From contig JAYRIM010000028.1 in assembly GCA_041906785.1 (NCBI GenBank), positions 204,383-268,382 of the forward strand: 64,000 nucleotides of DNA. Reading direction: 5' to 3'. The position numbers and the translations under genes were made by a program. How positions within the stretch are numbered: position 1 is the stretch's first letter; every line of letters begins with the position of its first letter. This DNA is from Candidatus Levyibacteriota bacterium (lineage in GTDB: Bacteria > Patescibacteriota > Microgenomatia > Levybacterales > UBA12049). Shown piece by piece: positions 1 through 64,000 of this stretch. Under the pieces are notes generated by a model, which was given only the letters and a program-made list of their open reading frames with translations, was not told the DNA's origin and did no database searches.

Positions 1-46
1 GCCTTGAAATCATTCGATATGGAGTATGATGAAACAATTGGATAGT

Positions 47-1153
47 TTATTTCTTCACTTTTTCCCAGGGAAATTCGGTGCGGCCGAAGTGGCCATAAGC
101 AGCAGTAGGTAAATAAATCGGTTGTCGTAATTGTAATGTTTCAAGGATTCCTTCTACTGAAGTATCTAGTAATGAAGACATGAAGTCCTTCAGTGCTTTT
201 TTACTCACTTTTTCAGTCCCAAATGTTTCAATTTCTTGCATTATTGGTTTCTTCGCACCTATGTAATAAGCTAAATATACTTCTGCTTTATCAGCTAATC
301 CTTGAGCGACAATATTCTTCGCTAAAAATCGTGCGGCATAGGCTCCTGACCTGTCAACTTTCGTTGGATCTTTTCCGCTAAATGCTCCTCCACCTACTCT
401 TGCATATCCACCATATGTATCTACTACGATTTTTCTTCCTGTAAGACCAGAATCTGATGCAGGTCCACCGTTATGCCAAACTCCTGTACCATTTACAATA
501 AGATCTTTCTTGGGATAGGAAAATCCAAACTTTTTCAGCACAGGATCGACAACTTGTTTGTATACATCTTCTTTTACCTGGTCAAGTGTTACTGATGCTT
601 GATGGGGGACAGCAATGACCACATATTTAACTTCTACAGGTTTTCCGTCTCTATATTCTATTGTAACTTGTGTTTTTCCGTCCGGCTTTAAATAAGAAAG
701 AACTTTTTTTTCTCTGACCTCGTCTATCCTTTTTGCCAATGCATGGGCTATTGTTATAGGTAGGGGCATAAAAGAAGAGGATTCATTTGTGGCAAATCCG
801 AACATCATGCCTTGATCCCCAGCGCCTTTTTTCTTTACTCCCACTGCTATTTCAGGTGACTGCGCATGGATTTTAATGTCTATAGGTGACGTATCAGAGA
901 ATCCATATTCTTCATGGATGTATCCTAACCTTTTTATTTGTTTACGTGCTATTTTTTCAAAATCGATTTCTGCTTTCGTATGTATTTCTCCTACAAGGAA
1001 AAGACTATTTGCTGCAGCCATTGTTTCGATTGCTGCTCTTCCATACGGATCTTGACGAAGAACTTCATCTACGATTGCGTCACTTATTTGATCACAGATT
1101 TTATCTGGATGACCAGCGCAAACAGATTCAGAAGTAAATAATGATATTTTCAT
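47..1153 (-). CDS. metK: S-adenosylmethionine synthetase (methionine adenosyltransferase)
   Basis: Full-length MetK-like translation (MKISLFTSESVCAGHPDKICDQISD...; C-terminal GGGAFSGKDPTKVDRSGAYAAR signature). The track ORF runs to 1177 via TTG, but the MetK-like N-terminus begins at the ATG at 1151-1153. The extension would read through the leader hairpin. Confidence 0.93.
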   Translation of the reverse strand: MKISLFTSESVCAGHPDKICDQISDAIVDEVLRQDPYGRAAIETMAAANSLFLVGEIHTKAEIDFEKIARKQIKRLGYIHEEYGFSDTSPIDIKIHAQSPEIAVGVKKKGAGDQGMMFGFATNESSSFMPLPITIAHALAKRIDEVREKKVLSYLKPDGKTQVTIEYRDGKPVEVKYVVIAVPHQASVTLDQVKEDVYKQVVDPVLKKFGFSYPKKDLIVNGTGVWHNGGPASDSGLTGRKIVVDTYGGYARVGGGAFSGKDPTKVDRSGAYAARFLAKNIVAQGLADKAEVYLAYYIGAKKPIMQEIETFGTEKVSKKALKDFMSSLLDTSVEGILETLQLRQPIYLPTAAYGHFGRTEFPWEKVKK

Positions 1154-1271
1154 AAAAAAAGCCTCAAAAAGAGGCAATAATTACTTGCCTTTATTGGCCG
1201 CATTTTCTTTCGAAAAAGCACCGTGGTAATTCGGTTGCTGTATAGTCAAATGGACTATAACTCTTAATGCG
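1154..1271 (-). promoter_or_regulatory. SAM-riboswitch-like leader of metK (reduced SAM-I-like core plus SD-sequestering hairpin/terminator)
   Basis: Minus-strand leader reads CGCAUU-AAGAG-[UAUAGUC..GACUAUA hairpin]-CAGCAACC-...-GGUGCUUUUUC-GAAAG-AAAAUGCG. It has a P1 pairing (CGCAUU/AAUGCG), the AAGAG junction, GCAACC and GGUGC motifs as in SAM-I. It ends in hairpin GCCUC-UUUUU-GAGGC + U7 that abuts the ATG, with GAGG (SD) forming the 3-prime arm. The canonical P2 k-turn (GGAGGGA) is absent. Confidence 0.45.
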
Positions 1272-1324
1272 TATTATTATTGAAGCATAAAAAATAAACT
1301 CATGCAAGTGGTATTTCTCTATAT

Positions 1325-2617
1325 CTAGGATAGAATAGTGCGACGAATATAATTCTTAATGCGGTTTAATTCTTTCATATTGACGTACACCTTTGATAAT
1401 GGCGAACCATATAGTTTTACAGCATCTTTTAGATCAGATTTCAGTATGGTCATACTATCTCTCCAAGAAGTTCCCTGTAGTTCTCGATTCTGGATCATGT
1501 TTTCATATAGTTTTACTAAAGTTACGGCTGTTTCGTGAATAGAATATTTTTCCGCTGTTTTTTGAGCATTTTCACCTAACTTTTTTCTAAGTTGATCGTT
1601 TGCTAATAATTCTTGAACATGTTTCACGAATCCTTCACTCTTTTTTTTAATAAGAAAACCATTAACATTATCTATAACTACTTCCTTAAATACATTGTCA
1701 TAGACAGCCACGACAGGTATAGATGATGCCATTGCCTCCAGTATGACCATGCCTTGTGTTTCTGTTCTTGAGGCGAAAACGAAAATATCAGCATCTGCGT
1801 ATACTTTTGGAATTGAATGATGAGGGATAGGGCCAGTAAAAATAACATTTGTAGAGATCTGTAAATATTTTGCAAGATTTTCTAGATTTTCTTTCTCTGG
1901 ACCTGTTCCTACGATAATAAGATACGCATTTTCATCTTGAGTTACAACATCTTTGAAAGATTTTACAAGAAAATCAACTGATTTTTCTTTTCCAAGTCTG
2001 CATACACAGAGAGCTATCTTTGCCTCTTTAGGAAGAGAATATTTTTTTCGAAGAAAACCTTTCGGTTGTTTTTCAAATCGTTTAAGATCAATTCCGCTAG
2101 GAATTACATAGATGGGTTTTCGAATACCATATGCACGCAATTCATTTTTCACTTTTTGTGTTGGTGCGATTAATGTATCACAGACATTTCCGAAAAGTGT
2201 ACTGGTAAGCTCGATAAATTTAGGTCGAATGACACCTTTTAGAAAGTAATGTGTGTATTTATTCCAGAAAGTATGATAGGTAGCTACATATGGAGTGCCA
2301 TACAGTTTAGCAATTTGCCATCCAAGAAATGTTACAAATCCTCCAGAATGGCCGTGTATAACATCAAAATCATGTCTGATAATCTTCAGAAGTGATCTTT
2401 GGGGAATTTGTATAGCAATTCTAGTTTCCAATTGACTTGTGACGCGTAAAGAAAAAATCCTAATGACGTTTTTTCTATCTTTCGTATTTGGGTATTTAGG
2501 AGCAATAATTATTACCTCGTGACCCAGGCGCTCAAGTTCTTTCGCACAAGATTCGACTGTCGTTGCGACGCCATCAAGACTAGGTGTATAGCTATCTGTA
2601 AAAAATCCGATTTTCAT
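1325..2617 (-). CDS. GT4 (group 1) glycosyltransferase
   Basis: 430 aa. GT-B architecture with the C-terminal E-x7-E donor-binding motif region (GMVILEAMASSIPVVA). N-terminal glycosyltransferase-4-like domain. Confidence 0.8.
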   Translation of the reverse strand: MKIGFFTDSYTPSLDGVATTVESCAKELERLGHEVIIIAPKYPNTKDRKNVIRIFSLRVTSQLETRIAIQIPQRSLLKIIRHDFDVIHGHSGGFVTFLGWQIAKLYGTPYVATYHTFWNKYTHYFLKGVIRPKFIELTSTLFGNVCDTLIAPTQKVKNELRAYGIRKPIYVIPSGIDLKRFEKQPKGFLRKKYSLPKEAKIALCVCRLGKEKSVDFLVKSFKDVVTQDENAYLIIVGTGPEKENLENLAKYLQISTNVIFTGPIPHHSIPKVYADADIFVFASRTETQGMVILEAMASSIPVVAVYDNVFKEVVIDNVNGFLIKKKSEGFVKHVQELLANDQLRKKLGENAQKTAEKYSIHETAVTLVKLYENMIQNRELQGTSWRDSMTILKSDLKDAVKLYGSPLSKVYVNMKELNRIKNYIRRTILS

Positions 2618-3606
2618 AGGAGTTCATTATATTCTCTTAATAATGCATTTGAGATAGTCTGGAAACTGAATTGTTTTGTTAATTCTACGCTTTTTTCTTT
2701 TCTTTTTTTAAAGTATGTTTTATCAGTATAAAGTTTATCGACAAGTTTCGTAAAATCACTGATTGAATTACTAGCGAGATACATATCTCCGTATAATGAC
2801 TTGTACTCTTCATTATTCCGTAAAACAAGCGGTAATCCGCACGCTGCAGCTTCAAGGATAACCATGGAAGCGATTTCCTGATATGAAGGGAAAAGAAAAA
2901 TATCAGCCATGTTATAGAATTGGATCACTTTTTCGTACGAAACAATTCCAGGAAGAATAACATTTTTTGGTCTATTTTCATAGAGGTTTTTCTGTTTTTC
3001 TGTCTGAACATTTAACATTTTAATATCATGACCCCCTAACCAAAGAAAAGTTATATGTGGGAGATTTTGTGCAATCTCTAGGAAATCATAAAATCCTTTT
3101 CGTGGAATGAATTTTCCAACTCCAAGGGCGATAAATGCATTTTCTGAAATTCCAAAGTTCTTTTTCCCTTCGTTTCGTTTTAAACCATCAAAATGAAAAA
3201 CTTTCGTGTTTATTGGGTTAGGAATAACTGCTATTCGCTTTACTCCTATTTGTTTTAACTCTTTTTTTACATGCTCATTGAGCGCTACCACTAGATCTGC
3301 TCGTTTATACGCTATATTAAGATATTTATTTATAGCAGGGGCCACAATATTTGCCCCTTTCCAGCTATTTAGAAAGCTTTCTACGGTTATGTGAGTGCTC
3401 AGGACGGTATTTTTATTAGAAAAGAGTCTATACATGCCAAGCGGTCCGAGAGTGTGGATATGGACGATGTCTGCTTTTTTAGAGGAGTTAATGAGAACTG
3501 TTACTCCACGTTCCTTAAGCATCTCTATATGGGTAAGAAAAGCAGTATGTATTCCACCCCATTTCTCAGGTGCTGAAACAGATTCAGAAATAACATTTAC
3601 GATCAT
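2614..3606 (-). CDS. GT4 (group 1) glycosyltransferase
   Basis: 330 aa, MVILEAAACGLPLV motif. 4-nt overlap with the upstream GT4, suggesting a co-transcribed pair. Confidence 0.8.
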   Translation of the reverse strand: MIVNVISESVSAPEKWGGIHTAFLTHIEMLKERGVTVLINSSKKADIVHIHTLGPLGMYRLFSNKNTVLSTHITVESFLNSWKGANIVAPAINKYLNIAYKRADLVVALNEHVKKELKQIGVKRIAVIPNPINTKVFHFDGLKRNEGKKNFGISENAFIALGVGKFIPRKGFYDFLEIAQNLPHITFLWLGGHDIKMLNVQTEKQKNLYENRPKNVILPGIVSYEKVIQFYNMADIFLFPSYQEIASMVILEAAACGLPLVLRNNEEYKSLYGDMYLASNSISDFTKLVDKLYTDKTYFKKRKEKSVELTKQFSFQTISNALLREYNELL

Positions 3607-3803
3607 AATATGCTTGAGTATTATAATCTATTCACAAAGGTATTTCTATTTCTTATTCCAGATTCAGCTAGATTTATAAAATATATTAGTAAATAGGAGC
3701 TGCAAAATAGCCCTATAATAATTGTTATTTTTTTGGTGCATACATGGTACTACCTACTAAAGCTACAATAAAAAAATGAGTAATGGAAAAGTTACTAAAC
3801 AGT

Positions 3804-3812
3804 TTATCCACA
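3804..3812 (+). promoter_or_regulatory. DnaA box, perfect consensus TTATCCACA
   Basis: Exact 9/9 match to the bacterial DnaA-box consensus. An 8/9 match (CTATTCACA) lies at 3628-3636. Confidence 0.4.
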
Positions 3813-4006
3813 TTTTTTCATTTTTTTAACACTTTAGTAAAATTCTATAAAATGCTTAAAAAATATGAACATACGTTATAACTTGACGATTTATCCCAGA
3901 AAGCCGTCTGTATATTTATAGAACAACGACATCGGAGAGAGAAGGACAGAATGATCAACATATTATGGAGATATTCTTGGTCTTACATAACATAAAAAGG
4001 AAAAAA

Positions 4007-4015
4007 TGTGGATAA
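4007..4015 (-). promoter_or_regulatory. DnaA box, perfect consensus (TGTGGATAA on + strand)
   Basis: Exact reverse-complement of TTATCCACA, about 200 bp from the first box in inverted orientation. Further 8/9 matches lie at 4210-4218 (TTATACAAA) and 4386-4394 (TGTGAGTAA). Confidence 0.4.
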
Positions 4016-4849
4016 ATAAGGCGATTTAGCAGACAAGGTACATAAATGCTAAGGGGTTGGGTAAGGTAGATATTATTGCTATATCAAGCAAATCTGCTAC
4101 TTTAATAAGCCCTTTTGCTAATGATGAGTTATAATTCCGTAAAAATCAATTACCTCTAAAGATTATAGTGAAATTATATCAAAAAGTCAATGATACCAGT
4201 CTAAAAAAATTATACAAATGAAAAAAAGAACAGCTAGAGAAGAAAGATTCTCGGAGAGTCTGACAATTGAATTGTTACCATGTTGTATGTCTATCGATCG
4301 TTCAATTTCTTTTCCCTATATACATCATGGGTTGCTTTACACTGATGTCAGTTATAATAGATCCTTCATACGCTAAAAAGGAAAACTGTGAGTAAGTGAA
4401 GTAGGCTAGTTAAAAGTAATACATATATGTCTATCAGTTGAAAAGGCATTAATACAAAAGTGAAAGTACGAGAAACGGAGAATAAAAAACAGTTAAGTAA
4501 AAGTAGTATAAACCCTATAGTAGAATATCATGCAAGTTGACTTTGATGATTAAAAGCTAGTTATCTGTAATTAAGTGCAATTCTATAAAAAAATCATTGA
4601 ATATTTCTTCTTTTCAACTATATTCTAACTGCATGGGTGGAGGAAGATGAAAGGTATATAAAGCAAAAAAAGGGGTAATTTATAAAGATCATAAAATATG
4701 CTCAATACATATATAGAACAATATTTATGATCATTTAGCCTTGTATGAGTAAAATTATTTATCAATATTGCGCATTCAAGCTTTAGTAGTATTTCAAGTA
4801 TCTTCTAGCATAGATTTGTCAATTAGATTAAAATAGGACGAGTAAAAAA

Positions 4850-6016
4850 ATGAATATTCTTTTTTTAAGTCGCCGATTTTATCCTCAAGTTGGTGGTGTT
4901 GAAAGACATGTCATGAAAATTTCGGAATTGCTAGCCCAGCAGGGCCATAGCATAATAATTATAAGCGAAGGGTTAAAGGATCAAAAAAACACAAGAAAAA
5001 TTGTAGTTAAACAGCAAAGATTAGCAAAGGATAAGAGAGATTCTGCTTTAGCTAAGGAACAGCAAGACCTAACTAAAACAGAAAAAGAAGTACCTCACAA
5101 CCACGTTCAAGATAGTCTATATGCATCAAGGTCAATCGTGATATATAGAATGCCAGAAATAAAAGAAGGAAAACAAAAAAAACTTTTTATTTGGCAATGG
5201 ATGTGGCGATATCGAAACTTAATACTTCAAGCAGATATAGTTCACGCTCATGATGTATTTTTTTGGTATTTACCATTTAGATTCCTATTTTTTCGAAAAC
5301 CGATTTTTACTACCTTTCATGGATATGAAAGTTACCCTATTAAAAAGAAAGCTGTTGTTATAAGAAAAATGTCTGAGATGTTATCAATTGGAAACATCTG
5401 TATTGGTGATTTTATAAGTAAATGGTATGGTACAAAACCTACTTTTGTTTCATATGGTGCTGTAGAAATGCCAGAAAGTAAAAATAAAATATCAAATATA
5501 AAAAAAGAGTCAGCTGTTTTTTTTGGTAGACTTGATGAGCAGACCGGGATTTTAACCTATGTAGAAGCATTTAAAGTGTTGAAAAGAAGAGTGCTTAACT
5601 TTAAGTTACTTGTGATAGGAGATGGAATATATCGAAAGTCAATTTCACGTTTTATTACGATCATACCCTTTCAACAAAATCTTGAAAAATATTTTGAAAA
5701 ATACCATTTCGTATTTGTATCAAGGTATCTATCAATTCTTGAGGCCTTTGCTGCTAAAAAATTAGTCTTTGCAGTATATGATAATCCTCTTAAAGAAGAT
5801 TATTTGAGAATGGCTCCCTTTGCGAGATTTATTATTATTGAAAAGGATCCACAAAAGCTTGCTGAAAAAATTTTATACTATCTGCATAATCCAGATGAAG
5901 AGAAAAAGATAGTTTCAGAAGCTTATAAATGGGTGAAAAAACAATCCTGGGAAGAAATGGTTAGTGTTTATAAAAAGCTTTGGAAAAAAAAGATGAGATT
6001 CAGTATAATTACATAG
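4850..6016 (+). CDS. GT4-like glycosyltransferase with a charged insertion
   Basis: N-terminus MNILFLSRRFYPQVGGVERHV is typical of GT4 N-domains. A roughly 50-aa Lys/Gln/Asp-rich segment (KDQKNTRKIVVKQQRLAKDKRDSALAKEQQDLTKTEKEV...) interrupts the N-domain. Confidence 0.6.
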   Translation: MNILFLSRRFYPQVGGVERHVMKISELLAQQGHSIIIISEGLKDQKNTRKIVVKQQRLAKDKRDSALAKEQQDLTKTEKEVPHNHVQDSLYASRSIVIYRMPEIKEGKQKKLFIWQWMWRYRNLILQADIVHAHDVFFWYLPFRFLFFRKPIFTTFHGYESYPIKKKAVVIRKMSEMLSIGNICIGDFISKWYGTKPTFVSYGAVEMPESKNKISNIKKESAVFFGRLDEQTGILTYVEAFKVLKRRVLNFKLLVIGDGIYRKSISRFITIIPFQQNLEKYFEKYHFVFVSRYLSILEAFAAKKLVFAVYDNPLKEDYLRMAPFARFIIIEKDPQKLAEKILYYLHNPDEEKKIVSEAYKWVKKQSWEEMVSVYKKLWKKKMRFSIIT

Positions 6017-6039
6017 TTGTGAGTTGTGAGTAAAAAGAT

Positions 6040-6876
6040 ATGTCATCAAATAGAGCAAAACTACAGAAAAAAAAATTAGGAGATACGATTTCTCCTGCTG
6101 AAAAATACTTTAGAAGGTACCTTAGTATTGGTCCATTAGGTTTAGCATTGTGGCGTTCAGTTGAAGCAAGACATTTAGCCAAAGTAAAACTAAAGAGACC
6201 GATTCTTGATATAGGTTGTGGCTTTGGAGAATTTGCCCAAGCTTTTGCAGATGAACCGATTGATATGGGTATTGATAATAATAATTGGGATTTGTATATT
6301 GCTTCAAAAACAAATAAATATAAAAATTTGACTCTTGCCGATGCTGCAGATCTTCCATTTCCTGATAATACATTTGCTTCTGCTTTCTCAATAAGTACGT
6401 TTGAACATATTAAAGAAGCAGATAAGGCATTAAAAGAAGCATACAGAGTACTTAAACCAGGAGGAATTCTGTTTTTAACGATAGAAAGTGATGAAGTGGA
6501 AGAAGCTGTTTTCTATACACAATTTCTGAAAAAAATTGGTCTTCCCAAAGTGGCAAAAATTGTCCGACAAAAATATAACACATTATTCCATAGACTCCAT
6601 ATATTACCAAAAAATGAGTGGATACGAAAAGTTGAAAAAGCTGGATTTATAATTGATAAAAGGCAAGATATTATCTCTAAAAAGGTTAATTGGTTATATG
6701 ATATATTCCTCATAACAGCATGGCCTTCGCAAATTGTAAAACTGATAACAGGTAAGCGATCCTCAACTAGACCAAAATTCGTAACTGAGTTTTTTGTAAA
6801 AAAATTTTTAAAATATGTTGAAGAAGAAGAAAAAGAAGGAACAAATTTATTAATTATTGCAAGAAAAAAAACTTAA
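6040..6876 (+). CDS. class I SAM-dependent methyltransferase
   Basis: Motif I ILDIGCGFGEFAQAFAD and post-I LKPGGILFLTIE. Confidence 0.7.
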   Translation: MSSNRAKLQKKKLGDTISPAEKYFRRYLSIGPLGLALWRSVEARHLAKVKLKRPILDIGCGFGEFAQAFADEPIDMGIDNNNWDLYIASKTNKYKNLTLADAADLPFPDNTFASAFSISTFEHIKEADKALKEAYRVLKPGGILFLTIESDEVEEAVFYTQFLKKIGLPKVAKIVRQKYNTLFHRLHILPKNEWIRKVEKAGFIIDKRQDIISKKVNWLYDIFLITAWPSQIVKLITGKRSSTRPKFVTEFFVKKFLKYVEEEEKEGTNLLIIARKKT

Positions 6877-7694
6877 GACCAATTCTCTCCATTAGTACAT
6901 GTTTGTCTTACAAATTGGGTAATTATAGTAAGTCCTTTTCTTAAATCTGCTTTCGTTAATAAAAACAAGCTAATAGGATTTACCTCAATAGTTACGGTAC
7001 CTTCCCAATGGTTTTCATGCAACCAAAGCAATTGCTGTTCTGCGAAGGATGATCTGTGATACAAAATCTGTTTTATTCCTTGTTTTCCAATAAGCGATAA
7101 TTGGATGTTCTTTATCTTGTTTAGTCCAAGCCAACTCCAAAATTCTGTCCAGTCATTAAATCCATTCTCCTTAGCCCATATTAGTGATTGATCATCTCGT
7201 GTGTCTATAGCAATATAATGATGGTCTGAATTCAGCCATGCTTTAATCTTTTCAGGTTTAACAGATGTATCTCCCATTATTTCATAAAGGATGTGGCCAT
7301 ATTCTTTTCCTTCATTATTCAGTAACCATTTATCTGTAAGATTATGTACTGTTACTGGAAGATCGTTATTTTTAATAATAGATGAAATTACCTCTCTTGA
7401 AAAATGATTACTTGGAAAAAATGCGTATCGAATGCTGTTAAAAAATAAACTAGTGAATAAAGGGATGGCATAAAATCTATCTTGGTTAATATCTAATCTC
7501 CAGCTGTGATGAATGCTTTTTATAAAAGGTAAAAATTTGCTCAATTTGTTGTTATCTCTTAGATCTTTTGTGATTCTCCTGGTTGGTAATAACTCTAAAC
7601 CGTCGCATCCCACTTCTGTAGCAAATCGAACTGCTTCTTCTAGTCCATACCATAAAATACAACCACTTGAAAGTAATATTTCATTTTTCTTCAT
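6873..7694 (-). CDS. sugar-phosphate isomerase/epimerase-like TIM-barrel protein (xylose-isomerase-like fold), putative
   Basis: 273 aa. N-terminal ...AVRFATEVGCDGLELLP... resembles the AP-endonuclease-2/xylose-isomerase-like TIM-barrel family. Weak call. Confidence 0.35.
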   Translation of the reverse strand: MKKNEILLSSGCILWYGLEEAVRFATEVGCDGLELLPTRRITKDLRDNNKLSKFLPFIKSIHHSWRLDINQDRFYAIPLFTSLFFNSIRYAFFPSNHFSREVISSIIKNNDLPVTVHNLTDKWLLNNEGKEYGHILYEIMGDTSVKPEKIKAWLNSDHHYIAIDTRDDQSLIWAKENGFNDWTEFWSWLGLNKIKNIQLSLIGKQGIKQILYHRSSFAEQQLLWLHENHWEGTVTIEVNPISLFLLTKADLRKGLTIITQFVRQTCTNGENWS

Positions 7695-9465
7695 ATTTTC
7701 TTATTAATATATTCCCTTGTTTGTTAGCAAATGAAATTAGTATATTAGAAATTATTACTAGTAAAAAAATAATACTTACTGTTTTAAGTAGTTTATATAC
7801 TGCCGGGTTGTTATACTTTACTTCTGTAAAATGTAAGCCTTTTCGTACTGAAAATGATATTACCCCTTCACTATCATGCGAAATAGTGGATTTCTTATTA
7901 TCTATAAAAATGTCCCATCCAGGAAAATATAACGTATTTTCTCTTAGTAAAAGTTCCGTTTCTGCGTTAACAATATACCGATGATTTGTTGAATTTCTAG
8001 TAAATTCTTTTATTTCTCCTTTCCCATTTAAAATCTCAATATGTTTTATTGGAAGTTTTGAAAACCATGGTTTTTTAGGGTCTCTTAGAATAGAATTTGC
8101 ATAATAATGTCCTTCTGATTGTGATGTACTTTTCCAGAGGTTTGTAATGAGATATTGATCATTAATATCGGATATAAGTCTTCTCTGTCCCCAATTTAAA
8201 ATTGTTGTACAAATTGTGATGAATATCAGCAAATATATCATTCTTCTTCTTCCTTTAAAATGTAAAACTAAGTATCCTGAAAGAATAGAGATGATGAATG
8301 TAGATAGAAGCAACAACCGATGTGAGCCTACTGCTTTAAGGAAGGGAACAGCTCCCCAAAAAAATCTTGAAAAAGATGTTGCTAGAAATAGCGATATAAA
8401 TAAAGCTAAGAGGAAAAATACAATTTGCATTCTCATAGATTTTTGGATTTTATTTCTTATTAGTAAAAGAATTATTAATACAGAAATAAAAATATGTGTG
8501 TATCCTAAGAGAAAAGAGATCTGACCCTCTGGCCCTTGAAATAAAAATCCCCAACGCCAGGGAGAATATAATAATTCGAAAATATGAGGTGAATAATAAA
8601 ATTCAGCTACCTTTTTAAATATTGTATATTTCGATAAAAAGAAAGGAGTTGCCCATATATAAGATGTTGCAAAACTACCAATAATAGTTGCGAGTATCGT
8701 GGTAAGTAGCGGAAGTTTTGTTTTTGACTGAAAGGATAGTAAAGTTGCATAAGACAAAAGTAAGGCAAGAGTAAAAAGTGCTATAACTACATGACTCATG
8801 ATAAGTGCAGTAATTGATAGAATTGATAAAGAAAGCCATAATGTATTTTTTTCTTTCCATAATTTATGAAAGGCAAAAAAAGCAAACGGTAATATTGTAA
8901 AAAACAAGATTTCGCCAATAACCACTTTAAAATGTAAATCTATAAGATGATAAGGAGCGAATTGATAAAATATGGCGCTTGTAAAAGCTGCCAAATCATT
9001 ATTGAAAATTTTTTTTGCAAAAAAATACATAAAGATTCCAGATAAAATAAAATTTGAGGCCAAAAAGAGTTTAAGACTCGAAATAAAAGTAAATCCAAGA
9101 GCATGGAAAAAACTGACAAGATAATAAGGAAGCGGATAGTTAAAAATAAAAAGAGGGTAACCATATGTCGCATTTAAATTTCCAGCCCAAGAAGGCAAGA
9201 TGTTACCTTCTTGTAATGAGTTATAGAAATCTATACTTCTATATAAATGAATCATAAAATCTCCACTTTCATAAACACCTTTTCGAAAGATACTTATGCA
9301 GACAATTGAAGAAAGTACAATAAGCAGAAATAATAGATTTATTTTTCGCTTAGGGCATCGAATTTTATAAATGATAATCCCAGCGCTTATAAATAGAAGA
9401 GCAATAAGATTTATAAAAACCATTTTCTGTGGGTCAAGCATATTGCTATAATATACACTGAACAA
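7681..9465 (-). CDS. polytopic membrane protein (about 13 TM, GT-C-like) with C-terminal extracytoplasmic domain
   Basis: 594 aa. The N-terminal roughly 400 aa is almost entirely hydrophobic helices. The C-terminal roughly 180 aa is soluble. Confidence 0.5.
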   Translation of the reverse strand: MFSVYYSNMLDPQKMVFINLIALLFISAGIIIYKIRCPKRKINLLFLLIVLSSIVCISIFRKGVYESGDFMIHLYRSIDFYNSLQEGNILPSWAGNLNATYGYPLFIFNYPLPYYLVSFFHALGFTFISSLKLFLASNFILSGIFMYFFAKKIFNNDLAAFTSAIFYQFAPYHLIDLHFKVVIGEILFFTILPFAFFAFHKLWKEKNTLWLSLSILSITALIMSHVVIALFTLALLLSYATLLSFQSKTKLPLLTTILATIIGSFATSYIWATPFFLSKYTIFKKVAEFYYSPHIFELLYSPWRWGFLFQGPEGQISFLLGYTHIFISVLIILLLIRNKIQKSMRMQIVFFLLALFISLFLATSFSRFFWGAVPFLKAVGSHRLLLLSTFIISILSGYLVLHFKGRRRMIYLLIFITICTTILNWGQRRLISDINDQYLITNLWKSTSQSEGHYYANSILRDPKKPWFSKLPIKHIEILNGKGEIKEFTRNSTNHRYIVNAETELLLRENTLYFPGWDIFIDNKKSTISHDSEGVISFSVRKGLHFTEVKYNNPAVYKLLKTVSIIFLLVIISNILISFANKQGNILIRKYEEK

Positions 9466-9478
9466 ACAGATCGCAAGG

Positions 9479-12046
9479 ATGATAATATCTTTTATTACTA
9501 CAGTTCTAAATGAAGAAGAGTCGATTGAAAAATTGCTGATTTCAATTTTGAAACAGACAAAATATCCTCATGAGGTGATAGTAGTAGATGGCGGTAGTAG
9601 TGATAATACAATTTCGAAAGTTAAGAATAAAATCTCAACTTTCAAAAAAAGAAATATCAGTCTCAGGGTGATATTAAAAAAAGGGAATAGGTCTGTTGGA
9701 AGAAATGAGGGGATTAAACAAGCAAAAGGAGATATTATTTTAATTTCAGATGCTGGTTGTATTCTGGATAAGAAATGGGTTGAGCAGATGGTAGCTGCAT
9801 TTGTGAATAAAGAGGTCGATGTTGTTGCCGGTTATTATAAAGGAAAGGGAGAAACAATATTAGAAAAAAGCTTGGTACCCTATGTATTAGTAATGCCTGA
9901 TAAAGTAGATCCAGATACATTTTTGCCTGCTTCTCGTTCGATGGCTTTTCGTAAGAGAGTATGGAAAGAAATTGGAGGATTTCCAGAAGAGTATTCTCAT
10001 AACGAAGACTATGTTTTTGCAAACCGTTTAAAAAAGAAGGGATATAAGATTATATTTCAGAAAAAAGCGATAGTTTATTGGCTGCCGAGGAGAACATTAA
10101 AAGAATCATTCAATATGTTTTTTCGTTTTGCATTCGGAGATATAGAATCAGGAATATTCAGAGAAAGTATTTTTTTGTTATATACGCGTTATGCAGTTGT
10201 TCTCTATTTACTTATACTTACTGCGCTTTATAAAAAAATAATCATACTTGTTGCATTATTTTTTGGATTTTTCTTATATGTTTTTTGGTCAATAAAAAAG
10301 AATTATAAATATGTCGCTAACAAACAAGCCATATTATTTTTACCTCTTTTACAATTAACAGCTGATGCTGCTGTTTTATCAGGATCAACATTTGGATTTG
10401 TAAAGCGAATCAGAAACGGGAATATTAAAAAAGTTATAAAAAACAATTTGTTATTGTTTTGTATTCTTTGTATTTATAGTATTTCCGTAATGGCGAGTAT
10501 CACGTGGGGCACACCGCACGAATCACATCCTTTTGCTTATCAAATGGATGAGTGGCATAGTTTACAGTCAGTTCGTTTTACATTTAAAGAAGGGTCACCA
10601 AATATTTGGGGAGCTGCACATGGATTCATGTTTTATTTTTTCATCTCGGGAATAATGCTTATTCCATTGATGCTAGTGGGAATTATCAATCCTTTCATAA
10701 TAAAATCTCCAGTTGTAGACGTTATTATGTTACAGAGAATATTTATAGGGCTTCGTCTAGAAACACTTTTATTCGGGATTACGAGTATCATTGCGCTATC
10801 CTATCTTTGTAGAAAGAATAGTAAAACATTTTGGTACATTCCACTAATTTTTTTTACTTTTTCACCTATCTGGTTAACACTGAGCAATCTTTTTAAATAT
10901 GATATTGCAGTTGTCTGTGGCATTATTCTTTCACTCATCAGTATATTCTATTACGCAAAGCGTCCTACCCTTATAAACTTTATATTAGTAGGAGTTATCT
11001 GTGCATTAGCATTAGCAATAAAAATAAGTAATGCTCCTTTATTCGTGATTTATATTTTTTCTTTCTTTTGGTTTACAAAGAGAAAATATAAACATCTTCT
11101 GGTGGGTTTCCTCGTTTTTATTTTCATATTTCTCATAACTGCAATTCCTGACTTGCTCTTAAAGAACAAAGACTATGGAGATCTCTTGTATGTTACATTT
11201 GTTTCTGGTCCTGCAAGTATAAGTAATTATAATTTAGGGATGCACTATGGTCTTTATCTCCTTTTGGAAGAAATTCCCGCTATGTTTGGCCATGCTCTTT
11301 CAATTCTTTTTTTCTTAAGTTTTATCTTTTTGCTTAGTTTTTTATTTGAATCGTATAAGAAAGGTAAGTTTTTTTTGTATAAATACGAGTTATTTGTAAT
11401 AATTTCTTTTTTTCTCTATATAGGAAGTCTTATTCCGATTGGTTTAGGGGCGGGTACTAATCGGTCACTCGTATTACTACCATTTGTTATTCTTATTATG
11501 AACTTTGCATTGGAGCATAGCATGAAGTATTCAAGCAGAAGGTGGAAGAAAGTAATTCTAATTTCATTATGCATAGGACTAGTATGGCAAATATTTGAAT
11601 CATATACGTGGCTTTCTGTGAAATATGCAAAAGATCCCAGGTTTATATCTTCAGAATGGGTGGTAGAACACATATCTCCTGGCACGTTAATAGGTATTGA
11701 AAATATACCCATTTATCAGATGCTTCCTGATGTCGTACTAAAAGAATTTTATTTACATGAATATAAAGTTTTATATAAAGGATTGTATCGATATGAAGTA
11801 ATTTCTGCACAAACATCAAGACTCCCCAAAATTGTGATTATTTCAAATAGCGAAGTAGAAAAAAAGCTTCTTAAAAAATCTCCAAAAAACGATTTAGTAA
11901 CCCGTTTAAAGAAAGAAAGGTACGTGCAGATTGCAAAATTTAAACCATATTTCAAGTATTATTCGTATGTTAATAATGAAATAAACTTCACTATGGCAAA
12001 TCTTATTCCCATGCCTACAAGTATAATTATTTATAAAAAAATATAA
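9479..12046 (+). CDS. fusion protein: GT2 glycosyltransferase + polytopic GT-C (PMT/ArnT-like) domain
   Basis: N-terminus IISFITTVLNEEESIEKLL...VIVVDGGSSDNT...ISDAGC is GT2-like (DxD region). From about residue 220 there are at least 12 TM helices, with a first-loop motif AYQMDEWHSLQ resembling the DE motif of PMT_2/ArnT-type GT-C enzymes. Confidence 0.75.
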   Translation: MIISFITTVLNEEESIEKLLISILKQTKYPHEVIVVDGGSSDNTISKVKNKISTFKKRNISLRVILKKGNRSVGRNEGIKQAKGDIILISDAGCILDKKWVEQMVAAFVNKEVDVVAGYYKGKGETILEKSLVPYVLVMPDKVDPDTFLPASRSMAFRKRVWKEIGGFPEEYSHNEDYVFANRLKKKGYKIIFQKKAIVYWLPRRTLKESFNMFFRFAFGDIESGIFRESIFLLYTRYAVVLYLLILTALYKKIIILVALFFGFFLYVFWSIKKNYKYVANKQAILFLPLLQLTADAAVLSGSTFGFVKRIRNGNIKKVIKNNLLLFCILCIYSISVMASITWGTPHESHPFAYQMDEWHSLQSVRFTFKEGSPNIWGAAHGFMFYFFISGIMLIPLMLVGIINPFIIKSPVVDVIMLQRIFIGLRLETLLFGITSIIALSYLCRKNSKTFWYIPLIFFTFSPIWLTLSNLFKYDIAVVCGIILSLISIFYYAKRPTLINFILVGVICALALAIKISNAPLFVIYIFSFFWFTKRKYKHLLVGFLVFIFIFLITAIPDLLLKNKDYGDLLYVTFVSGPASISNYNLGMHYGLYLLLEEIPAMFGHALSILFFLSFIFLLSFLFESYKKGKFFLYKYELFVIISFFLYIGSLIPIGLGAGTNRSLVLLPFVILIMNFALEHSMKYSSRRWKKVILISLCIGLVWQIFESYTWLSVKYAKDPRFISSEWVVEHISPGTLIGIENIPIYQMLPDVVLKEFYLHEYKVLYKGLYRYEVISAQTSRLPKIVIISNSEVEKKLLKKSPKNDLVTRLKKERYVQIAKFKPYFKYYSYVNNEINFTMANLIPMPTSIIIYKKI

Positions 12047-12136
12047 TTATTCGACATTGCTAATCTCAACTTGTTTCATTTAGTGAAAATAGTACAAACT
12101 AGTGGGCGGATGTGGTTATAGTGTAGAATTTCTGGT

Positions 12137-12496
12137 TTACTTTTTAGAATTTTTCTTTAAATCTCTTAATGCCTCATTTCGGACAAGTTTAGTAATATTT
12201 TTATCAAGTTGTTCAATAACTGATAAAAGTTTATAAATCAGCATAAATACTACAGTGAATCCAGTAAGAATAACTGTGGTATTATCATTAATACCCAACA
12301 TATCTGTGATTCTGCCTGCAAATAACGGGAATGCAGAAAATACTAAAATACTTAACCAAATAAATAAACTTGCAAAAAGTTTTAATAAAGACTGCCTCAT
12401 TTCTCGTTTCATGAATCTTTGCAGTCGATCGAGAATAAATACAATAGCTATAAAGCAAATAACGATTTGATACACAGATAAAGAATAAGGTTTCAT
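12137..12496 (-). CDS. small membrane protein, DUF2304-like (GT2 partner)
   Basis: 119 aa, 3-4 TM. Lies immediately downstream of and co-oriented with a DPM1-like GT2, a known genomic pairing. GtrA-like is an alternative. Confidence 0.45.
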   Translation of the reverse strand: MKPYSLSVYQIVICFIAIVFILDRLQRFMKREMRQSLLKLFASLFIWLSILVFSAFPLFAGRITDMLGINDNTTVILTGFTVVFMLIYKLLSVIEQLDKNITKLVRNEALRDLKKNSKK

Positions 12497-12498
12497 AA

Positions 12499-13167
12499 CT
12501 ATAATGATAAAAACATTCTATATACTGTTTTTAAGGCGTTCTTAATGTTTTGCCTCTCGCGTTTGCTTGTAGCGTATTTCGTATAATATACATTGACAGG
12601 CTCTTCTGCAAAGCGTAAATTATTTTTAACGATTTCTCTTATAACTTCACTATAAAATTCATAACGGTCACCCTGAGTATCTATACACGCCATAGCTTTT
12701 TTTCCATAAACTCGAAGACCACATTGACTATCTTTAATTTGTATTCCATAAAAAAGTTGAGTAATGAGATTTGCCATATAATTTGCCCAGATATTAAAAA
12801 CAGGCATAGTCTTTCTAGAAAGGTTACGGTATCCTAAGATAACATCATATCCTTTATTTAATTTATTTAGTAATCGTTCAATATCTTTAGGGTCGTGTTG
12901 TCCATCCGCATCAAATGTTACAACGATATCTGCATGTAACAATTTAGCAGCTTCCATTCCAGTTTTTACAGCTGCTCCTTGTCCTCGGTTAATACTGTGA
13001 TGTAAAAAAATGACATTTTTATTTTTTAAAGCATTTTTCGTATTATCGCTTGACCCGTCATCTACGACAATAATATTGTGATAACCTTCTTGTTGTAAGG
13101 ATTTTATTGTAGTTGGTAACATTTCTGCTTCGTTAAATGAAGGAATAACAATATATATTTTTTTCAT
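12499..13167 (-). CDS. GT2 polyprenyl-phosphate glycosyltransferase (DPM1/GtrB/ArnC-like), soluble
   Basis: MKKIYIVIPSFNEAEML...IIVVDDGSSDNT...FDADGQHDP (DxD). 222 aa with no TM segment. Confidence 0.8.
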   Translation of the reverse strand: MKKIYIVIPSFNEAEMLPTTIKSLQQEGYHNIIVVDDGSSDNTKNALKNKNVIFLHHSINRGQGAAVKTGMEAAKLLHADIVVTFDADGQHDPKDIERLLNKLNKGYDVILGYRNLSRKTMPVFNIWANYMANLITQLFYGIQIKDSQCGLRVYGKKAMACIDTQGDRYEFYSEVIREIVKNNLRFAEEPVNVYYTKYATSKRERQNIKNALKTVYRMFLSL

Positions 13168-13193
13168 AATATATGAAAATGTTTTCTATTCTA

Positions 13194-14120
13194 TTACTGC
13201 TTATGTAGATAGTATGTAATCGATTGACGTAAACCTTTTTGGAAAGGCGTTTGTGCTTTCCAACCAAGAATTTTCTCAGAATGATCAGTAGATGCCTGTG
13301 AGTAATCATAATCTGAGATCTTTCTAGGAACTGTTTTGACTCTTGCTTGTCGATTCATTAATTTTTCCAGCAAATTTAGGACCTCGATTATAGTAATTTG
13401 TTTGCCTGTACCTATATTAAAGATGCCATTTGCTTTTTGTGTAGATGCTAGGAAATTTGCATAAGCTACATCTTTTACAAACACGAAATCTCTCGTTTGC
13501 TGGCCTCCCCGTATAAGGACTGTTTTATTATTCATTAATTTTTGTATGAAAGTTGGAATAGCAGGTTTATGTCGTAAAGATTGCCGAGGTCCGTAAACAT
13601 TAAAATAACGAAAGATGCAGCAAGGAACACCATATGTATTTGAAATATATGTAAGATACTCTTCAATAGCAGATTTTGCAAGACCGTATGGAGATAAAGG
13701 TTTTGTCGGTGTATATTCATGAATTGGCATTGTGGTTTGTACCCCATACACGTTTGCAGAAGAAGCAAAGATAATATGACCTACGTTATTTTTTATTGCC
13801 TTTTCAATCAGCTTTGTTGTCATGAGTGTATCTTTATGAGCTCTCCAAGGATAACGTATTGAAAGTGATACATCAACGAGGTTTGAGGCATGGTGAATAA
13901 TATAATAAGGTTGATATTTTCTTAAGATCTTATCAATAGCATGAATACGATTTATATCAACATTATAGAAATCAACCTTCGAATTAATATTTTTTGCTGA
14001 CCCGTTTTTTAGATTATCGACTCCGATTACATGGAAATTTTGTTTTATAAATTCATCTGCGATATGAGAACCTATAAATCCGGCATTTCCAGTGATCAAG
14101 ACTGTTTTCCTATTTGACAT
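13194..14120 (-). CDS. NAD-dependent nucleotide-sugar epimerase/dehydratase (GalE-like SDR)
   Basis: VLITGNAGFIGSHIADEF Rossmann motif and YGLAKSAIEEY (YxxxK). Confidence 0.8.
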   Translation of the reverse strand: MSNRKTVLITGNAGFIGSHIADEFIKQNFHVIGVDNLKNGSAKNINSKVDFYNVDINRIHAIDKILRKYQPYYIIHHASNLVDVSLSIRYPWRAHKDTLMTTKLIEKAIKNNVGHIIFASSANVYGVQTTMPIHEYTPTKPLSPYGLAKSAIEEYLTYISNTYGVPCCIFRYFNVYGPRQSLRHKPAIPTFIQKLMNNKTVLIRGGQQTRDFVFVKDVAYANFLASTQKANGIFNIGTGKQITIIEVLNLLEKLMNRQARVKTVPRKISDYDYSQASTDHSEKILGWKAQTPFQKGLRQSITYYLHKQ

Positions 14121-14178
14121 ACTAATATGTACTTATATAATATTTTATGTTATCTCTACAAGAGTTTAATAAAAAATA

Positions 14179-15057
14179 ATGGAAAAAAAGAAAAAAATTC
14201 TTATTACAGGTGGTAGTGGTTTTATCGGGAGACACTTAACTCAACTTCTTCAAGAAAAAAGATACTCTGTATTCTGGCTTGATAAATCAGTAAAACATAC
14301 ATTACCTAGAGTTAAAGTCTTCCAGGGTGATATCCGTAATGAAACAATTGTTAATAAAGCGATGAAAGGTATGGATTATGTCTATCATTTAGCAGGATTA
14401 TTAGGAACTGAAGAACTTTTATTTAATACAATAGAGGCAGCTGAAGTTAACATCATTGGATCACTCACGATTATGGAGGCAGCAGTTAAGAATAACACCA
14501 AGTTATTACTTGTATCAAAACCGAATCCTTGGTTAAATACCTATTCAATTACGAAAGAAACAAGCGAAAAATTTTGCTTAATGTATCAAAAAGAATTCGG
14601 ACTTAAGGCTGTAATTGTTAAATGGTTTAGTGTCTATGGTCCAGGTCAAAAACATTATGGTGTTCAGAAGGCAGTTCCAACATTTATTGTTAGAGCATTA
14701 AAAGGAGAATCACTGCCAGTTTTTGATAGAGGCAGACAAACAGCAGATTTTATTTATACATCTGATGCAGTTAGAGCGACAATACAGGTGGCAGAATCTA
14801 AAAAAGCTGAAGGAAAAATCGTTGAAATTGGGACGGGGAAAGAAACGAGAATAATAGATTTAGCTAAAATGATTCTACGCATGACAGGAAGTACATCTAA
14901 AATTGAATATCTTCCGATGCGAAAAGGTGAAGATAGAGGCGCGAGGGTGGTCGCTGACATTAAATTATTAAATAAACTCACAAATTTTACCCCAAAAGTA
15001 GGTTTGGAAGAAGGAATGGCGCAGACAATTGCTTATTATAAAGATTTACTCAAATGA
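14179..15057 (+). CDS. NAD-dependent epimerase/dehydratase (short SDR)
   Basis: ILITGGSGFIGRHLTQLL and YSITKETSEKF (YxxxK). Confidence 0.7.
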   Translation: MEKKKKILITGGSGFIGRHLTQLLQEKRYSVFWLDKSVKHTLPRVKVFQGDIRNETIVNKAMKGMDYVYHLAGLLGTEELLFNTIEAAEVNIIGSLTIMEAAVKNNTKLLLVSKPNPWLNTYSITKETSEKFCLMYQKEFGLKAVIVKWFSVYGPGQKHYGVQKAVPTFIVRALKGESLPVFDRGRQTADFIYTSDAVRATIQVAESKKAEGKIVEIGTGKETRIIDLAKMILRMTGSTSKIEYLPMRKGEDRGARVVADIKLLNKLTNFTPKVGLEEGMAQTIAYYKDLLK

Positions 15058-16145
15058 AGATCGCAATTTTCCATGAATTGCCTCGTGGTGGAGCACGGCG
15101 AGCTATTAATTCTTTTGCTGCAGAACTCACGAAAACTAACCTGGTAGATTTATATATTGTTGAAGACAAGGAAGTAATTAAAGAACGGAAAAACTTTCGA
15201 AAAGTGTATTTTTATCGTTTTGTTCCAGAAGAATGGAAAGGTAAAAATTGGAAAGCAAGATTGTATAAAGATACAATTGAGCTTTTTAAAATTTATAAAT
15301 TACACAGAAACATTGCACGCATTATAGATGCAAAAAAATATGATGTAGTTCTCGTAAGCGCATCAAGATTTATAGAAGCGCCATTTATCATGCGATTTTT
15401 AAAAACTCCTTTTGCTTATTATATCCATGATCCATTTTATAGAATAGTTTATGAAGAGGTTGGAATGCCAAAAAATGTCGATTTTTTTCGTTACAACTAT
15501 GAAAAAGTAAATAGGTATATTCGAGGTGTTTTAGATCGACAAAACGTACATTTTGCTAAGCTCTGTTTATCACCATCAAGATTTATTGCCGAAAAGTTTT
15601 CCCGTATTTATAAAAAAGAGAATAGCGTGATTTATTATGGAGTTGATTCAAAATTTTTTTCACCTTCGAATACTAAAAAAGAGTACGACATATTTTATAT
15701 TGGCTCTCATGATTATATCGATGGTTATGATCTGGTAGAGAAAGCAATACAAACAATGCATAGAAAACCGAAAATAAGATCGATTTTCGTTGAAGAGGAA
15801 TGGATTTCAGAAGACACTGCATTAAGAGATTTATATCGAAAATCAAAAATTTTTTTAGCACCTGCTCGAAATGAAGGGTTAGGTGCTTCCTTAATGGAAG
15901 CAATGGCTTGTGGTATACCTGTAATTGCAGTAAGTGAAGCTGGGCATAAGGAATTGGTTATAGATGGGAAGACAGGCTATTTAATTCCAAGAGACGCTAA
16001 GAAGCTTGCACAACTTCTGGAGGAAATTTTGCCAAATTCAGAAAAGCTTATGGAACTCGGAAAAAATGCAAGAAAATATATGGAAACAGAATGGCTATGG
16101 AAAAAACGAGCTAATGAATTAGAAAAAGTACTAGAGAAGCTATGA
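15054..16145 (+). CDS. GT4 glycosyltransferase
   Basis: C-terminal GLGASLMEAMACGIPVIA...GYLIP motif region. 4-nt overlap with the upstream epimerase. Confidence 0.75.
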   Translation: MKIAIFHELPRGGARRAINSFAAELTKTNLVDLYIVEDKEVIKERKNFRKVYFYRFVPEEWKGKNWKARLYKDTIELFKIYKLHRNIARIIDAKKYDVVLVSASRFIEAPFIMRFLKTPFAYYIHDPFYRIVYEEVGMPKNVDFFRYNYEKVNRYIRGVLDRQNVHFAKLCLSPSRFIAEKFSRIYKKENSVIYYGVDSKFFSPSNTKKEYDIFYIGSHDYIDGYDLVEKAIQTMHRKPKIRSIFVEEEWISEDTALRDLYRKSKIFLAPARNEGLGASLMEAMACGIPVIAVSEAGHKELVIDGKTGYLIPRDAKKLAQLLEEILPNSEKLMELGKNARKYMETEWLWKKRANELEKVLEKL

Positions 16146-16975
16146 GCGTTAATCCAAAAACATTTGATAAAGATTATTATTATAACGTCTGTCTTGGGTC
16201 AGAAGAATTCAAAAAAAGTGGCGGTTTGACTCTGCATCCAAATGTAAAAAAGATGATTGATTCAATTGCGCTTTCAAAAGATATGGAAATACTCGAAATC
16301 GGATGTGGCAGAGGAGATACTGCTTTACATATTGCGAAAAAAGTTAAATCAATAATAGGAATAGATTATTCTTCCGAAGCGATAAAAATAGCAAAAAAAA
16401 TTCAGAAAAAATATCCTAAAAGAATTCAAGAGAAAAGCAAATTTTTGATAATGGATGCTACTAGACTCAAATTTGAAGATAATTCTTTTGATCTTGTTCT
16501 TCTTATTGATACACTCGATCATCTAGCCATACAGGAACAAGAAAAAATGTTTAAAGAAATTTCTAGAGTTCTAAAAAGTGGAGGGAAGATTTTTTTACGA
16601 ACCTGCACAAATCGGATTTTGCTAAATATAACTTTTCCGTATTACATTTATCCTTTAAACAAGATTCTAACATGGGTTGACCAAAAAATGAAGCGGATTT
16701 CTTATGCACCGTTACCTAAAAACCCGAGAACACCAGAACAAGAATACCAGCATATCAATGAGCCTGATTACTTTCAGCTTCAAAAATTATTTAAGAAATT
16801 TCAGTTAAAAGGGAAGATAGAATCACAAGTTGGTTTTTTAAAAGCTGGATCTAATATAAGAACTCTCTTCTATAACTTTGCTATAACCTTCTATCCACTT
16901 TCGAAATACTATCCTTTAAATGTTTTTTTTGCTTCGTCTTTCATCTGCAACTTAAAGGTTTATAAGAAGCAATAG
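16142..16975 (+). CDS. class I SAM-dependent methyltransferase
   Basis: ILEIGCGRGDTALHIAK (motif I) and LKSGGKIFL. 4-nt overlap with the upstream GT4. Confidence 0.65.
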   Translation: MSVNPKTFDKDYYYNVCLGSEEFKKSGGLTLHPNVKKMIDSIALSKDMEILEIGCGRGDTALHIAKKVKSIIGIDYSSEAIKIAKKIQKKYPKRIQEKSKFLIMDATRLKFEDNSFDLVLLIDTLDHLAIQEQEKMFKEISRVLKSGGKIFLRTCTNRILLNITFPYYIYPLNKILTWVDQKMKRISYAPLPKNPRTPEQEYQHINEPDYFQLQKLFKKFQLKGKIESQVGFLKAGSNIRTLFYNFAITFYPLSKYYPLNVFFASSFICNLKVYKKQ

Positions 16976-16985
16976 AATATTATGT

Positions 16986-19235
16986 TCAAATATCGGATAT
17001 AACTTTTTGACAATGTGTGACACAATAAAACTTTTCGTTTTCTTCACTTCTGAGTAATATCCCTTTTTTAGTTAAATATTTTTCAAGGTCATGTTCTCTT
17101 ACATAAAAATATTTTATTTGATACTTTTTAACATACTCATCTAATATTGCAGTATCATCATATTCATTTGGCAGCTTAAGAGGGATTAAAATTACTGGAC
17201 GACCAGTATATAGATATAAAAAAGAAGTGTCTCGGCTGGCTATTATACCGTCTTTCTCTGTATTTTTTCTTATCCATGAATACATAGGTTGGGATTTTGT
17301 TTCTTCAAGAGAACCAATACTTTTACGTATCCATAACAGTTGATGCACATCAAATATAAGATATATACATAATGTTATTGCACTTGCTACATAAACTAGT
17401 TGTCTTATTCGATTTGTTAAAACAAAAAATAAAAAAACAGAAAACATATAGGTAAGTGCAATATGGCGTTCGGGTTGAAAAAATACGGACCATGTGAAAG
17501 TAACTATTAAAAACAAAAAAAGTGAAAACAGCAAAACTGGTAAAATACTTACGAATAATAATCGGGTAGGTCTAAATCTTTTATAGAGAAAAAGAAGAGG
17601 AATTATTGATAGAGTACTCAGGAAACGGAACCCTACTAAACTTAAAAAATTTTCGATATTATTCTGTGCTATTCGAGTAGTTATCGCAAGAAAATTATTT
17701 TGTATAAATACGAGAGGAGAAGGAAAAGGACTATAGAAACTATAAACACCTTCATAGAAATGAAGTACTACAAAATGATATGCGTAGAAAGTAAAAAAAG
17801 GTTTACCAAAAATAGTATAATTAATGATGAAATTCGGTATAGATGTGAGAAAGAATGATATTGTTGCAATGCTAAGTAGGACCAGCTTTTTTTTGTTTGT
17901 TACATGAGTTAATCCAACCGAGATAAGAAGAAGTATGCCTTCAATCCTAGTAAGATAACCTAAAGCAGCGATAAAACCTAAGCTAATGTATTTCTTTTTT
18001 GAATCTTTAAGATAAAAATATATTATAAAAAAAATTAATACAAGAAAATAAAAAATTTGTTCGCTTAAAATAAACCTATTCTCAATTATTAAATTTGGAT
18101 TAGATGCAATAAGTAGTATTCCAATAAATGCAGTCTTTTTTGTAATAAACTTTTGAAGTAATATATAAAATAAAACTACATTGACTGCACCCAATATTAA
18201 ATTGAATCCTTGCAATATATAATAATCGTTTTTTATTCTGAGAAGTAAAGAATATATGAAGGGTGTAAAAAATGGTCTACTAAAATTCCCGGATGCAAAA
18301 ACCGGTGAATCATCGAAAAAATGAGATTTTATTGATCTTATGTATCCTTTTCCCGTTGCTAAGTTTTCCGCGACATTAATATAATCAATGCTATCTGGAG
18401 TCCGCATGAATTCTGTATAAAGTAAAGGTAAACGAAAAATAAGAGCAATAAGAAATAAAAAGGTTAATAATATATAACTTTTTTGAAGGAAAGTAATAAG
18501 CTTTTGTCTTTTGAGTAACTGAACAAATCTTTCTCTAATTGCCCATAAATAGATATACAAATATTTTGGTGTTCTTTTAAAGATATTAAATTTTGATTTT
18601 CCTTCAGTTCTCCCTTGCCAAACAGTTGGTACTTCTGCAATTTTTGCTCCCTTGAAATATGCCTGTAATGTAAGAAACATCGATATTTCCACCCCAAATC
18701 TTGCATCAAAGTTTAAACTTTTAATAAGATTTTTCTTATAGATTTTAAAAGAGTTGCTAATATCATGTGTCGGAATACCTGTTATCTGTTTTAAACTTAA
18801 GCATATAACTTTTGAAAAAAAACCTTGTAACCTCGCCCCACCTATCTTTCTGCCTTTCTCCATATATCTTGATCCAGCTACTATGTCATATCCTTCTTGT
18901 ATTTTTTTATACATTCTATTGATTGTTTCAGGGTCATCACATAAATCTGCCATTACTGGTAAAACATATTCTGATTGAGAATGTAAAAATCCAAGATACA
19001 ATGCATTTCCAAATCCTTTTCTGTCTGATGTTGTTTTTAATAATGTAACATTTTTGTGCTTGAGTATATAATTTTTGACTAGCTTTGCAGTCTCATCTGT
19101 TGATTGGTCATCTACTACAAGATATCTACACGGAACTTTAACAAACCTTTGTAACTTATCTAATGTCTTAATGATAGTAAATTGTTCGTTGCGGGCTGGG
19201 ATAATGATAGTTAATCTATGAAATTTAGTTTTCAT
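16986..19235 (-). CDS. fusion protein: GT2 (DPM1-like) + polytopic GT-C (PMT_2/ArnT-like) domain
   Basis: N-terminus LTIIIPARNEQFTIIKTLDKL...YLVVDDQSTDET is GT2. From about residue 250 there are at least 12 TM helices, with first-loop motif DSIDYINVAENLATGKGY resembling the ArnT/PMT_2 D-x-x-Y...A..L..G.G motif. Confidence 0.75.
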   Translation of the reverse strand: MKTKFHRLTIIIPARNEQFTIIKTLDKLQRFVKVPCRYLVVDDQSTDETAKLVKNYILKHKNVTLLKTTSDRKGFGNALYLGFLHSQSEYVLPVMADLCDDPETINRMYKKIQEGYDIVAGSRYMEKGRKIGGARLQGFFSKVICLSLKQITGIPTHDISNSFKIYKKNLIKSLNFDARFGVEISMFLTLQAYFKGAKIAEVPTVWQGRTEGKSKFNIFKRTPKYLYIYLWAIRERFVQLLKRQKLITFLQKSYILLTFLFLIALIFRLPLLYTEFMRTPDSIDYINVAENLATGKGYIRSIKSHFFDDSPVFASGNFSRPFFTPFIYSLLLRIKNDYYILQGFNLILGAVNVVLFYILLQKFITKKTAFIGILLIASNPNLIIENRFILSEQIFYFLVLIFFIIYFYLKDSKKKYISLGFIAALGYLTRIEGILLLISVGLTHVTNKKKLVLLSIATISFFLTSIPNFIINYTIFGKPFFTFYAYHFVVLHFYEGVYSFYSPFPSPLVFIQNNFLAITTRIAQNNIENFLSLVGFRFLSTLSIIPLLFLYKRFRPTRLLFVSILPVLLFSLFLFLIVTFTWSVFFQPERHIALTYMFSVFLFFVLTNRIRQLVYVASAITLCIYLIFDVHQLLWIRKSIGSLEETKSQPMYSWIRKNTEKDGIIASRDTSFLYLYTGRPVILIPLKLPNEYDDTAILDEYVKKYQIKYFYVREHDLEKYLTKKGILLRSEENEKFYCVTHCQKVISDI

Positions 19236-19257
19236 TTACATTATAATTATACCAGCG

Positions 19258-20283
19258 ATGAATCTTCTTATAACTGGTGGATGCGGATTTATTGGTACAA
19301 ATATTGCTCTTGAAGCTCGTAAACGTGGATATAGAGTAGTAGCATTTGATTCACTTTTCCGTGACGGAGTTGAACAAAATGTGTCTATTCTAGAAAAAGC
19401 AGGAGTGGAAGTATTTCGGGGAGATGTAAGATGTGAAGAAGATATTAAGAGATTAAAAATTGAATGTGGAATATTTAATGGCATAATTCATCTTGCAGCA
19501 AATCCGTCTGTGCCATTCTCTATTCGATATCCACGATATGACTTTGAAGTTAATGTAGTTGGAACAATAAATATGCTTGAACTTGCCCAGAAGATGAATA
19601 ACTGTCCCTTTATTTTTGCATCTACAAGTAAAGTATATTCAGATATAATGAACGATTTACCAGTCATCGAAGAAAAAACACGCTATCTTTGGGAAGATAC
19701 TCGATTTGAAGGAATAAACGAGGTATATCCAATTGATGGATTTGGGAAATATCCACATTCCCCATATGGTATTTCAAAGCTTGCAGCAGATCAGTATTGT
19801 CAAGAATATTTTCATATGTTTGGAGTCCCTACGGTAGTGAACCGAATGGGGTGTATCTATGGGTATTACCAAAAAGGTGTCGCTGACCAGGGATGGATAG
19901 ACTGGTTCATCAGGTCAATCGGATTTGGAGATAAAAACATTATATTTTATGGTAACGGAAAACAAGTACGTGATATGCTTTGGGTAGAGGATGTTGCCCG
20001 ACTATATATTGACGAACTTGAAAATATTGACAAAGTGAAGGGAGAGGTATTTACAGTTGGAGGAGGAAAGGAAAATACATTGAGCCTGTCAGAAGCTGTG
20101 CAAGAAATTGAAAAAATAACCGGTAAGAAAGCAAAAATTACTAAAAAAGAATGGAGACATGCAGATCAGAAGATCTACATTTCAGATATTAAAAAAGTGA
20201 AAAAAGTACTTTCTTGGAACCCCACAATCTCGCCGAAAGAAGGAATAAAACAGATATATAAAAAATATAAAGAATATTTGTAA
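19258..20283 (+). CDS. NAD-dependent nucleotide-sugar epimerase/dehydratase (extended SDR)
   Basis: LLITGGCGFIGTNIALEA and YGISKLAADQY (YxxxK). Confidence 0.8.
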   Translation: MNLLITGGCGFIGTNIALEARKRGYRVVAFDSLFRDGVEQNVSILEKAGVEVFRGDVRCEEDIKRLKIECGIFNGIIHLAANPSVPFSIRYPRYDFEVNVVGTINMLELAQKMNNCPFIFASTSKVYSDIMNDLPVIEEKTRYLWEDTRFEGINEVYPIDGFGKYPHSPYGISKLAADQYCQEYFHMFGVPTVVNRMGCIYGYYQKGVADQGWIDWFIRSIGFGDKNIIFYGNGKQVRDMLWVEDVARLYIDELENIDKVKGEVFTVGGGKENTLSLSEAVQEIEKITGKKAKITKKEWRHADQKIYISDIKKVKKVLSWNPTISPKEGIKQIYKKYKEYL

Positions 20284-20299
20284 CTTTGAATTTTTTAAA

Positions 20300-21511
20300 T
20301 TATATGATTTCTAGTTTAGGTAAAGGGAAAATGAAGTGACCACCGGATTCCAAGTATTTTTTTTCCCGTTTCAGAAACTCATCCTTAAAAAACCATGGAA
20401 GTACCAGCATATAATCAGGTTTTTCTTTCCTGGCTTGCTCTTCTGAGATAATCGGTATACCTACAGAGGCGATTTTTTTACCCCATTTTTCTGGATTTCT
20501 TTCAACTGCTTTCTCAATCAATATTTTATCAATGTCATAATATTGTAGAAGTGTATTACCTCTTGTCGATGCGCCATATACATATATTTTTTTCCCTTTT
20601 TGAACCTCTGTCTTTATAAAACTTTGGACTGTTTTTTTATTTTCTTTTATCCGTTTAGCAAAATCCTTATAAATTTTATATCTTTGTAAATTAATAAGTT
20701 TCTCAAGTTGAGTTTGTTCAAATACAGAAACTGAAATAGGTCTTTTATTAGCAAACCCTATATATGTTCTGAAACTACCGCCATTTAGTTCTCGTAATTC
20801 CAGATCAAAAACTTCCATACCATGTCGTTGTAAGAGGTTTTGTAAAGAGATTAACGAATAGTATTCAAGATGTTCATGGACAATATTATCAAATGCGTTT
20901 TGTGTGAGCATTTTTACTAAATAATTTTGTTGAATGACAAATATGCCATCCTTATCAAGTAATTTTGTTATGTCAGACACAAACTTATTTGGATCCTCAA
21001 TATCATAAAAACAAGAAATTGCAGTAATTAAGTTCGCTCTTCTTTTTCCAATAGCTTTTATCACACTCTCATAACTGAAAAAATCATTGATAACAATATC
21101 TGCATGTTGTTTACTTTCGGAAGCCAATTTTTTAACTGGTTCCACACCAACCTTCTTAACATTTTTTGGATAAAATTTTAATAAGGTACCATCATTACTT
21201 CCAATATCTATTGCAAGCAGATTACGCGTTTTCTTATTTAATTTTCTCATTGTTTTTTCAACAATTTCTTTTAATTCATCTTGCATTGTTTGGTTAATGT
21301 TTGATTTGTAACCATAATGTTCAGTGTAAAGCTCTGAAGATGGTGTTGTATGCCCTAATTGTAATAGGTAACAGTTTTTGCAAAGTATAAGCGATAGAGG
21401 ATGTCTTGATGGTTTTTTATCGTCTTCAACAAAATCTGATAAATAAAGTTTGTTAAGTGAGATTATCGGACGCAGTTGTATTGAAGAACAAGAGCGACAA
21501 GCTTTTTGCAT
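20300..21511 (-). CDS. zinc-ribbon SAM-dependent C-methyltransferase-like protein (TylC3/NovU-type architecture)
   Basis: N-terminal CxxC...CxxC (CRSCSS...CKNCYLLQL) followed by a methyltransferase core (LLAIDIGSNDG). The architecture matches NDP-sugar C-methyltransferases. Confidence 0.5.
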   Translation of the reverse strand: MQKACRSCSSIQLRPIISLNKLYLSDFVEDDKKPSRHPLSLILCKNCYLLQLGHTTPSSELYTEHYGYKSNINQTMQDELKEIVEKTMRKLNKKTRNLLAIDIGSNDGTLLKFYPKNVKKVGVEPVKKLASESKQHADIVINDFFSYESVIKAIGKRRANLITAISCFYDIEDPNKFVSDITKLLDKDGIFVIQQNYLVKMLTQNAFDNIVHEHLEYYSLISLQNLLQRHGMEVFDLELRELNGGSFRTYIGFANKRPISVSVFEQTQLEKLINLQRYKIYKDFAKRIKENKKTVQSFIKTEVQKGKKIYVYGASTRGNTLLQYYDIDKILIEKAVERNPEKWGKKIASVGIPIISEEQARKEKPDYMLVLPWFFKDEFLKREKKYLESGGHFIFPLPKLEII

Positions 21512-21597
21512 AGCTGTTATTATATGTGAAAAAGTATTGATGTTTCAAGAGATTTAACACGATTACTTTTTTTCCCGCCTGAGGTATAATATTCATT

Positions 21598-22824
21598 ATG
21601 GGATATTTAAAAAATGCAGTCATTGGAGTATCTTGGATGTCTGCATACCGTGTTGCTACCCGTATCCTATCTTTCGTTAAGATAGCTGTTCTTGCACGAA
21701 TTCTTACGCCGGCACAATTTGGTATTTTTGGCATCGCTTCATTAGTTTTGACATTATTAGAATTACTTACAGAAACAGGTGTCAATATCTTTTTAATTCA
21801 ATCAAAGAAAGATATCAGTGAATATATTAATTCTGCGTGGGTAGTTTCAATTATCAGGGGAAGTATAATAAGCTGCCTTATTTTTCTTTCTTCTCCCTTC
21901 ATCATCCAGTTTTTTCGAACGCCTGATGCACTATCTATTCTTTTACTTATTAGCTTGGTTCCATTCTTGAGAGGATTTATTAACCCTGCTGTTGTAGGAC
22001 TACAGAAAGAATTGCAATTTAAAAAAGAATTTCTTTATCGTGTTACTGTTTTTTTTACTGATGCTAGTGTAGCCATCATAGCAGCGCTCATTACAAAGTC
22101 TGTTTTTAGTCTTGTTTACGGATTAATAGCTGGAGTACTTTTTGAAATAGTTCTTTCTTTTTTATTGATAAAACCCCGGCCAAAATTTTCATTAAAAGAT
22201 GGTTACTTTCGTCAAATTTTTCACAGTGGAAAATGGGTAACTGCATACGGAATTTTTCATTATTTTGCTCAGCAAGGAGACACGATTACGGTGGGAAAGT
22301 TGTTAGGTACGTCAGCTTTGGGAGTATATGATATGGCATATAAAATCTCAATACTTCCTTTATCTGAAATTGGAGATGTTGTCTCAAGAGTAGTTTTTCC
22401 TGTATACGCGAAAATTGAAGGAGATCGTGATAGATTAAAACGTGCATTCATAAAAAGCTTTACGTCAATTATAATAACTGCAAGTATATTGGGATTATTT
22501 ATTTTTCTATTTTCAAGACAAATTATTCTCGTTTTACTTGGATCGAATTGGTTAATGGCTGAACCTGTTCTTCAAATACTTGCAATATACGGTGTATTAC
22601 TAGCAATCTCGGGCTTTGCTTCAACTGTTTTTTTAGCTACTGGGAATCAACGATATGTAACCATGATGACATTTTTCCGATTTCTGGGTTTAATCAGTAC
22701 AATCTACCCTTTTGTATCCATGTATGGCCTTAAAGGTGCTGGATATTCTGCACTTTTATCTGTCTGTTTTGAAATTCCTGTTACTATTTACTGCCTCCGT
22801 AGAGTATTTTGGCGTACTATATAG
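21598..22824 (+). CDS. oligosaccharide/polysaccharide flippase (Wzx-like, MOP superfamily)
   Basis: 408 aa, about 12 TM helices, composition typical of polysaccharide biosynthesis (Wzx) family. TATAAT at 21585-21590 lies only 7 nt upstream of the ATG. Confidence 0.65.
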   Translation: MGYLKNAVIGVSWMSAYRVATRILSFVKIAVLARILTPAQFGIFGIASLVLTLLELLTETGVNIFLIQSKKDISEYINSAWVVSIIRGSIISCLIFLSSPFIIQFFRTPDALSILLLISLVPFLRGFINPAVVGLQKELQFKKEFLYRVTVFFTDASVAIIAALITKSVFSLVYGLIAGVLFEIVLSFLLIKPRPKFSLKDGYFRQIFHSGKWVTAYGIFHYFAQQGDTITVGKLLGTSALGVYDMAYKISILPLSEIGDVVSRVVFPVYAKIEGDRDRLKRAFIKSFTSIIITASILGLFIFLFSRQIILVLLGSNWLMAEPVLQILAIYGVLLAISGFASTVFLATGNQRYVTMMTFFRFLGLISTIYPFVSMYGLKGAGYSALLSVCFEIPVTIYCLRRVFWRTI

Positions 22825-22827
22825 AGT

Positions 22828-25089
22828 ATGAAAGTTTCGATTATTATTGTTCATTATCATGTCAAACAACGCTTGTTTGATTGTCTCCAATCAATTATTT
22901 CTACAACCGAAAATATACTTTATGAAATAATTGTTGTGGATAATGATGAGAAAAAAACAATTGAAAAAGAATTAAAGGAAAAATTTCCTTTAGTATCATA
23001 TATTGCTAGTGAACAAAATGGCGGTTTTGGTGCTGGAAATAACTTAGGTGCGAAAGCGGCGAAAGGCGACTTCTTATTTTTCCTTAATCCTGATACCCTT
23101 ATTTTAGGTAATTGTATAGAAAAATTATATAATTTTCTCCAAAAAAATAAAAACGCAGCTGCGGTTGCGCCATTGTTACTAGAAAAAAATAAAAAGATTA
23201 TTTCTTTACAAGGAGCACAAGAATTGACACCTATGAGAGCAGTTTTTGCTCTGTCATTTATAAATACTCTCTTTCCTAAAAACTCTATCTCGCGTAAATA
23301 TTGGTTATTAGATTGGAAGAAAGATACATTAAAAAATGTTGATGTTATTCCTGGTACCGCTTTTATGATATCGAGTAAAATATTTAATAGAATTGGGAAA
23401 TTTGATGAACGTTTTTTCCTTTATTTTGAAGAAAACGATATATGCAGAAGAGTTAGATCATTAGGATATGATATTTTTATAAATCCTGAAGCAAAAATTA
23501 TACATTTCTTGGGTGAAAGTACGAAAAAAAGAGAGGACAAGAACGATATTTTTAAGAGAAGCCGTTTTCTCTATTTTAAAAAGCATTTTGGTTTTTTTGC
23601 AGCAATTACGGTACATATTTTTTTGGAATTAAAAAGAAATACATTGTTGACCTTAAGTATTTTTCTTTTGGCAGCATTTTTACGTTTTTATAGACTTGAA
23701 GAAACATTCATTTTTTCTGGCGAAGTGGGACATAACTTGTTGGCTATTAAAAATGCTTTTTTTACTCAAGAAATACCTTTACTGGGTCCGCCGACATCAC
23801 ATCCATGGTTATATTTTGGTCCATTATATTATTGGGTGTATGGTCCAATACTTATCATGAGTGGATTTAATCCTGTGAGTCATGCCTTTTTTGGTGCAGT
23901 AATCTCTATTCTCACTGTATTAGCAAATTATTTCGTCATTAAAAAAATTTTCAATAAAAGAGTAGCATTGATTTCTTCTTATCTTATTTCTATTTCACCT
24001 TTATTTATGAATTTTACCCGGGGAGCAAGATTTTTCTCTATCGTGTCTTTTCTTATTTATCCTTTACTATACTTACTATTTACCATTACTAAAGAAAAAA
24101 AACATTATATCTTTTTCATCGGCTTGTTGATTGGTAGTATGTTTAGTTTTCATTTTACTCCAATCATTCTTATCCCTTTCATTTTTTCGATTTTTTATGT
24201 AAAAAAAATCGGTAGCATAAAAGAAGTTTTCCTCCGATTTTTATTTGGAGTAATTATTCCTATGCTTAGTTTTTTTTATTATGATGTGTCTCATGGTTTT
24301 TCAATGACTAGAAATATTCTTCTTTGGATACCTTATAGAATAGCGGGTTTTGTAGGTTTATATCCTAAAAATACGATTTCTCAAAAAGTTGTAGGGGATA
24401 ACGTACTTTCACTCTCTGATTTCTTTACGAAAAGTATTATCAATACAAATTCTTCAGTATTAAATGTTATAGTTTTAATTGCTTTGCTTTCATTTGTTTT
24501 ATTTAAGATAAGCAGATCAATATATTCAAAAAAGATTATCTTTTCAGAAGCATTTGTATTTTTATGGTTTATGTGGGGATATGTAGCTATTTTTATTCAC
24601 GGCTCACCACCAATTCATTATTTTTTACCACTGTTACCCCTGCCAATTATCATTTTTGCTTTATTTTTGGAAAGACTTTGGAGTAAACGCATTGGTAAAG
24701 CAGGAGTCGTTAGCATATTAGTTGTACTAACTATTATCAATCTAAAATATTATTTTTCTGATACATGGTTTTTTTTGTCTGAAAAAGCTATGAGTATCCA
24801 TCCTTATTATGTACCTTATACACTGCAACAAAATGTTGCCAGAGAGATAGTGAAAGATGCAAAAGGAGAAAAATATAAATTAAAAAGAGTTGGTTTAGAT
24901 GATCAGTTCGAAGAAGATTATGCGCAAAATTACATTTATTTACTTTGGCTTTACGGGAACGAACCAGAAAAAGAGGCAAAAATAACGTATACTATTTATG
25001 AGGAGCCTATACCTAAGCAATTAGAAAAAAACATGCATATTCAAAAAAAGAAAGTTTCCAATATAACAATTGTGAAAGAGTTACAATAA
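22828..25089 (+). CDS. fusion protein: GT2 glycosyltransferase + polytopic membrane (GT-C-like) domain
   Basis: N-terminus MKVSIIIVHYH...EIIVVDNDE...FLNPD is GT2. From about residue 260 there are at least 12 TM helices. Confidence 0.7.
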   Translation: MKVSIIIVHYHVKQRLFDCLQSIISTTENILYEIIVVDNDEKKTIEKELKEKFPLVSYIASEQNGGFGAGNNLGAKAAKGDFLFFLNPDTLILGNCIEKLYNFLQKNKNAAAVAPLLLEKNKKIISLQGAQELTPMRAVFALSFINTLFPKNSISRKYWLLDWKKDTLKNVDVIPGTAFMISSKIFNRIGKFDERFFLYFEENDICRRVRSLGYDIFINPEAKIIHFLGESTKKREDKNDIFKRSRFLYFKKHFGFFAAITVHIFLELKRNTLLTLSIFLLAAFLRFYRLEETFIFSGEVGHNLLAIKNAFFTQEIPLLGPPTSHPWLYFGPLYYWVYGPILIMSGFNPVSHAFFGAVISILTVLANYFVIKKIFNKRVALISSYLISISPLFMNFTRGARFFSIVSFLIYPLLYLLFTITKEKKHYIFFIGLLIGSMFSFHFTPIILIPFIFSIFYVKKIGSIKEVFLRFLFGVIIPMLSFFYYDVSHGFSMTRNILLWIPYRIAGFVGLYPKNTISQKVVGDNVLSLSDFFTKSIINTNSSVLNVIVLIALLSFVLFKISRSIYSKKIIFSEAFVFLWFMWGYVAIFIHGSPPIHYFLPLLPLPIIIFALFLERLWSKRIGKAGVVSILVVLTIINLKYYFSDTWFFLSEKAMSIHPYYVPYTLQQNVAREIVKDAKGEKYKLKRVGLDDQFEEDYAQNYIYLLWLYGNEPEKEAKITYTIYEEPIPKQLEKNMHIQKKKVSNITIVKELQ

Positions 25090-25107
25090 CTATTAGTTAA
25101 CTTATTT

Positions 25108-25878
25108 ATGATTGCGGCTGTAATTCTAACAAGAAACGAAGAGAGTAATATAAAAAATAGTCTTAATTCCGTTTTATGGTGTGATGAAGTAGTCGTTATT
25201 GATGACAATTCTACCGATAAAACTCTCCAGATTATTAAAGAATTTCATTCTCAAAAAATAAAGATCTTTCAAAGGGGTATTCAAGAGGATTTTGCTAGCC
25301 AAAGAAATTATGCTTTAGAAAAGGTTAAGAGTGACTGGGTATTCTTTGTTGATGCGGATGAAATTGTTTCTTCTGCCTTACAATTTGAAATAATAAATAC
25401 AATAAATTCAAATCTAGAGAAAAAGAAAGGCTATCTACTGAGACGAAAAGATTTTATGTGGGGAAAAGCAATTAATCATGGTGAATCAAATAATACGAAA
25501 CTTCTAAGGCTTGGTAGAAAAGATAGCGGAGAATGGGTTGGAAAAGTTCATGAAGAATGGAAGATACAAGGACCAATTGGTGAACTGCAACACGTTTTAA
25601 TACATTACCCCCATAGTACGGTAAAAGAATTTCTTGAGGAAATAAACCACTATACGAACATTCGTGCAATCGAACTCTATACTCTTAATAAAAAGGCAAA
25701 TGTATTATCTCTAGTCTTCTATCCTACCGCTAAATTTATACAGAACTATATTTTTCGCAGAGGTTTTCTTGATGGTACTGCTGGATTAATTTTATCGCTA
25801 ATAATGAGTTTTCATTCTTTTCTTGTGAGAGGAAAATTATGGATGTTATGGCAACAGACAAAAAAAATTAATGAATGA
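25108..25878 (+). CDS. GT2 glycosyltransferase (soluble)
   Basis: MIAAVILTRNEESNIKNSL...VVVIDDNSTDKT...FVDADE (DxD). Confidence 0.75.
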   Translation: MIAAVILTRNEESNIKNSLNSVLWCDEVVVIDDNSTDKTLQIIKEFHSQKIKIFQRGIQEDFASQRNYALEKVKSDWVFFVDADEIVSSALQFEIINTINSNLEKKKGYLLRRKDFMWGKAINHGESNNTKLLRLGRKDSGEWVGKVHEEWKIQGPIGELQHVLIHYPHSTVKEFLEEINHYTNIRAIELYTLNKKANVLSLVFYPTAKFIQNYIFRRGFLDGTAGLILSLIMSFHSFLVRGKLWMLWQQTKKINE

Positions 25879-27622
25879 AAAATTTAAAAAATTTATTGTT
25901 TTTTTATATTTTGTTTCAGCAACAATTTTCGTTACGTATCCCCTTATATTTCACTTAGGTGATTACACATTTGAGTACGGAGATTCATTACTCATCACAG
26001 GAATTATTAATTGGAATATTCATTCTTTTTTTCACGATCCATTCCATGTTTTTGATGCTCCTATTTATTATCCATATAAAAACACTTTAGCGTATTCAGA
26101 TACTCATTTTATAGGTTCTCTTCTTGGTTTCTTGCCATTATTACTTATGAGAGAACCAATGGTGGCTTATAACACTAGCATATTACTATCTTTGATTATG
26201 CTTGGTTATTTTACCTTTCTCTTAGTTTACTATTTCACTAGTACTCCGACCGCAGGGGTTATTAGCGGATCACTAGTTGCTTATTCAACATTTACACTGC
26301 AAAGACTTATTCATCCTCAGGTTATCGCAATTCAATGGATTCCTTTATTTCTTTACTTTTTTTTCACATTTTTAAAGCAAAAAAAATACAAGTATCTCTT
26401 TCTAGCCAATTTCTTTTTTATTATTCAAGTACTCAATAGTTTTTTACCTGCATATTTTATTATGTGTTTGGTTTTCACGACTATAGTATATTATTTTTTT
26501 TTAAAAAAAGAAGAACTAAAGTTATTTTTTAATAAAAAAGTTTTATTTCTGATTGTCTTCAATGTTTTATTTTTATGTATGCTTACTTTTCCTTATTATT
26601 CAGTTTCTCATCAATTTAATTACGTTAGAGATATTCGGGATACGATCAATTTCGCCAATAGGCCAGAATTTTTTCTTTACCCTAACTCTAGTACTAGATT
26701 ACAGGCTTTTTTACTTAATACCATATACACTGGAAGATATAAGCTTATTTATGATGGATATTTAGGTTTAGTACTGACTATCTCATCATTATTTTGTATA
26801 GGCTACAAATTAATTAAAAAAAGGTTAAAAAATAAAAACGAGTATTTTTCAATCTTTTTTTATACAGGAGTAACTGCATTTGTTCTTAGTCTCGGACCGG
26901 TGTTTCAATGGGGAGGAAAAGTTATTAAAGAGCCATTTATGATTCCTTTGCCATATGCATTACTCTACTATATTGTGCCTGGTTTTAAGGGAATTAGAAA
27001 TTCTGCTCGATGGGAAATGTTAGGTGTCTTTGCGTTTTCTGTTGTCGCAGGTATTTTATTTTCCTCTATCATGAAAAGTTACACTTTAAGAATACGATTA
27101 ATCATAACGATATTCATTTGTACATTGATTTTAGTTGAGTTCCCTGTTCCGAGAAAATATCTTCAGATTGAAACAATCGATCAGTTTCCTCAAGTTTATC
27201 ATTTTGTTAAAACATTACCAAAGGATGCGGTTATTTTAGAATTACCTTTTTATAATTGGAATATGACACCTTTTGCAGTGATCGAAAGTAAAAGAATATA
27301 TTACAGTACCTTGCATAATAAAAAACGGATGAATGGAGGAAGCGGTTTTTCTCCACCACAGTGGCAAGAAAAAACAATGGAATTCCGTAGTAATTTTCCG
27401 GATGATAAGACAATTTCATATTTAAAAAAAATTAAGGTTACTCATTTGATACTTCATAAACAAGAATATGAAGCCATGGAAAAAATATATATTTCTCAAA
27501 GAGATGATAAGATTATGTTTTGGAAAGATATCGTAAAGAATCTAAGAAAATATCCTGAAATAAAGTTTGTAAAACAATTTGGATTAGATTATTTCTATGA
27601 AATAAAATATAAAAAAAGCTAG
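25871..27622 (+). CDS. polytopic membrane protein (GT-C-like / YfhO-like), with C-terminal soluble domain
   Basis: 583 aa, more than 10 TM helices. Loop motif FDAPIYYPYKNTLAYSD. 8-nt overlap with the preceding GT2. Confidence 0.5.
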   Translation: MNEKFKKFIVFLYFVSATIFVTYPLIFHLGDYTFEYGDSLLITGIINWNIHSFFHDPFHVFDAPIYYPYKNTLAYSDTHFIGSLLGFLPLLLMREPMVAYNTSILLSLIMLGYFTFLLVYYFTSTPTAGVISGSLVAYSTFTLQRLIHPQVIAIQWIPLFLYFFFTFLKQKKYKYLFLANFFFIIQVLNSFLPAYFIMCLVFTTIVYYFFLKKEELKLFFNKKVLFLIVFNVLFLCMLTFPYYSVSHQFNYVRDIRDTINFANRPEFFLYPNSSTRLQAFLLNTIYTGRYKLIYDGYLGLVLTISSLFCIGYKLIKKRLKNKNEYFSIFFYTGVTAFVLSLGPVFQWGGKVIKEPFMIPLPYALLYYIVPGFKGIRNSARWEMLGVFAFSVVAGILFSSIMKSYTLRIRLIITIFICTLILVEFPVPRKYLQIETIDQFPQVYHFVKTLPKDAVILELPFYNWNMTPFAVIESKRIYYSTLHNKKRMNGGSGFSPPQWQEKTMEFRSNFPDDKTISYLKKIKVTHLILHKQEYEAMEKIYISQRDDKIMFWKDIVKNLRKYPEIKFVKQFGLDYFYEIKYKKS

Positions 27623-27685
27623 TTACTTTTTAATATAAGATTATTGAACTATTATGTCTAAAAGCTATACTTTCATATTTATTAT

Positions 27686-29368
27686 TTGGATGATTGTTAT
27701 TTTATTAATCTATATTCACTATTTACTATGCCGAGGAGAAATATGTTTGTTTTAGCAATCTTTTTAGGACTTTTTTCTTATATTATCTTCTTTTTGGGAA
27801 TAGCAGGCTTCTTATATAAAGATACGGTAATAGCAATTACAATTTTTTATTCTTTGTCTTCTTTATTCTATTTTCGAAAAAGCATACATAGAACTTTATA
27901 TACATTTATTGATACGTGGAAAAGAAAAACAATATCTATTAAAAAATTAAAACTTGAATTTTTCTTATTATTCATACTTATTATTCAAGCAATTGTAAAT
28001 CTTATTGGAGTATTAGGCCCGGAGTTAGCATATGATGCATTGTGGTACCACTTAACACTTCCGAAAATGTTTCTTTTAGAAAAGAAAATTTACTTTATCC
28101 CTGGTGGGTTATTTTACTATTCAGTGATGCCTAAACTAACTGAAATGTTTTATCTAACAGGACTCATTTTTCAAGGAGAAATATTAGCAAAGTTTATACA
28201 TTTTACTTTTGGAATTTTATCCTTAGGTGCATTATACATGTTCGCTAGAAAATATTTTACGGTTTCTACATCTCTGTTGATTTGTTTATTATTTTATTCA
28301 AATCTTGTTGTGGCATGGGAATCTATAACTGCGTATGTAGACTTAGCTCGAACTTTTTATGAAATTCTAGCAGTGTTTGCTCTAATATGCTGGATTCATG
28401 GTGAAGAGAGAAAATGGCTATATCTCTCTGCTGTTATGATAGGTTTCGCTATGAACGTAAAACTTATTGCCGTTAGTTCTTTTATTATTTATTTACTCAT
28501 AATTTCATTTATTTTGTACAAAAAAAAGTCTACATTCTTAAAATGCTTGACAGTTATAACTTCGTATATTCTAATAGCGATGTTCTGTATACTACCTTGG
28601 TTGTTGTTTTCTTATTTTTCTACAGGAAATCCAATCTATCCTATTTTTAGTGGGTATCCAATAGGATATCATAAGAACTTACTATCACCGATTCATTTTA
28701 TTTCTGATATTTTCAAAGTTTTTCTTTTTGCGGATGATCCATCATCACCGATTTACCTTATCTGTTTACCGTTATTACTTTTCTACTTTAAAAAAATAAG
28801 AAAAGAATTTAAAATCATTAGTGCAATAAGCCTTTTATCTATTATGTTTTGGTATTTCACTCCGAGAACAGGCGGGGGGAGATTCTTAATGCCTTATCTT
28901 CCTTTATATAGTTTATTAGTTGGCGAAGTTATTTTGAATTTACAGAAAAACAAATTACTAAGACAACAAATTATTATAGTCGTTATTTTTACAGCCTGTA
29001 TTACGATAGGCTATAGATTTATAGCAAATTCGAAGTACATATCTTATATTATTGGTAAGGAATCCAGATCAGAATTTCTGCATAAACATCTTAATTTTAG
29101 CTTTGGAGATTTTCATGATATAGATGGGTATTTCCTAAAAACGATTAAAAGAGACGACAAAGTATTATTATTTGGGTTTCATAATCTTTACTATATAGAT
29201 TTTCCTTTTGTTGATTCATCTTGGGTAAGAAAAGGGGATTTGTTTAATTATATTGCGACACAAAATACTTTATTACCAGACCGATTTAGAACTTGGAAAT
29301 TGGTTTATGAAAATGAACAGACTGGAGTAAAGCTTTATTCTCAAGGTAAGAAATTTTTTCTTTACTAA
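27686..29368 (+). CDS. polytopic GT-C glycosyltransferase, PMT_2/ArnT-like
   Basis: 560 aa, more than 12 TM. First-loop motif GPELAYDALWYHLTLPK resembles the ArnT/PMT_2 DE...Y...A motif. Confidence 0.5.
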   Translation: MDDCYFINLYSLFTMPRRNMFVLAIFLGLFSYIIFFLGIAGFLYKDTVIAITIFYSLSSLFYFRKSIHRTLYTFIDTWKRKTISIKKLKLEFFLLFILIIQAIVNLIGVLGPELAYDALWYHLTLPKMFLLEKKIYFIPGGLFYYSVMPKLTEMFYLTGLIFQGEILAKFIHFTFGILSLGALYMFARKYFTVSTSLLICLLFYSNLVVAWESITAYVDLARTFYEILAVFALICWIHGEERKWLYLSAVMIGFAMNVKLIAVSSFIIYLLIISFILYKKKSTFLKCLTVITSYILIAMFCILPWLLFSYFSTGNPIYPIFSGYPIGYHKNLLSPIHFISDIFKVFLFADDPSSPIYLICLPLLLFYFKKIRKEFKIISAISLLSIMFWYFTPRTGGGRFLMPYLPLYSLLVGEVILNLQKNKLLRQQIIIVVIFTACITIGYRFIANSKYISYIIGKESRSEFLHKHLNFSFGDFHDIDGYFLKTIKRDDKVLLFGFHNLYYIDFPFVDSSWVRKGDLFNYIATQNTLLPDRFRTWKLVYENEQTGVKLYSQGKKFFLY

Positions 29369-29378
29369 TGATAAACAT

Positions 29379-30575
29379 ATGTCTTTTATCACATTATTTA
29401 TAGTTACAATTATATCCTTTGCTTCAGGAGAAATTGGTCGAATCGATTTTAGGAATGGCGTAGCTATTCATATCTCTGATATTTTACTTTTTATAACTTT
29501 TTTATTCTGGCTATTACGTATTAAAAAAAACTTTAAAGTTTTCTATTTTTTTCTCACAAAACCTCTAATTCTATTTGTTCTATTTTGTATAGTTTCATTA
29601 TTACTAAATCCTCTTTCATTGTCTTTAACTAGTCTATTCCTCTCTTCTCTTTATCTTATCCGATGGATTTTATACTGTTCTATTCTTTTTATAAGCAGAA
29701 CTTTTACTCTAGAAGAACGAAAGAAAATCTTTCAAACCTTATTGATAACTGGTTTATCGTTAGTTTTATTCGGATACATCCAATATTTTTTTTATCCAAA
29801 CCTTCGTAATCTTTATTATCTTGGATGGGATGATCATTTATATCGATTGTTTTCGACATTACTTGATCCAAATTTTACGGCAACAATTTTAAGTTTTCTA
29901 TTATTTATGTTACTTACTTTATTGATATCTAGTAAGAAGCGTAGATTACTATATTTAATATGTTTTATAATTTCTTTTATAGCATTATTGTTGACATATT
30001 CAAGAAGCGGGTATGTGATGTTCATTGTTGGAAGCGTTATAAACTTATGGCTATTAAGAAAAAGAAAATTAATATTTCTGTTATTCGTAGTGTTGATGTT
30101 TGGTATTGTAGTGTTGCCTAAAGATCTAGGGAGTGCTGGCGTTGAGCTATGGCGGACTCAATCGATAATAGCGAGGTCTATGGATGCCCAACAAGCAATC
30201 ACTATATTTCTAGATAATCCTATCTTAGGGGTCGGGTTTAATACGTATCGTTATGCACAAAAAGAATATGGTTTTTCAAATCATAGAAATTGGCAAGTAA
30301 GTCATTCAGACGCCGGGACTGATAATAGCTGGTTGTTTGTTTTAGTAACTACAGGGGTAGTTGGATTTATATTATATATATTGTTATGGTGGAGAATTAT
30401 TTATATGACATATAGAGTTTATAAAACGAATAAGTCAGATAGTTTTGAGAAAACGGTAGCTATCATACTGCTTTCTTCAATAGCAGGACTTTTCATTAAT
30501 GCTTTCTTTATTAATAGCCTTTTTTACCCAATGGTAATGTTATGGATGTGGGTTTTAATAGGATTATGGGATTAA
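29379..30575 (+). CDS. O-antigen ligase / Wzy-like polymerase family membrane protein
   Basis: 398 aa, about 10 TM. Central periplasmic-loop region with YSRSGYVMF. Confidence 0.6.
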   Translation: MSFITLFIVTIISFASGEIGRIDFRNGVAIHISDILLFITFLFWLLRIKKNFKVFYFFLTKPLILFVLFCIVSLLLNPLSLSLTSLFLSSLYLIRWILYCSILFISRTFTLEERKKIFQTLLITGLSLVLFGYIQYFFYPNLRNLYYLGWDDHLYRLFSTLLDPNFTATILSFLLFMLLTLLISSKKRRLLYLICFIISFIALLLTYSRSGYVMFIVGSVINLWLLRKRKLIFLLFVVLMFGIVVLPKDLGSAGVELWRTQSIIARSMDAQQAITIFLDNPILGVGFNTYRYAQKEYGFSNHRNWQVSHSDAGTDNSWLFVLVTTGVVGFILYILLWWRIIYMTYRVYKTNKSDSFEKTVAIILLSSIAGLFINAFFINSLFYPMVMLWMWVLIGLWD

Positions 30576-31609
30576 TACGTTTCATATTAGCTATAAGTGT
30601 ATACTTATCTCATGTTCAGAGGCATTTTAATGTATCCTTGTTTGGTTTACAATTAGTTGGTGGAGAGGTTGCGGTAGTGTCTTTTTTTATTATCTCAGGT
30701 TTTTATATATCATTGATTTTAAACGAAAAATATATTGATAAAAATGACTCTTTCTTTTTATATATTTCGAATCGCTTTTTAAGAATTTATCCCTTGTACT
30801 GGTTAATCCTGGTTCTGTCTTTTACATACTTTATTACAATTCGTGACAAGATATTTGAGTATATACTTATCTTCCCAAGTACTTTCATCAATGTGCTACA
30901 TCTCTTGCAAAGCATATTCCAAAATTTATTTCTTTTTACTTCTATCAGTTACTTTATTCATATTCCTTATATGTATACGCGATTTATTGTAGAACCTGCA
31001 TGGAGTTTGGGAGTTGAGTTAATATTTTATATCCTTGCACCTTTTCTTGTAAAAGGTGGGATAAGAAAGACGTTTTTTATACTAATTTTTTCATTACTAC
31101 TTCGTATATACGTTACTCATATTAATATATTTTATCCTGTATATAGCTTGCCTTTTCTTTTTCTCCCAAACTTATATTTTTTTATGCTTGGGGCTATGTC
31201 TTTTCAAATATTTAAAAAAATTAAAAAACCTTTAAATTCTAAACTATATTATAGTCTGACAATAGTTGTTTTAATATATATATTACTTTATAACTTCATT
31301 CCAATTTTGTTTTTCTCTACTTTCAAGCGTCATATTCTTTATATTCTTATTTTTATATGCACGCCTTTTTTATTTATCATTGATACGAAAATTAAATACT
31401 TTTTTTTCTTAGGGGAGTTATCTTATCCTATTTATCTCTCTCATTTTCTTACTTTACTTGTCATTAACCATATCTCATTTCTTTCATTAAAAAACAGCTG
31501 GAGTGTTTTAGCTGCTACATTTATTGTATTTTTTATTTCTTATTTGTTAAAAAAATATGTTGCTGATCCTATAAATATATACCGTATAAATAGGATAAAA
31601 AGAAAATGA
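30542..31609 (+). CDS. acyltransferase family 3 (OafA/YrhL-like) membrane protein
   Basis: N-terminal GLIRFILAISVYLSHV and VSFFIISGFYIS match AT3 motifs. The real start is probably the Met at 30566, since the track start overlaps the upstream gene by 34 nt. Confidence 0.55.
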   Translation: MDVGFNRIMGLIRFILAISVYLSHVQRHFNVSLFGLQLVGGEVAVVSFFIISGFYISLILNEKYIDKNDSFFLYISNRFLRIYPLYWLILVLSFTYFITIRDKIFEYILIFPSTFINVLHLLQSIFQNLFLFTSISYFIHIPYMYTRFIVEPAWSLGVELIFYILAPFLVKGGIRKTFFILIFSLLLRIYVTHINIFYPVYSLPFLFLPNLYFFMLGAMSFQIFKKIKKPLNSKLYYSLTIVVLIYILLYNFIPILFFSTFKRHILYILIFICTPFLFIIDTKIKYFFFLGELSYPIYLSHFLTLLVINHISFLSLKNSWSVLAATFIVFFISYLLKKYVADPINIYRINRIKRK

Positions 31610-31682
31610 CTTAGGTAGTTATTACAAAAAAAAATTGATGGCTTTTTACGGAGTATATATTATATTTCTGCAGTATTAGAGT

Positions 31683-32870
31683 ATGTCACATATTAAATTA
31701 ATTGCAAATTTACTGTTGATTGTTTTTTTTATTATTGTTTCCTCTTATTTTTACTATGGAATGAGGATAAAAAAAGCATACAGCGAAGATTACAATGTTC
31801 CAATAGCAGAAACAATTATCTCAGGAAATTTTCTAACTATTCATTCTGACATAACCCCTTTTTTATATTTTCCAGGCTCTTCTCATTTTATTTTAGTACC
31901 ATTTGTCCTATTAGGATTTCCTAACCTTTTTGGTTTATTGAGTTTCATATTGTTATTTTTAGCATGCAAGAAACTCGGGGAGGTATTTGGTCTTAATAAA
32001 TATATGTCAATAATATTTGCAGCCGGTTTTTGTTCGACTATGTCTGTTGTTAGAACTATAGGGGATCAAAGTATTGATAAGTGGTTATGTTTTTGGTTTA
32101 TTCTAAGTTTGATACTACTTGAAAAGCCACAAAAAAACTTTAAATACTCATTACTTATTGGTTTTTCGTTTGGGATGCTAATTGGTACAAAATATTCAGG
32201 TCCGCTCTTCTTTTTGGCATTATTACCTTTATATTTGAAAACACTTTCGACGTACTTGAACCCGGTACGTTTTTTCCTTGCCAGTATTGTTTTCACAATT
32301 ACTGGGTTGTTTTGGTATATACGGAATTTTATTTTAGAAGGAAACCCAATGTATCCTGCAAATTTGCCCTTTTTTAAAGGTTGGCCTAATTATACTCAGC
32401 AGGACTGGATGTTATGGAGGATTCCTTTTAATTATCCGAGAAACTTGATTGATGTTTTTAATGCTTTTTTATCTGAATATACTATCTGGGCAACTTCAGG
32501 CTTATTAATTGTTTGGTTTGTAATAACTTCTAATCGCAAAAGACGGGTAATTGAAAGTAAGACGCTACGAATTATCTATTTGATTATTAGTACTGCTTTT
32601 GTATCTTTTATGCTTCCAGTAATACCCCCTTATAAAGAGGTATTATCTGTCACGATCTCAAACATGCGATATATTTATATTTTGGTAATTTTAATGATGT
32701 TAGCAGTTTTTCTTATAGTAGATAGGTATAAAAAGAATTCTCTTCTTGCTTCTGTTGTATTAATAAATGCTATTCCTTCCTTTTCATACATTCCATATCA
32801 GCCAAAAATATTAATATTTTGTATTTTGTTAATGATAATGGTGTATTCGAAACGGAAGTGGTTATTATAA
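31683..32870 (+). CDS. polytopic membrane protein (about 11 TM), unknown
   Basis: 395 aa, almost entirely hydrophobic helices. Location in the glycosylation locus. Confidence 0.4.
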   Translation: MSHIKLIANLLLIVFFIIVSSYFYYGMRIKKAYSEDYNVPIAETIISGNFLTIHSDITPFLYFPGSSHFILVPFVLLGFPNLFGLLSFILLFLACKKLGEVFGLNKYMSIIFAAGFCSTMSVVRTIGDQSIDKWLCFWFILSLILLEKPQKNFKYSLLIGFSFGMLIGTKYSGPLFFLALLPLYLKTLSTYLNPVRFFLASIVFTITGLFWYIRNFILEGNPMYPANLPFFKGWPNYTQQDWMLWRIPFNYPRNLIDVFNAFLSEYTIWATSGLLIVWFVITSNRKRRVIESKTLRIIYLIISTAFVSFMLPVIPPYKEVLSVTISNMRYIYILVILMMLAVFLIVDRYKKNSLLASVVLINAIPSFSYIPYQPKILIFCILLMIMVYSKRKWLL

Positions 32871-32957
32871 TTGCCTCTAAATTTAACGCAGATGCTATTG
32901 TTTTATCCTCTTGACATTTAACTTTATTTAAAATATCGTCTATTATAGATAGAGTTT

Positions 32958-34835
32958 ATGTGTAATAAGCAAGGTTTTATTACTACGTTATTTCTGGCGT
33001 TGTTGTTTATAATTATTTACTTTCTTTTACCGCCCATAACTACTGCAAGCGTTTCTTTTGTTGATGGATTCAGTGGGAATAATACAACCCTTCAACAATA
33101 TAATAGTAACTATCAAAGTTGGGAAGGGCAAATCTACGTAGATGAAGATCATGCTTATACTAATGATGGTTTTGGGGCATTTGCTATCTATACCGGCTTT
33201 AGTCAGACTAATAATTGTACCTCTATAGATTTTCGTTCTGACGGTTGGGTAAGTATACTTTTACGAACTAAATTCAATTTTTTGCAGACCGATAGAATCG
33301 ATCTCATAGATGGATCTTGGTGGCGGTATTTTCATAATAGTAATAGCGTTACAGAAATGGGTAATCTTTCATCAGGACTTACCTTTGACAGATTCAGTCC
33401 TACTATTCATACACTCAAAGCTTGTGCAAGTGGAACAACTTTGACAGCATACATAGATAATCAACAATTTTGGACTGGACAATCTACAAATACTGGTGGC
33501 TATTCAGGTTTTGGAGCCTACGAGCCTACTTCATATCTTGATAACTTCAAAATAGAAACAATTTTAAGTGGATTGGAGGTTCCTTATTTCAGCCAAAATG
33601 CTAATCCGTGGGGACCAAGTGAATATGATCATACTATTGCATTAGGAGCGACTGCAATGGATGCTACCATGGATAGATGGGGCTGTGCGGTGACTTCGGC
33701 AGCGATGATTCTCAGATATCACGGCATGGATGAGATAAGTAATGGGACACCACTTGATCCTGGAAGTCTAAATAATTGGTTAAAAAATAATAAAGGTTAT
33801 TTAACAGGTAAAACGAAAGATGGTTGGTATTCTTATCTTAGTTGGCCTTCTATAAGCAAATTAACTAAACAGTTATATGATATAGGAAAATCAAATACAA
33901 AACTTGAATACAAAAGAGCTCCCCAGTCACAAATGACTGACTTGCTTAATAATGATTTGCAAAATGATATCCCCGCAATCGTACATGTAACTTCCCGCAC
34001 AGGTTTCAATGGCTCAATTGGACATTTTGTTGTAGCAACGGGAGTACAAAATAATACCCATATCATAAATGATCCAGAATGGAACTACTCCACGTTGGCA
34101 AGTTTTAATAATTATTTTGATCAAGTTGATCGATATATTCCATCAAATACAAATCTCTCTTATATCAATCTTGTTGTGAATCCAGAGGTGGAAATACTGG
34201 TCACTGATGACCAAGGAAGAAAAACAGGAAAAATTATAAAAGATGGACAAACACAAACTTTTAGTCAAATTCCTGATGCAATATATGGGTATGAATCTTC
34301 TATAGATAATCCGGATCCATTATCTCTTTTGCAGAGATTCGGCACTGGTGTACATTCATTTCTACTTCCGAAGCCGGAAAATGGAACTTATACATTTACT
34401 ATTTCCGGAGGTGATGTAAAAGATTTTGCCTTGAACGTGGCTTTATTTGAAAGTGATGGCGATGACACACTTACACCACTTCATGGGTATGTAGGCCAAT
34501 ATTCTGAAGAATCATTTCAAGTTTCCTTTGATCAATCAAACCTTGCAGAAGTTACAAGACAAGTGAATTTCGATAGTTTGATAAATGATACTTATCAAGA
34601 TGTTTATCAACAAAGAGAGAGTAATGGGATTTCTAGAGATAATATCTCAAATCATTTACTTCGATTGCTTACTCAAACAGCAAAAGAGTACCGGCTGGGT
34701 AGGTATGATCATGTAAATCGTAAGCTTGATCAATTTGAGGATCTTCTCAATCGGGAAAAAGGGAATTGGATTACAGAAGACGCTTACCAAGGATTAATGG
34801 AGGATTTAACAGCTTTGAGAGCTCAGATTCAGTAG
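32958..34835 (+). CDS. secreted/anchored protein with lectin-like (jelly-roll) domain and C39-like papain-fold peptidase domain
   Basis: N-terminal signal/anchor (FITTLFLALLFIIIYFLL). Central WGCAVTSAAMILRYHG (Cys) ... IGHFVVATG (His) matches the Peptidase_C39_2 catalytic dyad pattern. Confidence 0.5.
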   Translation: MCNKQGFITTLFLALLFIIIYFLLPPITTASVSFVDGFSGNNTTLQQYNSNYQSWEGQIYVDEDHAYTNDGFGAFAIYTGFSQTNNCTSIDFRSDGWVSILLRTKFNFLQTDRIDLIDGSWWRYFHNSNSVTEMGNLSSGLTFDRFSPTIHTLKACASGTTLTAYIDNQQFWTGQSTNTGGYSGFGAYEPTSYLDNFKIETILSGLEVPYFSQNANPWGPSEYDHTIALGATAMDATMDRWGCAVTSAAMILRYHGMDEISNGTPLDPGSLNNWLKNNKGYLTGKTKDGWYSYLSWPSISKLTKQLYDIGKSNTKLEYKRAPQSQMTDLLNNDLQNDIPAIVHVTSRTGFNGSIGHFVVATGVQNNTHIINDPEWNYSTLASFNNYFDQVDRYIPSNTNLSYINLVVNPEVEILVTDDQGRKTGKIIKDGQTQTFSQIPDAIYGYESSIDNPDPLSLLQRFGTGVHSFLLPKPENGTYTFTISGGDVKDFALNVALFESDGDDTLTPLHGYVGQYSEESFQVSFDQSNLAEVTRQVNFDSLINDTYQDVYQQRESNGISRDNISNHLLRLLTQTAKEYRLGRYDHVNRKLDQFEDLLNREKGNWITEDAYQGLMEDLTALRAQIQ

Positions 34836-34875
34836 TTTAATCTTCTTTTAGATGCTTAATCTCAAACACAATATA

Positions 34876-35030
34876 GGGGCCGGTTTCGTATACTTTTTGT
34901 TGTTGTTGTATCAAAGTAGCTTTTTGTTGGTAATGGGATCTCTCCCTGGTTGGTCCTACCCTTGTCAAGCTCGCCTCGTAGCGAAGCAGGCAAGCGAGTT
35001 CACCCCAAGTCGGTCTCCGCTGGATCAGGA
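34876..35030 (+). ncRNA. candidate structured ncRNA in a G+C-rich island (possibly SRP-RNA-like); strand uncertain
   Basis: Between two convergent gene ends. Locally much higher G+C than surroundings. Long imperfect helix (CUUG...GUCAAGCUCGC / GCGAGUUCAC...CAAG). Contains GAAGCAGGCAAGCGAG resembling the SRP RNA helix-8 string GAAGCAGCCAAGGCAG, but no clean GNRA apical loop. Confidence 0.3.
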
Positions 35031-35043
35031 TAAAATATTCATT

Positions 35044-35856
35044 TTAAGGTGAATAATTCACTTTTATTTCTTTTTCAGTTTTATTGCCAGCTTCATCAAT
35101 CGCAACAACTTTTATAGTATTATCACCATCTTTCAAAGCAAGAGTATATGAAAAACTACCGTTTGTTTTCGTTACAGCGATAAAATCATTTACTCTTACT
35201 GATGCGCCTTCTGCTGTTTTTCCTCTCACTACTATAGTTCTACTGTTATTTCCTGAATATCTATCTCCCTCGCTCGGCTCATCAACAGTTAACTCAGGTG
35301 GTTCTTTCAAATATGATATTTGTTCAATATTTGAGAAATTACTTTTTTGTTTTTCTAAAACTACCTGAGCCTTGAGTTCGTTTTTTCCTTCTTTTAAAGT
35401 AACGTCTTTAAAGGAAAAAGAACTTTTCTTAATATCTGCTACATCTGCTAAATTATCATTTACATACAGACGAATTTTTCCTTCCTTTTGCCCTGAGATT
35501 TGTCCTGAAACAACGATAGTAGCACTATTCGTTGCTTTTGGCAGAGGATCAAGGACAGGAGGTGCAATGTAAAGCATGGTATCAGATGTTTTTTGAGAAT
35601 CACTATTTGTATTCGCTTTACTTAATAGCAGACTAAATTGGATAACAGCATTTGGTCCCCAAATTAAAAGTCCACAAATAATAACAATAATGCCGAAAAC
35701 AGTTAGAATAAGACTTCTTTTCGATTGGGTTTCTAATCTTCGCTTCATTCGGGACTTAGACATAGCTTCATTATTGCTATTTTCTTTCGGGGTTTCAAGA
35801 GAGCTTTCCTCCTCTAACATATCTGGTATTTCATCAACTTGAGTTTTCTTTTTCAT
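35044..35856 (-). CDS. membrane-anchored surface protein with Ig-like beta-sandwich repeats
   Basis: 270 aa. Charged N-terminus, one TM (LILTVFGIIVIICGLLIW), then Thr/Ser/Val-rich repeats typical of bacterial Ig-like domains. Confidence 0.45.
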   Translation of the reverse strand: MKKKTQVDEIPDMLEEESSLETPKENSNNEAMSKSRMKRRLETQSKRSLILTVFGIIVIICGLLIWGPNAVIQFSLLLSKANTNSDSQKTSDTMLYIAPPVLDPLPKATNSATIVVSGQISGQKEGKIRLYVNDNLADVADIKKSSFSFKDVTLKEGKNELKAQVVLEKQKSNFSNIEQISYLKEPPELTVDEPSEGDRYSGNNSRTIVVRGKTAEGASVRVNDFIAVTKTNGSFSYTLALKDGDNTIKVVAIDEAGNKTEKEIKVNYSP

Positions 35857-35871
35857 AATTATAATTTTTTT

Positions 35872-35946
35872 TGGAGCCGATGGTGAGATTTGAACTCACG
35901 ACTTGCTCTTTACGAAAGAGCTACTCTACCACTGAGTTACATCGGC
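35872..35946 (-). tRNA. tRNA-Thr (anticodon CGT)
   Basis: Reverse complement GCCGATG-TA-ACTC-AGTGGTA-GAGT-A-GCTCT-TTCGTAA-AGAGC-AAGTC-GTGAG-TTCAAAT-CTCAC-CATCGGC-T-CCA. Full cloverleaf, G53-C61, CCA encoded. Confidence 0.88.
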
Positions 35947-36003
35947 TTTTGTCACCCTGAACGAAGTGAAGGGTCTTAAGATAGAAAGCTAGTCTATTTG
36001 ACA

Positions 36004-36034
36004 GATTCTTCGCTACGCTCAGAATGACATTATT
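36004..36034. repeat. intergenic repeat copy A (GATTCTTCGCTACGCTCAGAATGACATTATT)
   Basis: About 28/32 identical to copy B at 36571-36603. Shared core TTCGCTA(A)CGCTCA with copy C at 40835-40865. Lies 3-prime of atpC. Confidence 0.6.
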
Positions 36035-36099
36035 GTATGAAATTTGAATACAGAAGGCAAATAGCTGTAAGGATTCAGAAAATGATCTAATAAATAAAT

Positions 36100-36510
36100 T
36101 TATCTTCGTCTTCTCCTGCGGGCGACATCAATCTCTAGAAGAGATTTTCGAAGTTCTGCTTCAGCTATCGCAAAATCTTTCTCACTTATTTGTTCCTTCT
36201 TCTTTTTTAGTACTTCCTCAGCTCTTTTCTGGGCTGCAATCGCTTTCTCTATGTCAATATCTTCCGCATGAGCTGCATAATCTGCTAAAACAGTTATGAC
36301 TCCATCATGTACTTGTAAAAAGCCCCCGGTAATTGCATAAAAACGTTCTTTATTATTTTTTTTCATGACTAACTCTCCATGAGTTAATTGTGTAATTAAA
36401 TTAATATGATGAGGTAAAATACCGATTTGTCCTTTTATTGTAGGAGCTAATACTTCATCGATTTCTTCTTTTAATACTGTTTTTTCAGGAGTAATAATTT
36501 CGAGTTGCAT
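36100..36510 (-). CDS. atpC: F0F1 ATP synthase epsilon subunit
   Basis: 136 aa; MQLEIITPEKTVLKEEIDEVLAPTIKGQIGILPHHINLITQL...; last gene of the atpBEFHAGDC order. Confidence 0.85.
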   Translation of the reverse strand: MQLEIITPEKTVLKEEIDEVLAPTIKGQIGILPHHINLITQLTHGELVMKKNNKERFYAITGGFLQVHDGVITVLADYAAHAEDIDIEKAIAAQKRAEEVLKKKKEQISEKDFAIAEAELRKSLLEIDVARRRRRR

Positions 36511-36570
36511 ATTTAGATTGTCATCCTGATCCGTTAGCTAGCGGAGAAGGATCTTTTTTAATTGTTAGGG

Positions 36571-38866
<2,296 letters not shown>

Positions 38867-38913
38867 ATTTAAAAGTGATTAGTTGATCCAAATAATTTAC
38901 TCTTCACTATCAT

Positions 38914-40497
38914 CTATTCACTACTTTCTGATTTATAGACTTTTTTAAATCCATCCAGTGTTTTTTTCATTTTTTCTTGCATCTCATCTGTCAGCTTTTC
39001 TCCGCTAGAAAGTTCTTCAAGAAGTTTCGGAACATGCATCTGAACGTATTCGTGGAGTTGAGATTCAAAAGATAAAACCTCATCAATACTAATATCATCC
39101 ATATATCCATTTGTTACTGCAAACAAACTCAATACTTCTAACGATTCTGGTAGAGGAGCGTATTGCGGCTGTTTTAATATTTCGACAATTCTTTTTCCTC
39201 TCTCTAGCTGCTTTAGAGTTGCTTCATCAAGTTCGCTTCCAAACTGAGCGAAGGCGGCAAGTGAATTATATTGTGCTAATTCAAGACGTAGTCTTCCGGA
39301 AACGCTTTTTATTGTTTTTGTTTGTGCAGCACCTCCTACGCGTGAAACTGAATTTCCTGGATTTATGGCCGGCCGCACTCCTATATTAAATAAACTTGAT
39401 TCCAGATAAATTTGTCCATCGGTTATAGAAATAACATTTGTAGGAATATATGCAGAAATATCACTTGCTTGTGTTTCAATGATTGGTAAGGCTGTAATGG
39501 AGCCTCCACCGTGTTCTTTATTCAATTTTACAGATCTTTCTAATAAGCGGCTATGAAGGTAAAAAATGTCGCCTGGATATGCTTCTCTTCCAGCTGGGCG
39601 TTGTAAAACAAGTGAAAGCTGTCTATATGCCCATGCGTGTTTTGTTAAGTCGTCATATACAATAAGAACATCATCGCCTTTTTCCATAAAGTATTCTGCA
39701 ATCGCTGTTCCAGCATATGGTGCGAGATATTGAAGAGCTGCAGGCGAACTCGACGGTGCAGCAACGACCAATGTATAATCCATAGCACCTCTCTCTTTCA
39801 AAATAGAAACTGTCTGTGCGATCGAACTTTGCTTTTGACCAATTGCTACATAGATACAAATAACAGGTTTTTGGTCATTAGTCTTTGGTTTTTTGTTTTC
39901 TTTTTTATCTTCAACTTTTTGATTAAGGATTGTGTCGATTGCAATTGCTGTTTTTCCCAATCCGCGGTCACCGATAATAAGTTCCCGCTGACCTCTTCCG
40001 ATAGGGATCATAGAGTCGATAGCTTTAATGCCTGTTTTTAAAGGCGTATTAACTGGCTCGCGATCAACAACTCCAGCAGCAATTCTTTCTAATGGCATGG
40101 ATTTTACTGATTTTACAGGTGGTTTACCATCAAGGGGATCTCCGATTGGATCAATAATTCTTCCAAGAACCTCATCCGATGCCCCAATGCTAAGGAGTGT
40201 ATTTGTTCGTTTTATTGTATCGCCTTCTTTAATGTCTGCATCTTGGCTAAGGAGAATTATTGAAGCACTATCTTCTGAGAGATTTAAAACAACTCCTCTT
40301 GCTCGGTTTTCAAATGTAACTATTTCTCCCATCGCAACTTTCGATAATCCGGAAGCGCTGATAACTCCGTCATTGTTTTTTTCTACTCGTCCTACATGCT
40401 CTTCTTGAGCATTTGATGAAAATGAAGATAACCTTTTTTCTAATTGTTTAATAATATTCGATTCGTCTATCATATGGTTACTGTTCAACAAACTCAA
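38914..40497 (-). CDS. atpA: F0F1 ATP synthase alpha subunit
   Basis: Walker A GDRGLGKT; 527 aa. Confidence 0.97.
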   Translation of the reverse strand: MSLLNSNHMIDESNIIKQLEKRLSSFSSNAQEEHVGRVEKNNDGVISASGLSKVAMGEIVTFENRARGVVLNLSEDSASIILLSQDADIKEGDTIKRTNTLLSIGASDEVLGRIIDPIGDPLDGKPPVKSVKSMPLERIAAGVVDREPVNTPLKTGIKAIDSMIPIGRGQRELIIGDRGLGKTAIAIDTILNQKVEDKKENKKPKTNDQKPVICIYVAIGQKQSSIAQTVSILKERGAMDYTLVVAAPSSSPAALQYLAPYAGTAIAEYFMEKGDDVLIVYDDLTKHAWAYRQLSLVLQRPAGREAYPGDIFYLHSRLLERSVKLNKEHGGGSITALPIIETQASDISAYIPTNVISITDGQIYLESSLFNIGVRPAINPGNSVSRVGGAAQTKTIKSVSGRLRLELAQYNSLAAFAQFGSELDEATLKQLERGKRIVEILKQPQYAPLPESLEVLSLFAVTNGYMDDISIDEVLSFESQLHEYVQMHVPKLLEELSSGEKLTDEMQEKMKKTLDGFKKVYKSESSE

Positions 40498-40828
40498 TTA
40501 TATCATTTAAATTTTTTAACACATTAAAATTGAATATGTCGTCATTGTTTATTATTCGTATACCTGCCAGTAAAGAAGGATTTTCTTTAAAAATTATTCT
40601 TTTTTTTGGGAATATATCTTTCAACAACATTAAATCATCTGTAATTTTCGCTGATTCGATATAGATTGTACGTTTTTTTTCTGCTGCGCGTAAAAACTTA
40701 ATGTATTCTTTCAGTTCTTCTCGTGTGAGAAGATCAGCGATAGCGAAAACTTGCTTTTCATCTAATTGGCCATTTTTGTAACTTTCTTGAATTAATTGTT
40801 TTAGTAATTTTTTTGTCATAATACTCAA
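40478..40828 (-). CDS. atpH: F0F1 ATP synthase delta subunit (unusually short, 116 aa)
   Basis: Position between atpF and atpA, with C-terminal LAGIRI... delta-like region. TTG start. 20-nt overlap with atpA. Confidence 0.6.
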   Translation of the reverse strand: MSIMTKKLLKQLIQESYKNGQLDEKQVFAIADLLTREELKEYIKFLRAAEKKRTIYIESAKITDDLMLLKDIFPKKRIIFKENPSLLAGIRIINNDDIFNFNVLKNLNDIIEFVEQ

Positions 40829-40834
40829 TTGTTG

Positions 40835-40865
40835 GATTGTTTCGTTCGCTAACGCTCACTTATTG
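40835..40865. repeat. intergenic repeat copy C (degenerate; GATTGTTTCGTTCGCTAACGCTCACTTATT)
   Basis: In the atpF-atpH spacer. Shares the TTCGCTA(A)CGCTCA core and the GATT/TTATT flanks with copies A and B. Confidence 0.45.
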
Positions 40866-40921
40866 TTCGATTATTATTAACAATTGAACAATAGATCAAT
40901 AGAACAATTTATTTTATGAAT

Positions 40922-41428
40922 TCAGTCCACTTTCTCTCGTAATTTCTTCATAGCATTTTTCATAATCAACTCCTGTTCTTGTGGACCGAATAAGTCTTGG
41001 ACAGTTTGTTCAAGAAACTGCACTGCAAGCCTGCTAACATGACTTGCGATTCTTTTCTCTGCTTGCCCAGTTTCAAAAGCAATTTGTTGTCTCGCTTCTT
41101 GTAACATCGCATCTACTCGAGCTTTAGTGGAGACTTCTGCTTTTTGAAGCATATCATCTCTTTCTGCTTTTGCTTCTTCAATCATTTTTCGGGCTTCTTC
41201 TTGAGCTTTCTTTACTATTTGTTCTTCTTTTATCAGCGTTTCTTGTAAGTGTTTCTCAGCTTCTTCTGCGTTTTTTAAACCTTCTGCAATTCTCTGCTTT
41301 CTCTCTTCAAGCATTTTCAGCATAGGTTTATATAGAAACTTTTTCAAGATGAAAAATATCACAAAAAAGTTTACTATTTGGGCAAAAAATAATATTGGTT
41401 CGAAACCAAATTGTCCTAATATTTGCAT
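40922..41428 (-). CDS. atpF: F0F1 ATP synthase subunit b
   Basis: 168 aa. N-terminal TM then long charged coiled-coil (AEEAEKHLQETLIKEEQIVKKAQEEARK...). Confidence 0.8.
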   Translation of the reverse strand: MQILGQFGFEPILFFAQIVNFFVIFFILKKFLYKPMLKMLEERKQRIAEGLKNAEEAEKHLQETLIKEEQIVKKAQEEARKMIEEAKAERDDMLQKAEVSTKARVDAMLQEARQQIAFETGQAEKRIASHVSRLAVQFLEQTVQDLFGPQEQELIMKNAMKKLREKVD

Positions 41429-41443
41429 ATATGAATGACTAAC

Positions 41444-41529
41444 GATCCCACGCTCTATCTAAAAGCACGGGATCCTTCGTCATTCCGAATATATCGGAAT
41501 TCCTCAGGATGCTCCCGATGTACATCGGG
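41444..41529 (-). promoter_or_regulatory. three consecutive stem-loops in the atpE-atpF spacer
   Basis: Inverted repeats GATCCC...GGGATC (41444-41474), TTCCGA-ATATA-TCGGAA (41483-41499) and CCCGATG-TA-CATCGGG (41514-41529) on the mRNA strand directly after atpE. Confidence 0.45.
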
Positions 41530-41530
41530 G

Positions 41531-41737
<207 letters not shown>

Positions 41738-42619
41738 TTAATGATTCACCTCCTCATGCTCGTGTGCGTGATGTGGCGTCGTAAGTATAGACATAAACAC
41801 GAGCGTTAAAACTGAAAAAACTAGGGCTTGTACGACACTAACAATTGATTCTAGCAAAAGGAATGGTAGAGGTGCAAGAAATGCAAAAAGAGCTGAGATA
41901 GTATGCAGTGCTACCTCTCCTGCATAAATATTTCCAAATAAACGGAAGGAGAGAGATAAAATTTTCATCACTTCAGCTACAAGTTCAAGAATTCCAATAT
42001 ATAAATTAACAGGATTAAACGAGAAATATCGAGTAATATAATCTTTAAACCCCGTTATTTGAATACTGAGCATATGGGTAAAAATAACTGATAATGTTGC
42101 TAATGCAAATGTCATATTAATATCACTTGTTGCTCCTCGTAATAGAGGAATGAATGCTTCATGGCTTTCCTCTGTTTTTTCTTCTGATTCTTCAGTAGAA
42201 TGCTTACTTGATTTTTTTTCTTGGTAGTTCTTTTCTGATTCTTCTTTTGACGATGCATGCGTTTTTTCATTTACCGTTAATTGTTTTGAAGATTCTTCAC
42301 TGAAAAAACCAATTGTTCCTACACCCGGGAGAAGTCCAGTAAAATTAGTGATAAAAATAAGAAGAAAAAACGTTGCAATAAAAGGGAAAATCGCATTAGC
42401 AGCTTTTTTTGTGGTTGCAATACTTTCTACAAGTCCTTTTATGCCATCTATTAATGGTTCAACAATAGTCTGCAGACCTTCCGGATATGTTTTGATTCTT
42501 TTTGAAAGAAAAATTGCTATGCCAATTAACAACCCATCTACTAATAAAGTGTGTATTAGGGTGTTTGTGATAGGCAAGGGACCAAGATGGGTAATAACGT
42601 CTGGTGCGAATGCCGCCAT
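41738..42619 (-). CDS. atpB: F0F1 ATP synthase subunit a, with a roughly 50-aa Ser/Glu/Lys-rich insertion
   Basis: C-terminal a-subunit helices (ILSLSFRLFGNIYAGEVAL...) with the conserved Arg. Hydrophilic insert EESSKQLTVNEKTHASSKEESEKNYQEKKSSKHSTEESEEKTEESHE between TM segments. Confidence 0.85.
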   Translation of the reverse strand: MAAFAPDVITHLGPLPITNTLIHTLLVDGLLIGIAIFLSKRIKTYPEGLQTIVEPLIDGIKGLVESIATTKKAANAIFPFIATFFLLIFITNFTGLLPGVGTIGFFSEESSKQLTVNEKTHASSKEESEKNYQEKKSSKHSTEESEEKTEESHEAFIPLLRGATSDINMTFALATLSVIFTHMLSIQITGFKDYITRYFSFNPVNLYIGILELVAEVMKILSLSFRLFGNIYAGEVALHTISALFAFLAPLPFLLLESIVSVVQALVFSVLTLVFMSILTTPHHAHEHEEVNH

Positions 42620-42654
42620 AGACGCTTACATTGTACCGGCACATTTTTAGGAAG

Positions 42655-43050
42655 TCAAGGATTTCGATCACGTTTACGAGGTAAGAGCGGTGGAATAACA
42701 CGTTGTTGTGTGGTGTCAAAGATATTGATGAGCACTCTACCATTTTGCCTTGTCTGTTCACCATTAGTACATGCATATATACCAGAATCGATAAGTTTTG
42801 CATCTGGGTAAAGTAGAGGTATACCATCAGTTCCATCTAATACTGTTATGCCAACACGGTAAGAAACTAAGGGATTATTAGGAGTAGACTCTTGCAGCAT
42901 ACATGTAACCTGTTGATCAACAGTACAGTTAGCTGAAAAGCCACCGTCTTTATTTGGACAGTCGGAACAACGGTTACCTTCAAGCGTGACAGTTCGATGT
43001 AGCATCCTTTTTGTTAGTTCAAAGCGTTCTGCGGACATATTCCTAAACAA
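42655..43050 (-). CDS. hypothetical Cys-rich small protein in the atpI position (not membrane; compositionally atypical)
   Basis: 131 aa, no TM. RCSDCPNKDGGFSANCTVDQQVTC cysteine cluster. Lies between dnaE and atpB. Visibly higher G+C, and ORFs open in several frames across 42.35-43.05 kb. Confidence 0.35.
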   Translation of the reverse strand: MFRNMSAERFELTKRMLHRTVTLEGNRCSDCPNKDGGFSANCTVDQQVTCMLQESTPNNPLVSYRVGITVLDGTDGIPLLYPDAKLIDSGIYACTNGEQTRQNGRVLINIFDTTQQRVIPPLLPRKRDRNP

Positions 43051-46000
43051 TTAAATTTTTCGCGGCAGATATAAAATTAGCTATAATCACAGGTCGTTCA
43101 TCTTTCATGTCCAGCTTACCTTCGATAATGACGACATTATCATTTATCAGAAGAGATTTATACTGTTCAAAAACTCTCGGAAACACGACACATTCTATCG
43201 TTATACCTTTCTCATTTCCGACAGAAATAAACGCCATTTCTGCATTCGACTTTTTCGTAAATATTTTCCTTGATGTTTCTATAATCCCTCCTACTTTTAC
43301 TATTGTTCCTTCTTTTTCTTCTTCCAGAAATTCAATTTCGTGTGTGATGACAGTTTTTATTGAAGAGAGAGTATCCATTTGGGGATGAGATGTTAAATAA
43401 AATCCTAAGAACTCTTTTTCAAACATCAATTTTTCGTTTTTTGTAAAATCTTCAATATCTGTCATAGAGAAATGAGTAGTTTCCCTTGATTCATCAGTCT
43501 CCCCAAATAAACTGCTTTGACCTTCCGAAGATTGTTTTTTAATTTGCTGGCATTTTAATAGAACCTCAGGCATAGCAATAAGCAGTGATGCTCGGTTTCC
43601 GAAGCTGTCCATTGCTCCTGCTTTAATAAGACTTTCTAAAGTTTTCTTATTCACTTTACTTATATCTACTCTCGAACAGAAATCAAATAAATCTGTAAAT
43701 GATCTTGAATTTCTTGCACTTAAAATAGTTTCTATTGCAGCTCCACCGACATTTTTTATCGCTGATAAGCCGAATCTGACTTTTTTTCCTTCTTCTATAG
43801 AAAATTCTGCTTCGGATTTATTAATATCGGGGGGTAAAATAGGCACATTCAAGCGTTTACATTCTGCTACTGCCTGCGCTATTTTCTCATTTTTAATCGG
43901 TCCAGATGTGCCACGAGATTCAGCGGTGAGAAGGGCAGTCATAAACTCTACTGGATAATGAGCTTTTAGATATGCTGTTCGAAAGGCTATTGTTGCATAA
44001 CATGCAGCATGAGCTTTGTTAAATCCGTAACCTGCGAAAGGTGCAATTAACTGAAAGATTTCTGTAGCTTTTTGTTTTGAATGACCATTTTTCATACAGC
44101 CAGCGATAAACATTTCTTCCTGCTTTTTCATTTCTGCTGGAATTTTCTTACCCATTGCTTTTCTAAATTTATCAGCATCGAGCCATGTATACCCTGCAAG
44201 CGTAATTACTGTTAAAAGAACATCATCTTGAAAGGTAATAACTCCATATGATTCCTTTAAAATATCTTTTAAGCTTGGATCTGGGTATGTAATTAATGAT
44301 GGATTATGTTTACGTTTAATAAATTCTGGAATAATTGCCATAGGACCTGGTCGATAGAGAGCAACCATTGCTTGTAAGTCGAAAATCGAACTTGGGCGAA
44401 GCTCTTTAATATACCGTCTCATTCCTGCAGATTCTAATTGGAATATTCCAGTTGTTTCTCCTTGGGAAAGGAGATCGTATGTTTTTTTATCGTCGAGAGG
44501 AACATCTTTAAAATCTATTTTTACCCTTTGGTTTTTTTCGATAAACTTTAATGATTCTTCGATAATAGTTAAATTTCTTAATCCGAGAAAATCCATCTTC
44601 AATAACCCTACACCATCTTCACCCACAGTATACATATCATATTGCGTAACGATTTTATCTCCATTCGTTTCCCGTTGCAGTGGTACATATTCTGTTAACG
44701 GTTTGTCAGCTATAACAACTCCAGCAGCATGAACAGAAGCATGTCTCGCTACACCTTCCAACTTTTTTGCGAGATCAAGAATTCGTTTTGTATCTTGTTC
44801 AGCAAGATATGCTTTTTTTAAATCTGGACTTTGTTCCAAAGCTGCGTCGACTGTCATGGCATGGCCTTGCCAACCAGGAGGAATAATTTTTGCTATTCTG
44901 TCCGGAACCGCGTATGGGAAACCAAGTACTCTTCCTACATCTCGAACTGCAGCTCTGGCTTCCATAGAGCCAAAAGTGATAATTTGCGCTACTTTATCTT
45001 GTCCGTATTTTTGAGTCACATACTCAATAACTTCTTCGCGTCTTGTGTCAGCAAAATCTAAATCTATATCTGGAGCAGATGGACGAAGGGGATTTAAAAA
45101 TCGTTCAAATGGAAGAGAAAAGAAAAAAGGATCTACGTCAGTAATTCGTAAACAATATGAGACGACAGAACCTGCAGCTGATCCTCTTCCTGGACCTACG
45201 GCTATGCCATGATCTTTCGCCCAGTTTACGAAATCAGAAACGACTAAAAAGTATGTTTCATATTTCTTTTTTAGAATAACTGAGAGTTCATAATCGATTC
45301 TCTCTTTAATTTGTTGAGCGTTTGGCTTATTCGTCATGCTGACTTCTCCAGCATCCGTTTTAGATTCTGGATTTGTCTTTAACTCACTGGAATGCATTGT
45401 AGTCGGTTCAACGTTCAGTTGAGGATAACGTTTTTTTGCACCTTCGTATACTAACTGTGTCAAGTATTCACCAGTAGTTAAATCATTTGGCACAGTAAAT
45501 ACAGGCATAATCCATTTCCCTAAGGTTATTTCGACGTTACATCGTTCAGCAATTTTCACTGTATTTTCTATTGCTTCAGGAAGATCAGAGAACTCCTTAG
45601 TCATTTCTTCTGAGCTTTTAATATAAAAATCAGGTGAAGAAACCATCGAAAGTTTGCGATTCTTATCAAGTAACGTCGTCTGTGTTTGCAGACATAATAG
45701 TACTTCTTGTGCTTCAGCATCAGTACTATTCGTGTAATGGTTATCATTTGTCGCTACTAAAGGGAGCCCTAGTTTCTTTGCAAGTTTTATTAATTTTTCG
45801 TTCGCTTCTTTTTGGGGAGGAACATCAATATGGCGCTGTAATTCAATATAAAAATTATCTTCCCCAAATATTTCAGAAAGTTTCATAGCTCGTTTTTCAG
45901 CTATTTCATTTTCTCCTCGGATTAAAGGTTCTGTAACATACCCGTTCACGCATGCGCTTAAACAGATAAGGCCTTCATGATATTTTTCTAATAATTCGAT

Positions 46001-46363
46001 ATCACTTCGAGGTTTGTAGTAATATCCCTCAAGCCAAGAGGTAGAGACTATTTTTAAAAGATTTTTATATCCAGTTACATCTTTTGCTAAAAGAATGAGA
46101 TGGTTATATTCATTATCTACACCAGCTTCTTTATCTGTTAATTTACGCTTCGCGACATAGATTTCAACCCCAATTATGGGTTTTATTCCAGCCTCTTTAC
46201 ATGCTTTGTAAAATTTTATGACTCCATACATACTTCCATGGTCAGTAATAGCTATCGCGGGCATATTGAGGTCTTTTGCCCGCTTGACCATTGAAGAAAC
46301 TTTTGATAACCCATCAAGCAAAGAATATTCGGAGTGATTATGAAGATGAACGAAGTCGGACAT
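43043..46363 (-). CDS. dnaE: DNA polymerase III alpha subunit
   Basis: 1106 aa. N-terminal PHP domain (HLHNHSEYSLLDG), polymerase core, C-terminal OB fold. Confidence 0.95.
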   Translation of the reverse strand: MSDFVHLHNHSEYSLLDGLSKVSSMVKRAKDLNMPAIAITDHGSMYGVIKFYKACKEAGIKPIIGVEIYVAKRKLTDKEAGVDNEYNHLILLAKDVTGYKNLLKIVSTSWLEGYYYKPRSDIELLEKYHEGLICLSACVNGYVTEPLIRGENEIAEKRAMKLSEIFGEDNFYIELQRHIDVPPQKEANEKLIKLAKKLGLPLVATNDNHYTNSTDAEAQEVLLCLQTQTTLLDKNRKLSMVSSPDFYIKSSEEMTKEFSDLPEAIENTVKIAERCNVEITLGKWIMPVFTVPNDLTTGEYLTQLVYEGAKKRYPQLNVEPTTMHSSELKTNPESKTDAGEVSMTNKPNAQQIKERIDYELSVILKKKYETYFLVVSDFVNWAKDHGIAVGPGRGSAAGSVVSYCLRITDVDPFFFSLPFERFLNPLRPSAPDIDLDFADTRREEVIEYVTQKYGQDKVAQIITFGSMEARAAVRDVGRVLGFPYAVPDRIAKIIPPGWQGHAMTVDAALEQSPDLKKAYLAEQDTKRILDLAKKLEGVARHASVHAAGVVIADKPLTEYVPLQRETNGDKIVTQYDMYTVGEDGVGLLKMDFLGLRNLTIIEESLKFIEKNQRVKIDFKDVPLDDKKTYDLLSQGETTGIFQLESAGMRRYIKELRPSSIFDLQAMVALYRPGPMAIIPEFIKRKHNPSLITYPDPSLKDILKESYGVITFQDDVLLTVITLAGYTWLDADKFRKAMGKKIPAEMKKQEEMFIAGCMKNGHSKQKATEIFQLIAPFAGYGFNKAHAACYATIAFRTAYLKAHYPVEFMTALLTAESRGTSGPIKNEKIAQAVAECKRLNVPILPPDINKSEAEFSIEEGKKVRFGLSAIKNVGGAAIETILSARNSRSFTDLFDFCSRVDISKVNKKTLESLIKAGAMDSFGNRASLLIAMPEVLLKCQQIKKQSSEGQSSLFGETDESRETTHFSMTDIEDFTKNEKLMFEKEFLGFYLTSHPQMDTLSSIKTVITHEIEFLEEEKEGTIVKVGGIIETSRKIFTKKSNAEMAFISVGNEKGITIECVVFPRVFEQYKSLLINDNVVIIEGKLDMKDERPVIIANFISAAKNLIV

Positions 46364-46437
46364 GCTTCTATTTTAGCAGAATGAGATAAATAATTGGTAA
46401 TTAGTAATTAAGCAACTGTATAAACCATCACTTATTA

Positions 46438-47769
46438 TCATTTTTTCAGCTCAGTTTCTAGTTTTTCTTTTATCATTGTCGCATCTGCTTTTACTGCGAG
46501 TTTTCTCATAACTTGCCCTAGGAGAAACATAATAACTGTTTCTTTTCCATTTTTATAGTCATCAACAGCTTTCTGATTCTCTGTTAGTACCTCTTGGATG
46601 GCTTTATTAAGTTTTGTTTCGTCCACTTGAACAGTATGAGATGATTGTATTTGTTTCACAAGATCAGCAGGTGACACCGTAATAAAATCAACCTTTTTAT
46701 TAATTATGACGTTTGAGATTTGTTTGGGAGAAACTTGAATAAGCTTACCCTCTTTTACTGCTTGTTCAAAAAAATCAGCTAATGAGTTTTCTCGAGTTAA
46801 CAATTCTGCGTCATATTCAGGAATTTGATATTCTTTTACAAATCGTTCTAACTTTGCCTGCGGCAGTTCGGGCATTTGATTTTCCAGGTTTGAAATGTGA
46901 GATTCGGTTATTCTTATCGGTGGGATATCAGGTTCTGGGAAATATCGATAATCATGAGCCTCTTCTTTTGACCTTTGGGAGAATGTTGATTGTTTATTTT
47001 CATTCCATCCTCTCGTTTCCTGAGCAGGAATTTCGCCTTTTTCTAAAATAGTTTGTTGTCTTTTGATTTCATACGTAATAGCTTTTTCGACAAATCGAAA
47101 CGAGTTAATATTTTTTACTTCCACTTTATATTTTGGAAAAATATTCTTTTTTACTTCCTCTTCATTTCTCAGAGAAATATTTGGTTCCAGCCGCATTTCA
47201 CCTTTTTCCATGTCAGCATCTGATACATTCAGATAGCGAACAATTTGCTGTAGTTTCTGAAGATATTCTTTTACATCGGTAGCATTATAGAAATCTGCTT
47301 CTGTAACAATTTCGACTAATGGTACACCTGAACGATTAAAATCAATAAGACTGATATCCTCACCATTTAGTTCTCCATGCATTAATTTACCTGTATCTTC
47401 TTCCATATGGACCCGACGAATGCCAATTTTTTTACTATTTGAAAGTATCATATAGCCATTTTGACCAAAGGGGAGATCATACTGACTTATTTGGTACCCT
47501 TTTGCAAGATCCGGGTAAAAATAGTTTTTTCGATCAAATTTAGAAAACGCATTAACTGTACATTTTAATGCCAACCCTATCATCATGCACCAGTCGATCG
47601 CTTCTTTATTCGGGACAGGAAGTGCACCTGGTAAACCTAAACATACAGGACATGTATGTGTATTTGGTTCTTTTCCAAAATAGTCAGCAGAACATTTACA
47701 AAACATTTTGCTTTTTGTTTTTAGTTCAACATGTACTTCTAAACCAATTAAAGGTGTGTATTTATTCAT
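46438..47769 (-). CDS. gatB: Asp-tRNA(Asn)/Glu-tRNA(Gln) amidotransferase subunit B
   Basis: MNKYTPLIGLEVHVELKTKSKMFC... N-terminus typical of GatB; 443 aa. Confidence 0.9.
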   Translation of the reverse strand: MNKYTPLIGLEVHVELKTKSKMFCKCSADYFGKEPNTHTCPVCLGLPGALPVPNKEAIDWCMMIGLALKCTVNAFSKFDRKNYFYPDLAKGYQISQYDLPFGQNGYMILSNSKKIGIRRVHMEEDTGKLMHGELNGEDISLIDFNRSGVPLVEIVTEADFYNATDVKEYLQKLQQIVRYLNVSDADMEKGEMRLEPNISLRNEEEVKKNIFPKYKVEVKNINSFRFVEKAITYEIKRQQTILEKGEIPAQETRGWNENKQSTFSQRSKEEAHDYRYFPEPDIPPIRITESHISNLENQMPELPQAKLERFVKEYQIPEYDAELLTRENSLADFFEQAVKEGKLIQVSPKQISNVIINKKVDFITVSPADLVKQIQSSHTVQVDETKLNKAIQEVLTENQKAVDDYKNGKETVIMFLLGQVMRKLAVKADATMIKEKLETELKK

Positions 47770-47843
47770 AAATTACATTGATTCATGATTTAAGATTTAT
47801 GATTCAAGAATATTTCATAAATCTTACTTCGTTAATCTTTAGT

Positions 47844-49256
47844 CTATTGTAACTTTGGTCTTTGCTTCCACCATTGATTTTCTTGTTCATATGCGTATCC
47901 TACTCGATATAGTAAGTCTTCTGAGAAATGGGGCCCGAGAATTTGAATCCCCACTGGTAAATTATTTACAAATCCTGCGGGAATAACTAATCCCGGTACT
48001 CCAGTTAAGTTTCCGGTTACTGTAAAAATATCTGATAAATACATTGCGAGCGGATTATCAGCTTTTTCACCAATTTTCCATGGTGGAGTGGGTGAAACAG
48101 GTGCGATAATAACGTCAACTTTTTTATACGCCTCAACAAAATCTTGTACTAATAACGTTCTTACTTTCATTGCTTTATTATAATAAGCATCGTAATATCC
48201 AGAAGAAAGAACATATGTACCTAACATAATTCTCCTTTTTGCCTCAGCACCGAAAGTAGATCGTTCATTACCATACCGAATTCCATCAAATCTTGCTAAA
48301 TTTGAAGAGACTTCAGCAGTTTGAACGATATAGTACACAGCAATAGCATATTCTGTATGAGGAAGTGAAATATCTATAATTTCAGCGCCCTGTTTCTCAT
48401 AAAATGTTAAGACATTTTCAGTTAACATTTTTACTTGCGGATCAAGTCCTTCGATAAAATATTCTTTGGGTATACCGATTTTCAAACCTTTTACGCCTTT
48501 TTTAAGATTTGTAAGATAGTTAGATACCGGTTGTGGAGGAGTTGTGGCATCGTTTGGGTCGTTTCCTGCAGTAACTTGCAGATACAGTGCATTATCTTCA
48601 ACAGTTTTTGTAAAATGGCCAATAGTGTCAAGAGATGATGCCATGGAGATGACTCCATAACGACTTACTCGACCATATGTTGGTTTTAATCCAACTGTAT
48701 TCGTAAATCCTGCAGGAAGTCGAATGGAACCGCCTGTATCTGTCCCTGAAGCAGCAAGGCTTAAATCAGCAGAGACAGCAACAGCAGAACCACTGCTAGA
48801 TCCACCAGGGACATAGTCATAATTAAAGGGATTCTTCGAAGGACCATAGTCTGAATTTTCCCCTGATGATCCATGTGCCCATGCATCGCAATTCGTTTTA
48901 CCTAAAAGTATTGCTCCAGATTCTTTTAATCGTTGAACAGCTGTTCCGTCATACTGTGGAATATAATTATCAAGTACCTTCGAAGCAGCAGTCGTACGCA
49001 CTCCCTTTGTGACATAAATATCTTTATGTGCGATAGGAATACCTAATAATGCTTTTTTCTCACCTTTTGCTATTTTTCTATCTGCTTCCCCGGCTTGCTC
49101 CAATGCCTCTTTTTTAGAAATCGTTAAAAAAGCGTTTAAAGAAGTATTATATTTTTCAATTCGTTCCAAATATGCTTTTGTTAACTCAACAGCTGAAAAT
49201 TCTTTATTTTGAAGTTTTATTAATGCGTCTTTTATTGTAAGTGTGGAGAGATCCAT
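47844..49256 (-). CDS. gatA: Asp-tRNA(Asn)/Glu-tRNA(Gln) amidotransferase subunit A (amidase family)
   Basis: Amidase signature GGSSSGSAVAVSADL; 470 aa. Confidence 0.9.
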   Translation of the reverse strand: MDLSTLTIKDALIKLQNKEFSAVELTKAYLERIEKYNTSLNAFLTISKKEALEQAGEADRKIAKGEKKALLGIPIAHKDIYVTKGVRTTAASKVLDNYIPQYDGTAVQRLKESGAILLGKTNCDAWAHGSSGENSDYGPSKNPFNYDYVPGGSSSGSAVAVSADLSLAASGTDTGGSIRLPAGFTNTVGLKPTYGRVSRYGVISMASSLDTIGHFTKTVEDNALYLQVTAGNDPNDATTPPQPVSNYLTNLKKGVKGLKIGIPKEYFIEGLDPQVKMLTENVLTFYEKQGAEIIDISLPHTEYAIAVYYIVQTAEVSSNLARFDGIRYGNERSTFGAEAKRRIMLGTYVLSSGYYDAYYNKAMKVRTLLVQDFVEAYKKVDVIIAPVSPTPPWKIGEKADNPLAMYLSDIFTVTGNLTGVPGLVIPAGFVNNLPVGIQILGPHFSEDLLYRVGYAYEQENQWWKQRPKLQ

Positions 49257-49267
49257 AAGATGAGCTA

Positions 49268-49747
49268 TTATACTGCTTTTAATATTTTGTAATCAACCAT
49301 GTCATAATCTTTTAAAAGAAAATCTGCAGCGAAGAAATCATATTTTAATAATAAAGGAAGAAAAACTTTGTCCTGAGAATAGATATTTAACTGATTAATA
49401 TCTTTTATATCTTTCCAAACAAATGATCCTTCATTACTGGGAGTAGGTGTACCGGAATATTGGCTTGTTATATATACATAATCAATCCAATCATGAACAC
49501 CAGATTCCCTCGTACCGAATTCTCTGAAATAAATAATTGCTTTTAAATTAATATCTTTTACTTCGATGTTTGCCTCTTCTTTTGCCTCACGATACACTGC
49601 GTTTTCTATACTTTCTCCTTCTTCTACTTTTCCTCCAATAGATAGTAATTTTCCTTGCTGATGAACTGTATCGTTTTGCTTATTTCGTACCAGAAAAAGT
49701 ATTTTGTTATCTTTGATAATATATAACATTACTGCGTGCTTTTTCAT
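49268..49747 (-). CDS. Nudix hydrolase
   Basis: Nudix box GGKVEEGESIENAVYREAKEEANIEV. Confidence 0.7.
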   Translation of the reverse strand: MKKHAVMLYIIKDNKILFLVRNKQNDTVHQQGKLLSIGGKVEEGESIENAVYREAKEEANIEVKDINLKAIIYFREFGTRESGVHDWIDYVYITSQYSGTPTPSNEGSFVWKDIKDINQLNIYSQDKVFLPLLLKYDFFAADFLLKDYDMVDYKILKAV

Positions 49748-49753
49748 AATAAA

Positions 49754-50383
49754 CTATGTTGTCCGTTTTTCTTCCCATGTTTTTAAACCATAGACTTCCT
49801 TAATCTGTATCTCTTTTCCATCTGACTCTGCTTTTACGTATCCGCAATTAATGATTCCTCCGACTTTATCAAAGTCTCCATATTTATGGCTAATAAGTAA
49901 TCCGCGAATTATCCCTCCATGAGTCACCACCAATATTGTTTTTCCAGGATATTTTCTGGCATATTCTGTAATCGCTTGCGTAAAACGAGTATTACTCTCT
50001 ATAAAGTTTTCCTGTGTTGGATCGAGTTTATGTGCGAATTTTTGTTCATCTGTCAAAGGATCCCAGTTTTCGGAAGTATAGAGATCGAGAAATTCCTTTA
50101 CAGGCATGCCTTCAAACTTTCCTTGTGATCTTTCTCGAAGCCTTTTATCTGGATAAACTTCAAGATTATATTCTATAGCGATTATTTTTGCTGTTTGTAT
50201 TGCACGAAGTAAATCTGATGAATATACATAATCGAAGTGAACATTCTTTACTAAATCGCCGAGAGCTTTAGCTTGTTCTTTACCCTTTTCAGTTAAAGAA
50301 GTATTTCCTACGCCATTGCCCTGGACAATTTTTTTTACGTTGGCTTCTGATTCACCATGTCTAATAATATAGAAAGTAGTCAT
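49754..50383 (-). CDS. histidine phosphatase family protein (phosphoglycerate mutase-like)
   Basis: FYIIRHGESEAN (RHG catalytic motif) and a downstream His region; 209 aa. Confidence 0.75.
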   Translation of the reverse strand: MTTFYIIRHGESEANVKKIVQGNGVGNTSLTEKGKEQAKALGDLVKNVHFDYVYSSDLLRAIQTAKIIAIEYNLEVYPDKRLRERSQGKFEGMPVKEFLDLYTSENWDPLTDEQKFAHKLDPTQENFIESNTRFTQAITEYARKYPGKTILVVTHGGIIRGLLISHKYGDFDKVGGIINCGYVKAESDGKEIQIKEVYGLKTWEEKRTT

Positions 50384-50385
50384 AT

Positions 50386-51051
50386 CTATTCCTCAGCTCC
50401 TGTTAACTTTTTTATAATGTTATCTGTTTCAATGATTGTATACTTGTTCCCATCAGTATTCATGACAAAATATCCGGTATTTTTTACTGAACCTTGTGGT
50501 AGCTCTTCGAATTTACCCCAACCAATATATGCAAGGAAATTTCTCATAATTCCGCCATGGTTTACAACAAGTACAGTTTTCCCTTGATATGTGGTAACAG
50601 TTTCCTTTATAAATTTTATAAATCGATCTATACCTTCTTGGGCGCTTTCCCCATCTTCTGAAAATTTATATGAAAATTTCTCTTTATCACTTAATTCATA
50701 TAATGCTTCCTCCATTTTTATGCGTTCTTCTCTTGGCGAGTTAATCCAGACTCGACCATATCTTCTTTCGAATATTGAATCTACAATACGGAAAGGTATA
50801 TTTCTGCCTGTAACGATAATTTCTGCAGTTTTAATAGCTCGTTGTTTATTTGATGAAAAGACTGCATCAAAATGAATATTTTTAAACTTTTCAGCAATTA
50901 TTTTTGCTTGCTCCTCGCCTTTTTGAGTTAGGGAAGAACCTTTTGCGTTTGATAAATAAGGTATGACTTGAGTAGAGTTTTTCGTAATTACTCTAATATT
51001 ATCTTCAGATTGTCCGTGACGCACGACATAGATGGTTGTACTATTTGACAT
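50386..51051 (-). CDS. histidine phosphatase family protein (paralog of the preceding gene)
   Basis: IYVVRHGQSEDN motif; 221 aa. Tandem with its paralog, 3-nt spacing. Confidence 0.75.
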   Translation of the reverse strand: MSNSTTIYVVRHGQSEDNIRVITKNSTQVIPYLSNAKGSSLTQKGEEQAKIIAEKFKNIHFDAVFSSNKQRAIKTAEIIVTGRNIPFRIVDSIFERRYGRVWINSPREERIKMEEALYELSDKEKFSYKFSEDGESAQEGIDRFIKFIKETVTTYQGKTVLVVNHGGIMRNFLAYIGWGKFEELPQGSVKNTGYFVMNTDGNKYTIIETDNIIKKLTGAEE

Positions 51052-51141
51052 AGTGAATTTGTAGTCCTAACTTTTTTGCTGTTTCATATTCATCCCGTGC
51101 CCCTATTGATTTCTCCCATCTTGGAGTCATAAATACATCCG

Positions 51142-51495
51142 TTATATACCCGCTAGAAAGAATCTTTCTCCAAAAGTGATAAATAATACTTCTCGTTCAT
51201 TGCGGGATAATTTCATTTCTTGTAATGTTTCTAACAGTCCTGTTTCCTTAAAAACGTCAGTAGCAGAAAAAATAGGGAAGTCATGTTTTTTACGAATTGT
51301 CATAGTGTAATCCATTAGTTTTTTTAAATTGTTTTCTACATGCTCGGGTCCTTCAGAACCAATAATACCTGCGACATACCCTATTCTCTTAGCATTTTTC
51401 TTTTTTTTAGCGTTCTTAAATGCTAGGAGCATTTTTTCGTATACATGATCGAGGTGTTCGACGTTAGACATGACGTCTAGAATATAATTGTTCAT
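51142..51495 (-). CDS. hypothetical protein
   Basis: 117 aa soluble ORF co-oriented between gatC and the phosphatase genes. No motif I can name with confidence. Confidence 0.35.
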   Translation of the reverse strand: MNNYILDVMSNVEHLDHVYEKMLLAFKNAKKKKNAKRIGYVAGIIGSEGPEHVENNLKKLMDYTMTIRKKHDFPIFSATDVFKETGLLETLQEMKLSRNEREVLFITFGERFFLAGI

Positions 51496-51510
51496 AAAAT
51501 CTGATAAAAG

Positions 51511-51795
51511 TTATTCTGCGTCAAGGATTCCTTTTACTTGAAAGAATCCGTTATGTTGGGCTTTCGCATTAGAAAGCGCAACAGATTGCGGAAGGGAAGA
51601 TGATGAGATATCCTCGCGAAGTATATTTTCCAGCCCAGTTACTTGACTAGTTGGTTCGACATTTTGTGTATCTACCTCGTTTAATTTTTCAATATATTGG
51701 AGAACATCAGAGAGCTGTTTATCAAATTTTTCTACTTCTTCTTCGTTTAGAGGAAGATTTGCGAGTTTCGCAACGTGAGGTACGTTTATTTTCAT
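51511..51795 (-). CDS. gatC: Asp-tRNA(Asn)/Glu-tRNA(Gln) amidotransferase subunit C
   Basis: 94 aa; MKINVPHVAKLANLPLNEEEVEKFDKQLSDVLQYIEKLNEVDT matches GatC. Confidence 0.75.
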   Translation of the reverse strand: MKINVPHVAKLANLPLNEEEVEKFDKQLSDVLQYIEKLNEVDTQNVEPTSQVTGLENILREDISSSSLPQSVALSNAKAQHNGFFQVKGILDAE

Positions 51796-51802
51796 AACAG
51801 CA

Positions 51803-52621
51803 TTATACGCTAATTTTTATTTTTTTTACAATTGCTTCGTGGGCTTTCATTTCAAGTGAATCGTCTAGAGGTTGCAAAGTAATATCTTTTTTATATTTTA
51901 CATCTAAAGCTCGTTGAATAATAAAATCAGCTATATGAGGGTTTTTAGGTAGAAAAGGCCCGTGGAAGTAGCAACCAATGGCATTTTTATATACGACTCC
52001 TTCAGTTCCATCTTCACCATTATTTCCATAACCTTTAATAACTTTAGCAAACGGTTTACTGTTGGCTCCTAAATATGTTCTTCCACCATGATTCTCAAAA
52101 CCCACTATTAAATTGTGGGTTGTGAGTTGTGGGCTATGAGTTGAATCAAGGTTTTGCCATTCGACTTTGGCCACGATGTTACCTATACACCGAGGTTCAT
52201 TTGGACCAGGATTCTTGCTTACCATATCGAAAATTCCTAAACCATCTATTCGTTGGCCAACAGCAGGCTCATAATATTTACCCATGAGTTGTGGTGAGCC
52301 GCAAACGAAAAGTGCAGGTATATTATTTTCGATCATATCTTTTATGATCTCCTGTTTTTTTCCCTTTAAATCACGCATCACTATCTCTTGTTCTCGATCT
52401 TGAGATCCACCGCCGAATATAAGATCAACAGTTTTCAGTTGTTTATCGTTTGTCGAATGGTCTATAGGTAGAATCTCAACGTTAATTCCTCGCCATTCAC
52501 AGCGCTTTTGTAGCACAAGAATATTTCCACGATCTCCATATGTGCTCATTAGATCTGGGTAAAGCCAACCAATAGTCAATTTGAATTGACTATTGAGAGT
52601 TGAGAATTGAGAATTTTTCAT
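51803..52621 (-). CDS. gatD: lipid II isoglutaminyl synthase glutaminase subunit GatD (CobB/CobQ-like GATase)
   Basis: Catalytic Cys in ALFVCGSPQLMG and His in CYFHGPFLP. 4-nt overlap with the upstream MurT, the known pairing. Confidence 0.7.
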   Translation of the reverse strand: MKNSQFSTLNSQFKLTIGWLYPDLMSTYGDRGNILVLQKRCEWRGINVEILPIDHSTNDKQLKTVDLIFGGGSQDREQEIVMRDLKGKKQEIIKDMIENNIPALFVCGSPQLMGKYYEPAVGQRIDGLGIFDMVSKNPGPNEPRCIGNIVAKVEWQNLDSTHSPQLTTHNLIVGFENHGGRTYLGANSKPFAKVIKGYGNNGEDGTEGVVYKNAIGCYFHGPFLPKNPHIADFIIQRALDVKYKKDITLQPLDDSLEMKAHEAIVKKIKISV

Positions 52622-53973
52622 AAAATTTTCTTTCCGGTTAGAATTTTTCTGGTTTCGAGCATCGCGGTATATGTGGGGAGGATATACAAAGTTTCACTGG
52701 TGGCAATTTCTTCAAGTCCCGAAGTAAGTGCATCCTCCAATTTTTCAAATATTTTGAATATTGAATTGTATTTTTGAGTTTTGAGTTTTAAATTTTTATT
52801 TTCGAAGGCATATTTTATTCTGAGAGCCATGTCATACACTCTGTCTCCAGATATTGAAATTGTTTCTTTGCCATCTAATATGCCTTCTATGTCCGTGTCC
52901 CATATCCACGAAACATCTCTTCCGTCTGGAATCCTATCATTGAGAACGAAAAGAATGTTTTTTGCTCCAAGCTTCTTGATAGTTCGAAGTGATTCATTAA
53001 ATCCTGTTGGGTTTTTTGAAAGGAAAATTTGTACTTTTTTTCCTTGTATTTCTATTTCTTCTTGTCTACCAAACGCTGGCAGAAAGCTTTTTAAAGATTG
53101 CATTATAGCTTCCCTGCTAATCCCTATTGTTTGAGCAAGTAAAACTGCTGAATGAACATTGTATTGGTTATAAAGTCCTTTTAAGGGGTAGCATTCTACT
53201 TGATCTATATTCGCTTTTGGCCGTTTAAGACCACATTTTTTACATTCCCAATTACCAAGATGAGAAAATGTAAACGTTTTAAATACGAGTTTATTGCCAC
53301 ATTGGGGACAATATATTGAATCGACAGCATGAATTTGTTTTAGTTCTTTTTCTCCATGGTGATGAGCACTGAAATATTTTGCATTTGCAGATACACCAAG
53401 ATAGGCTACTGCAGGATCATCAGCATTAAGAATTAACATTGTTTTATCAAGTTTTTTAATAGCTTCCTGCCATTTTATAGCTATAGTGTTTACTTCACCA
53501 TAACGATCGAGTTGATCACGAAATAAATTCAGAATAATCAAATAATCAGGAGAAATTTCTTTCAAAATGTGAGGTAAGGCATTTTCATCAGATTCGAAAA
53601 TAGCGAAATCATAATCGAGTTTTCCTGTAAAAGTAGCATTCAGTAAAATACTTGATGCAATACCGTTTAATAAATTTGCCCCAGACTCATTAAGAAAAAC
53701 TTTACTTCCTGATTTTTCTAAAATATGCGCAATTAACTTTGAAGTTGTCGTTTTGCCATTCGTACCTGTGACAATTATCAATTTCGTACGTGATTTTCTC
53801 AAAATATCTCTAATAAAGTCTTTATTTACTTGTAATGCTATATGCCCAGGCCAAGTTGACCCATGCCCAAGATTGAAAGATTTCACAAGTCTAGAGAAAA
53901 TTTTGCCAGCACTTATTAGAAGAAAATTAAGCATAAATGTATTGTAACACGGGTATATATCAAACCCAAGCAT
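52618..53973 (-). CDS. murT: lipid II isoglutaminyl synthase ligase subunit MurT (Mur ligase family with Cys4 zinc ribbon)
   Basis: Mur ligase P-loop GTNGKTTTSKLIAHIL. MurT-specific zinc ribbon CPQCGNKL...CKKCG. DUF1727-like C-terminus. Confidence 0.8.
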   Translation of the reverse strand: MLGFDIYPCYNTFMLNFLLISAGKIFSRLVKSFNLGHGSTWPGHIALQVNKDFIRDILRKSRTKLIIVTGTNGKTTTSKLIAHILEKSGSKVFLNESGANLLNGIASSILLNATFTGKLDYDFAIFESDENALPHILKEISPDYLIILNLFRDQLDRYGEVNTIAIKWQEAIKKLDKTMLILNADDPAVAYLGVSANAKYFSAHHHGEKELKQIHAVDSIYCPQCGNKLVFKTFTFSHLGNWECKKCGLKRPKANIDQVECYPLKGLYNQYNVHSAVLLAQTIGISREAIMQSLKSFLPAFGRQEEIEIQGKKVQIFLSKNPTGFNESLRTIKKLGAKNILFVLNDRIPDGRDVSWIWDTDIEGILDGKETISISGDRVYDMALRIKYAFENKNLKLKTQKYNSIFKIFEKLEDALTSGLEEIATSETLYILPTYTAMLETRKILTGKKIL

Positions 53974-53982
53974 GGAGAAGTT

Positions 53983-54870
53983 CTACATTGATCGTAGTAT
54001 TTTTATTCTTTCTTCAATAGGTGGGTGGGTGTTAAATAATCCTGCAAAGCGCTTACCGACATCTTTCTTAAATGGATTTTCTATAAATAAATGCGCTGTT
54101 GCATTGGAAGCACTGTGGACAGGAAGGGGATCTTTCGAAATTTTTTCCAATGCAGAAGCTAGACCTTCAGGATACCGTGTTATAAGCACACCTGATGCAT
54201 CAGCAAGAAATTCTCGTTTTCGAGAGATTGCGAGTTGGATTAAGGTGGCTGCTATTGGAGAGAGGATTGCTAATAGTATGCCTAGCAGAACGAAAATTGC
54301 CTGCCCTTTCCCTTTACTTCTGCCTGAACCTCGAAAAAAACCTCGTAAAAAAAGATCTGCGAGAATTGAAACGAATCCTACGAGTATTGCTGTGATAGCC
54401 ATCAGTCGAGTATCAAAATTTCTCACGTGAGATAATTCATGTGCGAGGACACCTTCAAGTTCTACCTTCGAGAGTTTTTCAAGTAAACCTGTAGTAACTG
54501 CGACTGCTGCATGATTCGGATCTCTTCCTGTAGCAAAAGCATTTGGAGATGGGTCATTGATCAGATATAGCTTAGGCATAGGCACTCCAGAGCCAATAGC
54601 TAGATTTTCTAATATATGATAAAGCTCAGGATTTTGCTTAACGTCGACAAGCTGTGCACCAGTTGTAGCAAGGACCATTTTATCTGAATAATAATAACTT
54701 CCTATACTTGATATTCCGGAAAAAATAAGAGCAAAGCCAGCGTATGCGAGAGGGCTAGCTCCATATGCCTGAGCGAAGACATACGTAATTGTCGTAATAA
54801 AGACCACAAAAAGAACCATAATGAGATAACTTTTCCATTTGTTTTGGGAGATTGCTGTGTAGATATTCAT
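53983..54870 (-). CDS. htpX: M48 zinc metalloprotease HtpX
   Basis: HELSHV (HExxH) within a 4-TM topology; 295 aa. Confidence 0.85.
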   Translation of the reverse strand: MNIYTAISQNKWKSYLIMVLFVVFITTITYVFAQAYGASPLAYAGFALIFSGISSIGSYYYSDKMVLATTGAQLVDVKQNPELYHILENLAIGSGVPMPKLYLINDPSPNAFATGRDPNHAAVAVTTGLLEKLSKVELEGVLAHELSHVRNFDTRLMAITAILVGFVSILADLFLRGFFRGSGRSKGKGQAIFVLLGILLAILSPIAATLIQLAISRKREFLADASGVLITRYPEGLASALEKISKDPLPVHSASNATAHLFIENPFKKDVGKRFAGLFNTHPPIEERIKILRSM

Positions 54871-54936
54871 ATAGGGAAGTATTGTTAGATTGTTATAATG
54901 CTCTATTGTTTAAAAATCAATAAAACAATTTAACAA

Positions 54937-54964
54937 TAAAACAATGTTGTTTTATTGTTTGTAA
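54937..54964 (-). terminator. perfect 13-bp inverted repeat downstream of lemA (candidate terminator)
   Basis: AACAATAAAACAA-TG-TTGTTTTATTGTT, 24 nt past the lemA stop, followed on the minus strand by a T-rich stretch. A second imperfect hairpin (GGTTCTTTCT...AGAAAGAAACC) lies at 54965-55000. Confidence 0.4.
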
Positions 54965-54987
54965 GGGTTCTTTCTTAAGACTATATT

Positions 54988-55539
54988 CTAGAAAGAAACC
55001 TTCACGTTCTTTCGTTCTTCCTCATTTGCTTCGAAGAACTCTGCTGGTTTAAAACCAAACATATTAGCCACAATTACATTTGGAAAAACACCAATCTTTG
55101 TATTATATTCCAGTACATTGCTGTTATAGAATTGCCTTGAATATGCTATCTTATTTTCAGTGTCAGATAACTCCTCTTGTAATTTAGCGAAATTCTCATT
55201 TGCTTTAAGGTCAGGATAACTTTCCGCCACAGCAAATAATGATTTTAAGGTTTGGCTTAACATATTATTCGCTTCGGCCTTTTCACGTGTCCCTTGTGCT
55301 GACATTAAACTTGCCCGAGCTTTCGTAACATTCTCCAGAAGTTCTTTTTCATGTTTTGCGTAACCCTTTACTGTTTCGACAAGATTAGGAATAAGGTCTG
55401 TTCTTCTTTTTAGTTGAACATCGATGTGAGAAAGAGCCTCCTGAATTCGTAATTTAGCAGCAATAAGACTGTTATATACCAGCCATAAGTAGACGAGAAG
55501 CAAACCGAATAAGCCTAAAACGATAAATAATGCGTTCAT
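54988..55539 (-). CDS. lemA: LemA family protein
   Basis: N-terminal TM then [47 protein letters not shown], classic LemA. Confidence 0.8.
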
Positions 55540-55622
55540 TGTATCACCTCCTTTTCAGAGTGTATCATTCTCTTTTTGCAATCTTTTTTCAATGATTAAA
55601 AACACAACAGTTTAAATATACG

Positions 55623-57389
55623 TTATTTTTTTAACCAATTAACTACTTCATTATACGATTTTGCATTTAAAATGTTAAGCTTTGTTGCCCAACCTCTTCG
55701 TGCGACTGAGACACCATATTCCATAAGATTCATTTGATCTACGGCATGGCTATCCGTATTAATAACGAGCATGACATTTTTATCTACAGCTTTCCTAACA
55801 ATTTCATCTGTCAGATCAAGACGTGAAGGATACGCATTAATTTCAAGTGCTTTATTTTGTTCTTTACAGAACGTAAGTAATGTATTCCAATCAAGTTCAT
55901 ATCCAGACCGCTGATTTATGAGTCGTCCAGAAGGATGTGTGAGTACTTTTGCCTTTGGATGAGAAAGTCCTTTTAATACCCGTTTTGTCATCTTCTCACG
56001 ATCCATTGAAAAAACACTATGGATTGATACAAGTGTAAAATCTAATGTATTTAAAGCCGATTCCGGTAAAGCCAGAGAACCGTCTGGAAGTATATCTGTT
56101 TCCATAGAGTAAAAAATGTGAACCTTATCTCTGACCATTTTTTTTACTCGATCAATTTCTTTGTTTCTTGCTTCTATAAGAGACAGTATGTCTTTTTCTG
56201 TATGTTTCGAATTGCTGGGGTTATGCTCGGAAAATCCGATATACGAATAGCCAAGTTCTAAAGCTTTTTTTGTCATTTCTTCAATTGAGTTTTTTCCTAA
56301 ATCATGGCTTGGTTCTATTGGAAAGCTTGAATGTAAGTGAAAATCACCTTTCATATCTTTTTTTTCTAAAAGAATTGGTAAAGTATGATTTGCAGCTTTC
56401 TCGATTTCTCCTGTATCTTCTCGGATTTCTGGTGGAATCAAATCGAGTCCCAGATAGTTATAGAAATCCTTTTCATTCGTAAACGTTTCTAACTTCTCAG
56501 TTTTAAGATCTTTAATTCCTCTTTCGGAAAGGGATAGTCCTTTTTTTAGGGCAAGTTCTCGCAAGTGAACATTGTGGTTTTTACTTCCGGTAAAGTGTTG
56601 TAAAAGAGATCCGAATTTATCTGGTGCCATGACCATTAAATCAATATGTTTTCCTCCAGATACGATAAGGCCTGCTGAAACATCCCCTTCTTCGATAATC
56701 TGCTCTTTATATGGATACGAAATAAAATGCTTAATGACTTCTTGTGCTTTATCAGTTGATACAGCTAAATCAACATCTCCTATCGTATCTCGTCTTCTAC
56801 GTAAGCTACCTAAAGGATAGATTTCTTTTACAGCTTTTGATTGCTTCATATAGCTAATTATTTTTTCAGCAAGTTCGGAGGCATAAGGAAGAGTCATTCG
56901 CACAGATTTCGTTAATCCGTTTTTATATGATGTTAGTGCTTGGATAATATCTTCTTGAGATTTCTGACCGAATCCTTCAAGTGAAGCAATAACCCCAGAT
57001 TCTGCCACTTTTTTGAGGTCATCAATGACAGTTTCGGGATCATGTAACTTAAAATGACTTACAAGCTTGAATGATTTTTTGGGTCCAAAGGTAGGTACAT
57101 CTAAAAGAGGAAAAACAGCAGGTGGAATACCTTCCATTATAGTTTCAAAATGTTTAACTTTACCTGTTTTTATAAGCTCAACTAAATGTTGCTTTATAGA
57201 GGGACCAATCCCAGGAATATTTTCAATAGAGTTTTCCTGAATAAGATTTTTTATTTCAGCTGTGCTCGCATCTAAAGCATCCGCAGCTTTTTGATAGGCG
57301 ATTATCTGGAATCTATATTTTTTTTCGTCTTTAATCGCATATGTGGCTGCGACATTTCTAAGAAGTTTGGCAATTTCTTTATTTGACAT
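55623..57389 (-). CDS. polX: DNA polymerase X family protein with C-terminal PHP domain
   Basis: 588 aa. N-terminal helix-hairpin-helix / pol beta-like nucleotidyltransferase (GDVD...). C-terminal PHP histidine cluster (HLHSSFP...HNPSNSKH...). Confidence 0.8.
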   Translation of the reverse strand: MSNKEIAKLLRNVAATYAIKDEKKYRFQIIAYQKAADALDASTAEIKNLIQENSIENIPGIGPSIKQHLVELIKTGKVKHFETIMEGIPPAVFPLLDVPTFGPKKSFKLVSHFKLHDPETVIDDLKKVAESGVIASLEGFGQKSQEDIIQALTSYKNGLTKSVRMTLPYASELAEKIISYMKQSKAVKEIYPLGSLRRRRDTIGDVDLAVSTDKAQEVIKHFISYPYKEQIIEEGDVSAGLIVSGGKHIDLMVMAPDKFGSLLQHFTGSKNHNVHLRELALKKGLSLSERGIKDLKTEKLETFTNEKDFYNYLGLDLIPPEIREDTGEIEKAANHTLPILLEKKDMKGDFHLHSSFPIEPSHDLGKNSIEEMTKKALELGYSYIGFSEHNPSNSKHTEKDILSLIEARNKEIDRVKKMVRDKVHIFYSMETDILPDGSLALPESALNTLDFTLVSIHSVFSMDREKMTKRVLKGLSHPKAKVLTHPSGRLINQRSGYELDWNTLLTFCKEQNKALEINAYPSRLDLTDEIVRKAVDKNVMLVINTDSHAVDQMNLMEYGVSVARRGWATKLNILNAKSYNEVVNWLKK

Positions 57390-57451
57390 CGCTTCAAGTT
57401 TAGCAAAGGATTGCCTTCACTGCAATTATTTGTTACAATTGCATCGAATCT

Positions 57452-57529
57452 GGGGTGGTAGCTCAGTTGGTTTAGAGCGCCTCCCTGTCACGGAGGAGGT
57501 CGCGGGTTCGAGTCCCGTCCATCCCGCCC
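57452..57529 (+). tRNA. tRNA-Asp (anticodon GTC)
   Basis: GGGGTGG-TA-GCTC-AGTTGGTTTA-GAGC-G-CCTCC-CTGTCAC-GGAGG-...-GCGGG-TTCGAGT-CCCGT-CCATCCC-G-CCA. Discriminator G73. Near-identical arms to E. coli tRNA-Asp. CCA encoded. Confidence 0.9.
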
Positions 57530-57580
57530 AGAGAGTAATAATTATTACGAATTTCTTACACTGTTTGTAATAATCTCCTC

Positions 57581-57609
57581 TTGACATCATAATTTTTCGT
57601 CTTATAATA
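57581..57609 (+). promoter_or_regulatory. consensus sigma70-type promoter (TTGACA-N17-TATAAT)
   Basis: TTGACA at 57581-57586, 17-nt spacer, TATAAT at 57604-57609, about 28 nt upstream of the LysM gene ATG. Confidence 0.7.
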
Positions 57610-57636
57610 GTCGCAACTGTCCAGATAATACAAATT

Positions 57637-58506
57637 ATGGCAACAAAAAGGGCAGTTAAAAAAACTGAAAAAACAATAAAAACTCCTGTGGAAGAACAAA
57701 AAACAACTTCATCATGGACCAGTTATTTAAATTTTGGTGAATCATATAGTAGCTTGATTCTCGGTATTGTCGTCGTGATAGTTACTACAATTCTTCTGGT
57801 TTTTCTGGTTAAAGACAGAAATATTACTCAACAAACAAATATAAAAAAGGATGTATCTTCTACAAATAATACTATTGACAATAAGACACTTGCAAAGATT
57901 AGTTTAACTACTGCTCCTACACAAACACCAGCCGTTTCTCTAAATCCTTCTCCAACAAAAAAACCTACATCTATTCCAACTCCGACAGTACAACCAAAAA
58001 AAATAGCATCTGCTGTGAAACTTTCTCCTACTATTACGAAAAAGCCGACTCTTAAACCGACCGCTACGGTACAACCTACAGCAATTGCTGTAAAGCTCTC
58101 TCCTACGATTACCCCACAGAAAGTTACAAATGGAAAAACGTACACAGTAGTCTCAGGAGACAATCTCTGGAAAATTGCTGAGGCTCAATACGGCAGCGGA
58201 TATAATTGGGTAGATATCGCAAAAGCCAATAATTTAGAAAATCCGAGTGTCATTTCAGCAGGGACGAAATTAACAATTCCGTCCGTGACTCCTAAGATTA
58301 AAACCGTCGCCTCAGCGCAAGATGTTTCATACGGTTCGAAGATTACAGGAACGACTTACACTGTGCAGAAAGGTGATCATCTATGGGGTATAGCAGTACG
58401 TGCATATGGGGATGGCTACAAATGGACAGAAATCGCAGCTGTTAATAATATCAGTACTCCAAACATTATTTATTCCGGACAAGTAATTAAACTTCCTCGG
58501 TCGTAA
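57637..58506 (+). CDS. membrane-anchored protein with Pro/Thr-rich repeat linker and two C-terminal LysM domains
   Basis: TM at residues about 35-57. Repeats KLSPTITKKPTLKPTATVQPTA / KLSPTITPQ. LysM motifs YTVVSGDNLWKIAEAQYG...GTKLTIP and YTVQKGDHLWGIAVRAYG...GQVIKLP. Confidence 0.8.
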   Translation: MATKRAVKKTEKTIKTPVEEQKTTSSWTSYLNFGESYSSLILGIVVVIVTTILLVFLVKDRNITQQTNIKKDVSSTNNTIDNKTLAKISLTTAPTQTPAVSLNPSPTKKPTSIPTPTVQPKKIASAVKLSPTITKKPTLKPTATVQPTAIAVKLSPTITPQKVTNGKTYTVVSGDNLWKIAEAQYGSGYNWVDIAKANNLENPSVISAGTKLTIPSVTPKIKTVASAQDVSYGSKITGTTYTVQKGDHLWGIAVRAYGDGYKWTEIAAVNNISTPNIIYSGQVIKLPRS

Positions 58507-58642
58507 CTTTCCCTGACTTTTTCTATTAATTTTCGATTTTATTTCGAGATCTATTAGCGAAGAACTTCTATTACTAAAAGAAAACTTAAGCAACAAATTA
58601 AACAAATTTTTTATACGGACAAAAAAAATATTCAAACTCTTT

Positions 58643-58673
58643 TTGTTGCGTGCTGTGGTAAAATTGATATAAT
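58643..58673 (+). promoter_or_regulatory. promoter with extended -10 (TTGTTG ... TGaTATAAT)
   Basis: TATAAT at 58668-58673 preceded by TGa. TTGTTG at 58643-58648 (19-nt spacer). Placed to start transcription near 58680 at GCGGTGGTAGTAT. Confidence 0.45.
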
Positions 58674-58681
58674 TATGAAAT

Positions 58682-58850
58682 TGCGGTGGTAGTATCAGTC
58701 TAAAGCGAACTATGTTCGCATTATGACTGACCAGCCAATATGCGAAGCTTATGGCTGGCAGTGGTAGTATGCTACCATCCTCAGCCAATAACTATGGAAT
58801 TTGGCTGACCCGCTTGAATGCAAAGCTTTCAGACGGCAAGGCTAAAGAAT
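58682..58850 (+). ncRNA. highly structured leader/ncRNA upstream of the GIY-YIG ORF, carrying two partial copies of an internal tRNA-Gly segment
   Basis: Nested hairpins TCAGTC[GCGAAC-TAT-GTTCGC]GACTGA (58695-58730), CCAGCCA...TGGCTGG (58731-58758) and CAGCCAA...TTGGCTG (58782-58807). GGTAGTAT at 58688-58695. GGTAGTATGCTACC at 58763-58776 is identical to tRNA-Gly positions 59133-59146. Confidence 0.4.
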
Positions 58851-59126
58851 ATGTATTTTACATATGTGCTGAGATGTATTGATAATAAGAGAGGTCGAGT
58901 TGAGTTTTATACTGGCTCAAGTGAAACATTACCAAACCGTATTGAGGATCATAAATCAATGAGAGTAAAAACGACTAAGTCTTTTGATAGTATAGAACTT
59001 GTCTATTACGAAGCTTGTCTGAATAAAACCGATGCTCTTCATAGAGAGAATCAATTAAAAACAGGATTTGGAAGAGGATATATTAAAAGAAGAATTGAGA
59101 ATTATTTAAAAAATTTGCGGGGTTAG
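58818..59126 (+). CDS. GIY-YIG nuclease domain protein (small, about 90-102 aa)
   Basis: YFTYVLRCIDNKRGRVEFYTGSSETLPNRIEDH = GIY-YIG motif. The likely true start is the ATG at 58851 (MYFTYVL...). The last codons overlap the 5-prime end of tRNA-Gly. Confidence 0.75.
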   Translation: MQSFQTARLKNMYFTYVLRCIDNKRGRVEFYTGSSETLPNRIEDHKSMRVKTTKSFDSIELVYYEACLNKTDALHRENQLKTGFGRGYIKRRIENYLKNLRG

Positions 59127-59188
59127 TACACCGGTAGTATGCTACCTTCCCAAGGTAGAGAAGCGAGTTCAATTCTCGTACCCCGCTC
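59117..59188 (+). tRNA. tRNA-Gly (anticodon CCC)
   Basis: GCGGGGT-TA-GTAC-ACCGGTA-GTAT-G-CTACC-TTCCCAA-GGTAG-AGAA-GCGAG-TTCAATT-CTCGT-ACCCCGC-T. Discriminator U73 as expected for Gly. CCA not encoded. Confidence 0.8.
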
Positions 59189-59233
59189 AAATTGAAAGTA
59201 TCTACATCTTATTATCCCTGATAAACTAGAATT

Positions 59234-59671
59234 ATGAGCGAGTATGATCCTAATTATGTTCAAAAAAAATCATTTGCTATTGTTGGTCAAAAAGCGATTG
59301 TTTTAAACGCTGAAAACAAACTTCTACTATTACAAAGATCTGAAAAGTCAGGTAATGGTGGAAAATGGTCTGTGCCTGGAGGTGCACTTGAATTTAGTGA
59401 AGAACCTCTTGCAGGAATTGAGAGAGAAATAGAGGAAGAAACACAATTAAAAGTTTCAAGTATCCAGCCCTATCATGTAAAGTCTTATATAAATCAGGAT
59501 GGTGATTTTGTGGTAATTATTGGGTACTTGTGTAAAGCTGAAACTGATCAAGTTAAACTTAATTGGGAACATGATAACTTTCAATGGTTAACAAAAGATG
59601 AAGCTTTAAAACATGAGTTGACAACAGATGGACTAACCTTCATTGAGAATTTTCCTCTTGACAAAGAATAG
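59234..59671 (+). CDS. Nudix hydrolase
   Basis: Nudix box GGALEFSEEPLAGIEREIEEETQL; 145 aa. Confidence 0.8.
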   Translation: MSEYDPNYVQKKSFAIVGQKAIVLNAENKLLLLQRSEKSGNGGKWSVPGGALEFSEEPLAGIEREIEEETQLKVSSIQPYHVKSYINQDGDFVVIIGYLCKAETDQVKLNWEHDNFQWLTKDEALKHELTTDGLTFIENFPLDKE

Positions 59672-59692
59672 CTTGATTTGGTAACTTAAATC

Positions 59693-61369
59693 GTGCCCTC
59701 ATTGAAATCTTCGAATAAAAAAAGAACGAAATATATTTTTGTCTCCGGAGGAGTCATTTCAGGTATCGGAAAAGGTTTAACAGCTTCATCAATTGCATTA
59801 CTTTTAAAATCCGCCGGGTATAAAGTCGCCCCTATCAAGTTTGAAAATTATCTTAATTTAGATGCAGGCACAATTAATCCTATTGAACATGGAGATCCGT
59901 TTCTCTGTGAAGATGGCGCAGAAACAGATATGGACATTGGTTCATATGAGAAATTCCTTGGTGAAGACATGGGGCGTGATAACTTCGTAACAATAGGAAA
60001 AATTTATTTCACTGTTATGGAGAGAGAACGAAGATTTGAATATAAAGGTGAGGATGTCGAAGCGATACCTCACGTTACAGATGAAATCATTTCCCGAATT
60101 ACAGGATTAGCTGAGAAAAAAGGTGCGGATATTGTTCTTATAGAACTTGGAGGGACTGCTGGGGAATACCAGAATATTTTATATTATGAAGCTTCACGTA
60201 TTATGACATTAAAAAACCCCGGAGATGTGGTACATGTTCATGTAAGTTATATGCCGACACCTGGGCATTTGGGAGAACCAAAAACGAAACCTACGCAATT
60301 ATCTGTCCGAACACTAAATTCAATGGGTATACAACCAGACTTCATTATTGCCCGTTCCGATAAGTATATAGATCAGCGTCGACGGGATCGTTTTGCTCTT
60401 TTCTGTAACATGCATCCTGAGGATATTATTTCTAATCCAGATCTCGAACATCCCTATGAAATACCTTTTGTGCTTCAGGATCAAGATTTAGCACGAAAGA
60501 TTATGAAGAAATTATCACTTCCTATAAAAACTTCTGATTTGTCAGAGTGGAAAAAATTGGTTGAAAGAATTAAAGCGAAGAAGTCCAAAGAGATTGAAAT
60601 TGCGATAGTAGGTAAATACTTTGGAACCGGTGACTACCAGCTTCGAGATTCGTATGCTGCATTATTCGATGCTATTGATCATGCCGCTTGGAAGCTTGGA
60701 GTAGCTGTAAAGACACGGTGGGTTGATGCTGAGAAAGTTGAGAAACAAGGAACAAGTGTTATAGGTAAACCAAATGGACTAATCGTTCCCATCGGTTGGG
60801 GAGAACGTGGAGCAGAAGGAATGATTGCTGCAGCTTCGTATGCCAGAAAAGAAAAAATTCCGTATTTAGGACTTTGTTATGGTATGCAGCTCGCTACAAT
60901 CGGTTTCGCTCGAGATGTGATGGGATGGAAAGATGCTGATACTGAAGAGAATAACCCAAAAACGAAACACGCTGTAATTCATTTTATTCCTGCGCAAAAA
61001 GAAATGGTTGCCAGAAGAGCATATGGAGGGACGATGCGATTGGGTGGCTGGGAAGCATTTGTTAAGAAAGGGACACGCGCGTATAGTTTATATGAAAAAT
61101 ATGGAGGCCTTCTTGATAAAAAGACAGGTTTAACCAGTGAACGACATCGTCATCGATATGAATTTAATAGTGAATATGACGCAGATTTCGAAAAAGCAGG
61201 TCTTATTATTGCTGCTCGTTCAAAAGTAGAGAATCTCGTAGAAATAATCGAATTACCTGAAACAGAACACCCCTTTTTTCTTGGCACACAAGGTCATCCA
61301 GAATATAAAAGTAAGCCTCTCCAACCGCATCCGATATTTATAGGTTTTCTTGAAGCGTCTAGTAGATAA
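59693..61369 (+). CDS. pyrG: CTP synthase
   Basis: KYIFVSGGVISGIGKG N-terminal P-loop-like motif. C-terminal type-1 glutamine amidotransferase (GLCYGMQL, HRHRYEFN). GTG start in the track; the exact start is uncertain. Confidence 0.95.
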   Translation: MPSLKSSNKKRTKYIFVSGGVISGIGKGLTASSIALLLKSAGYKVAPIKFENYLNLDAGTINPIEHGDPFLCEDGAETDMDIGSYEKFLGEDMGRDNFVTIGKIYFTVMERERRFEYKGEDVEAIPHVTDEIISRITGLAEKKGADIVLIELGGTAGEYQNILYYEASRIMTLKNPGDVVHVHVSYMPTPGHLGEPKTKPTQLSVRTLNSMGIQPDFIIARSDKYIDQRRRDRFALFCNMHPEDIISNPDLEHPYEIPFVLQDQDLARKIMKKLSLPIKTSDLSEWKKLVERIKAKKSKEIEIAIVGKYFGTGDYQLRDSYAALFDAIDHAAWKLGVAVKTRWVDAEKVEKQGTSVIGKPNGLIVPIGWGERGAEGMIAAASYARKEKIPYLGLCYGMQLATIGFARDVMGWKDADTEENNPKTKHAVIHFIPAQKEMVARRAYGGTMRLGGWEAFVKKGTRAYSLYEKYGGLLDKKTGLTSERHRHRYEFNSEYDADFEKAGLIIAARSKVENLVEIIELPETEHPFFLGTQGHPEYKSKPLQPHPIFIGFLEASSR

Positions 61370-61398
61370 ATCCTTCAGAAATTCATGCAATCAGAATA

Positions 61399-61427
61399 TT
61401 GTGAAAAGCTTAGATTTACGGTATAAT
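61399..61427 (+). promoter_or_regulatory. sigma70-type promoter (TTGTGA-N17-TATAAT) upstream of rplS
   Basis: TTGTGA 61399-61404, 17-nt spacer, TATAAT 61422-61427, ATG at 61435. Confidence 0.55.
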
Positions 61428-61434
61428 AGAGCCT

Positions 61435-61716
61435 ATGGTACAGCAAATAGATTTCCAACCAGGAGATACAATTCAAGTTTTCCAGAAAATAACAGAAGGT
61501 GAAAAAACACGTACACAGATGTTTGAGGGTGTCGTTCTTGGAATTCGCGGACGTGGTGAAAATAAAACTTTTACTGTTAGAAAATTGGTAGGCGATGTAG
61601 CAGTAGAACGCATATGGCCAATAGGTTCACCTAATATAGAGAAAATAAAAATAAAAGCGAAACCAAAAGATCGAATAAGAAGAGCAAAGTTGACATACCT
61701 CAGAAACTCCAAATAA
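61435..61716 (+). CDS. rplS: 50S ribosomal protein L19
   Basis: 93 aa; ...FQPGDTIQVFQKITEGEKTRTQMFEGVVLGIRGRGENKTFTVRKL...ERIWPIGSPNIEKI matches bL19. Confidence 0.9.
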   Translation: MVQQIDFQPGDTIQVFQKITEGEKTRTQMFEGVVLGIRGRGENKTFTVRKLVGDVAVERIWPIGSPNIEKIKIKAKPKDRIRRAKLTYLRNSK

Positions 61717-61721
61717 TTTAT

Positions 61722-61778
61722 TCTTCGAGCGAAGTCGAGAGGTTTTCAGTTCTCGGCTCAATTGCACTCGCTCGAACA
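61722..61778 (+). other. long imperfect hairpin between rplS and yraN
   Basis: Outer 9-bp inverted repeat TTCGAGCGA...TCGCTCGAA enclosing CGAGA...TCTCG. No U-tract. Confidence 0.4.
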
Positions 61779-61788
61779 ATAAACCTTC

Positions 61789-62154
61789 ATGAAAATAGTT
61801 AATCCAACAGCGGTTTTAGGAGAAGATCTGGCAACTGAATATCTTCAAAAAAAAGGATATAGAATTATTGAACGAAATTTTCGGCAACGGTATGGGGAAA
61901 TCGATATCATAGCAATTAAGGATGAAGTACTCGTTTTTATCGAAGTTAAAACGAGAAAATCAGAACGGTTTGGCACCCCATTAGAAGCTATAACTCCCTG
62001 GAAATTACGGGAATTGACCTCTACTGCACAGTTTTATACGATGCTTCATCCCAAGCTACCGAAAAGTTTACGTATTGATGCTATAAGCGTTATCTTGAAT
62101 AATGATAACAAAATCAGTACAATTGAACATGTCGAAAACATAAGTCTCGTATGA
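61789..62154 (+). CDS. yraN: YraN family (UPF0102) putative endonuclease
   Basis: GEIDIIA and VFIEVKTR motifs; 121 aa. Confidence 0.75.
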   Translation: MKIVNPTAVLGEDLATEYLQKKGYRIIERNFRQRYGEIDIIAIKDEVLVFIEVKTRKSERFGTPLEAITPWKLRELTSTAQFYTMLHPKLPKSLRIDAISVILNNDNKISTIEHVENISLV

Positions 62155-63551
62155 TTCCTAAAAAAGTAAAAATTGTAGCCACGCTTGGACCTGCCAGCGA
62201 TCATCCTGATACTATACTCCGGATGGCTGATGCTGGAGTAAATGTATTTCGCATCAATCTCTCTCATGCAACCCGAGAAGAAATTCTTACTAGAATAAGT
62301 TCAGTAAGAAATGCTGAAAAAAAATTAAAAAAACCTCTTGCTATTCTCGGCGATCTTGCAGGTCCGAAGATACGTATTGGCGACATGGATGAAGGAGTAA
62401 TCATCGAGAAAGACCAAGAAGTACTTATTGTTAAAGAAACTATAAAAGGTAATAAAACGCGTTTTTCTTTAAACTACCCATCTATCGTTCCTCAATTAGC
62501 TAAAGGTGCAGAAATTTTTATTGATGACGGAAAACTAAAACTTGAAGTTGTAAAAAAATCAGATTCTTCAGTTGTCGCAAAAGTATTGGTTGGGGGACTA
62601 CTTAAACCTAGAAAAGGGTTTAACGCACAAGGTATTTCACTTGCAAGCCAAGGTTTATCGGAGAAAGATAAAAAAGATCTTGAGTTTGTTCTAGAAAACG
62701 GTGCAGATGCGATTGCAATATCCTTTGTTCAATCAGAGAGAGATGTGGAGCTTGTCAGAAAATTGCTTCCGAAAAATTCAAACCACTTATTGATTGCGAA
62801 AATTGAAACAATGAAGAGTATTGAGGAAATAGAGAAAATTGTTCATGCTGCGGATGGTATTATGGTAGCGCGAGGTGATCTAGGATTAGCTGTACCAATG
62901 GAAGAAATTCCCTTCCTTCAAAAAAGATTAATAGAAATGTGTTTAGAAAAAGCGAAACCAGTTATTACAGCAACACAAATGTTAGAATCTATGACAACGA
63001 ATCCTATTCCGACTCGTGCAGAAGTGACTGATGTGGCAAACGCGATTCTTGATGGTACAGATGCTGTTATGCTTTCAGGAGAATCAGCTGCCGGTAGTTT
63101 TCCTGTAGAAACAGTAGAAATGATGGCGAGAATAATTCGAGAGACGACGCCTCATGTATCACAACGAACATATCCGCATGAAAAAAATATTGCTCATGCA
63201 ATTAGTTCTTCTGTCGGATCTATTGCAGAAGACCTTCAGGCAAAGGCTATTATTGCTTTTACTGAAAGCGGTGCAACTGCTCGGAGAATTTCAAGACACC
63301 GATCATCACAACCTATTCTTGTTTTAACACCTAATGAATCGACCTGGAGAAACATGAATTTTACAGCTGGAGTATATTCATTTAAAATCGAGCCAACAAA
63401 AAATTTCGATCACATGATGAAACAGGCTAGACAAGTTGCGAGAACAAACCCTGTAATACCTTTGAAAGAAGGAGAACCGCTTGTTATTGTCGCAGGATTA
63501 CCATTTGGGAAACGAGGCTCAACAAATATGATCTATATTGAGCATGCTTAA
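62151..63551 (+). CDS. pyk: pyruvate kinase
   Basis: 466 aa. KIVATLGPAS, MVARGDLG and the C-terminal effector domain. 4-nt overlap with yraN. Confidence 0.9.
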   Translation: MIPKKVKIVATLGPASDHPDTILRMADAGVNVFRINLSHATREEILTRISSVRNAEKKLKKPLAILGDLAGPKIRIGDMDEGVIIEKDQEVLIVKETIKGNKTRFSLNYPSIVPQLAKGAEIFIDDGKLKLEVVKKSDSSVVAKVLVGGLLKPRKGFNAQGISLASQGLSEKDKKDLEFVLENGADAIAISFVQSERDVELVRKLLPKNSNHLLIAKIETMKSIEEIEKIVHAADGIMVARGDLGLAVPMEEIPFLQKRLIEMCLEKAKPVITATQMLESMTTNPIPTRAEVTDVANAILDGTDAVMLSGESAAGSFPVETVEMMARIIRETTPHVSQRTYPHEKNIAHAISSSVGSIAEDLQAKAIIAFTESGATARRISRHRSSQPILVLTPNESTWRNMNFTAGVYSFKIEPTKNFDHMMKQARQVARTNPVIPLKEGEPLVIVAGLPFGKRGSTNMIYIEHA

Positions 63552-63563
63552 CATAACTTCTAC

Positions 63564-64000
63564 ATGGAACAGGATTTAAGGCGAGAAATAGGACATACAC
63601 TTGTAATTACTCCTCAATTAATTAATAGAGAAGCAGAACATCGTATCAGTGCTGCAAGAGAGCCTGAGAGCGAAGTTCCAGAGAGAGCTCAGGCTGTTGA
63701 AGATAGTAGAGGAAGAGTAAATAATTTAATGGTTGAGAGGTCAACGCTTAGTGAGAATGGTGAACCAAGAGCGCAAATAGAACGATATACCCCTGTTGCA
63801 AGTGGTAACGATACGCAAGATAATGTACCAAAAGAAACAAGACTGATTAGTACGTACGCTCTTTATGGAGAAAGAGACGGAGTAAAAGCTTCTGCGTGGT
63901 ATGAATATGGAATAAATAATGGACGAATGTATAAGCGTATGCATTTAGGTCTAGGCGAAGAAAGTACTTCTGTAGATGAGGGAAAGTCAATTGATTGGGA
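63564..64000 (+). CDS. hypothetical protein, 5-prime partial at window edge (compositionally atypical)
   Basis: ATG at 63564 opens a frame that runs to the window end without a stop (MEQDLRREIGHTLVITPQLINREAEHRISAAREPESEVPER...). It is missing from the ORF track, presumably because it is incomplete. Visibly richer in G+C, Glu and Arg than neighbours. Confidence 0.35.
   Translation, partial: MEQDLRREIGHTLVITPQLINREAEHRISAAREPESEVPERAQAVEDSRGRVNNLMVERSTLSENGEPRAQIERYTPVASGNDTQDNVPKETRLISTYALYGERDGVKASAWYEYGINNGRMYKRMHLGLGEESTSVDEGKSIDW

Follow-up and report, generated by a model that had tools for sequence, protein, structure and literature searches.

What controls metK in this member of the Patescibacteria (Microgenomates-like), and does the leader of the gene hold a riboswitch of a known class or something new? 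The window, by which we mean the whole 64-kb stretch of DNA that was analysed, has metK as its first minus-strand gene:

47-1153, minus strand: metK (S-adenosylmethionine synthetase) coding sequence, with its ATG at 1153-1151 and its stop codon at 49-47.

The identity of the gene is supported by matches to all three S-AdoMet synthetase Pfam domains (PF00438, PF02772 and PF02773). The TTG at 1177, which was listed as the start by the ORF tool, was rejected as the metK start, MetK homologues aligning from residue 1-5 in the protein comparison. The nearest MetK proteins are all from Patescibacteria, the named ones belonging to Candidatus Daviesbacteria, Roizmanbacteria and Levyibacteriota at 70-72% identity; apart from the window's own protein the top match has 79% identity, and no MetK relative above this value was found in the sequence collections searched. 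The upstream neighbour, a group-1 glycosyltransferase gene, ends at 1325, leaving a spacer of 171 nt in which the leader element (1154-1271, minus strand) lies directly upstream of metK and on its sense strand.

A preliminary sequence-only reading of this leader had picked out several SAM-I hallmark strings in the expected order, and each of them is confirmed within 1154-1271 of the minus strand. The covariance model search which that reading proposed (Infernal cmscan, Rfam 15, whole window) returned a single riboswitch match, to the SAM-I/IV model RF01725 at the metK leader (minus strand, 1275-1171), scoring 52.4 bits, where the gathering score is 41.1 bits, and spanning the entire model (positions 1-99 of 99), with E-values of 1e-5 when all 64 kb are searched and 3.9e-8 when the search is local. 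RF01725 is the top-scoring member of clan CL00012 at this leader, the other SAM-clan models being outcompeted. The minimum free energy (MFE) fold of the leader contains P1, P2, P3, P4, P5 and a terminal hairpin, and is more stable than that of shuffled sequences (z = -3.39, equal folding in 0 of 200 shuffles). Judged by model match and predicted fold, the metK leader is a SAM-I clan aptamer of the SAM-I/IV class (RF01725), and so adds a member to an already described class, with a known type of expression platform. Its parts, in the order of the transcript, are as follows:

1179-1271, minus strand: SAM-I/IV aptamer, from P1 to the PK-2 3' strand, as delimited by the RF01725 match.
1266-1270, minus strand: P1 5' strand, GCAUU, placed by covariance model, fold and sequence.
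1261-1265, minus strand: J1/2, AAGAG, in agreement with the conserved AAGAG of the model.
1240-1260, minus strand: P2 hairpin, consisting of bulged U1260, UAUAGUC, loop CAUUU, GACUAUA and C1240, from the fold.
1217-1239, minus strand: P3, AGC-AA-CCG, a loop of AAUUACC plus a conserved A, and CGG-U-GCU, carrying the GCAACC and GGUGC core strings.
1226-1231, minus strand: PK-2 5' strand, AAUUAC, in the P3 loop, complementary to 1184-1179.
1205-1214, minus strand: small P4, UUC-GAAA-GAA, capped by a GNRA loop and situated after P3 and ahead of the P1 3' strand, from the fold.
1200-1204, minus strand: P1 3' strand, AAUGC, followed by the linker G1199.
1187-1198, minus strand: P5 hairpin, GCC-AAUAAA-GGC, 3' of P1, from model and fold.
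1179-1184, minus strand: PK-2 3' strand, GUAAUU, the perfect complement of AAUUAC at 1231-1226.

The binding core is made up of AAGAG at 1265-1261, GCAACC at 1238-1233, GGUGC at 1222-1218 and the A-U/U-A step of P1 at 1268-1267. The hairpin that was said to precede GCAACC is readily recognized as UAUAGUC-CAUUU-GACUAUA at 1259-1241; P2 is thus an uninterrupted 7-bp stem with one bulged U and a closing G-C pair, the latter formed between the final G of J1/2 and C1240 and conserved as G-C in all eight sequences having both letters. The strings CGCAUU/AAUGCG that had been proposed for P1 exist (1271-1266 and 1204-1199), but not as a helix of six pairs, P1 in the family being 5 bp (GCAUU/AAUGC): C1271 could form a sixth pair with G1199, which is the linker G and invariant in 9 of 9 aligned sequences. 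The GAAAG reported earlier as a separate string belongs to the P4 loop region, within 1214-1205. As to a PK-1 pseudoknot between the P2 loop and the junction 3' of P3, which SAM-I/IV RNAs lack, the loop sequence CAUUU has possible partners (AAA or AAAUG) in the A-rich J3/1-P1 segment; complementarity of this kind is trivial in AU-rich sequence, and no consistent complement to the P2 loops of relatives (GGCU, UAU, AAUA, CCAAAAA, GGAUU) was seen by eye.

One SAM-I/IV RNA available for comparison is env87, whose crystal structure was reportedly determined by Trausch et al. in 2014 (PDB 4L81); its sequence and description are used here as quoted in passages of PMC5393176 and PMC6890682. All env87 elements were found in the window sequence on mapping (env87 sequence as excerpted in PMC5393176). 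The window shares with the class the P1 A-U/U-A step, AAGAG and the GCAACC...GGUGC core, together with an unsplit P2, a P4 between P3 and P1, a P5 and PK-2, in the same order as in env87, and its P4 occupies the same place as that of env87 (CACCG-GAGA-CGGUG). The passages of Zhang (2019, PMC6890682) on the solved SAM-I/IV structure likewise describe an unsplit P2 (no P2a/P2b), no PK-1 and a P4 helix, and the SAM-I/IV section of RNA-Puzzles round III has P5 stacking on the PK-2 backbone (PMC5393176). Compared with env87, the peripheral helices of the window are very short and AU-rich (P3 of 3+3 bp, P4 of 3 bp, P5 of 3 bp), and the linker from P5 to PK-2 is 2 nt (AA) rather than 6 nt. The window also differs from the RF01725 consensus, which has an SD-like AGGAG right after the aptamer, in that its platform is a terminator-like hairpin, and from the original description of SAM-I/IV, in which marine metagenome sources dominated, in that its host belongs to the Patescibacteria. 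We found nothing specific in the literature on riboswitches natural to the Candidate Phyla Radiation.

SAM-I (S-box, RF00162) is the usual regulator of metK and methionine genes, typically acting through an antiterminator/terminator platform. It has the ligand-binding core and the P1-P4 junction logic in common with the window, but possesses a P2 kink-turn and PK-1 (P2 loop with J3/4) and lacks P5 and PK-2, whereas the window has both of these, no kink-turn and apparently no PK-1. SAM-IV (RF00634) shares the core, a hairpin 3' of P1 and PK-2 with the window; it has a P2 internal loop and PK-1 but no P4, whereas the window has a straight P2 and a small P4 (PMC6890682).

RF01725 is also matched by 14 related metK leaders of Patescibacteria or metagenome origin, 11 of which score at or above the gathering score (L001, L012, L082, L085, L088, L095, L161, L162, L163, L164 and L166), the other three falling below it (L081, 40.0; L165, 39.6; L167, 31.9 bits). 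Three further metK leaders (L003, L004 and L091) carry SAM-I (RF00162) instead, above its gathering score, and in L084 SAM-I is just under threshold (41.4 bits against 44.4). The covariation analysis of related metK leaders that had been suggested for this locus was carried out on nine sequences (the window, seven related RF01725 leaders and env87). When the aptamers were aligned automatically with MAFFT, the 3' half and env87 came out misaligned; a structural alignment segmented by hand (N = gap), which MAFFT returned unchanged, was used instead. Because this alignment is hand-made, its pair counts for P2, P4, P5 and PK-2 lean towards structure; the register of P1 is fixed by the adjoining conserved junctions and was not chosen by hand. 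Across the alignment 94.9% of cells are paired and both sides change in 30 of 40 pairs, none of 500 shuffles reaches any of its pairing measures, and pairing drops to 37-44% when the partners are slid by 1-3 columns. Compensatory changes occur in four of the five P1 pairs, with 100% of cells paired, and in all five pairs of P5; eight of nine P2 pairs covary. P3 has 96.5% of cells paired with invariant core pairs, and the CAACC, GGUGC and U-A columns are invariant as well. P4 is marginal in the nearest relative, L161. Membership of the family and its helices are accordingly borne out by compensatory change among orthologous leaders.

The pseudoknot PK-2 is present in the window as 6 bp, which about 2-3% of shuffled tails equal (p about 0.02-0.03). 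Six of the seven PK-2 columns change on both sides, and the pairing strands are unrelated in sequence from leader to leader: AAUUAC/GUAAUU, UAAAAGUU/AACUUUUA, AAGUAUU/AAUACUU, AAGCUU/AAGCUU, UAGGA/UCCUA and ACGGAC/GUCCGU, with AAAAGUU/AACUUUU listed as a further covarying pair. The strength of PK-2 differs within the group: in the window, L163, L088, L082, L001, L095 and env87 it is equalled by only 0.1-5% of shuffled tails, and it is weak (3-4 bp) in L161, L162, L165, L166, L081 and L012.

Upstream of the aptamer two hexamers are candidates for the promoter of the leader:

1302-1307, minus strand: candidate -35 hexamer, TTGCAT, read from the sequence.
1279-1284, minus strand: candidate -10 hexamer, TTCAAT, chosen by positional conservation in relatives.

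The arrangement TTGCAx-N17-TTyAAT, 6-7 nt before P1, recurs in the window, L001, L081, L161 and L163, and in L088 the first hexamer is TTGAAA. A consensus promoter scan missed the TTGCAT/TTCAAT pair, the -10 of which is without A at position 2, and sigma-70 promoters showed no general enrichment in the window. The transcript probably starts at about 1272, one nucleotide before P1, making the riboswitch the probable 5' end of the mRNA.

Between the aptamer and the start codon lies the presumed expression platform:

1161-1175, minus strand: terminator-like or SD-sequestering hairpin, GCCUC-UUUUU-GAGGC, of 5 pairs, 4 of them G-C.
1154-1160, minus strand: U7 tract, candidate terminator tail and SD-to-AUG spacer, from the sequence and a terminator scan.
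1172-1190, minus strand: candidate antiterminator or anti-sequestor hairpin, AGGCAA:UUGCCU, a 6-bp stem in the terminator scan.

The arms of the terminal hairpin are GCCUC at 1175-1171 and GAGGC at 1165-1161, its energy in the full leader is -8.8 kcal/mol, and GCCUC-U5-GAGGC-U7 matches the intrinsic-terminator pattern in the terminator scan. As first described, the hairpin and its U7 run end at the ATG, and the 3' arm holds the only SD-like sequence within 20 nt of the metK start (GAGG, 1165-1162, 8 nt before the ATG). Thirteen related leaders retain a homologous hairpin, its usual form being CCUCUC...GAGAGG followed by U7; the U run is of seven in most of them and of 4-5 in L081 and L084, and it is kept where the AUG is displaced. 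In the window and eight relatives (L088, L082, L085, L081, L084, L162, L164 and L166) the U run is followed directly by the AUG; in L161, L165 and L086 the AUG is displaced downstream by 11-22 nt, and in L163 and L167 by about 150-170 nt. L001 and L012 have no terminator and carry an SD in the P5 3' arm. Since relatives whose start site is out of its reach keep the U7 hairpin, the conserved function of the hairpin is probably termination, with SD burial an addition. Terminators that include the ribosome binding site in their 3' side have been called "dual expression platforms", which could reduce transcription and, where transcripts read through, prevent their translation as well (Barrick and Breaker 2007, PMC2258182), and the layout of the hairpin in the window shows no essential difference from theirs. 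Control at the translational level as well as by termination, as the sequence-only reading had supposed, is plausible on the same grounds, the last hairpin being terminator-like and carrying the sole SD-like sequence.

In the window the terminator 5' arm has its best upstream partner in AGGCAA at 1190-1185 (RNAduplex, -8.2 kcal/mol), which comprises the P5 3' arm and linker; its complement UUGCCU at 1177-1172 enters the terminator 5' arm, and the PK-2 3' strand falls in the loop of the resulting hairpin. Predicted energies are -7.2 kcal/mol for AGGCAA:UUGCCU, -4.2 for P5, -8.8 for the terminator and -13.0 for P5 plus terminator. With increasing transcript length the MFE structure contains P5 up to 98 nt, AGGCAA:UUGCCU at 100-110 nt and P5 with the terminator from 112 nt, a modelled series that resembles what would be expected of a kinetically controlled OFF switch. 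Taken alone the AGGCAA:UUGCCU pairing is weak and not significant, 71 of 300 shuffles doing as well. An antiterminator formed from the P1 3' strand or from P4, as in SAM-I and in L081, L085 and L088, was also considered for the window and gave only weak AU-rich pairings (GAAAGA:UCUUUU and AAGAG:CUCUU), which were rejected in favour of AGGCAA:UUGCCU.

The partner is not the same in all relatives. AGGCAA:UUGCCU is not conserved in the nearest one, L161, where the terminator partner is ACGAGAG in P2. In L162, L163 and L164 the terminator 5' arm pairs best with the P5 loop and 3' arm (in L163 at -14.1 kcal/mol, 2 of 300 shuffles as good), and in L081, L084, L085, L086, L088 and L165 the partner is on the P4 3' side (...AGAGGA). 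In L082 it is in J1/2-P2 (-16.0 kcal/mol, 3 of 300 shuffles as good), and in L166 the best partner is weak and no better than chance. Most of these leaders are therefore predicted to contain an aptamer-internal competitor for the terminator 5' arm, the location of which is variable.

From these elements we propose that a SAM-I/IV-type riboswitch shuts metK off when SAM is plentiful. Binding of SAM would lock P1, P5 and PK-2, leaving UUGCCUC free, so that GCCUC would pair with GAGGC and the hairpin with its U7 tract would halt RNA polymerase immediately ahead of the AUG; in transcripts that escape, the hairpin would conceal the sole SD-like sequence. Without SAM, AGGCAA would pair with UUGCCU once this had been transcribed and block the terminator, so that metK would be transcribed and its SD left open; the SAM-stabilised P5 and PK-2 would prevent this antiterminator from forming. 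As an account of the metK leader as a whole, we regard this SAM-I/IV OFF switch as likely. A more specific proposal, which we make only tentatively and consider possible though rather doubtful, is that in this lineage the switching element is the P5/PK-2 3' subdomain rather than P1, with the terminator 5' arm opposed to the P5 3' half. On this proposal the partner would have moved repeatedly (P5, P4, P2/J1-2) around a fixed CCUCUC/GAGAGG-U7 hairpin, which would supply one of few functional SDs.

How the two functions of the hairpin are weighted bears on the alternatives. A switch acting by termination alone, with GAGG kept just to pair with CCUC as a mimic of the antiterminator partner and not as a ribosome-binding site, is unlikely, while having several observations on its side. 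An SD-like 4-mer is found upstream of 6 of the 45 long ORFs in the window, compared with 10% at random positions, and TATAAT precedes the ATG of many long ORFs by a few nucleotides, which suggests leaderless mRNAs. With SD use near background, GAGG may have no role as an SD; this weakens the case for translational control, and the rarity of SD use in this genome likewise makes that part of the proposal less certain here than in the dual platforms of Firmicutes. The terminator is moreover detached from the AUG in 5 of the 13 relatives, and GAGAGG is duplicated in P4, P5 or P2 of relatives as a competing strand. Against this, a few genes of the window do have a strong SD, such as the AAAAGGAGGTGA that precedes the ORF at 54988-55539, indicating that the ribosome can use one, and the GAGG-to-AUG spacing of 7-8 nt is kept in the window and seven relatives. 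Since its leader is long and structured, metK is itself not leaderless, which also counts against termination alone.

The opposite alternative, in which GCCUC/GAGGC would do no more than hide the SD and the U7 tract would be a mere A/U-rich spacer, is improbable. It would account for the constant distance from GAGG to the AUG (8 nt in the window, 7 nt in seven of the relatives whose AUG adjoins the U run and 4 nt in L084), for a 3' arm that retains GAGG instead of covarying freely and for the terminator-free leaders of L001 and L012 with their SD in the P5 3' arm. The stem is of only 5 bp, and nowhere in the window do terminator-like sites exceed their frequency in shuffles, for which reason intrinsic termination as a general practice of this genome is unproven. 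On the other hand, the hairpin and U7 are intact in L161, L165, L086, L163 and L167, with the AUG 11 to about 170 nt downstream, SD-like motifs occur at background frequency in this genome, and a GC-rich stem followed by seven U residues is the canonical signal of an intrinsic terminator.

With the OFF switch by termination and possible SD burial retained as the preferred reading, the class of its aptamer leaves little room for doubt. The sequence-only reading had taken the leader for a reduced or minimal SAM-sensing variant, having correctly observed that a GGAGGGA-type kink-turn sequence is absent from it, and with it any kink-turn or internal loop in P2, and having assumed that SAM-I/IV needs this element. 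The assumption does not hold: in the work that introduced the class, SAM-I/IV variants are defined by a P2 without internal loop and without a pseudoknot at the P2 tip (Weinberg 2010, PMC2864571 and its Additional file 1), as is also apparent from the structural account in PMC6890682. Because the class is defined by a P2 lacking the kink-turn and internal loop, the absent GGAGGGA is a class hallmark and not a reduction. The straight P2 and the short AU-rich P3, P4 and P5 are what could speak for a new class that had lost its kink-turn, a reading we consider very improbable given that the full RF01725 model is matched above threshold and that P4, P5 and PK-2, which had been overlooked, are present. 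That the resemblance is due to chance, the leader being unstructured or of unrelated function, is scarcely credible, for beyond the ease with which short AU helices arise at low G+C nothing suggests it, against a local E-value of 3.9e-8, a fold z of -3.39 and 14 orthologous leaders with compensatory changes.

The finding matters little beyond annotation. As a very short, AU-rich SAM-I/IV RNA with a 2-nt linker between P5 and PK-2, the leader could suit as a minimal construct for biophysics, and it could seed inducible control in Patescibacteria, a group that lacks tools of this kind (PMC11665869). The 15 related leaders, the window included, form a compact natural series in which the platform appears to be rewired around a fixed terminator. 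For Microgenomates-type Patescibacteria it means that metK would be under a standard SAM-I-clan riboswitch, orthologous leaders carrying either SAM-I or SAM-I/IV.

Orthologous metK leaders of Patescibacteria carry either a SAM-I aptamer (RF00162), in which the P2 internal loop is present, or a SAM-I/IV aptamer (RF01725), as illustrated by the set compared here:
L084:1343-1500, with L003, L004, L091 and L142: orthologous metK leaders compared as SAM-I versus SAM-I/IV
The aptamer of L084 is SAM-I-like, scoring slightly below the Rfam gathering score (41.4 versus 44.4 bits), and is followed by the same hairpin as is found behind SAM-I/IV aptamers (CCUCUC...GGGAGG-U4-AUG). This combination of a SAM-I-like aptamer with the hairpin of SAM-I/IV leaders indicates that the aptamer type has changed in metK leaders while the terminator-like platform around it stayed conserved.

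Other relatives:
L001:1960-1986 and L012:1975-2003: terminator-free SAM-I/IV leaders, Shine-Dalgarno (SD) sequence in the P5 3' arm
L163:452-600 and L167:about 230-400: extra sequence between riboswitch terminator and metK start
L002:1900-1985 (DATKGO010000065.1, Patescibacteria MAG; MetK 69% identical): metK leader
In L001 and L012 the SD (AGGA) lies within the 3' arm of P5. The 3' strand of pseudoknot PK-2 (AAGCUU) immediately adjoins the AUG in L001, so that the aptamer itself should block translation initiation there. Two relatives, L163 and L167, have ~150-170 nt added before metK, and in L163 the usual AUG behind the U run starts a 13-codon ORF (MLIFHDIVGIRVA) rather than metK. The leader of L002 does not belong to SAM-I/IV and matched no Rfam family even at a relaxed E cut-off of 10; it forms instead a near-perfect long hairpin (GGAACAAAUUUUUUCCUAGCA...UGCUAGAAAAAAUUUCGUUCC) enclosing a small branched core (MFE -35.8 kcal/mol, z = -4.98). 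This structure may represent another type of regulatory RNA, or else an inverted repeat that was inserted here.

Within the window, a promoter-like sequence lies a few nucleotides upstream of P1, and the only Rfam matches besides the metK riboswitch are three tRNA genes:
1279-1307 (-): promoter-like TTGCAT-N17-TTCAAT
35875-35946 (-): tRNA gene
57452-57526 (+): tRNA gene
59117-59187 (+): tRNA gene
The position of the promoter-like sequence is kept in related leaders; a consensus promoter scan did not pick it up because its -10 element lacks an A at position 2.

Translation starts were surveyed across the long ORFs of the whole window, with example ATGs at:
19258 (+), 21598 (+), 19235 (-), 21511 (-) and 49256 (-)
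SD-like motifs occur upstream of these ORFs at background frequency (6/45 versus 10% at random positions), and many ORFs have a TATAAT box ~7-12 nt upstream of the ATG. This spacing suggests that leaderless or very short-leader mRNAs are widespread in this genome of 33.6% G+C.

Follow-up and report, generated by a model that had tools for sequence, protein, structure and literature searches.

Three GT2::GT-C fusion proteins in a large glycosylation locus of a Levybacteria-like genome

Gene content of the locus

Our study identified, in a window comprising the whole 64,000-nucleotide stretch of DNA analysed, a gene cluster of about 31 kb from a Patescibacteria (Levybacteria-like) genome, in which ORF calls and Pfam searches recover a gene set for cell-surface glycans. 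These results support its classification as a large lipid-carrier-type glycosylation locus, and the density of glycan genes here, together with the synteny conserved in other genomes, excludes a chance occurrence. Profile searches confirm all the gene classes listed in the first-pass annotation: four GT4 enzymes, two soluble GT2 enzymes, three fusion proteins (FusA, FusB, and FusC), four stand-alone polytopic proteins, a Wzx flippase, a Wzy_C protein, an AT3 acyltransferase, three SDRs, methyltransferases, and a DUF2304/GT2 pair. In what follows, counts of related loci correspond to homologues located near FusA homologues in other genomes, and the strand is given after the coordinates.

The cluster begins with two GT4 genes, whose products have 430 aa (1325-2617, minus; Glycos_transf_1 151.8 bits, Glyco_transf_4 115.9 bits), seldom syntenic with FusA loci, and 330 aa (2614-3606, minus; Glycos_transf_1 64.8 bits); they are followed by 1.24 kb without ORFs (3607-4849). 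The other two GT4 proteins belong to the conserved core: one of 388 aa (4850-6016, plus; Glyco_transf_4 46.4 bits, Glycos_transf_1 44.4 bits), with a homologue less than 10 kb from FusA homologues in 34 loci, and one of 363 aa (15054-16145, plus; Glycos_transf_1 86.7 bits), found in 50 related loci. The SDRs comprise a nucleotide-sugar epimerase/dehydratase (13194-14120, minus; Epimerase 192 bits, GalE-like 170 bits, under the cut-off), a nucleotide-sugar dehydratase/epimerase (14179-15057, plus; Epimerase 137 bits, with LegB-like and dTDP-glucose 4,6-dehydratase-like matches), and a 4,6-dehydratase-like protein (19258-20283, plus; GDP_Man_Dehyd 157.6 bits, dTDP-glucose 4,6-dehydratase-like 144 bits, under the cut-off). 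In addition, there are two SAM-dependent methyltransferases (6040-6876, plus, Methyltransf_11 69.8 bits, in 14 related loci; and 16142-16975, plus, Methyltransf_11 85.6 bits) and a zinc-ribbon NDP-sugar C-methyltransferase-like protein (20300-21511, minus; Methyltransf_14 148 bits, Methyltransf_13 37 bits), which is present in 49 related loci with a median identity of 63%. A 273-aa protein (6873-7694, minus) has no family match in Pfam or NCBIfam, and its homologues hold the equivalent position in four related loci.

The Wzx/MOP-family flippase (21598-22824, plus; Polysacc_synt_3 229.5 bits, MOP flippase 178 bits) is part of the conserved core, with counterparts in 61 related loci. The soluble GT2 of 256 aa (25108-25878, plus; Glycos_transf_2 74.2 bits) is encoded by a gene that shares 8 nt with the beginning of the polytopic gene behind it; it occurs in 33 related loci, where the usual next gene encodes a homologue of the 560-aa or the 583-aa polytopic protein. 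Further downstream lie the Wzy_C protein of the O-antigen ligase/polymerase family (29379-30575, plus; 66.9 bits, cut-off 31.7), with weak matches to RfaL and O-glycosylation ligases, and the AT3 membrane acyltransferase (30542-31609, plus; Acyl_transf_3 69.5 bits). The second soluble GT2, of 222 aa (12499-13167, minus), resembles polyprenyl-phosphate HexNAc synthases of the PpgS/GacI type in NCBIfam (a full-length match to PpgS with E 2e-40, which stays under the equivalog cut-off; AglJ, 1e-29; ArnC, 1e-20), and directly downstream of it is the gene of a GacJ/Rv3632-like DUF2304 small membrane protein (12137-12496, minus; 47.1 bits). There is precedent for such pairs in GacI/GacJ and PpgS/Rv3632 (10.1101/180810, PMC10821137): GacJ is a DUF2304 member that stimulates GacI, and Rv3632 stimulates PpgS (10.1101/180810).

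The four stand-alone polytopic proteins resemble GT-C enzymes to different degrees. The 594-aa protein (7681-9465, minus) is GT-C-like (PTPS_related 32.7 bits, cut-off 26.4, and a weak PMT_2 match), carries the first-loop motif ESGDFMIH, and is divergently transcribed from FusA, of which it is a conserved neighbour in 45 loci. The 560-aa protein (27686-29368, plus; 25 related loci) is weakly PMT_2-like, with 23.2 bits, under the cut-off of 26.1. The GT-C class of the 583-aa protein (25871-27622, plus) is not established: it has no Pfam match even at E<=10, its hhalign match to the FusC family is weak (E 2.7e-4, probability 42%), and its first-loop motif is EYGDSLL. The 395-aa protein (31683-32870, plus) is unclassified: Pfam gives no match even at E<=10, and hhalign does not relate it to the FusC family.

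Two membrane-anchored proteins are adjacent to the cluster, and their membership is uncertain: a C39-like peptidase with FIMAH (32958-34835, plus; Peptidase_C39_2 46.6 bits, FIMAH 37.3 bits), with homologues near FusA in five loci, and an Ig-like surface protein with a single N-terminal transmembrane segment (35044-35856, minus; Glucodextran_B 65.7 bits, Big_13 29.7 bits). Neither is a glycosylation enzyme. It is important to note that an initiating phosphoglycosyl transferase, a GtrA-type flippase, a chain-length regulator, and an LCP ligase are all absent from the locus, which leaves the pathway incomplete on the evidence of the window. MurT/GatD, encoded in the window, suggests that the envelope is peptidoglycan-based.

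The three fusion proteins

Special attention was given to the proteins in which an N-terminal GT2 module is joined to a C-terminal polytopic module. FusA (855 aa; 9479-12046, plus) consists of a GT2 with membrane helices (residues 1 to ~315) and a PMT-like GT-C module (~320-855). Its N-module matches Glyco_transf_21 and Glyco_trans_2_3 in Pfam, as well as TarS, TarP, RmlT, and WrtF in sequence searches and Foldseek, and its helices carry the invariant polar residues R228, R237, K274, Q292, and D296; judged by its sequence, this GT2 is a membrane-embedded domain resembling hyaluronan or cellulose synthase, not one of the DPM1/GtrB type. FusB (749 aa; 16986-19235, minus) joins a GT2 (1 to ~245) to a GT-C module (PMT_2, ~262-749), domain end to domain start, by a clean 18-residue linker. 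The FusB GT2 is the only one of the three that classifies with DPM1/ArnC/GtrB, that is, with polyprenyl-phosphate sugar synthases, according to phmmer against the PDB (DPMS 1.6e-12, ArnC 1.5e-10, GtrB 6.7e-10) and NCBIfam (AglJ, ArnC, PgfS). FusC (753 aa; 22828-25089, plus), whose gene directly follows Wzx in an operon-like run, has a WbbL/ppGalNAc-T-like GT2 (1 to ~235; Glycos_transf_2 71.5 bits) and a GT-C module (PMT_2). Its GT2 is nearest to ppGalNAc-T, RmlT, WrtF, chondroitin synthase, and rhamnosyltransferases rather than DPM1/GtrB; ppGalNAc-T2, RmlT, and WrtF are also the best Foldseek matches of its model (AF2; pLDDT 92.2, pTM 0.87). The first-pass annotation had described all three GT2 modules as DPM1/GtrB-like, which holds for FusB and fails for FusA and FusC.

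Its assignment of the C-terminal domains to GT-C was confirmed by profile evidence. PMT_2 scores are above the cut-off of 26.1 in FusB (28.5 bits) and FusC (39.5 bits), and FusA itself is under the Pfam cut-offs of both PF02366 and PMT_2; the FusA and FusB families each match the FusC family with an hhalign probability of 99.6%, in the case of FusB over both modules, and the FusC family profile matches PIG-M (E 9e-4). The loop after the first GT-C helix conserves an acidic residue in all three families: D357-E358 is invariant in the FusA family, every aligned relative of FusB retains the Asp of PDSIDY, and column 299 of the FusC alignment, which holds at least 56-57 full-length homologues among the matches listed, is always acidic (E in 48 and D in 9 of 57 sequences), with H325 and W327 also invariant. 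On these grounds (PMT_2, hhalign, and the first-loop acids) we classify all three C-modules as GT-C.

Lys and Arg are scarce in this same loop (1 of 61 residues in FusC, 2 of 33 in FusA) and abundant on the GT2 side; by GT-C precedent and the positive-inside rule, the GT2 and GT-C active sites are predicted to lie on opposite sides of the membrane. The structure models (pTM 0.86 and 0.87, the latter that of FusC) indicate that the two modules are confidently packed as one predicted unit.

Conservation of the fusions

FusA and FusC were shown to be old, conserved families, and the fused arrangement is common in the Levybacteria-like lineage. Among species-representative genomes we found 51 full-length fused FusA homologues, mostly in Ca. 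Levybacteria, and 10 genomes that encode the two halves separately, at a distance of 1.7-9 kb. A threshold of E<=1e-5 yields 782 FusC homologues; of the 120 listed, the majority show the GT2 and PMT_2 architecture and align to at least 89% of the query. For FusB we found no close full-length orthologue; the nearest relatives of its halves are stand-alone proteins of ~500 aa and ~240 aa, and in one related locus (L001) they are neighbouring genes (GT-C half 58% and GT2 half 37% identical). More distant fusions of a DPM1-like GT2 to a polytopic domain also occur (P0007, a complete internal ORF, P0278, P0308, P0355, and P0382). Separate halves in other genomes constitute Rosetta-stone-type evidence that those of FusA and FusB belong together. 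Across Levybacteria, synteny is kept by a core in which FusA, FusC, and Wzx are joined by two of the GT4s, one GT2, and two GT-C-like proteins that stand alone; the variable part consists of FusB and the GacI/GacJ-like pair, along with the SDRs, methyltransferases, AT3, and remaining polytopic proteins.

These results support the three fusions as real and GT2::GT-C as their correct description. In agreement with the first-pass annotation, which knew of no characterised example, we found neither a description of this architecture in the literature nor a PDB chain that matches both modules.

Proposed pathway and alternative explanations

We consider that the region probably encodes a polyprenyl-phosphate-carrier pathway for a surface glycan, to which we assign a probability of about 0.6; the product may be a glycopolymer of the wall, O-glycans on proteins, or a combination of the two. 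The SDRs and the C-methyltransferase would produce a modified nucleotide sugar, probably deoxy and C-methyl-branched, and the GT2 and GT4 enzymes would build lipid-linked sugars on the cytoplasmic side of the membrane. Among these, polyprenyl-monophosphate sugars would come from the FusB N-module and from the 222-aa GT2 acting with its DUF2304 partner, as they do from GacI/GacJ, PpgS, ArnC, and GtrB; Wzx, and possibly further scramblases, would carry lipid-linked sugars to the outer leaflet, where polymerisation, transfer, or decoration of the glycan would fall to the Wzy_C protein and the seven modules of GT-C type, with O-acylation by AT3 as the last step. The fusion would hold together a cytoplasmic GT2 and the outward-facing GT-C cognate to it, in the manner of the separate pairs SccN/SccM, SccP/SccQ, and ArnC/ArnT. 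Most likely, FusB is a donor synthase and donor user in one polypeptide. The earlier proposal that all three fusions make a lipid-linked sugar inside and transfer it outside is thus well-founded only for FusB; it is unproven for FusA and FusC, because their GT2 modules are not DPM1/GtrB-like.

For these two proteins, a possible though doubtful alternative is that the modules act at different steps, the GT2 elongating a lipid-linked oligosaccharide or glycosylating some other membrane acceptor inside the cell and the GT-C later polymerising or transferring the flipped glycan, so that the fusion serves only anchoring and complex assembly. The relatives of the FusC GT2 (WbbL, rhamnosyltransferases, ppGalNAc-T, RmlT, and WrtF) use glycan, polymer, or peptide acceptors, the FusA GT2 matches and the position of FusC after Wzx point in the same direction, and in lactococci a C55-P-linked oligosaccharide is the substrate that GT-C enzymes polymerise and transfer (PMC10821137). 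However, FusB, homologous over both modules, has a genuine polyprenyl-phosphate synthase-type GT2, the retention of the fusion in the FusA and FusC families suggests a coupling tighter than anchoring, and the invariant polar residues in the FusA N-module helices fit a lipid acceptor.

It is improbable that FusA is instead a synthase-type enzyme, whose GT2 polymerises processively and whose GT-C either forms or lengthens the path across the membrane or modifies the chain as it emerges: in NCBIfam, the alignments with PgaC, HpnI, and HpnB do run into the membrane helices, and the two Pfam matches of the N-module agree with it, but the QxxRW position is degenerate (M213-F-F-R216-F217) and about three membrane helices are too few for a synthase channel. 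Finally, there is very little probability that the fusions arose as artefacts of assembly or sequencing that joined adjacent genes: the stand-alone relatives of the FusB halves and the lack of a close full-length FusB orthologue would fit this, but the many full-length homologues exclude it for FusA (51 independent genomes) and FusC, and for FusB the identical 749-aa sequence in NCBI and Logan, the distant fused relatives, and the clean junction make it unlikely.

Comparison with known systems

Protein O-mannosyltransferases of GT39 (yeast Pmt1/2/4, actinobacterial Pmt with Ppm1) differ from FusA, which falls under the PF02366 and PMT_2 cut-offs, lacks a MIR domain, and is fused to a GT2. FusA also departs from PcManGT, a minimal cellulose-synthase-like membrane GT2, and from hyaluronan synthase in its degenerate QxxRW, its few membrane helices, and the complete GT-C domain that follows its GT2 module. 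The GacI/GacJ/GacK/GacL system of S. pyogenes and the lactococcal WpsA/WpsB/WpsG/WpsH/WpsJ system share with the locus a GT2 and DUF2304 pair, Wzx, and many GT-C-like proteins; unlike them, the locus shows neither rhamnan backbone genes nor an ABC exporter or an LCP ligase, and its seven GT-C-type modules and its fusions have no counterpart there, the sole fusions described for those systems being GacJ::GacI, not GT2::GT-C (10.1101/180810, PMC10821137).

In the three-component systems (GtrB/GtrA/GtrC, ArnC/ArnT, CsbB/GtcA/YfhO, SccN/SccM, and SccP/SccQ), a cytoplasmic GT2 makes a polyprenyl-phosphate sugar that a GT-C uses outside, and in S. mutans the GT-A/GT-C pairs are cognate (PMC11754754). 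The locus differs from these systems in having no GtrA/GtcA-type flippase and in the GT2 modules of two of its three fusions, which belong to other subtypes. FusB is like them in both modules, the N-module matching ArnC, GtrB, and DPMS and the C-module being PMT_2, whereas the locus has the two enzymes in one polypeptide.

Fusions of GT2 and polytopic modules

Three proteins encoded in the window join an N-terminal GT2 module to a large polytopic C-terminal module: FusA (9479-12046, 855 aa), FusB (16986-19235, 749 aa) and FusC (22828-25089, 753 aa). That they are real proteins, as the first-pass annotation had held, is borne out by full-length fused homologues of FusA and FusC and, in the case of FusB, by records in two databases and distant fused relatives. 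The 120 listed matches of FusA are all 836-883 aa long and 42-48% identical to it, with a query cover of 100% except for five at 96-99%. When each species was represented by a single genome, the scan yielded 79 FusA loci, with no match above 47% identity among the species representatives. The protein is fused in 51 of them, whereas 10 have an N-module on its own (GT2 with its helices in the membrane, 42-55% identity) at a distance of 1.7-9 kb from an equally separate C-module, and 16 have only the C-module within the fetched stretch. Genomes with informative names are mostly Candidatus Levybacteria/Levyibacteriota; Patescibacteria, Amesbacteria, Beckwithbacteria and Paceibacterota are the other labels. 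FusC has 782 matches at E<=1e-5; most of the 120 listed cover at least 89% of the query with a GT2 and PMT_2 architecture, 56 of the 120 align over the full length, and there are also stand-alone versions, about 490 aa long. An assembly artefact, in which separate genes were joined by error, is rejected for FusA and FusC by these many fused homologues.

In the case of FusB, 1.84 billion cluster representatives were searched exhaustively, and the nearest relatives of its two halves proved to be separate proteins of about 500 aa and about 240 aa. In a related locus (L001) a homologue of its GT-C module (58% identity) adjoins a GT2 of 230 aa whose identity to the FusB N-module is 37%. Distant DPM1-like GT2::polytopic fusions are also found: long proteins with this make-up account for about 20 of the top 150 clusters, several of them aligning well into the membrane module and keeping a first-loop Asp, and one is encoded by a complete ORF internal to its contig. 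NCBI and Logan each contain the FusB sequence, and these two records, the distant fused relatives and the complete internal ORF make an artefact unlikely here too. In L001, a metagenomic contig, the two genes (5228-7411) are convergent with overlapping 3' ends, and an SDR and a UDP-glucose/GDP-mannose dehydrogenase adjoin them.

C-terminal modules

Several lines of evidence identify the C-terminal modules of all three fusions as predicted GT-C domains, in agreement with the first-pass annotation. First, FusB (28.5 bits) and FusC (39.5 bits) pass the gathering score of the Pfam model PMT_2 (26.1). The FusA C-module alone reaches 17.1 bits, below this cut-off, and the window protein has no PF02366 match; its homologues carry PF13231 and many of them also PF02366. 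Second, profile-profile comparison with hhalign links the FusA and FusC families (probability 99.6%, E 7e-25, 598 columns) and the FusB and FusC families (probability 99.6%, E 4e-24), and this relatedness among the three families spans both modules. Third, an acid in the first loop, just past the first GT-C helix, is kept in each family. In the FusA family Y354, M356, D357, E358, W359 and H360 are invariant in 51 sequences; in the FusC family position 299 is E in 48 of 57 sequences and D in the other 9, and H325 and W327 are invariant; in FusB the Asp of 'PDSIDY' is present in every aligned relative. Profile searches of PDB sequences barely detect these modules, the matches being PIG-M for the FusC family (E 9e-4) and PMT for the FusB family (E 0.5). 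The list recorded for the FusA C-module, with two unlabelled figures per entry, comprises Pmt4 (23.7; 375), Pmt2 (23.3; 378), ALG12 (22.0; 391), ArnT (19.4; 346), STT3B (18.9; 378), ALG9 (18.9; 407), AglB (17.8; 375), PIG-M (17.6; 292), AftB (17.0; 368) and PglB (16.6; 364).

The loop that bears the acid is low in Lys/Arg and the GT2 side is high in them. This distribution, together with the precedent of known GT-C enzymes, fits a geometry in which the GT2 module would lie inside and the catalytic loop outside.

N-terminal modules

The GT2 modules of all three fusions had been described as DPM1/GtrB-like, a description that holds for FusB only, since other GT2 subtypes match FusA and FusC best. 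Residues 7-235 of FusB match DPMS (E 1.6e-12), ArnC (1.5e-10) and GtrB (6.7e-10) among PDB sequences, and AglJ, ArnC and PgfS in NCBIfam; by these matches, its N-module is of the polyprenyl-phosphate sugar synthase type. Full-length likeness to DPMS/ArnC/GtrB/PpgS is found in this module and in the 222-aa soluble GT2 (12499-13167), and in neither the FusA nor the FusC GT2. The GT2 of FusC most resembles ppGalNAc-T2, RmlT, WrtF and chondroitin synthase and also matches rhamnosyltransferase and GlfT1 models; the match of its family profile to DPMS is restricted to the N-terminal ~115 positions. The FusA N-module differs from the HAS/BcsA/PgaC synthases, which possess a QxxRW motif where FusA has M213-F-F-R216-F217, and a multi-helix translocation channel where FusA has approximately three membrane helices before its GT-C module; in overall fold, though, hyaluronan synthase is its nearest match.

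The 222-aa GT2 is PpgS-like (NCBIfam, E 2e-40), and a small DUF2304 membrane protein (12137-12496, 47.1 bits) is encoded 2 nt downstream of it. This is the same arrangement as in GacI/GacJ and PpgS/Rv3632; the definition of the family is taken from 10.1101/180810.

Content and borders of the glycan locus

Glycan-biosynthesis genes are packed between positions 1325 and 32870. Their left border (47-1275) consists of metK (47-1177) and, directly upstream of it, a SAM-I/IV riboswitch (1171-1275(-), 52.4 bits with a gathering score of 41.1). A tRNA-Thr(CGU) gene (35872-35946(-)) marks the right edge and is followed by ATP synthase genes. The G+C content is about 28-34% in the glycan run compared with 35-39% in the flanks; this lower value and the tRNA gene at the edge suggest a variable, island-like surface-glycan region.

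All of the gene classes named in the first-pass annotation were recovered in our Pfam and NCBIfam scans: four GT4 and two soluble GT2 enzymes, three SDR epimerase/dehydratases, two SAM methyltransferases, a Methyltransf_13/14 C-methyltransferase, an AT3 acyltransferase, a Wzx/MOP flippase (229 bits, Pfam), a Wzy_C protein (66.9 bits, Pfam), four stand-alone polytopic proteins, the DUF2304 protein next to the 222-aa GT2 and the three fusions. For two of the polytopic proteins, of 583 aa (25871-27622) and 395 aa (31683-32870), nothing decisive came from Pfam at E<=10, NCBIfam, hhalign to the FusC family or pairwise BLASTP. The locus had been extended to position 35856, and the last two genes of that span turn out not to encode glycosylation enzymes; they encode a C39-like/FIMAH protein and an Ig-like surface protein. 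The former (32958-34835(+), 625 aa) is membrane-anchored, with a C39-like peptidase domain and a C-terminal FIMAH domain, and in five related genomes (L007, L026, L031 and L033 among them) homologues of it (28-46% identity) precede the core locus on its upstream side.

The locus contains no initiating phosphoglycosyl transferase, GtrA-type flippase, chain-length regulator or LCP ligase: neither a WecA-/WbaP-type transferase nor a Wzz-type protein is present among the locus proteins scanned with Pfam, and the ORFs between 1 and 38 kb that are 90 aa or longer include no small GtrA/GtcA-type flippase, Wzx/MOP being the sole flippase there. A GtrA/GtcA-type flippase could be encoded elsewhere in the genome.

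Between two divergent GT4 genes lies a 1.24 kb AT-rich stretch (3607-4849, 28.6% G+C) that holds no ORF longer than 52 aa, which is unusual for an otherwise tightly packed genome; it has no Rfam match at E<=1, no blastn or tblastx similarity to 80 related loci and none to the remainder of the window. A 273-aa soluble protein (6873-7694(-)) has no Pfam or NCBIfam match, and its homologues (46-51% identity) stand between the methyltransferase and the gene of a 594-aa polytopic protein in four related loci (L006, L009 and L025 among them). The remainder of the window is housekeeping (dnaE, gatAB, murT/gatD, pyrG, pyk). Its MurT/GatD-type pair (51803-53973(-)), a Mur ligase with a MurT_C domain and a CobB/CobQ-like amidotransferase, suggests that this organism has an amidated Gram-positive-type peptidoglycan.

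A conserved core in related genomes

We compared the locus proteins with 80 fetched loci by tblastn, counting as homologues those matches that cover at least half of the query. Wzx has a homologue in 61 of the 80 loci, the GT4 starting at 15054 in 50, the C-methyltransferase in 49, the 594-aa polytopic protein (7681-9465) in 45, the GT4 starting at 4850 in 34, the 256-aa GT2 (25108-25878) in 33, FusC in 32 and the 560-aa polytopic protein (27686-29368) in 25. The recurrent order begins with GT4, (methyltransferase) and the 594-aa gene, which faces FusA from the opposite strand; a variable cassette follows, and then Wzx, GT4, FusC, the 256-aa GT2, the 560-aa protein and (Wzy). Few of these loci have FusB, DUF2304, AT3 or the proteins of 583 aa and 395 aa. 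This rarity and the recurrent order point to a core that is conserved and a decoration set that is strain-specific, an organization typical of surface-glycan loci. As the core is syntenic across Levybacteria, the locus likely encodes a major surface glycan of these bacteria.

About 40 related loci keep the divergent pairing of the 594-aa gene and FusA. The TTG start that was called mechanically for the former in the window is only 13 nt from the ATG of FusA, and the true start is probably a downstream Met codon, at residue 9 or 15. In the window, the 583-aa gene begins 8 nt inside the end of the 256-aa GT2 gene; these two may constitute an unfused GT2/polytopic pairing like that of the fusions, if the 583-aa protein is a GT-C at all.

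Discussion

In the known template, the polyprenyl-phosphate sugar is the product of a cytoplasmic GT2, crosses the membrane by means of a flippase and is transferred outside by a GT-C, with cognate GT-A/GT-C pairs such as SccN with SccM and SccP with SccQ (PMC11754754). By analogy, the locus would assemble and decorate a surface glycan by a carrier pathway, with sugars that are possibly C-methylated, O-methylated and O-acylated, and the fusions would tie each inner partner to its cognate outer partner within a single polypeptide. In FusB, the predicted donor synthase and the predicted donor user are most likely one protein. For FusA and FusC there are two readings: the GT2 module may produce a lipid-linked donor that has gone unrecognised, or its role may come earlier in this pathway, at a step in the cytoplasm. 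The acceptor could be a protein, to which the PMT-like DE motif of FusA points, or a wall polymer, to which the Wzx/Wzy_C context points.

A stronger reading would make the fusions self-contained transmembrane machines, in which the sugar-lipid is made inside, crosses without a separate flippase and is used outside. The predicted packing of the two modules is confident (pTM 0.86 and 0.87), and this packing, the long conservation of the fusion and the absence of a GtrA-type gene from the locus all fit such a flippase-free mechanism, while none demonstrates it; we give it roughly one chance in eight. If true, such machines would speak to the question of which flippases or scramblases serve polyprenyl-phosphate sugars, which are still unidentified in S. 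mutans, for example (PMC11754754).

Natural fusions can serve as Rosetta stones for which cytoplasmic GT2 pairs with which outward-facing GT-C, a matter that otherwise needs genetics, pair by pair, as for SccN/SccM and SccP/SccQ. FusB would represent a compact one-protein ArnC/ArnT-type system, and could suit structural and biochemical study of coupled donor synthesis, membrane crossing and transfer. The stable coupling of non-DPMS-like GT2 modules to GT-C modules implies either an unrecognised lipid-sugar synthase activity or another kind of coupling.

The first-pass annotation knew of no characterised example of this architecture, and we also found no description of natural GT2::GT-C fusions or of Patescibacteria GT-C systems in the literature searched, nor a structure of such a fusion in PDB sequence searches; where the retrieved papers use the word 'fused', they mean cloning or fusions of GacJ::GacI. 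Because the fusions are abundant in public metagenomic protein sets, where they already bear generic 'glycosyltransferase' annotations, the architecture is uncharacterised rather than unseen. To our knowledge, Patescibacteria are almost wholly uncultured and their cell envelopes essentially uncharacterised.

The known three- and four-component glycosylation systems have the same components and logic as this locus. The three-component Gtr/Arn/Csb systems, however, possess a dedicated small GtrA/GtcA-type flippase that the locus lacks. Of the components of a Wzx/Wzy pathway, Wzx and a Wzy_C protein are present, and the scanned locus proteins include no initiating transferase and no Wzz-type protein. 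Of the marks of GT39 protein O-mannosyltransferases, the loop-1 DE pair is invariant in the FusA family and PF02366 occurs in many FusA homologues, with no match to it in FusA of the window. Four features set the locus apart from the known glycosylation systems: the covalent GT2::GT-C architecture; its presence in three paralogous forms in a single locus; the coupling of non-DPMS-like GT2 modules to GT-C modules; and the concentration of seven GT-C-type modules and a Wzy_C protein in about 25 kb.

Follow-up and report, generated by a model that had tools for sequence, protein, structure and literature searches.

[quoted passage not shown] The multi-component model for such systems is established (PMC11127046, PMC8035078, PMC10821137, bioRxiv 10.1101/180810). 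It has its components on separate polypeptides; in each of F1, F2, and F3, a GT2 domain and a predicted GT-C domain occupy a single ORF. The genes lie in a stretch of 64,000 nucleotides (the window) from the genome of a tiny, uncultured bacterium of Patescibacteria (Microgenomates-type), within a surface-glycan cluster of roughly 30 kb.

Three ORFs share a head-and-tail layout

An earlier reading of the window, made from the sequence alone, had described three GT2::polytopic genes with the same domain order, and both the ORFs and Pfam agree with it. The genes and their parts are as follows.

9479..12046, + strand: F1, GT2::GT-C fusion gene, 855 aa (ORF; more than 120 full-length homologues; AF2 model)
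9479..10162, + strand: F1 head, GT2 (GT-A), residues 1–228 (PF00535, 1.7e-22; Glyco_transf_21 and Glyco_trans_2_3 above their cut-offs)
10163..10417, + strand: F1 linker, three long helices, residues 229–313 (model helices 229–251, 254–279, and 284–313)
10418..12046, + strand: F1 tail, PMT_2/PMT-like polytopic region with a C-terminal alpha/beta domain, residues 314–855 (family PMT_2/PMT matches; hhalign)
10535..10567, + strand: F1 first-loop motif AYQMDEWHSLQ, residues 353–363 (conservation; model)
16986..19235, − strand: F2, GT2::GT-C fusion gene, 749 aa (ORF)
18504..19235, − strand: F2 head, polyprenyl-phosphate-sugar-synthase-like GT2, residues 1–244 (PDB sequence matches, Foldseek, hhalign, NCBIfam)
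16986..18503, − strand: F2 tail, PMT_2-type polytopic region with a C-terminal alpha/beta domain, residues 245–749 (PMT_2, 28.5–29.2 bits, cut-off 26.1)
18342..18395, − strand: F2 first-loop motif DSIDYINVAENLATGKGY, residues 281–298 (conservation)
22828..25089, + strand: F3, GT2::GT-C fusion gene, 753 aa (ORF)
22828..23631, + strand: F3 head, rhamnosyltransferase/HpsN-like GT2, residues 1–268 (PF00535, 1e-19; NCBIfam)
23632..25089, + strand: F3 tail, PMT_2-type polytopic region, residues 269–753 (PMT_2, 39.5 bits, cut-off 26.1)
23719..23754, + strand: F3 first-loop motif GEVGHNLLAIKN, residues 298–309 (conservation)

Each protein starts with a PF00535 GT2 domain (F1, 80.5 bits, E 1.7e-22; F2, 85.5 bits, E 5.3e-24; F3, 71.5 bits, E 1e-19; Pfam gathering cut-off, 23.3 bits), continues into a hydrophobic polytopic region, and finishes with a soluble C-terminal end of ~110 to 145 aa. 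About 10 to 13 helices are predicted in the polytopic core, and the segments follow one another in the order head, K/R-rich segment, first tail helix, and acidic loop. The AF2 models of F1 (pLDDT 89.3, pTM 0.86) and F2 (pLDDT 76.1, pTM 0.68) match solved GT-A enzymes in Foldseek searches (E 1e-9 to 1e-11), as expected of a GT-A Rossmann-like fold. Acidic residues of the DXD type are conserved in all three heads, namely D91 in F1 (120/120), D97 and D100 in F2 (74/74), and D89 in F3 (112/112).

The three motifs quoted in the sequence-only reading do differ, and all are located in the first loop past the first tail helix. In F1, where the motif opens the first loop helix of the AF2 model, M356, D357, E358, W359, and H360 are invariant in all 120 family members. 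D281 of F2 is kept in 33/33 sequences, E or D occupies position 284 and Y or F position 285 in 34/34, and position 299 of F3 is acidic throughout (120/120; E in 98, D in 22), with G301 in 110/120; hhalign aligns the F3 motif to D357 of F1. Such family-specific and strictly conserved motifs fit the different specificities that had been proposed, and on the strength of these conserved residues both halves of F1, F2, and F3 look catalytically intact. With a cytoplasmic head and the positive-inside rule, the acidic loop would face outward; in F1, the K/R-rich stretch at residues 303 to 323 suggests that this end faces the cytoplasm.

Different heads on distantly related tails

Pairwise BLASTP among the three fusions detects the heads only (21–28% identity) and no tail–tail similarity. 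Comparison of tail profiles by hhalign gives probabilities of 96.8% for F1–F2 (E 2.4e-10, 321 columns), 96.5% for F1–F3 (E 8.8e-10, 329 columns), and 97.4% for F2–F3 (E 8.9e-12, 208 columns), against at most 1.6% for control proteins of the same cluster (Wzx, Wzy, an acyltransferase, and an unrelated ORF). The C-terminal homology on which the idea of a paralogous family depended is therefore present. These profiles argue for tails that are homologous only at the superfamily level and that connect to GT-C through Pfam PMT_2. The heads, too, are homologous at the superfamily level, and each scores 319 to 410 bits on the HMM of its own family and no more than 49 bits on the other two. The longest nucleotide match among the fusion genes is 38 nt, which, together with head identities of at most 28% and tails invisible to BLASTP, bears out the proposal that no recent duplication took place.

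The F1 head resembles membrane-integrated, lipid-directed GT2s and is not of the GtrB/DPMS/ArnC type. The best Foldseek matches of F1 are RmlT, TarS, TarP, PcManGT, and hyaluronan synthase, GtrB, DPMS, and ArnC are absent from the top 50 structural matches of the full-length model, and its hhalign alignment with ArnC is confined to the N-terminal 123 columns. D37, D42, D91, E176, and D177 of the head are invariant in 120 sequences, as are R228, R237, Q292, and D296 of the linker region. PDB sequence matches of the F1 and F3 heads are TarS, TarP, and chondroitin synthase. The F3 head scores 53.5 bits with HpsN and 51.8 bits with the rhamnosyltransferase family TIGR01556 (NCBIfam), and two F3 homologues carry the JGI name “GlcNAc-PP-decaprenol L-rhamnosyltransferase.” Besides D89, part of an NPD motif, E201/E202 are conserved (110/112). 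At an hhalign score of 63% with Escherichia coli ArnC, the F3 head falls outside the polyprenyl-phosphate-sugar synthases by similarity.

Among the three heads, that of F2 is the only predicted polyprenyl-phosphate-sugar synthase of the GtrB/DPMS/ArnC type, according to both its sequence and its model. PDB sequence matches include DPMS (5mlz, 1.6e-12), ArnC (1.5e-10), and GtrB (6.7e-10), the top 25 Foldseek matches are GtrB, DPMS, or ArnC throughout, the top NCBIfam matches are AglJ, ArnC, and PgfS, and the head family aligns with E. coli ArnC at 99.6% (hhalign, E 5.7e-25, 207 columns). All 74 sequences keep D97, D100, R123, and D158, and F2-type heads have MADLxDD instead of the canonical DAD. 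With neither a separate membrane partner nor a C-terminal hairpin of its own (free-standing relatives are 230 to 256 aa long), the F2 head runs directly into the first GT-C helix, and the GT-C domain appears to replace the membrane anchor.

The three families also differ in how they are distributed. F1 has more than 120 full-length homologues in Patescibacteria/Levybacteria at 43 to 48% identity and 96 to 100% query coverage (almost all 100%), and F3 has 782, mostly full-length fusions at 37 to 58% identity, in Woesebacteria, Levybacteria, and Microgenomates. Both are ordinary members of separate, large, and conserved Patescibacteria fusion families of more than 100 members each. Headless, free-standing orthologues of F3 also exist (487–518 aa, 49–55% identity), so the F3 tail needs no head in cis; in the syntenic cluster L005, the order Wzx-then-F3-tail is kept, and the F3-tail gene directly after Wzx has no head.

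For F2, two protein searches returned no full-length homologue above 40% identity. The closest relative of its head is a free-standing 256-aa GT2 in L008 (64% identity, 308 bits; compare 64.7 bits for E. coli ArnC, 33.5 for the F1 head, and 21.9 for the F3 head), and the head family comprises 73 free-standing representatives (200–275 aa) against ~25 long fused ones, mostly with other tails. All 36 BLASTP-detectable relatives of the F2 tail are free-standing (~360–540 aa), the best being P0122 at 58% identity. Since the closest relatives of both head and tail are free-standing, F2 reads as a lineage-specific fusion. In L001, a 58%-identical relative of the F2 tail adjoins a head homologue that stands alone at 230 aa (36% identity, E 2e-44).

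The sequence-only reading had suggested that the genes form an old paralogous family. Superfamily homology of heads and tails upholds that part of it; the single ancestral fusion that it implies is not supported, given three GT2 subfamilies, free-standing F2 relatives, and headless F3 proteins. One ancient GT2-to-GT-C fusion that was later duplicated and diverged into three paralogues of different specificities, with free-standing relatives arising by fission or head loss, is in our view unlikely. It would account for the common domain order, the similar lengths, and the homology in both halves, and head loss is real within the F3 family. Distant F2-like fusions also span the junction (P0278 at 40% identity, P0127 at 36%, and also P0283 and P0308), and 15 residues of P0124 may be what is left of a head (8/15 identical); in view of P0278, P0127, and this vestige, F2 may also go back to an early fusion whose head was lost repeatedly elsewhere. 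The P0124 vestige, however, is not significant (E 0.03), each head is equally far from the other two heads and from free-standing GT2s, the F2 head alone falls structurally in the GtrB/DPMS/ArnC clade, whose solved members are free-standing enzymes, and every detectable relative of the F2 tail is free-standing as well. A better description, as judged from the sequences, would be three distinct, non-orthologous GT2::GT-C families with heads from three GT2 subfamilies. They would then not be copies of a single fused gene, and in at least one of the three families the fusion would have arisen independently.

The tails as candidate GT-C transferases

In all three families, F3's included, most proteins match PMT_2. 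At E 0.001 or better, PMT_2 is matched by 44 of 45 aligned F1-family proteins (best, 9.3e-13) and by 27 of 34 sequences in the F2-tail alignment (F2's own tail and 33 free-standing relatives); PMT is matched by 20 of the 45 F1-family proteins. F1's own tail scores only 16.9 bits with PMT_2, under the cut-off of 26.1, and F1 is for this reason assigned to GT-C through its family and hhalign. Profiles of all three tail families matched nothing among PDB sequences, so GT-C membership is argued from Pfam PMT_2/PMT matches, some barely above cut-off, and predicted topology. Against E. coli ArnT, the tails reach no more than 2% by hhalign. Foldseek searches with the full-length F1 and F2 models returned GT-A matches only, as the heads dominate these models and fill the lists.

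Taken together with the subthreshold score of F1's own tail, the missing match to a solved GT-C or to ArnT would suit tails that are not glycosyltransferases at all but anchors, scaffolds, or lipid-carrier transporters, leaving one glycosyl transfer per protein. The hairpin-free F2 head does need an anchor, and other soluble polyprenyl-phosphate-sugar synthases need a membrane partner, such as GacJ or WpsB (bioRxiv 10.1101/180810; PMC10821137). Nevertheless, we consider such noncatalytic tails very unlikely, given the strictly conserved acidic residues at the place of the GT-C catalytic Asp/Glu, where the first outward loop begins (D357/E358 of F1, D281 of F2, and position 299 of F3), the invariant polar residues deeper in the tails (K473-Y474-D475 and K515 in F1; R430 and E432 in F2), the PMT_2 matches that prevail in each family, and the wide occurrence of the tails as headless, free-standing proteins.

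A cluster with candidate synthases, a flippase, and further GT-C proteins

The neighbors of the fusion genes are listed below.

7681..9465, − strand: S1, free-standing GT-C-clan protein (PTPS_related), divergent partner of F1 (PF10131, 32.7 bits, cut-off 26.4)
12137..13167, − strand: free-standing PpgS-like GT2 (12499–13167) and DUF2304 membrane protein (12137–12496) (NCBIfam; DUF2304, 3.1e-12)
21598..22824, + strand: Wzx-type flippase, immediately upstream of F3 (Polysacc_synt_3, 6.6e-68)
25108..32870, + strand: downstream cluster genes (Pfam), consisting of the following six
25108..25878, + strand: GT2 (Pfam)
25871..27622, + strand: S2 (Pfam; hhalign)
27686..29368, + strand: S3 (Pfam; hhalign)
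29379..30575, + strand: Wzy_C (Pfam)
30542..31609, + strand: Acyl_transf_3 (Pfam)
31683..32870, + strand: S4 (Pfam; hhalign)

PTPS_related belongs to the Pfam GT-C clan CL0111 (PMC7801869), and the divergent S1–F1 pair recurs in L006. Compared with the tail profiles of F1 and F2 in hhalign, S3 reaches 86 to 87% and S4 78 to 91%; S2 has no detectable relation to any of the F1, F2, or F3 tails (≤5%). The GT2 at 12499–13167 scores 138.6 bits with PpgS, below the equivalog cut-off, and 103.6 bits with AglJ (NCBIfam), and the DUF2304 proteins GacJ and Rv3632 are activators of GacI and PpgS (bioRxiv 10.1101/180810). Alongside this GacI/GacJ-like pair and the free-standing GT-C proteins, the cluster encodes GT4s, NDP-sugar enzymes, and a C-methyltransferase. 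Polyprenyl-phosphate-sugar synthase, flippase, and GT-C candidates thus co-occur in it, in the form of the F2 head, the PpgS-like GT2 with DUF2304, Wzx, the F1 to F3 tails, S1, and S3.

A bifunctional scheme would combine a cytoplasmic, nucleotide-sugar-dependent GT2 head with a polytopic PMT_2-type GT-C whose catalytic acidic loop points outward. At the inner membrane face, the head would process a polyprenyl-linked substrate, the lipid-linked sugar would be flipped, most plausibly by the cluster's Wzx, and the tail would then pass the sugar to an extracytoplasmic acceptor (wall polysaccharide or surface protein). The three steps are best supported for F2, whose predicted head is a polyprenyl-phosphate-sugar synthase that lacks a hairpin and is anchored by the GT-C domain. 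In F1, with its membrane-integrated, lipid-GT-like head, and in the rhamnosyltransferase-like F3, a lipid-linked glycan may instead be extended by the head, with the tail acting on it later; as these heads are not of the GtrB/DPMS/ArnC type, they need not make the donor for their own tails.

Head and tail might also serve unrelated steps or different glycans, the fusion reflecting co-expression or genome compaction, with no hand-over of substrate. Headless F3 orthologues in syntenic clusters would suit such an arrangement, as would F1 and F3 heads that are not donor-synthase types and a cluster in which another candidate for donor synthesis (the PpgS-like GT2 with DUF2304) and four further polytopic proteins are encoded. 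We nonetheless hold it to be quite improbable, as the F1 fusion is kept full length, with invariant linker residues, in more than 120 homologues that share only 43 to 48% identity, and as the two predicted activities of F2 are canonical consecutive partners (ArnC/ArnT, GtrB/GtrC) whose free-standing versions are neighbors in L001. A tight coupling, in which F2-type proteins are self-contained make-flip-transfer machines that hand the head's polyprenyl-phosphate-sugar to their own GT-C domain and translocate it along that domain, is highly doubtful; if true, donor synthesis and consumption would be coupled in cis in F2, with no dedicated flippase and no release to the bulk membrane pool, and the conserved linker helices of F1 (R228, R237, Q292, and D296) could serve the same hand-over role.

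Relation to known glycosylation systems

F1 to F3 would be a modest variation on an established glycosylation scheme, from which they differ by the fusion of GT2 and GT-C. F1 and F3 share 43 to 58% identity, over their full length, with hundreds of Patescibacteria proteins from MAGs whose sole annotation is “glycosyltransferase” (PF00535 and PF13231), and full-text literature searches found no paper describing this architecture.

As in the ArnC/ArnT system of E. coli and Salmonella, which places L-Ara4N on lipid A, a GT2 polyprenyl-phosphate-sugar synthase would in F2 be followed by a PMT_2-type GT-C that acts on the flipped sugar. The F2 motif DSIDYINVAENLATGKGY lines up by eye, at motif level only, with residues 30 to 48 of E. 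coli ArnT, PDETRYAEISREMLASGDW, at the same place past TM1 (PDSIDY...A..L..G in F2, PDETRY...S..M..G in the first loop of ArnT); beyond the motif, the F2 tail has no detectable similarity to ArnT (hhalign 1.2%). ArnC, which has its own TM hairpin, and ArnT are made as two proteins, whereas F2 is one polypeptide with a hairpin-free head. No ArnA, ArnB, or ArnD and no ArnE/F flippase were identified.

The GtrA/GtrB/GtrC systems for O-antigen modification in Shigella and Salmonella follow a common logic of polyprenyl-phosphate-sugar synthase, flippase, and serotype-specific GT-C (PMC11127046). GtrB structures are the best structural matches of the F2 head. Synthase and GT-C are fused in F2, and a Wzx is present in place of a GtrA-type gene, of which the examined ORFs of the cluster gave no sign. 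Unlike the GtrABC hosts Shigella and Salmonella, the patescibacterium is presumably monoderm.

[quoted passage not shown] A GacI/GacJ-like pair is also found in the window (12137–13167). The known natural fusion GacJ::GacI joins the synthase to the small DUF2304 activator; the F2 synthase is instead fused to a GT-C.

In the actinobacterial Ppm1/Pmt system, a GT2 polyprenyl-phosphate-mannose synthase works with a PMT-family (GT39) protein O-mannosyltransferase that has a DE motif in loop 1. Ppm1 of Mycobacterium tuberculosis is itself a fusion, with an Lnt-like acyltransferase membrane domain and not with Pmt. MDEWH of F1 resembles the acidic loop-1 DE motif of PMTs, a motif reportedly treated by Lommel et al. 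in 2011. Along with the PMT matches in its family, this gives F1 a likeness to Ppm1/Pmt, but the F1 head is not DPMS-like, and protein O-glycosylation by F1 is speculation.

Three genes fusing GT2 to a putative GT-C domain in a glycan-biosynthesis cluster

A glycan-biosynthesis cluster with a G+C content of ~30% spans ~1325-34835 of the window. ORF calls and Pfam confirmed the three genes that the sequence-only reading had picked out within it, each coding for an N-terminal GT2 (GT-A) head and a C-terminal polytopic tail (F1-F3). These genes and a neighboring gene pair are as follows.

9479-12046, + strand, F1: 855 aa; Pfam GT2 head, E 1.7e-22
16986-19235, - strand, F2: 749 aa; Pfam GT2 head, E 5.3e-24
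22828-25089, + strand, F3: 753 aa; Pfam GT2 head, E 1e-19
12137-13167, - strand, PpgS-like GT2, then DUF2304 membrane protein: NCBIfam PpgS 138.6 bits, below the equivalog cut-off

Past the GT2 head, each fusion consists of a long hydrophobic region and a soluble C-terminal end of ~110-145 aa. The first-loop motifs quoted in the sequence-only reading were found at residues 353-363 (F1), 281-298 (F2), and 298-309 (F3), in each case after the first tail helix and in the first loop. The cluster also encodes four GT4 enzymes, SAM methyltransferases, three NDP-sugar epimerases/dehydratases, a sugar C-methyltransferase, a Wzy_C protein, an acyltransferase, two stand-alone GT2s (the PpgS-like enzyme being one of them), and four further polytopic proteins (S1-S4); the gene immediately preceding F3 codes for a Wzx flippase (21598-22824). 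Named homologues of F1-F3 are assigned to Patescibacteria, Levybacteria, Woesebacteria, or Microgenomates. The PpgS-like GT2 and its DUF2304 partner form the same type of pair as GacI/GacJ and Rv3631/Rv3632, which are pairs of a synthase and a DUF2304 activator (bioRxiv 10.1101/180810), and are a likely donor source for one of the stand-alone GT-C proteins.

The polytopic tails are remotely homologous

Using BLASTP among the three fusions and the four stand-alone polytopic proteins (S1, 7681-9465; S2, 25871-27622; S3, 27686-29368; S4, 31683-32870), we detected the GT2 heads alone, at 21-28% identity, and no significant match between tails. The tails were compared by hhalign on family alignments built from homologue searches. 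F1 and F2 tails aligned over 321 columns (96.8%, E 2.4e-10), F1 and F3 over 329 columns (96.5%, E 8.8e-10), and F2 and F3 over 208 columns (97.4%, E 8.9e-12). As a control for membrane-protein composition, the same profiles were compared with four other products of the cluster (Wzx, Wzy, the acyltransferase, and one unclassified ORF) and gave at most 1.6%. The C-terminal homology that the sequence-only reading presupposed is thus present, at 96.5-97.4% in hhalign; it is remote and detected by profile methods.

PMT_2 (PF13231), which like PMT (PF02366) belongs to the GT-C clan CL0111, scored above the Pfam cut-off in F2 and F3. The F1 tail itself reached a sub-threshold 16.9 bits, and among the aligned F1-family proteins 44/45 matched PMT_2 (best 9.3e-13) and 20/45 matched PMT; in the alignment of the F2 tail with its relatives, 27 of 34 sequences matched PMT_2. 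Profiles of all three tail families found no GT-C among PDB sequences, with chance matches alone (E >=0.03), and gave at most 2% probability against Escherichia coli ArnT (from MG1655) in hhalign. AlphaFold2 models were good for F1 (pLDDT 89.3, pTM 0.86) and fair for F2 (76.1, 0.68). In Foldseek searches of these full-length models against the PDB, the heads dominated, and the best 50 matches of each were to GT-A folds alone.

The predicted topology of the fusions runs from the cytoplasmic head through a K/R-rich segment and a helix into a loop, at the start of which acidic residues are conserved. M356-D357-E358-W359-H360 of F1 is invariant in 120/120 sequences, D281 of F2 is kept in 33/33, and position 299 of F3 is E or D in every sequence. 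A small alpha/beta domain closes each of the three tails. Together, the predicted topology, the acidic residues, and the terminal domain support the assignment of the tails as putative catalytic GT-C domains. The MDEWH of F1 resembles the DE motif of PMT enzymes, and, read by eye, F2 PDSIDYINVAENLATG resembles ArnT PDETRYAEISREMLASG at the same position.

Among the stand-alone proteins, S1 matched Pfam PTPS_related, which belongs to the GT-C clan (PMC7801869). S3 and S4 scored 78-91% against the F1 and F2 tails in hhalign, the relation of S4 being weak, and S2 showed no relation to the tail profiles. S2, S4, and a 273-aa ORF at 6873-7694 (-) had no match in Pfam or NCBIfam.

The heads belong to three GT2 subfamilies

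Each head scored 319-410 bits with the HMM of its own family and no more than 49 bits with those of the other two; they fall into three distinct GT2 subfamilies. The F2 head matched solved polyprenyl-phosphate glycosyltransferases in sequence (DPMS, 1.6e-12; ArnC, 1.5e-10; GtrB, 6.7e-10), its best NCBIfam models were AglJ, ArnC, and PgfS, and the best 25 structural matches of F2 were all GtrB, DPMS, or ArnC. Against E. coli ArnC, its family reached 99.6% across 207 aligned columns. The F1 head instead matched TarS, TarP, RmlT, PcManGT, and hyaluronan synthase, along with Pfam Glyco_transf_21 and Glyco_trans_2_3, families with lipid-directed membrane GT2s among their members. Three long helices follow the F1 head, and R228, R237, Q292, and D296 in them are invariant. 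The F3 head is HpsN/rhamnosyltransferase-like. A discordant grouping of heads (F1 with F3) and tails (F2 with F3) was considered and dropped, since the heads proved about equidistant once a deep profile of the F2 head was used (hhalign scores 104-127).

F2-type, DPM1-like heads carry the motif MADLxDD, at F2 residues 95-100 (window ~18936-18953, -); D97 and D100 are the same in all 74 sequences compared. DPMS, GtrB, and human DPM1 have DAD at this position; throughout the F2-type family, the DXD lacks its first Asp.

Evolutionary origin of F2

A word-indexed search with F2 returned 9 relatives alone, the best being stand-alone tails at 58, 52, and 48% identity. When 1.84 billion representatives were searched exhaustively with HMMER, the closest relatives were stand-alone tails of ~360-540 aa and stand-alone heads of ~230-250 aa, and F2-like fusions spanning the junction appeared at <=40% identity alone (P0278, P0127, P0283, P0308, and others). 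All 36 BLASTP-detectable relatives of the F2 tail alone (36/36) lack a head, and the closest relative of the F2 head is a stand-alone 256-aa GT2 in another locus, L008 (64% identity). At locus L001, a stand-alone 230-aa homologue of the head (36% identity, E 2e-44) is the convergently oriented neighbor of the 58%-identical stand-alone tail. Because the nearest relatives of both halves stand alone, the L001 pair is neighboring, and the fusions are distant, the best explanation of F2 is that two functionally linked, normally separate proteins were fused in its lineage. F2 is a unique combination of uncharacterized database families labeled just "glycosyltransferase." Fusion of F2-type heads to polytopic partners has happened repeatedly: ~25 other long representatives bear such a head on tails mostly unrecognized by the three tail HMMs. 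Scanning genome contigs with F2 gave distant GT2-only matches alone, in unrelated phyla.

Possible, if less favored than a lineage-specific origin, is an older fusion from which the head was lost repeatedly. P0124, a stand-alone F2-tail homologue, has what might be a 15-residue vestige of a head: its start is identical to the last F2 head helix at 8/15 positions, immediately before TM1. This similarity is not significant (E 0.03), and we rejected the start of P0124 as a vestigial head. The protein (L002 3203-4747) starts SGLKKFFDVIRTPKY, and the last helix of the F2 head, residues 211-229, is EGKSKFNIFKRTPKY. An SDR gene beside F2 (19258-20283), tried as an orthologue of the SDR gene next to the stand-alone pair in L001 and as a clue to the sugar, was uninformative at 22% identity.

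F1 and F3 as members of fusion families

F1 and F3 are ordinary members of uncharacterized database families that are likewise labeled just "glycosyltransferase." F1 has >120 full-length homologues at 43-48% identity. It forms a divergent pair with S1 (7681-9465, -), with a spacer of 13 bp, and the pair recurs in L006 (8190-9998, - / 10001-12601, +), the genome with the closest F1 homologue. F3 has 782 homologues, mainly full-length fusions, at 37-58% identity, among which eight stand-alone tails (487-518 aa, 49-55% identity) are interleaved. At locus L005, genes for Wzx, tail, GT2, PMT_2-like, Wzy_C, and Glucodextran_B proteins are followed by a methyltransferase gene and by ATP synthase, an order much like the one in the window apart from additional intervening genes in the latter. 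The F3 orthologue in this syntenic locus is entirely without a head, and a comparable case occurs at another locus. Adjoining the F3 orthologue of L008 is an 863-aa GT2::PMT_2 fusion (L008 5529-8120, +) with an F3-like head (34% identity, 113 bits) and an F1-like length, a fourth pairing of head and tail that again points to domain shuffling.

The sequence-only reading took F1-F3 as one old paralogous family. Its observation of the three genes holds, and its interpretation is partly supported: the tails are remotely homologous by hhalign and no duplication is recent, but the heads belong to three GT2 subfamilies and F2 is best seen as lineage-specific. No nucleotide match among the three genes exceeds 38 nt, which argues against recent duplication and equally against gene conversion, of which the proposed recombination check gave no signal.

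Relation to known glycosylation pathways

Extracytoplasmic glycosylation by GT-C enzymes needs a lipid-linked donor from a separate cytoplasmic GT2, and the pairing of synthase to GT-C is usually guessed from gene neighborhood. Natural GT2::GT-C fusions are Rosetta stones that physically pair both activities. F2 connects a soluble DPM1-like synthase family, which counts 73 or more representative clusters, with a stand-alone GT-C family without a characterized member, and single-chain fusions are handy structural targets for the organization of donor synthesis, flipping, and transfer. A stretch of ~30 kb in a reduced Patescibacteria genome encodes all three fusions along with four other polytopic proteins; such heavy investment points to a complex, conserved surface glycan in a group whose envelopes are almost unstudied.

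The closest known kin of F1-F3 are three- or multi-component transmembrane glycosylation pathways, namely ArnC/ArnT, GtrA/B/C, GacI/J/K/L, WpsA/B/G/J, and CsbB/GtcA/YfhO, in which the polyprenyl-phosphate-sugar that a GT2 produces inside the cell is carried out by a flippase, and its sugar is then moved onto an external glycan or protein by a GT-C (PMC11127046, PMC8035078, PMC10821137, bioRxiv 10.1101/180810). F2 would place the first (synthase) and third (GT-C) activities in one chain. Whereas GtrB and ArnC have a membrane hairpin, the F2 head lacks one and its stand-alone relatives are small proteins; the GT-C domain of F2 probably also anchors the head in the membrane, much as GacJ does for GacI and WpsB for WpsA. 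The heads of F1 and F3 may make or elongate a lipid-linked intermediate that the tail acts on at a later step. Since F3 has headless orthologues, coupling of head and tail in cis is not obligatory. In head and tail alike, all three proteins carry family-invariant residues of catalytic type, which argues for activity of both domains.

The known natural fusions in such pathways, GacJ::GacI for example, join partners other than a GT2 and a GT-C, and a full-text literature search aimed at GT2::GT-C fusions found no description of a direct one. The component activities and pathway logic are known, and the direct fusion is a variant; F1-F3 are of little surprise to a specialist and demonstrate neither new chemistry nor a new kind of system.

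Other features of the cluster

An NDP-sugar C-methyltransferase (Methyltransf_13/14; window 20300-21511, -) is kept in L006 (12598-13827) and L008 (2141-3418), which suggests a C-methylated deoxysugar in the glycan of the cluster. At the cluster edge lies a large Peptidase_C39_2 protein with a FIMAH domain (32958-34835, +). A protein containing Peptidase_C39_2 also stands at the cluster edge in L006 (21562-22601) and in the contig of P0123, both of them related contigs. Possible roles for this protein are those of a conserved partner or of a substrate. Between two GT4 genes, 1.2 kb (3607-4849) hold no ORF >=60 aa and no Rfam match, an unusually long gap given the compact genome. A SAM-I/IV riboswitch (Rfam RF01725; 1171-1275, -; 52.4 bits, gathering score 41.1) is located immediately 5′ of the S-adenosylmethionine synthetase gene metK (47-1177, -), the usual arrangement.

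Follow-up and report, generated by a model that had tools for sequence, protein, structure and literature searches.

The tRNA-Gly(CCC) locus of the 64-kb stretch of DNA that was analysed here (the window) is best read, with a probability that we put at roughly 60%, as a selfish, homing-like cassette lying in a tRNA transcription unit, which splits the tRNA gene and supplies a replacement for it. In this layout a putative tRNA promoter would be followed by the 5′ part of a tRNA-Gly that is split by hairpin modules at nt 12/13 and 34/35, then by the gene of a 91-aa nuclease and, fused to its 3′ end, by a complete tRNA-Gly that would keep the host supplied (Table 1). The element looks like an undescribed selfish one that invades tRNA genes of ultra-small (CPR) bacteria, and neither Rfam nor the searchable full-text literature describes the arrangement, the nearest papers being those on T4 SegB (PMC2330249) and on group I introns in Patescibacteria tRNAs (PMC13011429). 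The layout was found again in 80 Patescibacteria genome loci.

Table 1 Features of the tRNA-Gly locus (positions in the window)
Feature	Position	Strand	Basis
Extended -10 promoter-like motif TGATATAAT	58665..58673	+	Read in sequence; 9 nt 5′ of displaced tRNA fragment
Displaced tRNA-Gly 5′ fragment, nt 1-12, GCGGTGGTAGTA	58683..58694	+	Flank analysis, allele table
Double-hairpin module A, at tRNA nt 12/13 (D arm)	58695..58758	.	Covariance model R1
Displaced tRNA-Gly fragment, nt 13-34, CAGTGGTAGTATGCTACCATCC; includes the 14-mer of the first-pass annotation	58759..58780	+	
Double-hairpin module B, at tRNA nt 34/35 (anticodon loop)	58781..58836	.	Covariance model R1
CAAGG, tRNA nt 35-39 resuming 3′ of module B, 5′ of the ORF	58837..58841	+	
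Gene of the 91-aa minimal GIY-YIG nuclease, SLX1/UPF0213 lineage	58851..59126	+	PF01541, homologues, PDB matches
Complete tRNA-Gly(CCC), the functional copy	59117..59188	+	ARAGORN, Rfam (59.1 bits)

The leader upstream of the nuclease gene had been described in the first-pass annotation as a structured RNA composed of two tRNA-like units of about 75 nt. Its folding is indeed more stable than that of shuffled sequences (z = -3.8). The repeated unit turned out to be a double-hairpin module of about 56-64 nt, present twice, and removal of both modules leaves tRNA-Gly nt 1-39, identical at 34/39 positions to the downstream tRNA. The leader is thus not a new RNA gene but the broken front half of a tRNA-Gly, and the Rfam check proposed for it returned tRNA only. 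As for the supposed tRNA-like starts of the two units, GCGGTGGTAGTAT at 58683 is similar to the tRNA 5′ end, and “GGCTGGC” belongs to the first module, of which it forms the 3′ arm. The 14-mer GGTAGTATGCTACC, noted earlier as common to the leader and the downstream tRNA, was recovered at 58763 and 59133, its only occurrences in 64 kb (0.01 expected by chance; two matches in 0/100 shuffles), and the repeat extends to 17/18 matching nt. The displaced fragment of nt 1-12 belongs to another allele than the functional tRNA, and module B splits the anticodon between its second and third bases. Rfam 15 E-value scans of positions 57300-59800 and of four loci with canonical modules gave tRNAs only, with no intron, ribozyme, omega RNA or HEARO.

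The extended -10 motif reported upstream of the leader was found again 9 nt ahead of the leader's GCGG; a generic -35/-10 scan did not flag it, and its promoter activity is putative. TGnTAnnWT occurs within 45 nt upstream of the leader in 13/57 loci against a background of 4%, and TGnTAnAAT also stands 5′ of the element-free tRNA-Gly genes of the relatives L207, L208 and L209. Between the tRNA fragments lies a single ORF, the GIY-YIG gene, with LysM, NUDIX and CTP synthase genes as neighbours, and it ends, as first annotated, in the first bases of tRNA-Gly(CCC): with the tRNA placed by ARAGORN and Rfam, its TAG (59124-59126) is nt 8-10 of the tRNA, and the last 10 nt of the gene are tRNA nt 1-10.

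The length of about 100 aa previously assigned to this ORF was revised. The listed frame (58818-59126, a 102-aa reading) begins with an ATG that falls within a hairpin; because all homologues begin with MY(F/Y)TYVL, translation must start at ATG 58851, which gives a protein of 91 aa. Residues 12-85 of the 102-aa reading match Pfam GIY-YIG (PF01541) with 49.1 bits (cut-off 22.6). The start and the catalytic residues are conserved among the 328 homologues found, and Y5, Y20, G22, R30, H34, E54 and E66 are invariant in 29 sequences, the catalytic Tyr, Tyr, Arg, His and Glu among them. The AF2 model (pLDDT 83) has the order strand-strand-helix-strand-helix-helix. The PDB sequence search gave a sole match below E 0.001, UPF0213 1zg2 (4e-4), followed by Slx1 7cq2 (0.089) and UPF0213 1ywl (0.099), all of these E-values, that of 1zg2 included, being weak; Foldseek ranked 1zg2 first, then At-HIGLE 7wme (TM 0.65, rmsd 2.3), Slx1 7cq3 and UvrC. 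Judged by sequence and by the predicted model, the closest relatives would thus be the UPF0213 and SLX1 structure-specific nucleases. Its 91 aa amount to a single bare catalytic domain, with neither a DNA-binding domain nor extensions. NCBIfam returned only a sub-threshold match to a group I intron endonuclease (TIGR01453, 14 bits against a cut-off of 56), and the PHROG search with the protein gave no match. The homologues are annotated just as “GIY-YIG nuclease family protein”, “putative endonuclease” or “hypothetical protein”.

The module proved to be dyad-symmetric. The R1 covariance model scored module A with 63.6 bits on the plus and 53.9 bits on the minus strand, and module B with 59.6 and 43.3 bits, respectively; its scores are similar on both strands, which it cannot tell apart. 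Compensatory changes affect 16/20 base pairs, and 77 modules contain 1489 Watson-Crick, 12 G-U and 9 A-C pairs, so that G-U is not enriched over A-C. Dyad symmetry, covariation and the absence of a G-U excess together suggest that the hairpins form at the DNA level. For these reasons, and because modules are also found 3′ of tRNAs and away from tRNAs, the tRNA-mimic regulatory RNA considered in the first-pass annotation received no specific support.

Within tRNA fragments, modules are positioned exactly at nt 34/35, 12/13, 14/15, 17/18, 22/23 or 53/54, most loci having one at nt 34/35, as in the case of window module B. The fragment split by the module is of the same tRNA type as the complete tRNA of the locus, and 13 loci have a 5′ fragment that matches it at 34/34 positions; to the right of anticodon-loop modules, the flank reads CAAG(G) or CAAAC without exception, covarying with tRNA type. 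Deletion of the module in silico at 120 junctions regained a predicted tRNA at only one, a chimeric remnant in L033, so modules almost never lie within an otherwise complete tRNA gene. This result, together with the lack of a match to any Rfam intron or ribozyme family, rules out a tRNA intron (group I, group II or BHB) and agrees with the original remark that the tRNA is uninterrupted. The same data bear on the proposal that the GIY-YIG protein is an RNA endonuclease removing the module, which would be an intron dependent on a protein or a signal for the joining of split tRNAs. The insertions are precise and lie in tRNA loops, non-canonical positions included, 5′ and 3′ halves each bear a module, and the pseudo-two-fold symmetry of the module is reminiscent of the archaeal bulge-helix-bulge motif. 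Nevertheless, an uninterrupted complete tRNA is always present and the 3′ half is absent from most loci, the window included, which, with the near-total failure of module deletion to restore a tRNA and the negative Rfam result, makes this proposal the least probable of those considered.

Across the 80 loci, the ORF abuts or overlaps the tRNA 5′ end (ORF end -45 to +35 nt from it) in 69 of the 75 that could be scored, its stop codon being tRNA nt 8-10 in 41 loci; a module lies just 5′ of the ORF in 75/80, and 12 loci have an additional module 3′ of the tRNA. The target is mainly Gly(CCC), and Gly(TCC/GCC), Val, Ile, Thr, Asn, Ala and Glu tRNAs were also found. One more distant family member has the same layout at Thr(GGT). 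The distant members P0259 and P0273 adjoin neither tRNAs nor modules, and P0316, without a module, is located about 107 nt from tRNA-Gly(GCC); the tRNA-fused, module-bearing layout is therefore limited to the near clade. The displaced tRNA fragment varies from 12 to 37 nt between loci, and it is missing from L021, L041, L045 and L061, where module and ORF are kept.

This variability also weakens the idea of an RNA-guided nuclease, in which the leader transcript would consist of a guide (the tRNA 5′ fragment) and a scaffold (the module) directing the GIY-YIG protein to element-free tRNA-Gly genes by analogy with the omega RNAs of TnpB/IscB. It is true that, at the border of the inserted element, a guide-like sequence followed by a conserved hairpin scaffold stands beside a nuclease gene, and a 91-aa protein must obtain its specificity from somewhere. 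At the same time, the putative guide often agrees over 34/34 nt with the complete tRNA of the element, which would then be targeting itself, the scaffold is strand-symmetric and has no RNA-type wobble signal, and the same module occurs 3′ of tRNAs with no ORF after it. The protein is a bare 91-aa GIY-YIG domain instead of the RuvC, with or without HNH, of 350-500 aa that is typical of TnpB/IscB, and to our knowledge every known RNA-guided nuclease is far larger. This reading, raised in the first-pass annotation, thus gained no specific support and is considered highly improbable.

In many Microgenomates, the cassette occupies one syntenic site (tRNA-Asp, LysM, tRNA-Gly), where it looks largely vertically inherited. 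No locus has more than 75% DNA identity to the window cassette over its full length, so recent mobility of the window copy lacks support, and the upstream flank (58507-58682) has no match in any locus. The window copy is an old, two-module, left-side-only form, which it has in common with L014.

Comparison of syntenic loci was informative for the cassette's history. The empty-site check suggested for the orthologous tRNA-Gly locus was positive: L207 and L209 have PolX, tRNA-Asp, LysM, tRNA-Gly(CCC) and CTP synthase with neither ORF nor module, and the same site is occupied in the window, L042, L014 and L001. The L207 and L209 tRNAs are nearly equal to the complete tRNA of the window, and in the functional-tRNA comparison set (L207, L209, L014) the latter has 95-96% identity to the element-free syntenic tRNAs, in alignments that take in a few flanking nt. 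In L010, L015 and L024, the halves of a resident tRNA flank the ORF and a different complete tRNA: the upstream 5′ half pairs with the downstream 3′ half in the acceptor stem, and in L010 and L015 in the anticodon stem too, and both halves differ from the complete tRNA lying between them. In L001 the leader is of the native allele and the complete tRNA is foreign, and L208 combines a foreign tRNA with a native 3′ half. A nested invasion was detected in L001 (2771-2893), where a decayed older ORF has its stop inside the tRNA that is now split; L153 and L157 are ORF-deleted derivatives. Identity to the window is incongruent between genes, being 68% for LysM and 58% for GIY-YIG in L042, and about 50% and 74%, respectively, in L001. 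At the level of genome comparison, these loci demonstrate that one and the same syntenic site may have or lack the cassette, that on entry it breaks up the resident tRNA at a fixed position and delivers another, complete one, that the resident halves persist as flanking fossils, and that the tRNA delivered by one cassette can itself be invaded later. The empty sites could be losses rather than never-invaded alleles. Note that no single insertion geometry (target-site duplication of the type y-module-x, Campbell-type module-by-module recombination or double-strand-break repair) fits all loci, because the inner-side tRNA pieces at modules match the incoming tRNA in L010 and L027 and the resident tRNA in L001 and L015.

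Of the three readings offered in the first-pass annotation, the homing-endonuclease cassette came nearest to this evidence: the cassette itself is supported by empty sites, split residents and nested invasion, but the tandem tRNA-Gly array that it was thought to have rearranged is not, since the duplicated segments are the displaced 5′ part of a module-cut tRNA.

A domesticated, host-serving role was also weighed, with the nuclease as a tRNA-linked housekeeping or repair enzyme co-expressed with tRNA-Gly and the leader as a cis-regulatory RNA (a tRNA-derived decoy plus protein-binding hairpins) tuning translation of the ORF or maturation of the tRNA. The conserved site in many Microgenomates is consistent with it, as are the 60-87% protein identity between CPR phyla, which implies purifying selection, the position of the stably folding leader 3′ of a tRNA-type promoter, and the overlap of stop codon and tRNA, which would couple translation with RNase P processing; moreover, there is a report of a prokaryotic fusion between an SLX1-like domain and a tRNA methyltransferase, TrmH (PMC1564403). 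On the other hand, relatives manage without the cassette, ORF-deleted derivatives persist, modules are strand-symmetric without a G-U excess and occur 3′ of tRNAs and away from them, and the foreign tRNA alleles and nested decayed ORFs point to invasion, so that we consider domestication unlikely.

To a similarly low degree of likelihood, the primary mobile entity may be the module itself, as a REP/MITE-like palindrome inserting in hairpin loops of tRNA genes, with the GIY-YIG gene as the mobilising enzyme or a mere frequent neighbour and the tRNA fragments as debris from insertions into duplicated tRNA genes. Solo modules with neither tRNA nor ORF were indeed detected (L012 774-838, L121, L098, L155, L158, L150, L110 and L126), two modules at different tRNA positions occur in the leaders of the window, L005 and L014, and an extra 29-nt hairpin is nested within modules of L007, L012 and L073. 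A gene flanked by palindromic doublets also recalls RAYT/REPIN. This has to be set against the finding of only two modules in the 64-kb window, both at the tRNA-Gly locus, the 1/120 outcome of module deletion and the adjacency of module and ORF in almost all loci; module mobility alone would also leave the fixed ORF-tRNA junction unexplained.

Returning to the homing-like cassette, for all mechanistic steps beyond the insertion itself we infer the following course. The nuclease, if structure-specific, would cut hairpin, cruciform or four-way DNA of the module and/or the tRNA gene, and the break would be repaired by homologous recombination, by which the cassette is copied in, the tRNA sequence on either side of it acting as universal homology arms; recombination between direct tRNA repeats would later remove the fossils or the whole cassette. 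Leader, ORF and tRNA would form one transcript from the tRNA promoter, in which an RNase P cut at tRNA +1 would take away the stop codon of the ORF. The displaced fragment often shows no difference from the complete tRNA. A nuclease that recognised the sequence or structure of an intact tRNA would therefore cut the cassette's own locus as well, for which no means of immunity is apparent. Still more tentatively, the cassette may represent a new class of mobile elements, in which a bare 91-aa SLX1-like resolvase targets DNA shape, not sequence. Such an element would open the tRNA gene within a loop, enter it as a copy through recombination with the tRNA as a universal homology arm, and bring a replacement tRNA. 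The shape recognised would be the four-way junction extruded by the tRNA gene or the double cruciform of the dyad-symmetric module, which would explain the occupancy of Gly, Val, Ile, Thr, Asn, Ala and Glu tRNA genes, and repeated invasions could be read from the layers of fossil tRNA halves and dead nuclease genes that they leave.

If this holds true, one clade of minimal bacterial UPF0213/SLX1-like GIY-YIG proteins would be linked with a specific DNA partner and, as its target, with the tRNA gene, so that its function would become directly testable. Carrying a spare copy of an essential gene would be a third route, besides intron and intein, by which a selfish nuclease gene can reside there. 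Annotations of Patescibacteria contain fragments of tRNA genes and odd tRNA-Gly loci, which would be accounted for, and the element would provide a natural record of tRNA allele replacement between lineages. Additionally, tool builders could take an interest in so small a structure-guided nuclease and its compact module for DNA recognition.

Among known systems, the free-standing GIY-YIG homing genes of T4-like phages, especially SegB in the T4 tRNA cluster (PMC2330249), show a close likeness in behaviour: a nuclease gene lies among tRNA genes, passes on together with neighbouring tRNA sequence through gene conversion, may or may not occupy its fixed site, and leaves host gene function intact without an intron. 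The hallmarks of homing are found here too, namely presence or absence at a homologous site, as seen above, and replacement of flanking markers, in the foreign alleles of L001 and L208. The Seg proteins and I-TevI, however, have at least 200 aa and a C-terminal DNA-binding domain, unlike the single 91-aa catalytic domain of the SLX1/UPF0213 branch with its sub-threshold TIGR01453 match; a palindromic module, split tRNA fragments and ORF-tRNA overlap are not known for Seg genes, which are phage-borne, whereas the present element is chromosomal in CPR bacteria. A phage-borne element was ruled out by a module pattern search of IMG/VR viral contigs, which gave six chance matches and no real module, and by the negative PHROG search; there is accordingly no known vector.

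SLX1/At-HIGLE/ANKLE1 and the UPF0213 (YhbQ-like) proteins are the nearest in sequence, on weak E-values, and in fold, and share the minimal domain; the substrates of known members include Holliday junctions, cruciforms, flaps and stem-loops, in keeping with a DNA partner rich in hairpins (PMC9071465, PMC6902002, PMC10287932, PMC1564403). In contrast to the nuclease of the window, these enzymes act in repair and have neither a DNA element of their own nor a link to tRNA genes, and eukaryotic SLX1 requires SLX4 and a RING domain.

Integrase islands and prophages likewise target tRNA genes, carry a partial tRNA copy that regenerates a functional gene and leave a partial copy at the other end. Nevertheless, they encode a tyrosine or serine recombinase, which is lacking here, where the cargo is one 91-aa ORF; they regenerate the tRNA 3′ end, whereas the 5′ side (nt 1-34/39) or the whole tRNA is repeated here; and instead of an att core, the junctions lie in D, anticodon or T loops and are marked by the hairpin module. 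With RAYT/REPIN systems the element shares a small enzyme gene between hairpin-repeat doublets and solo repeats elsewhere, but the RAYT enzyme is an HUH Y1 transposase, not a GIY-YIG protein, REPINs number tens to hundreds per genome compared with two modules at one locus in 64 kb, and strict linkage to tRNA genes is a feature of the present element only.

Finally, the split tRNAs of Nanoarchaeum and the group I introns in tRNAs of Patescibacteria (PMC13011429), in whose description GIY-YIG is not mentioned, resemble the cassette in having genome-separated halves or interruptions in the anticodon or D loop; here, by contrast, a complete tRNA is always present, the halves are fossils, and there is no group I core or BHB motif. 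Position 35/36 is used by some tRNA introns too.

The GIY-YIG ORF of the window was assigned a start at an ATG codon giving a 91-aa protein, because all 328 of its homologues begin with MY(F/Y)TYVL, and its TAG stop codon occupies nt 8-10 of the complete tRNA-Gly(CCC) gene. The first-pass annotation had reported duplicated tRNA-Gly segments in the leader upstream of this ORF. These segments are real tRNA sequence (within the 64-kb window, the 14-mer GGTAGTATGCTACC occurs only at 58763 and 59133, against a chance expectation of 0.01); they do not, however, form separate units. When two copies of a double-hairpin module are removed, the leader is identical to the downstream tRNA at 34 of 39 positions, so it is the displaced 5' part of one tRNA-Gly, with cuts at nt 12/13 in the D arm and at nt 34/35, between the second and third anticodon bases. 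The leader is richer in G+C than the window (47.8% vs 33.6%) and is presumably transcribed, since it is placed between a tRNA-type promoter and a tRNA.

Coordinates of cassette components in the window and of related features in the comparison loci
Locus	Feature	Position	Remarks
Window	Extended -10 motif TGATATAAT	58665-58673	9 nt upstream of GCGG at 58683
Window	tRNA nt 1-12	58683-58694	Sequence around modules
Window	Module, first copy	58695-58758	Covariance model, 63.6 bits
Window	tRNA nt 13-34	58759-58780	Sequence around modules
Window	Module, second copy	58781-58836	Covariance model, 59.6 bits
Window	tRNA nt 35-39	58837-58841	Sequence around modules
Window	GIY-YIG ORF	58851 (ATG) to 59124-59126 (TAG)	Same strand as tRNA-Gly(CCC)
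Window	Complete tRNA-Gly(CCC)	59117-59188	ARAGORN; Rfam tRNA model, 59.1 bits
L011	Second small GIY-YIG ORF	3378-3611	
L012	Second small GIY-YIG ORF	3757-3996	
L020	Second small GIY-YIG ORF	5225-5341	
L040	Second small GIY-YIG ORF	1943-2170	
L047	Second small GIY-YIG ORF	3880-4134	
L053	Second small GIY-YIG ORF	2436-2669	
L071	Second small GIY-YIG ORF	3529-3744	
L012	Solo module	774-838	
L121	Solo module	1613-1670	
L098	Solo module	103-172	Same sequence as L143 2017-2086
L155	Solo module	537-611	
L158	Solo module	1533-1592	
L150	Solo module	1850-1896	
L110	Solo module	9962-10006	
L126	Solo module	626-673	
L012	Hairpin of ~29 nt	~2680-2712	
L073	Hairpin of ~29 nt	~2903-2935	
L007	Hairpin of ~29 nt	~2938-2970	Reverse orientation

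The same layout recurred in 80 loci encoding relatives of the ORF, which were taken from species-representative genomes, nearly all of them Patescibacteria (CPR) MAGs. The distance from the ORF end to a tRNA 5' end was between -45 and +35 nt in 69 of the 75 scorable loci; the ORF overlapped the tRNA in 60 and placed its stop codon exactly at tRNA nt 8-10 in 41. The tRNA was of the Gly(CCC) type in 46 loci, Gly(TCC) in nine and Gly(GCC) in three, and Val, Ile, Thr, Asn, Ala and Glu tRNAs were also found. A module lay directly upstream of the ORF in 75 of the 80 loci, always at a precise position within a fragment of the same tRNA type (nt 34/35, 12/13, 14/15, 17/18, 22/23 and once 53/54); in 13 loci the upstream fragment corresponded exactly to nt 1-34 of the complete tRNA, and past the module the tRNA sequence resumed for only 4-17 nt before the ORF. 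The single case outside the D and anticodon arms is a module at the T-loop position of a tRNA remnant (L016, 3350-3411). A more distant family member showed the same layout at tRNA-Thr(GGT), and it was not found for the still more distant small GIY-YIG proteins examined. In seven loci, a second, more divergent small GIY-YIG ORF was located no more than about 2 kb from the main one, and such genes therefore cluster around tRNA genes. Directly downstream of the normal cassette in L079, two tRNA genes enclose a leader-type unit (tRNA 5' fragment, module and GAGCA; 3310-3400) that is not followed by an ORF. In L002, ARAGORN predicted a tRNA with the four-base anticodon cccc, its identity undetermined, at 4120-4193, which is 1.7 kb downstream of the cassette. 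L035 contains, at 933-987 of the plus strand and about 2 kb upstream of its cassette, a sequence scoring just under the threshold of the type III hammerhead ribozyme model (RF00008; 46.9 bits, gathering score 48.5).

The module is a ~60-nt unit of two adjacent hairpins, with the consensus TCCGCC-AAAAG...CATTT-n-GGCGGA for the first and CCCGCC-nn-AATG...CTTT-n-GGCGGG for the second; since the second is the reverse complement of the first, the module is dyad-symmetric. Compensatory changes were present in 16 of the 20 consensus pairs in the alignment of 34 units, from which the covariance model used for searching was built. This model detected no further module in the rest of the 64-kb window and scored about equally on the plus and minus strands. 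The paired positions of 77 plus-strand modules comprised 1489 Watson-Crick, 12 G-U, 9 A-C and 29 other combinations; under selection at the RNA level, G-U would normally be tolerated much better than A-C. Modules also occurred 3' of the tRNA in 12 loci, and in 8 of 19 module-bearing metagenome loci (one sequence sampled twice) they lay away from any tRNA or GIY-YIG gene, some of these solo copies being truncated. Rfam scans matched no family to the module, canonical copies included. The best reading of the conserved feature is DNA that forms hairpins or cruciforms. A separate ~29-nt hairpin, CCCGCCACAACTTCGCAGATGTWGGCGGG, nested in or beside modules in three loci, looks like a hairpin-in-hairpin insertion.

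Syntenic loci were reached through homologues of the LysM neighbour. Two of them, L209 and L207, represent empty sites, with PolX, tRNA-Asp, LysM, tRNA-Gly(CCC) and CTP synthase genes but neither ORF nor module, and their tRNA-Gly is almost identical to the complete tRNA of the window. In three cassette loci (L010, L015 and L024), a tRNA 5' half precedes the ORF and a module-preceded 3' half follows the complete tRNA; the halves are complementary to each other in their acceptor-stem parts, and those of L010 and L015 in their anticodon-stem parts too. Both halves differ from the complete tRNA between them, so one resident tRNA was split by a block of module, ORF, new tRNA and module. The inner module flanks vary, agreeing with the incoming tRNA at some loci and with the resident one at others. 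At L001, only the leader preserves the native allele, equal to the tRNA of the window, and the complete copy is a foreign tRNA-Gly; L208 carries a complete tRNA of this same foreign type followed by a degenerate module end and the native 3' half. When translated, L001 2771-2893 proved to be the decayed remnant of an older nuclease gene copy (..SKTFDKIELVY[deletion]SRELFESMRG*); its stop falls at nt 8-10 of the tRNA that has since been split, which makes L001 a case of nested invasion. Decay was also seen as internal deletion of the ORF with leader and tRNA kept (L153 and L157), and arrays of module-plus-3'-half units were found in L027 and L016. The host closest to the window by LysM (L042, 68%) has a nuclease just 58% identical, yet nucleases 71-74% identical occur in hosts with a LysM identity of 38-50%, an incongruence counted as evidence for insertion. 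The window copy is an old, left-side-only form, because its two-module leader and exact tRNA are shared with L014; its downstream fossil, if ever present, is gone. Comparing the loci established that the cassette is an insertion, which tRNA positions it targets, that it brings a replacement tRNA, and that it invades serially and decays.

The 91-aa protein matched Pfam GIY-YIG with 49.1 bits (cut-off 22.6), and the catalytic Tyr, Tyr, Arg, His and Glu were invariant among aligned homologues. Its best PDB sequence match was the UPF0213 protein BH0048 (1zg2, E 4e-4), followed by weak matches to Slx1 and a second UPF0213 protein. The folds closest to its AlphaFold model (pLDDT 83.4) were 1zg2, At-HIGLE (7wme; TM 0.65, rmsd 2.3 A), Slx1 (7cq3) and then UvrC; At-HIGLE is a Holliday-junction resolvase of the SLX1 lineage. 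GIY-YIG domains of this lineage and of ANKLE1 cleave junctions and cruciforms (PMC9071465, PMC6902002, PMC10287932), and stand-alone SLX1-like proteins of prokaryotes are the minimal form of the fold (PMC1564403). At E ≤ 1e-10, a profile search of 1.84 billion cluster representatives (50% identity) returned 561 relatives, of which no more than about five had E < 1e-25, so the clade of the window protein is narrow.

In the most probable mechanism, the nuclease would be structure-specific, breaking hairpin, cruciform or four-way DNA made by the module or the tRNA gene, and the cassette would then be copied in through homologous-recombination repair of the break. The cassette would bring along its own universal homology arms, since direct copies of the tRNA 5' part stand on both sides of it and the rest of the tRNA comes after. 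Recombination between these same repeats would account for loss of the downstream fossil, as in the window, for duplication of fossil units, as in L027, and for clean cassette loss, as at the empty sites. The ORF would be expressed from the tRNA promoter, and since its stop codon falls within the tRNA, RNase P cleavage at tRNA +1 would leave a non-stop message.

By behaviour, the element comes closest, among known systems, to free-standing GIY-YIG homing endonuclease genes, for example T4 segB, a gene that lies within a tRNA cluster and drives the inheritance of that stretch (PMC2330249). However, such enzymes are defined by a two-domain architecture that the element lacks: I-TevI and the Seg enzymes have a DNA-binding domain, and the 91-aa protein has none. 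The minimal SLX1-type nuclease, the dyad-symmetric module at the junctions, the fusion of the ORF into the tRNA and the spare tRNA are likewise undescribed for segB-type genes. The window protein scored far below the cut-off of the group I intron endonuclease model and matched no phage family; an intron, an integrase island, a TnpB/IscB-like element and RAYT/REPIN were all rejected for the cassette. Full-text literature searches found no account of such a tRNA-fused GIY-YIG cassette, and a recent survey of tRNA introns in Patescibacteria (PMC13011429) does not mention GIY-YIG. The cassette is placed among selfish nuclease cassettes that use gene conversion to spread; as a tentative proposal, given roughly three chances in ten, it would be a truly new class guided by structure.

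The neighbouring genes in the window are ordinary (PolX, tRNA-Asp, LysM protein, NUDIX and CTP synthase). The ends of tRNA-Asp(GTC) differ between ARAGORN (57451-57530, 80 nt) and the Rfam tRNA model alignment (57452-57526). The spacer from the LysM stop to the leader (58507-58682; 176 nt, 25% G+C) has no counterpart among the fetched loci; at the same place, the spacer of element-free relatives measures 56-60 nt in L208 and L209 and about 300 nt in L207.
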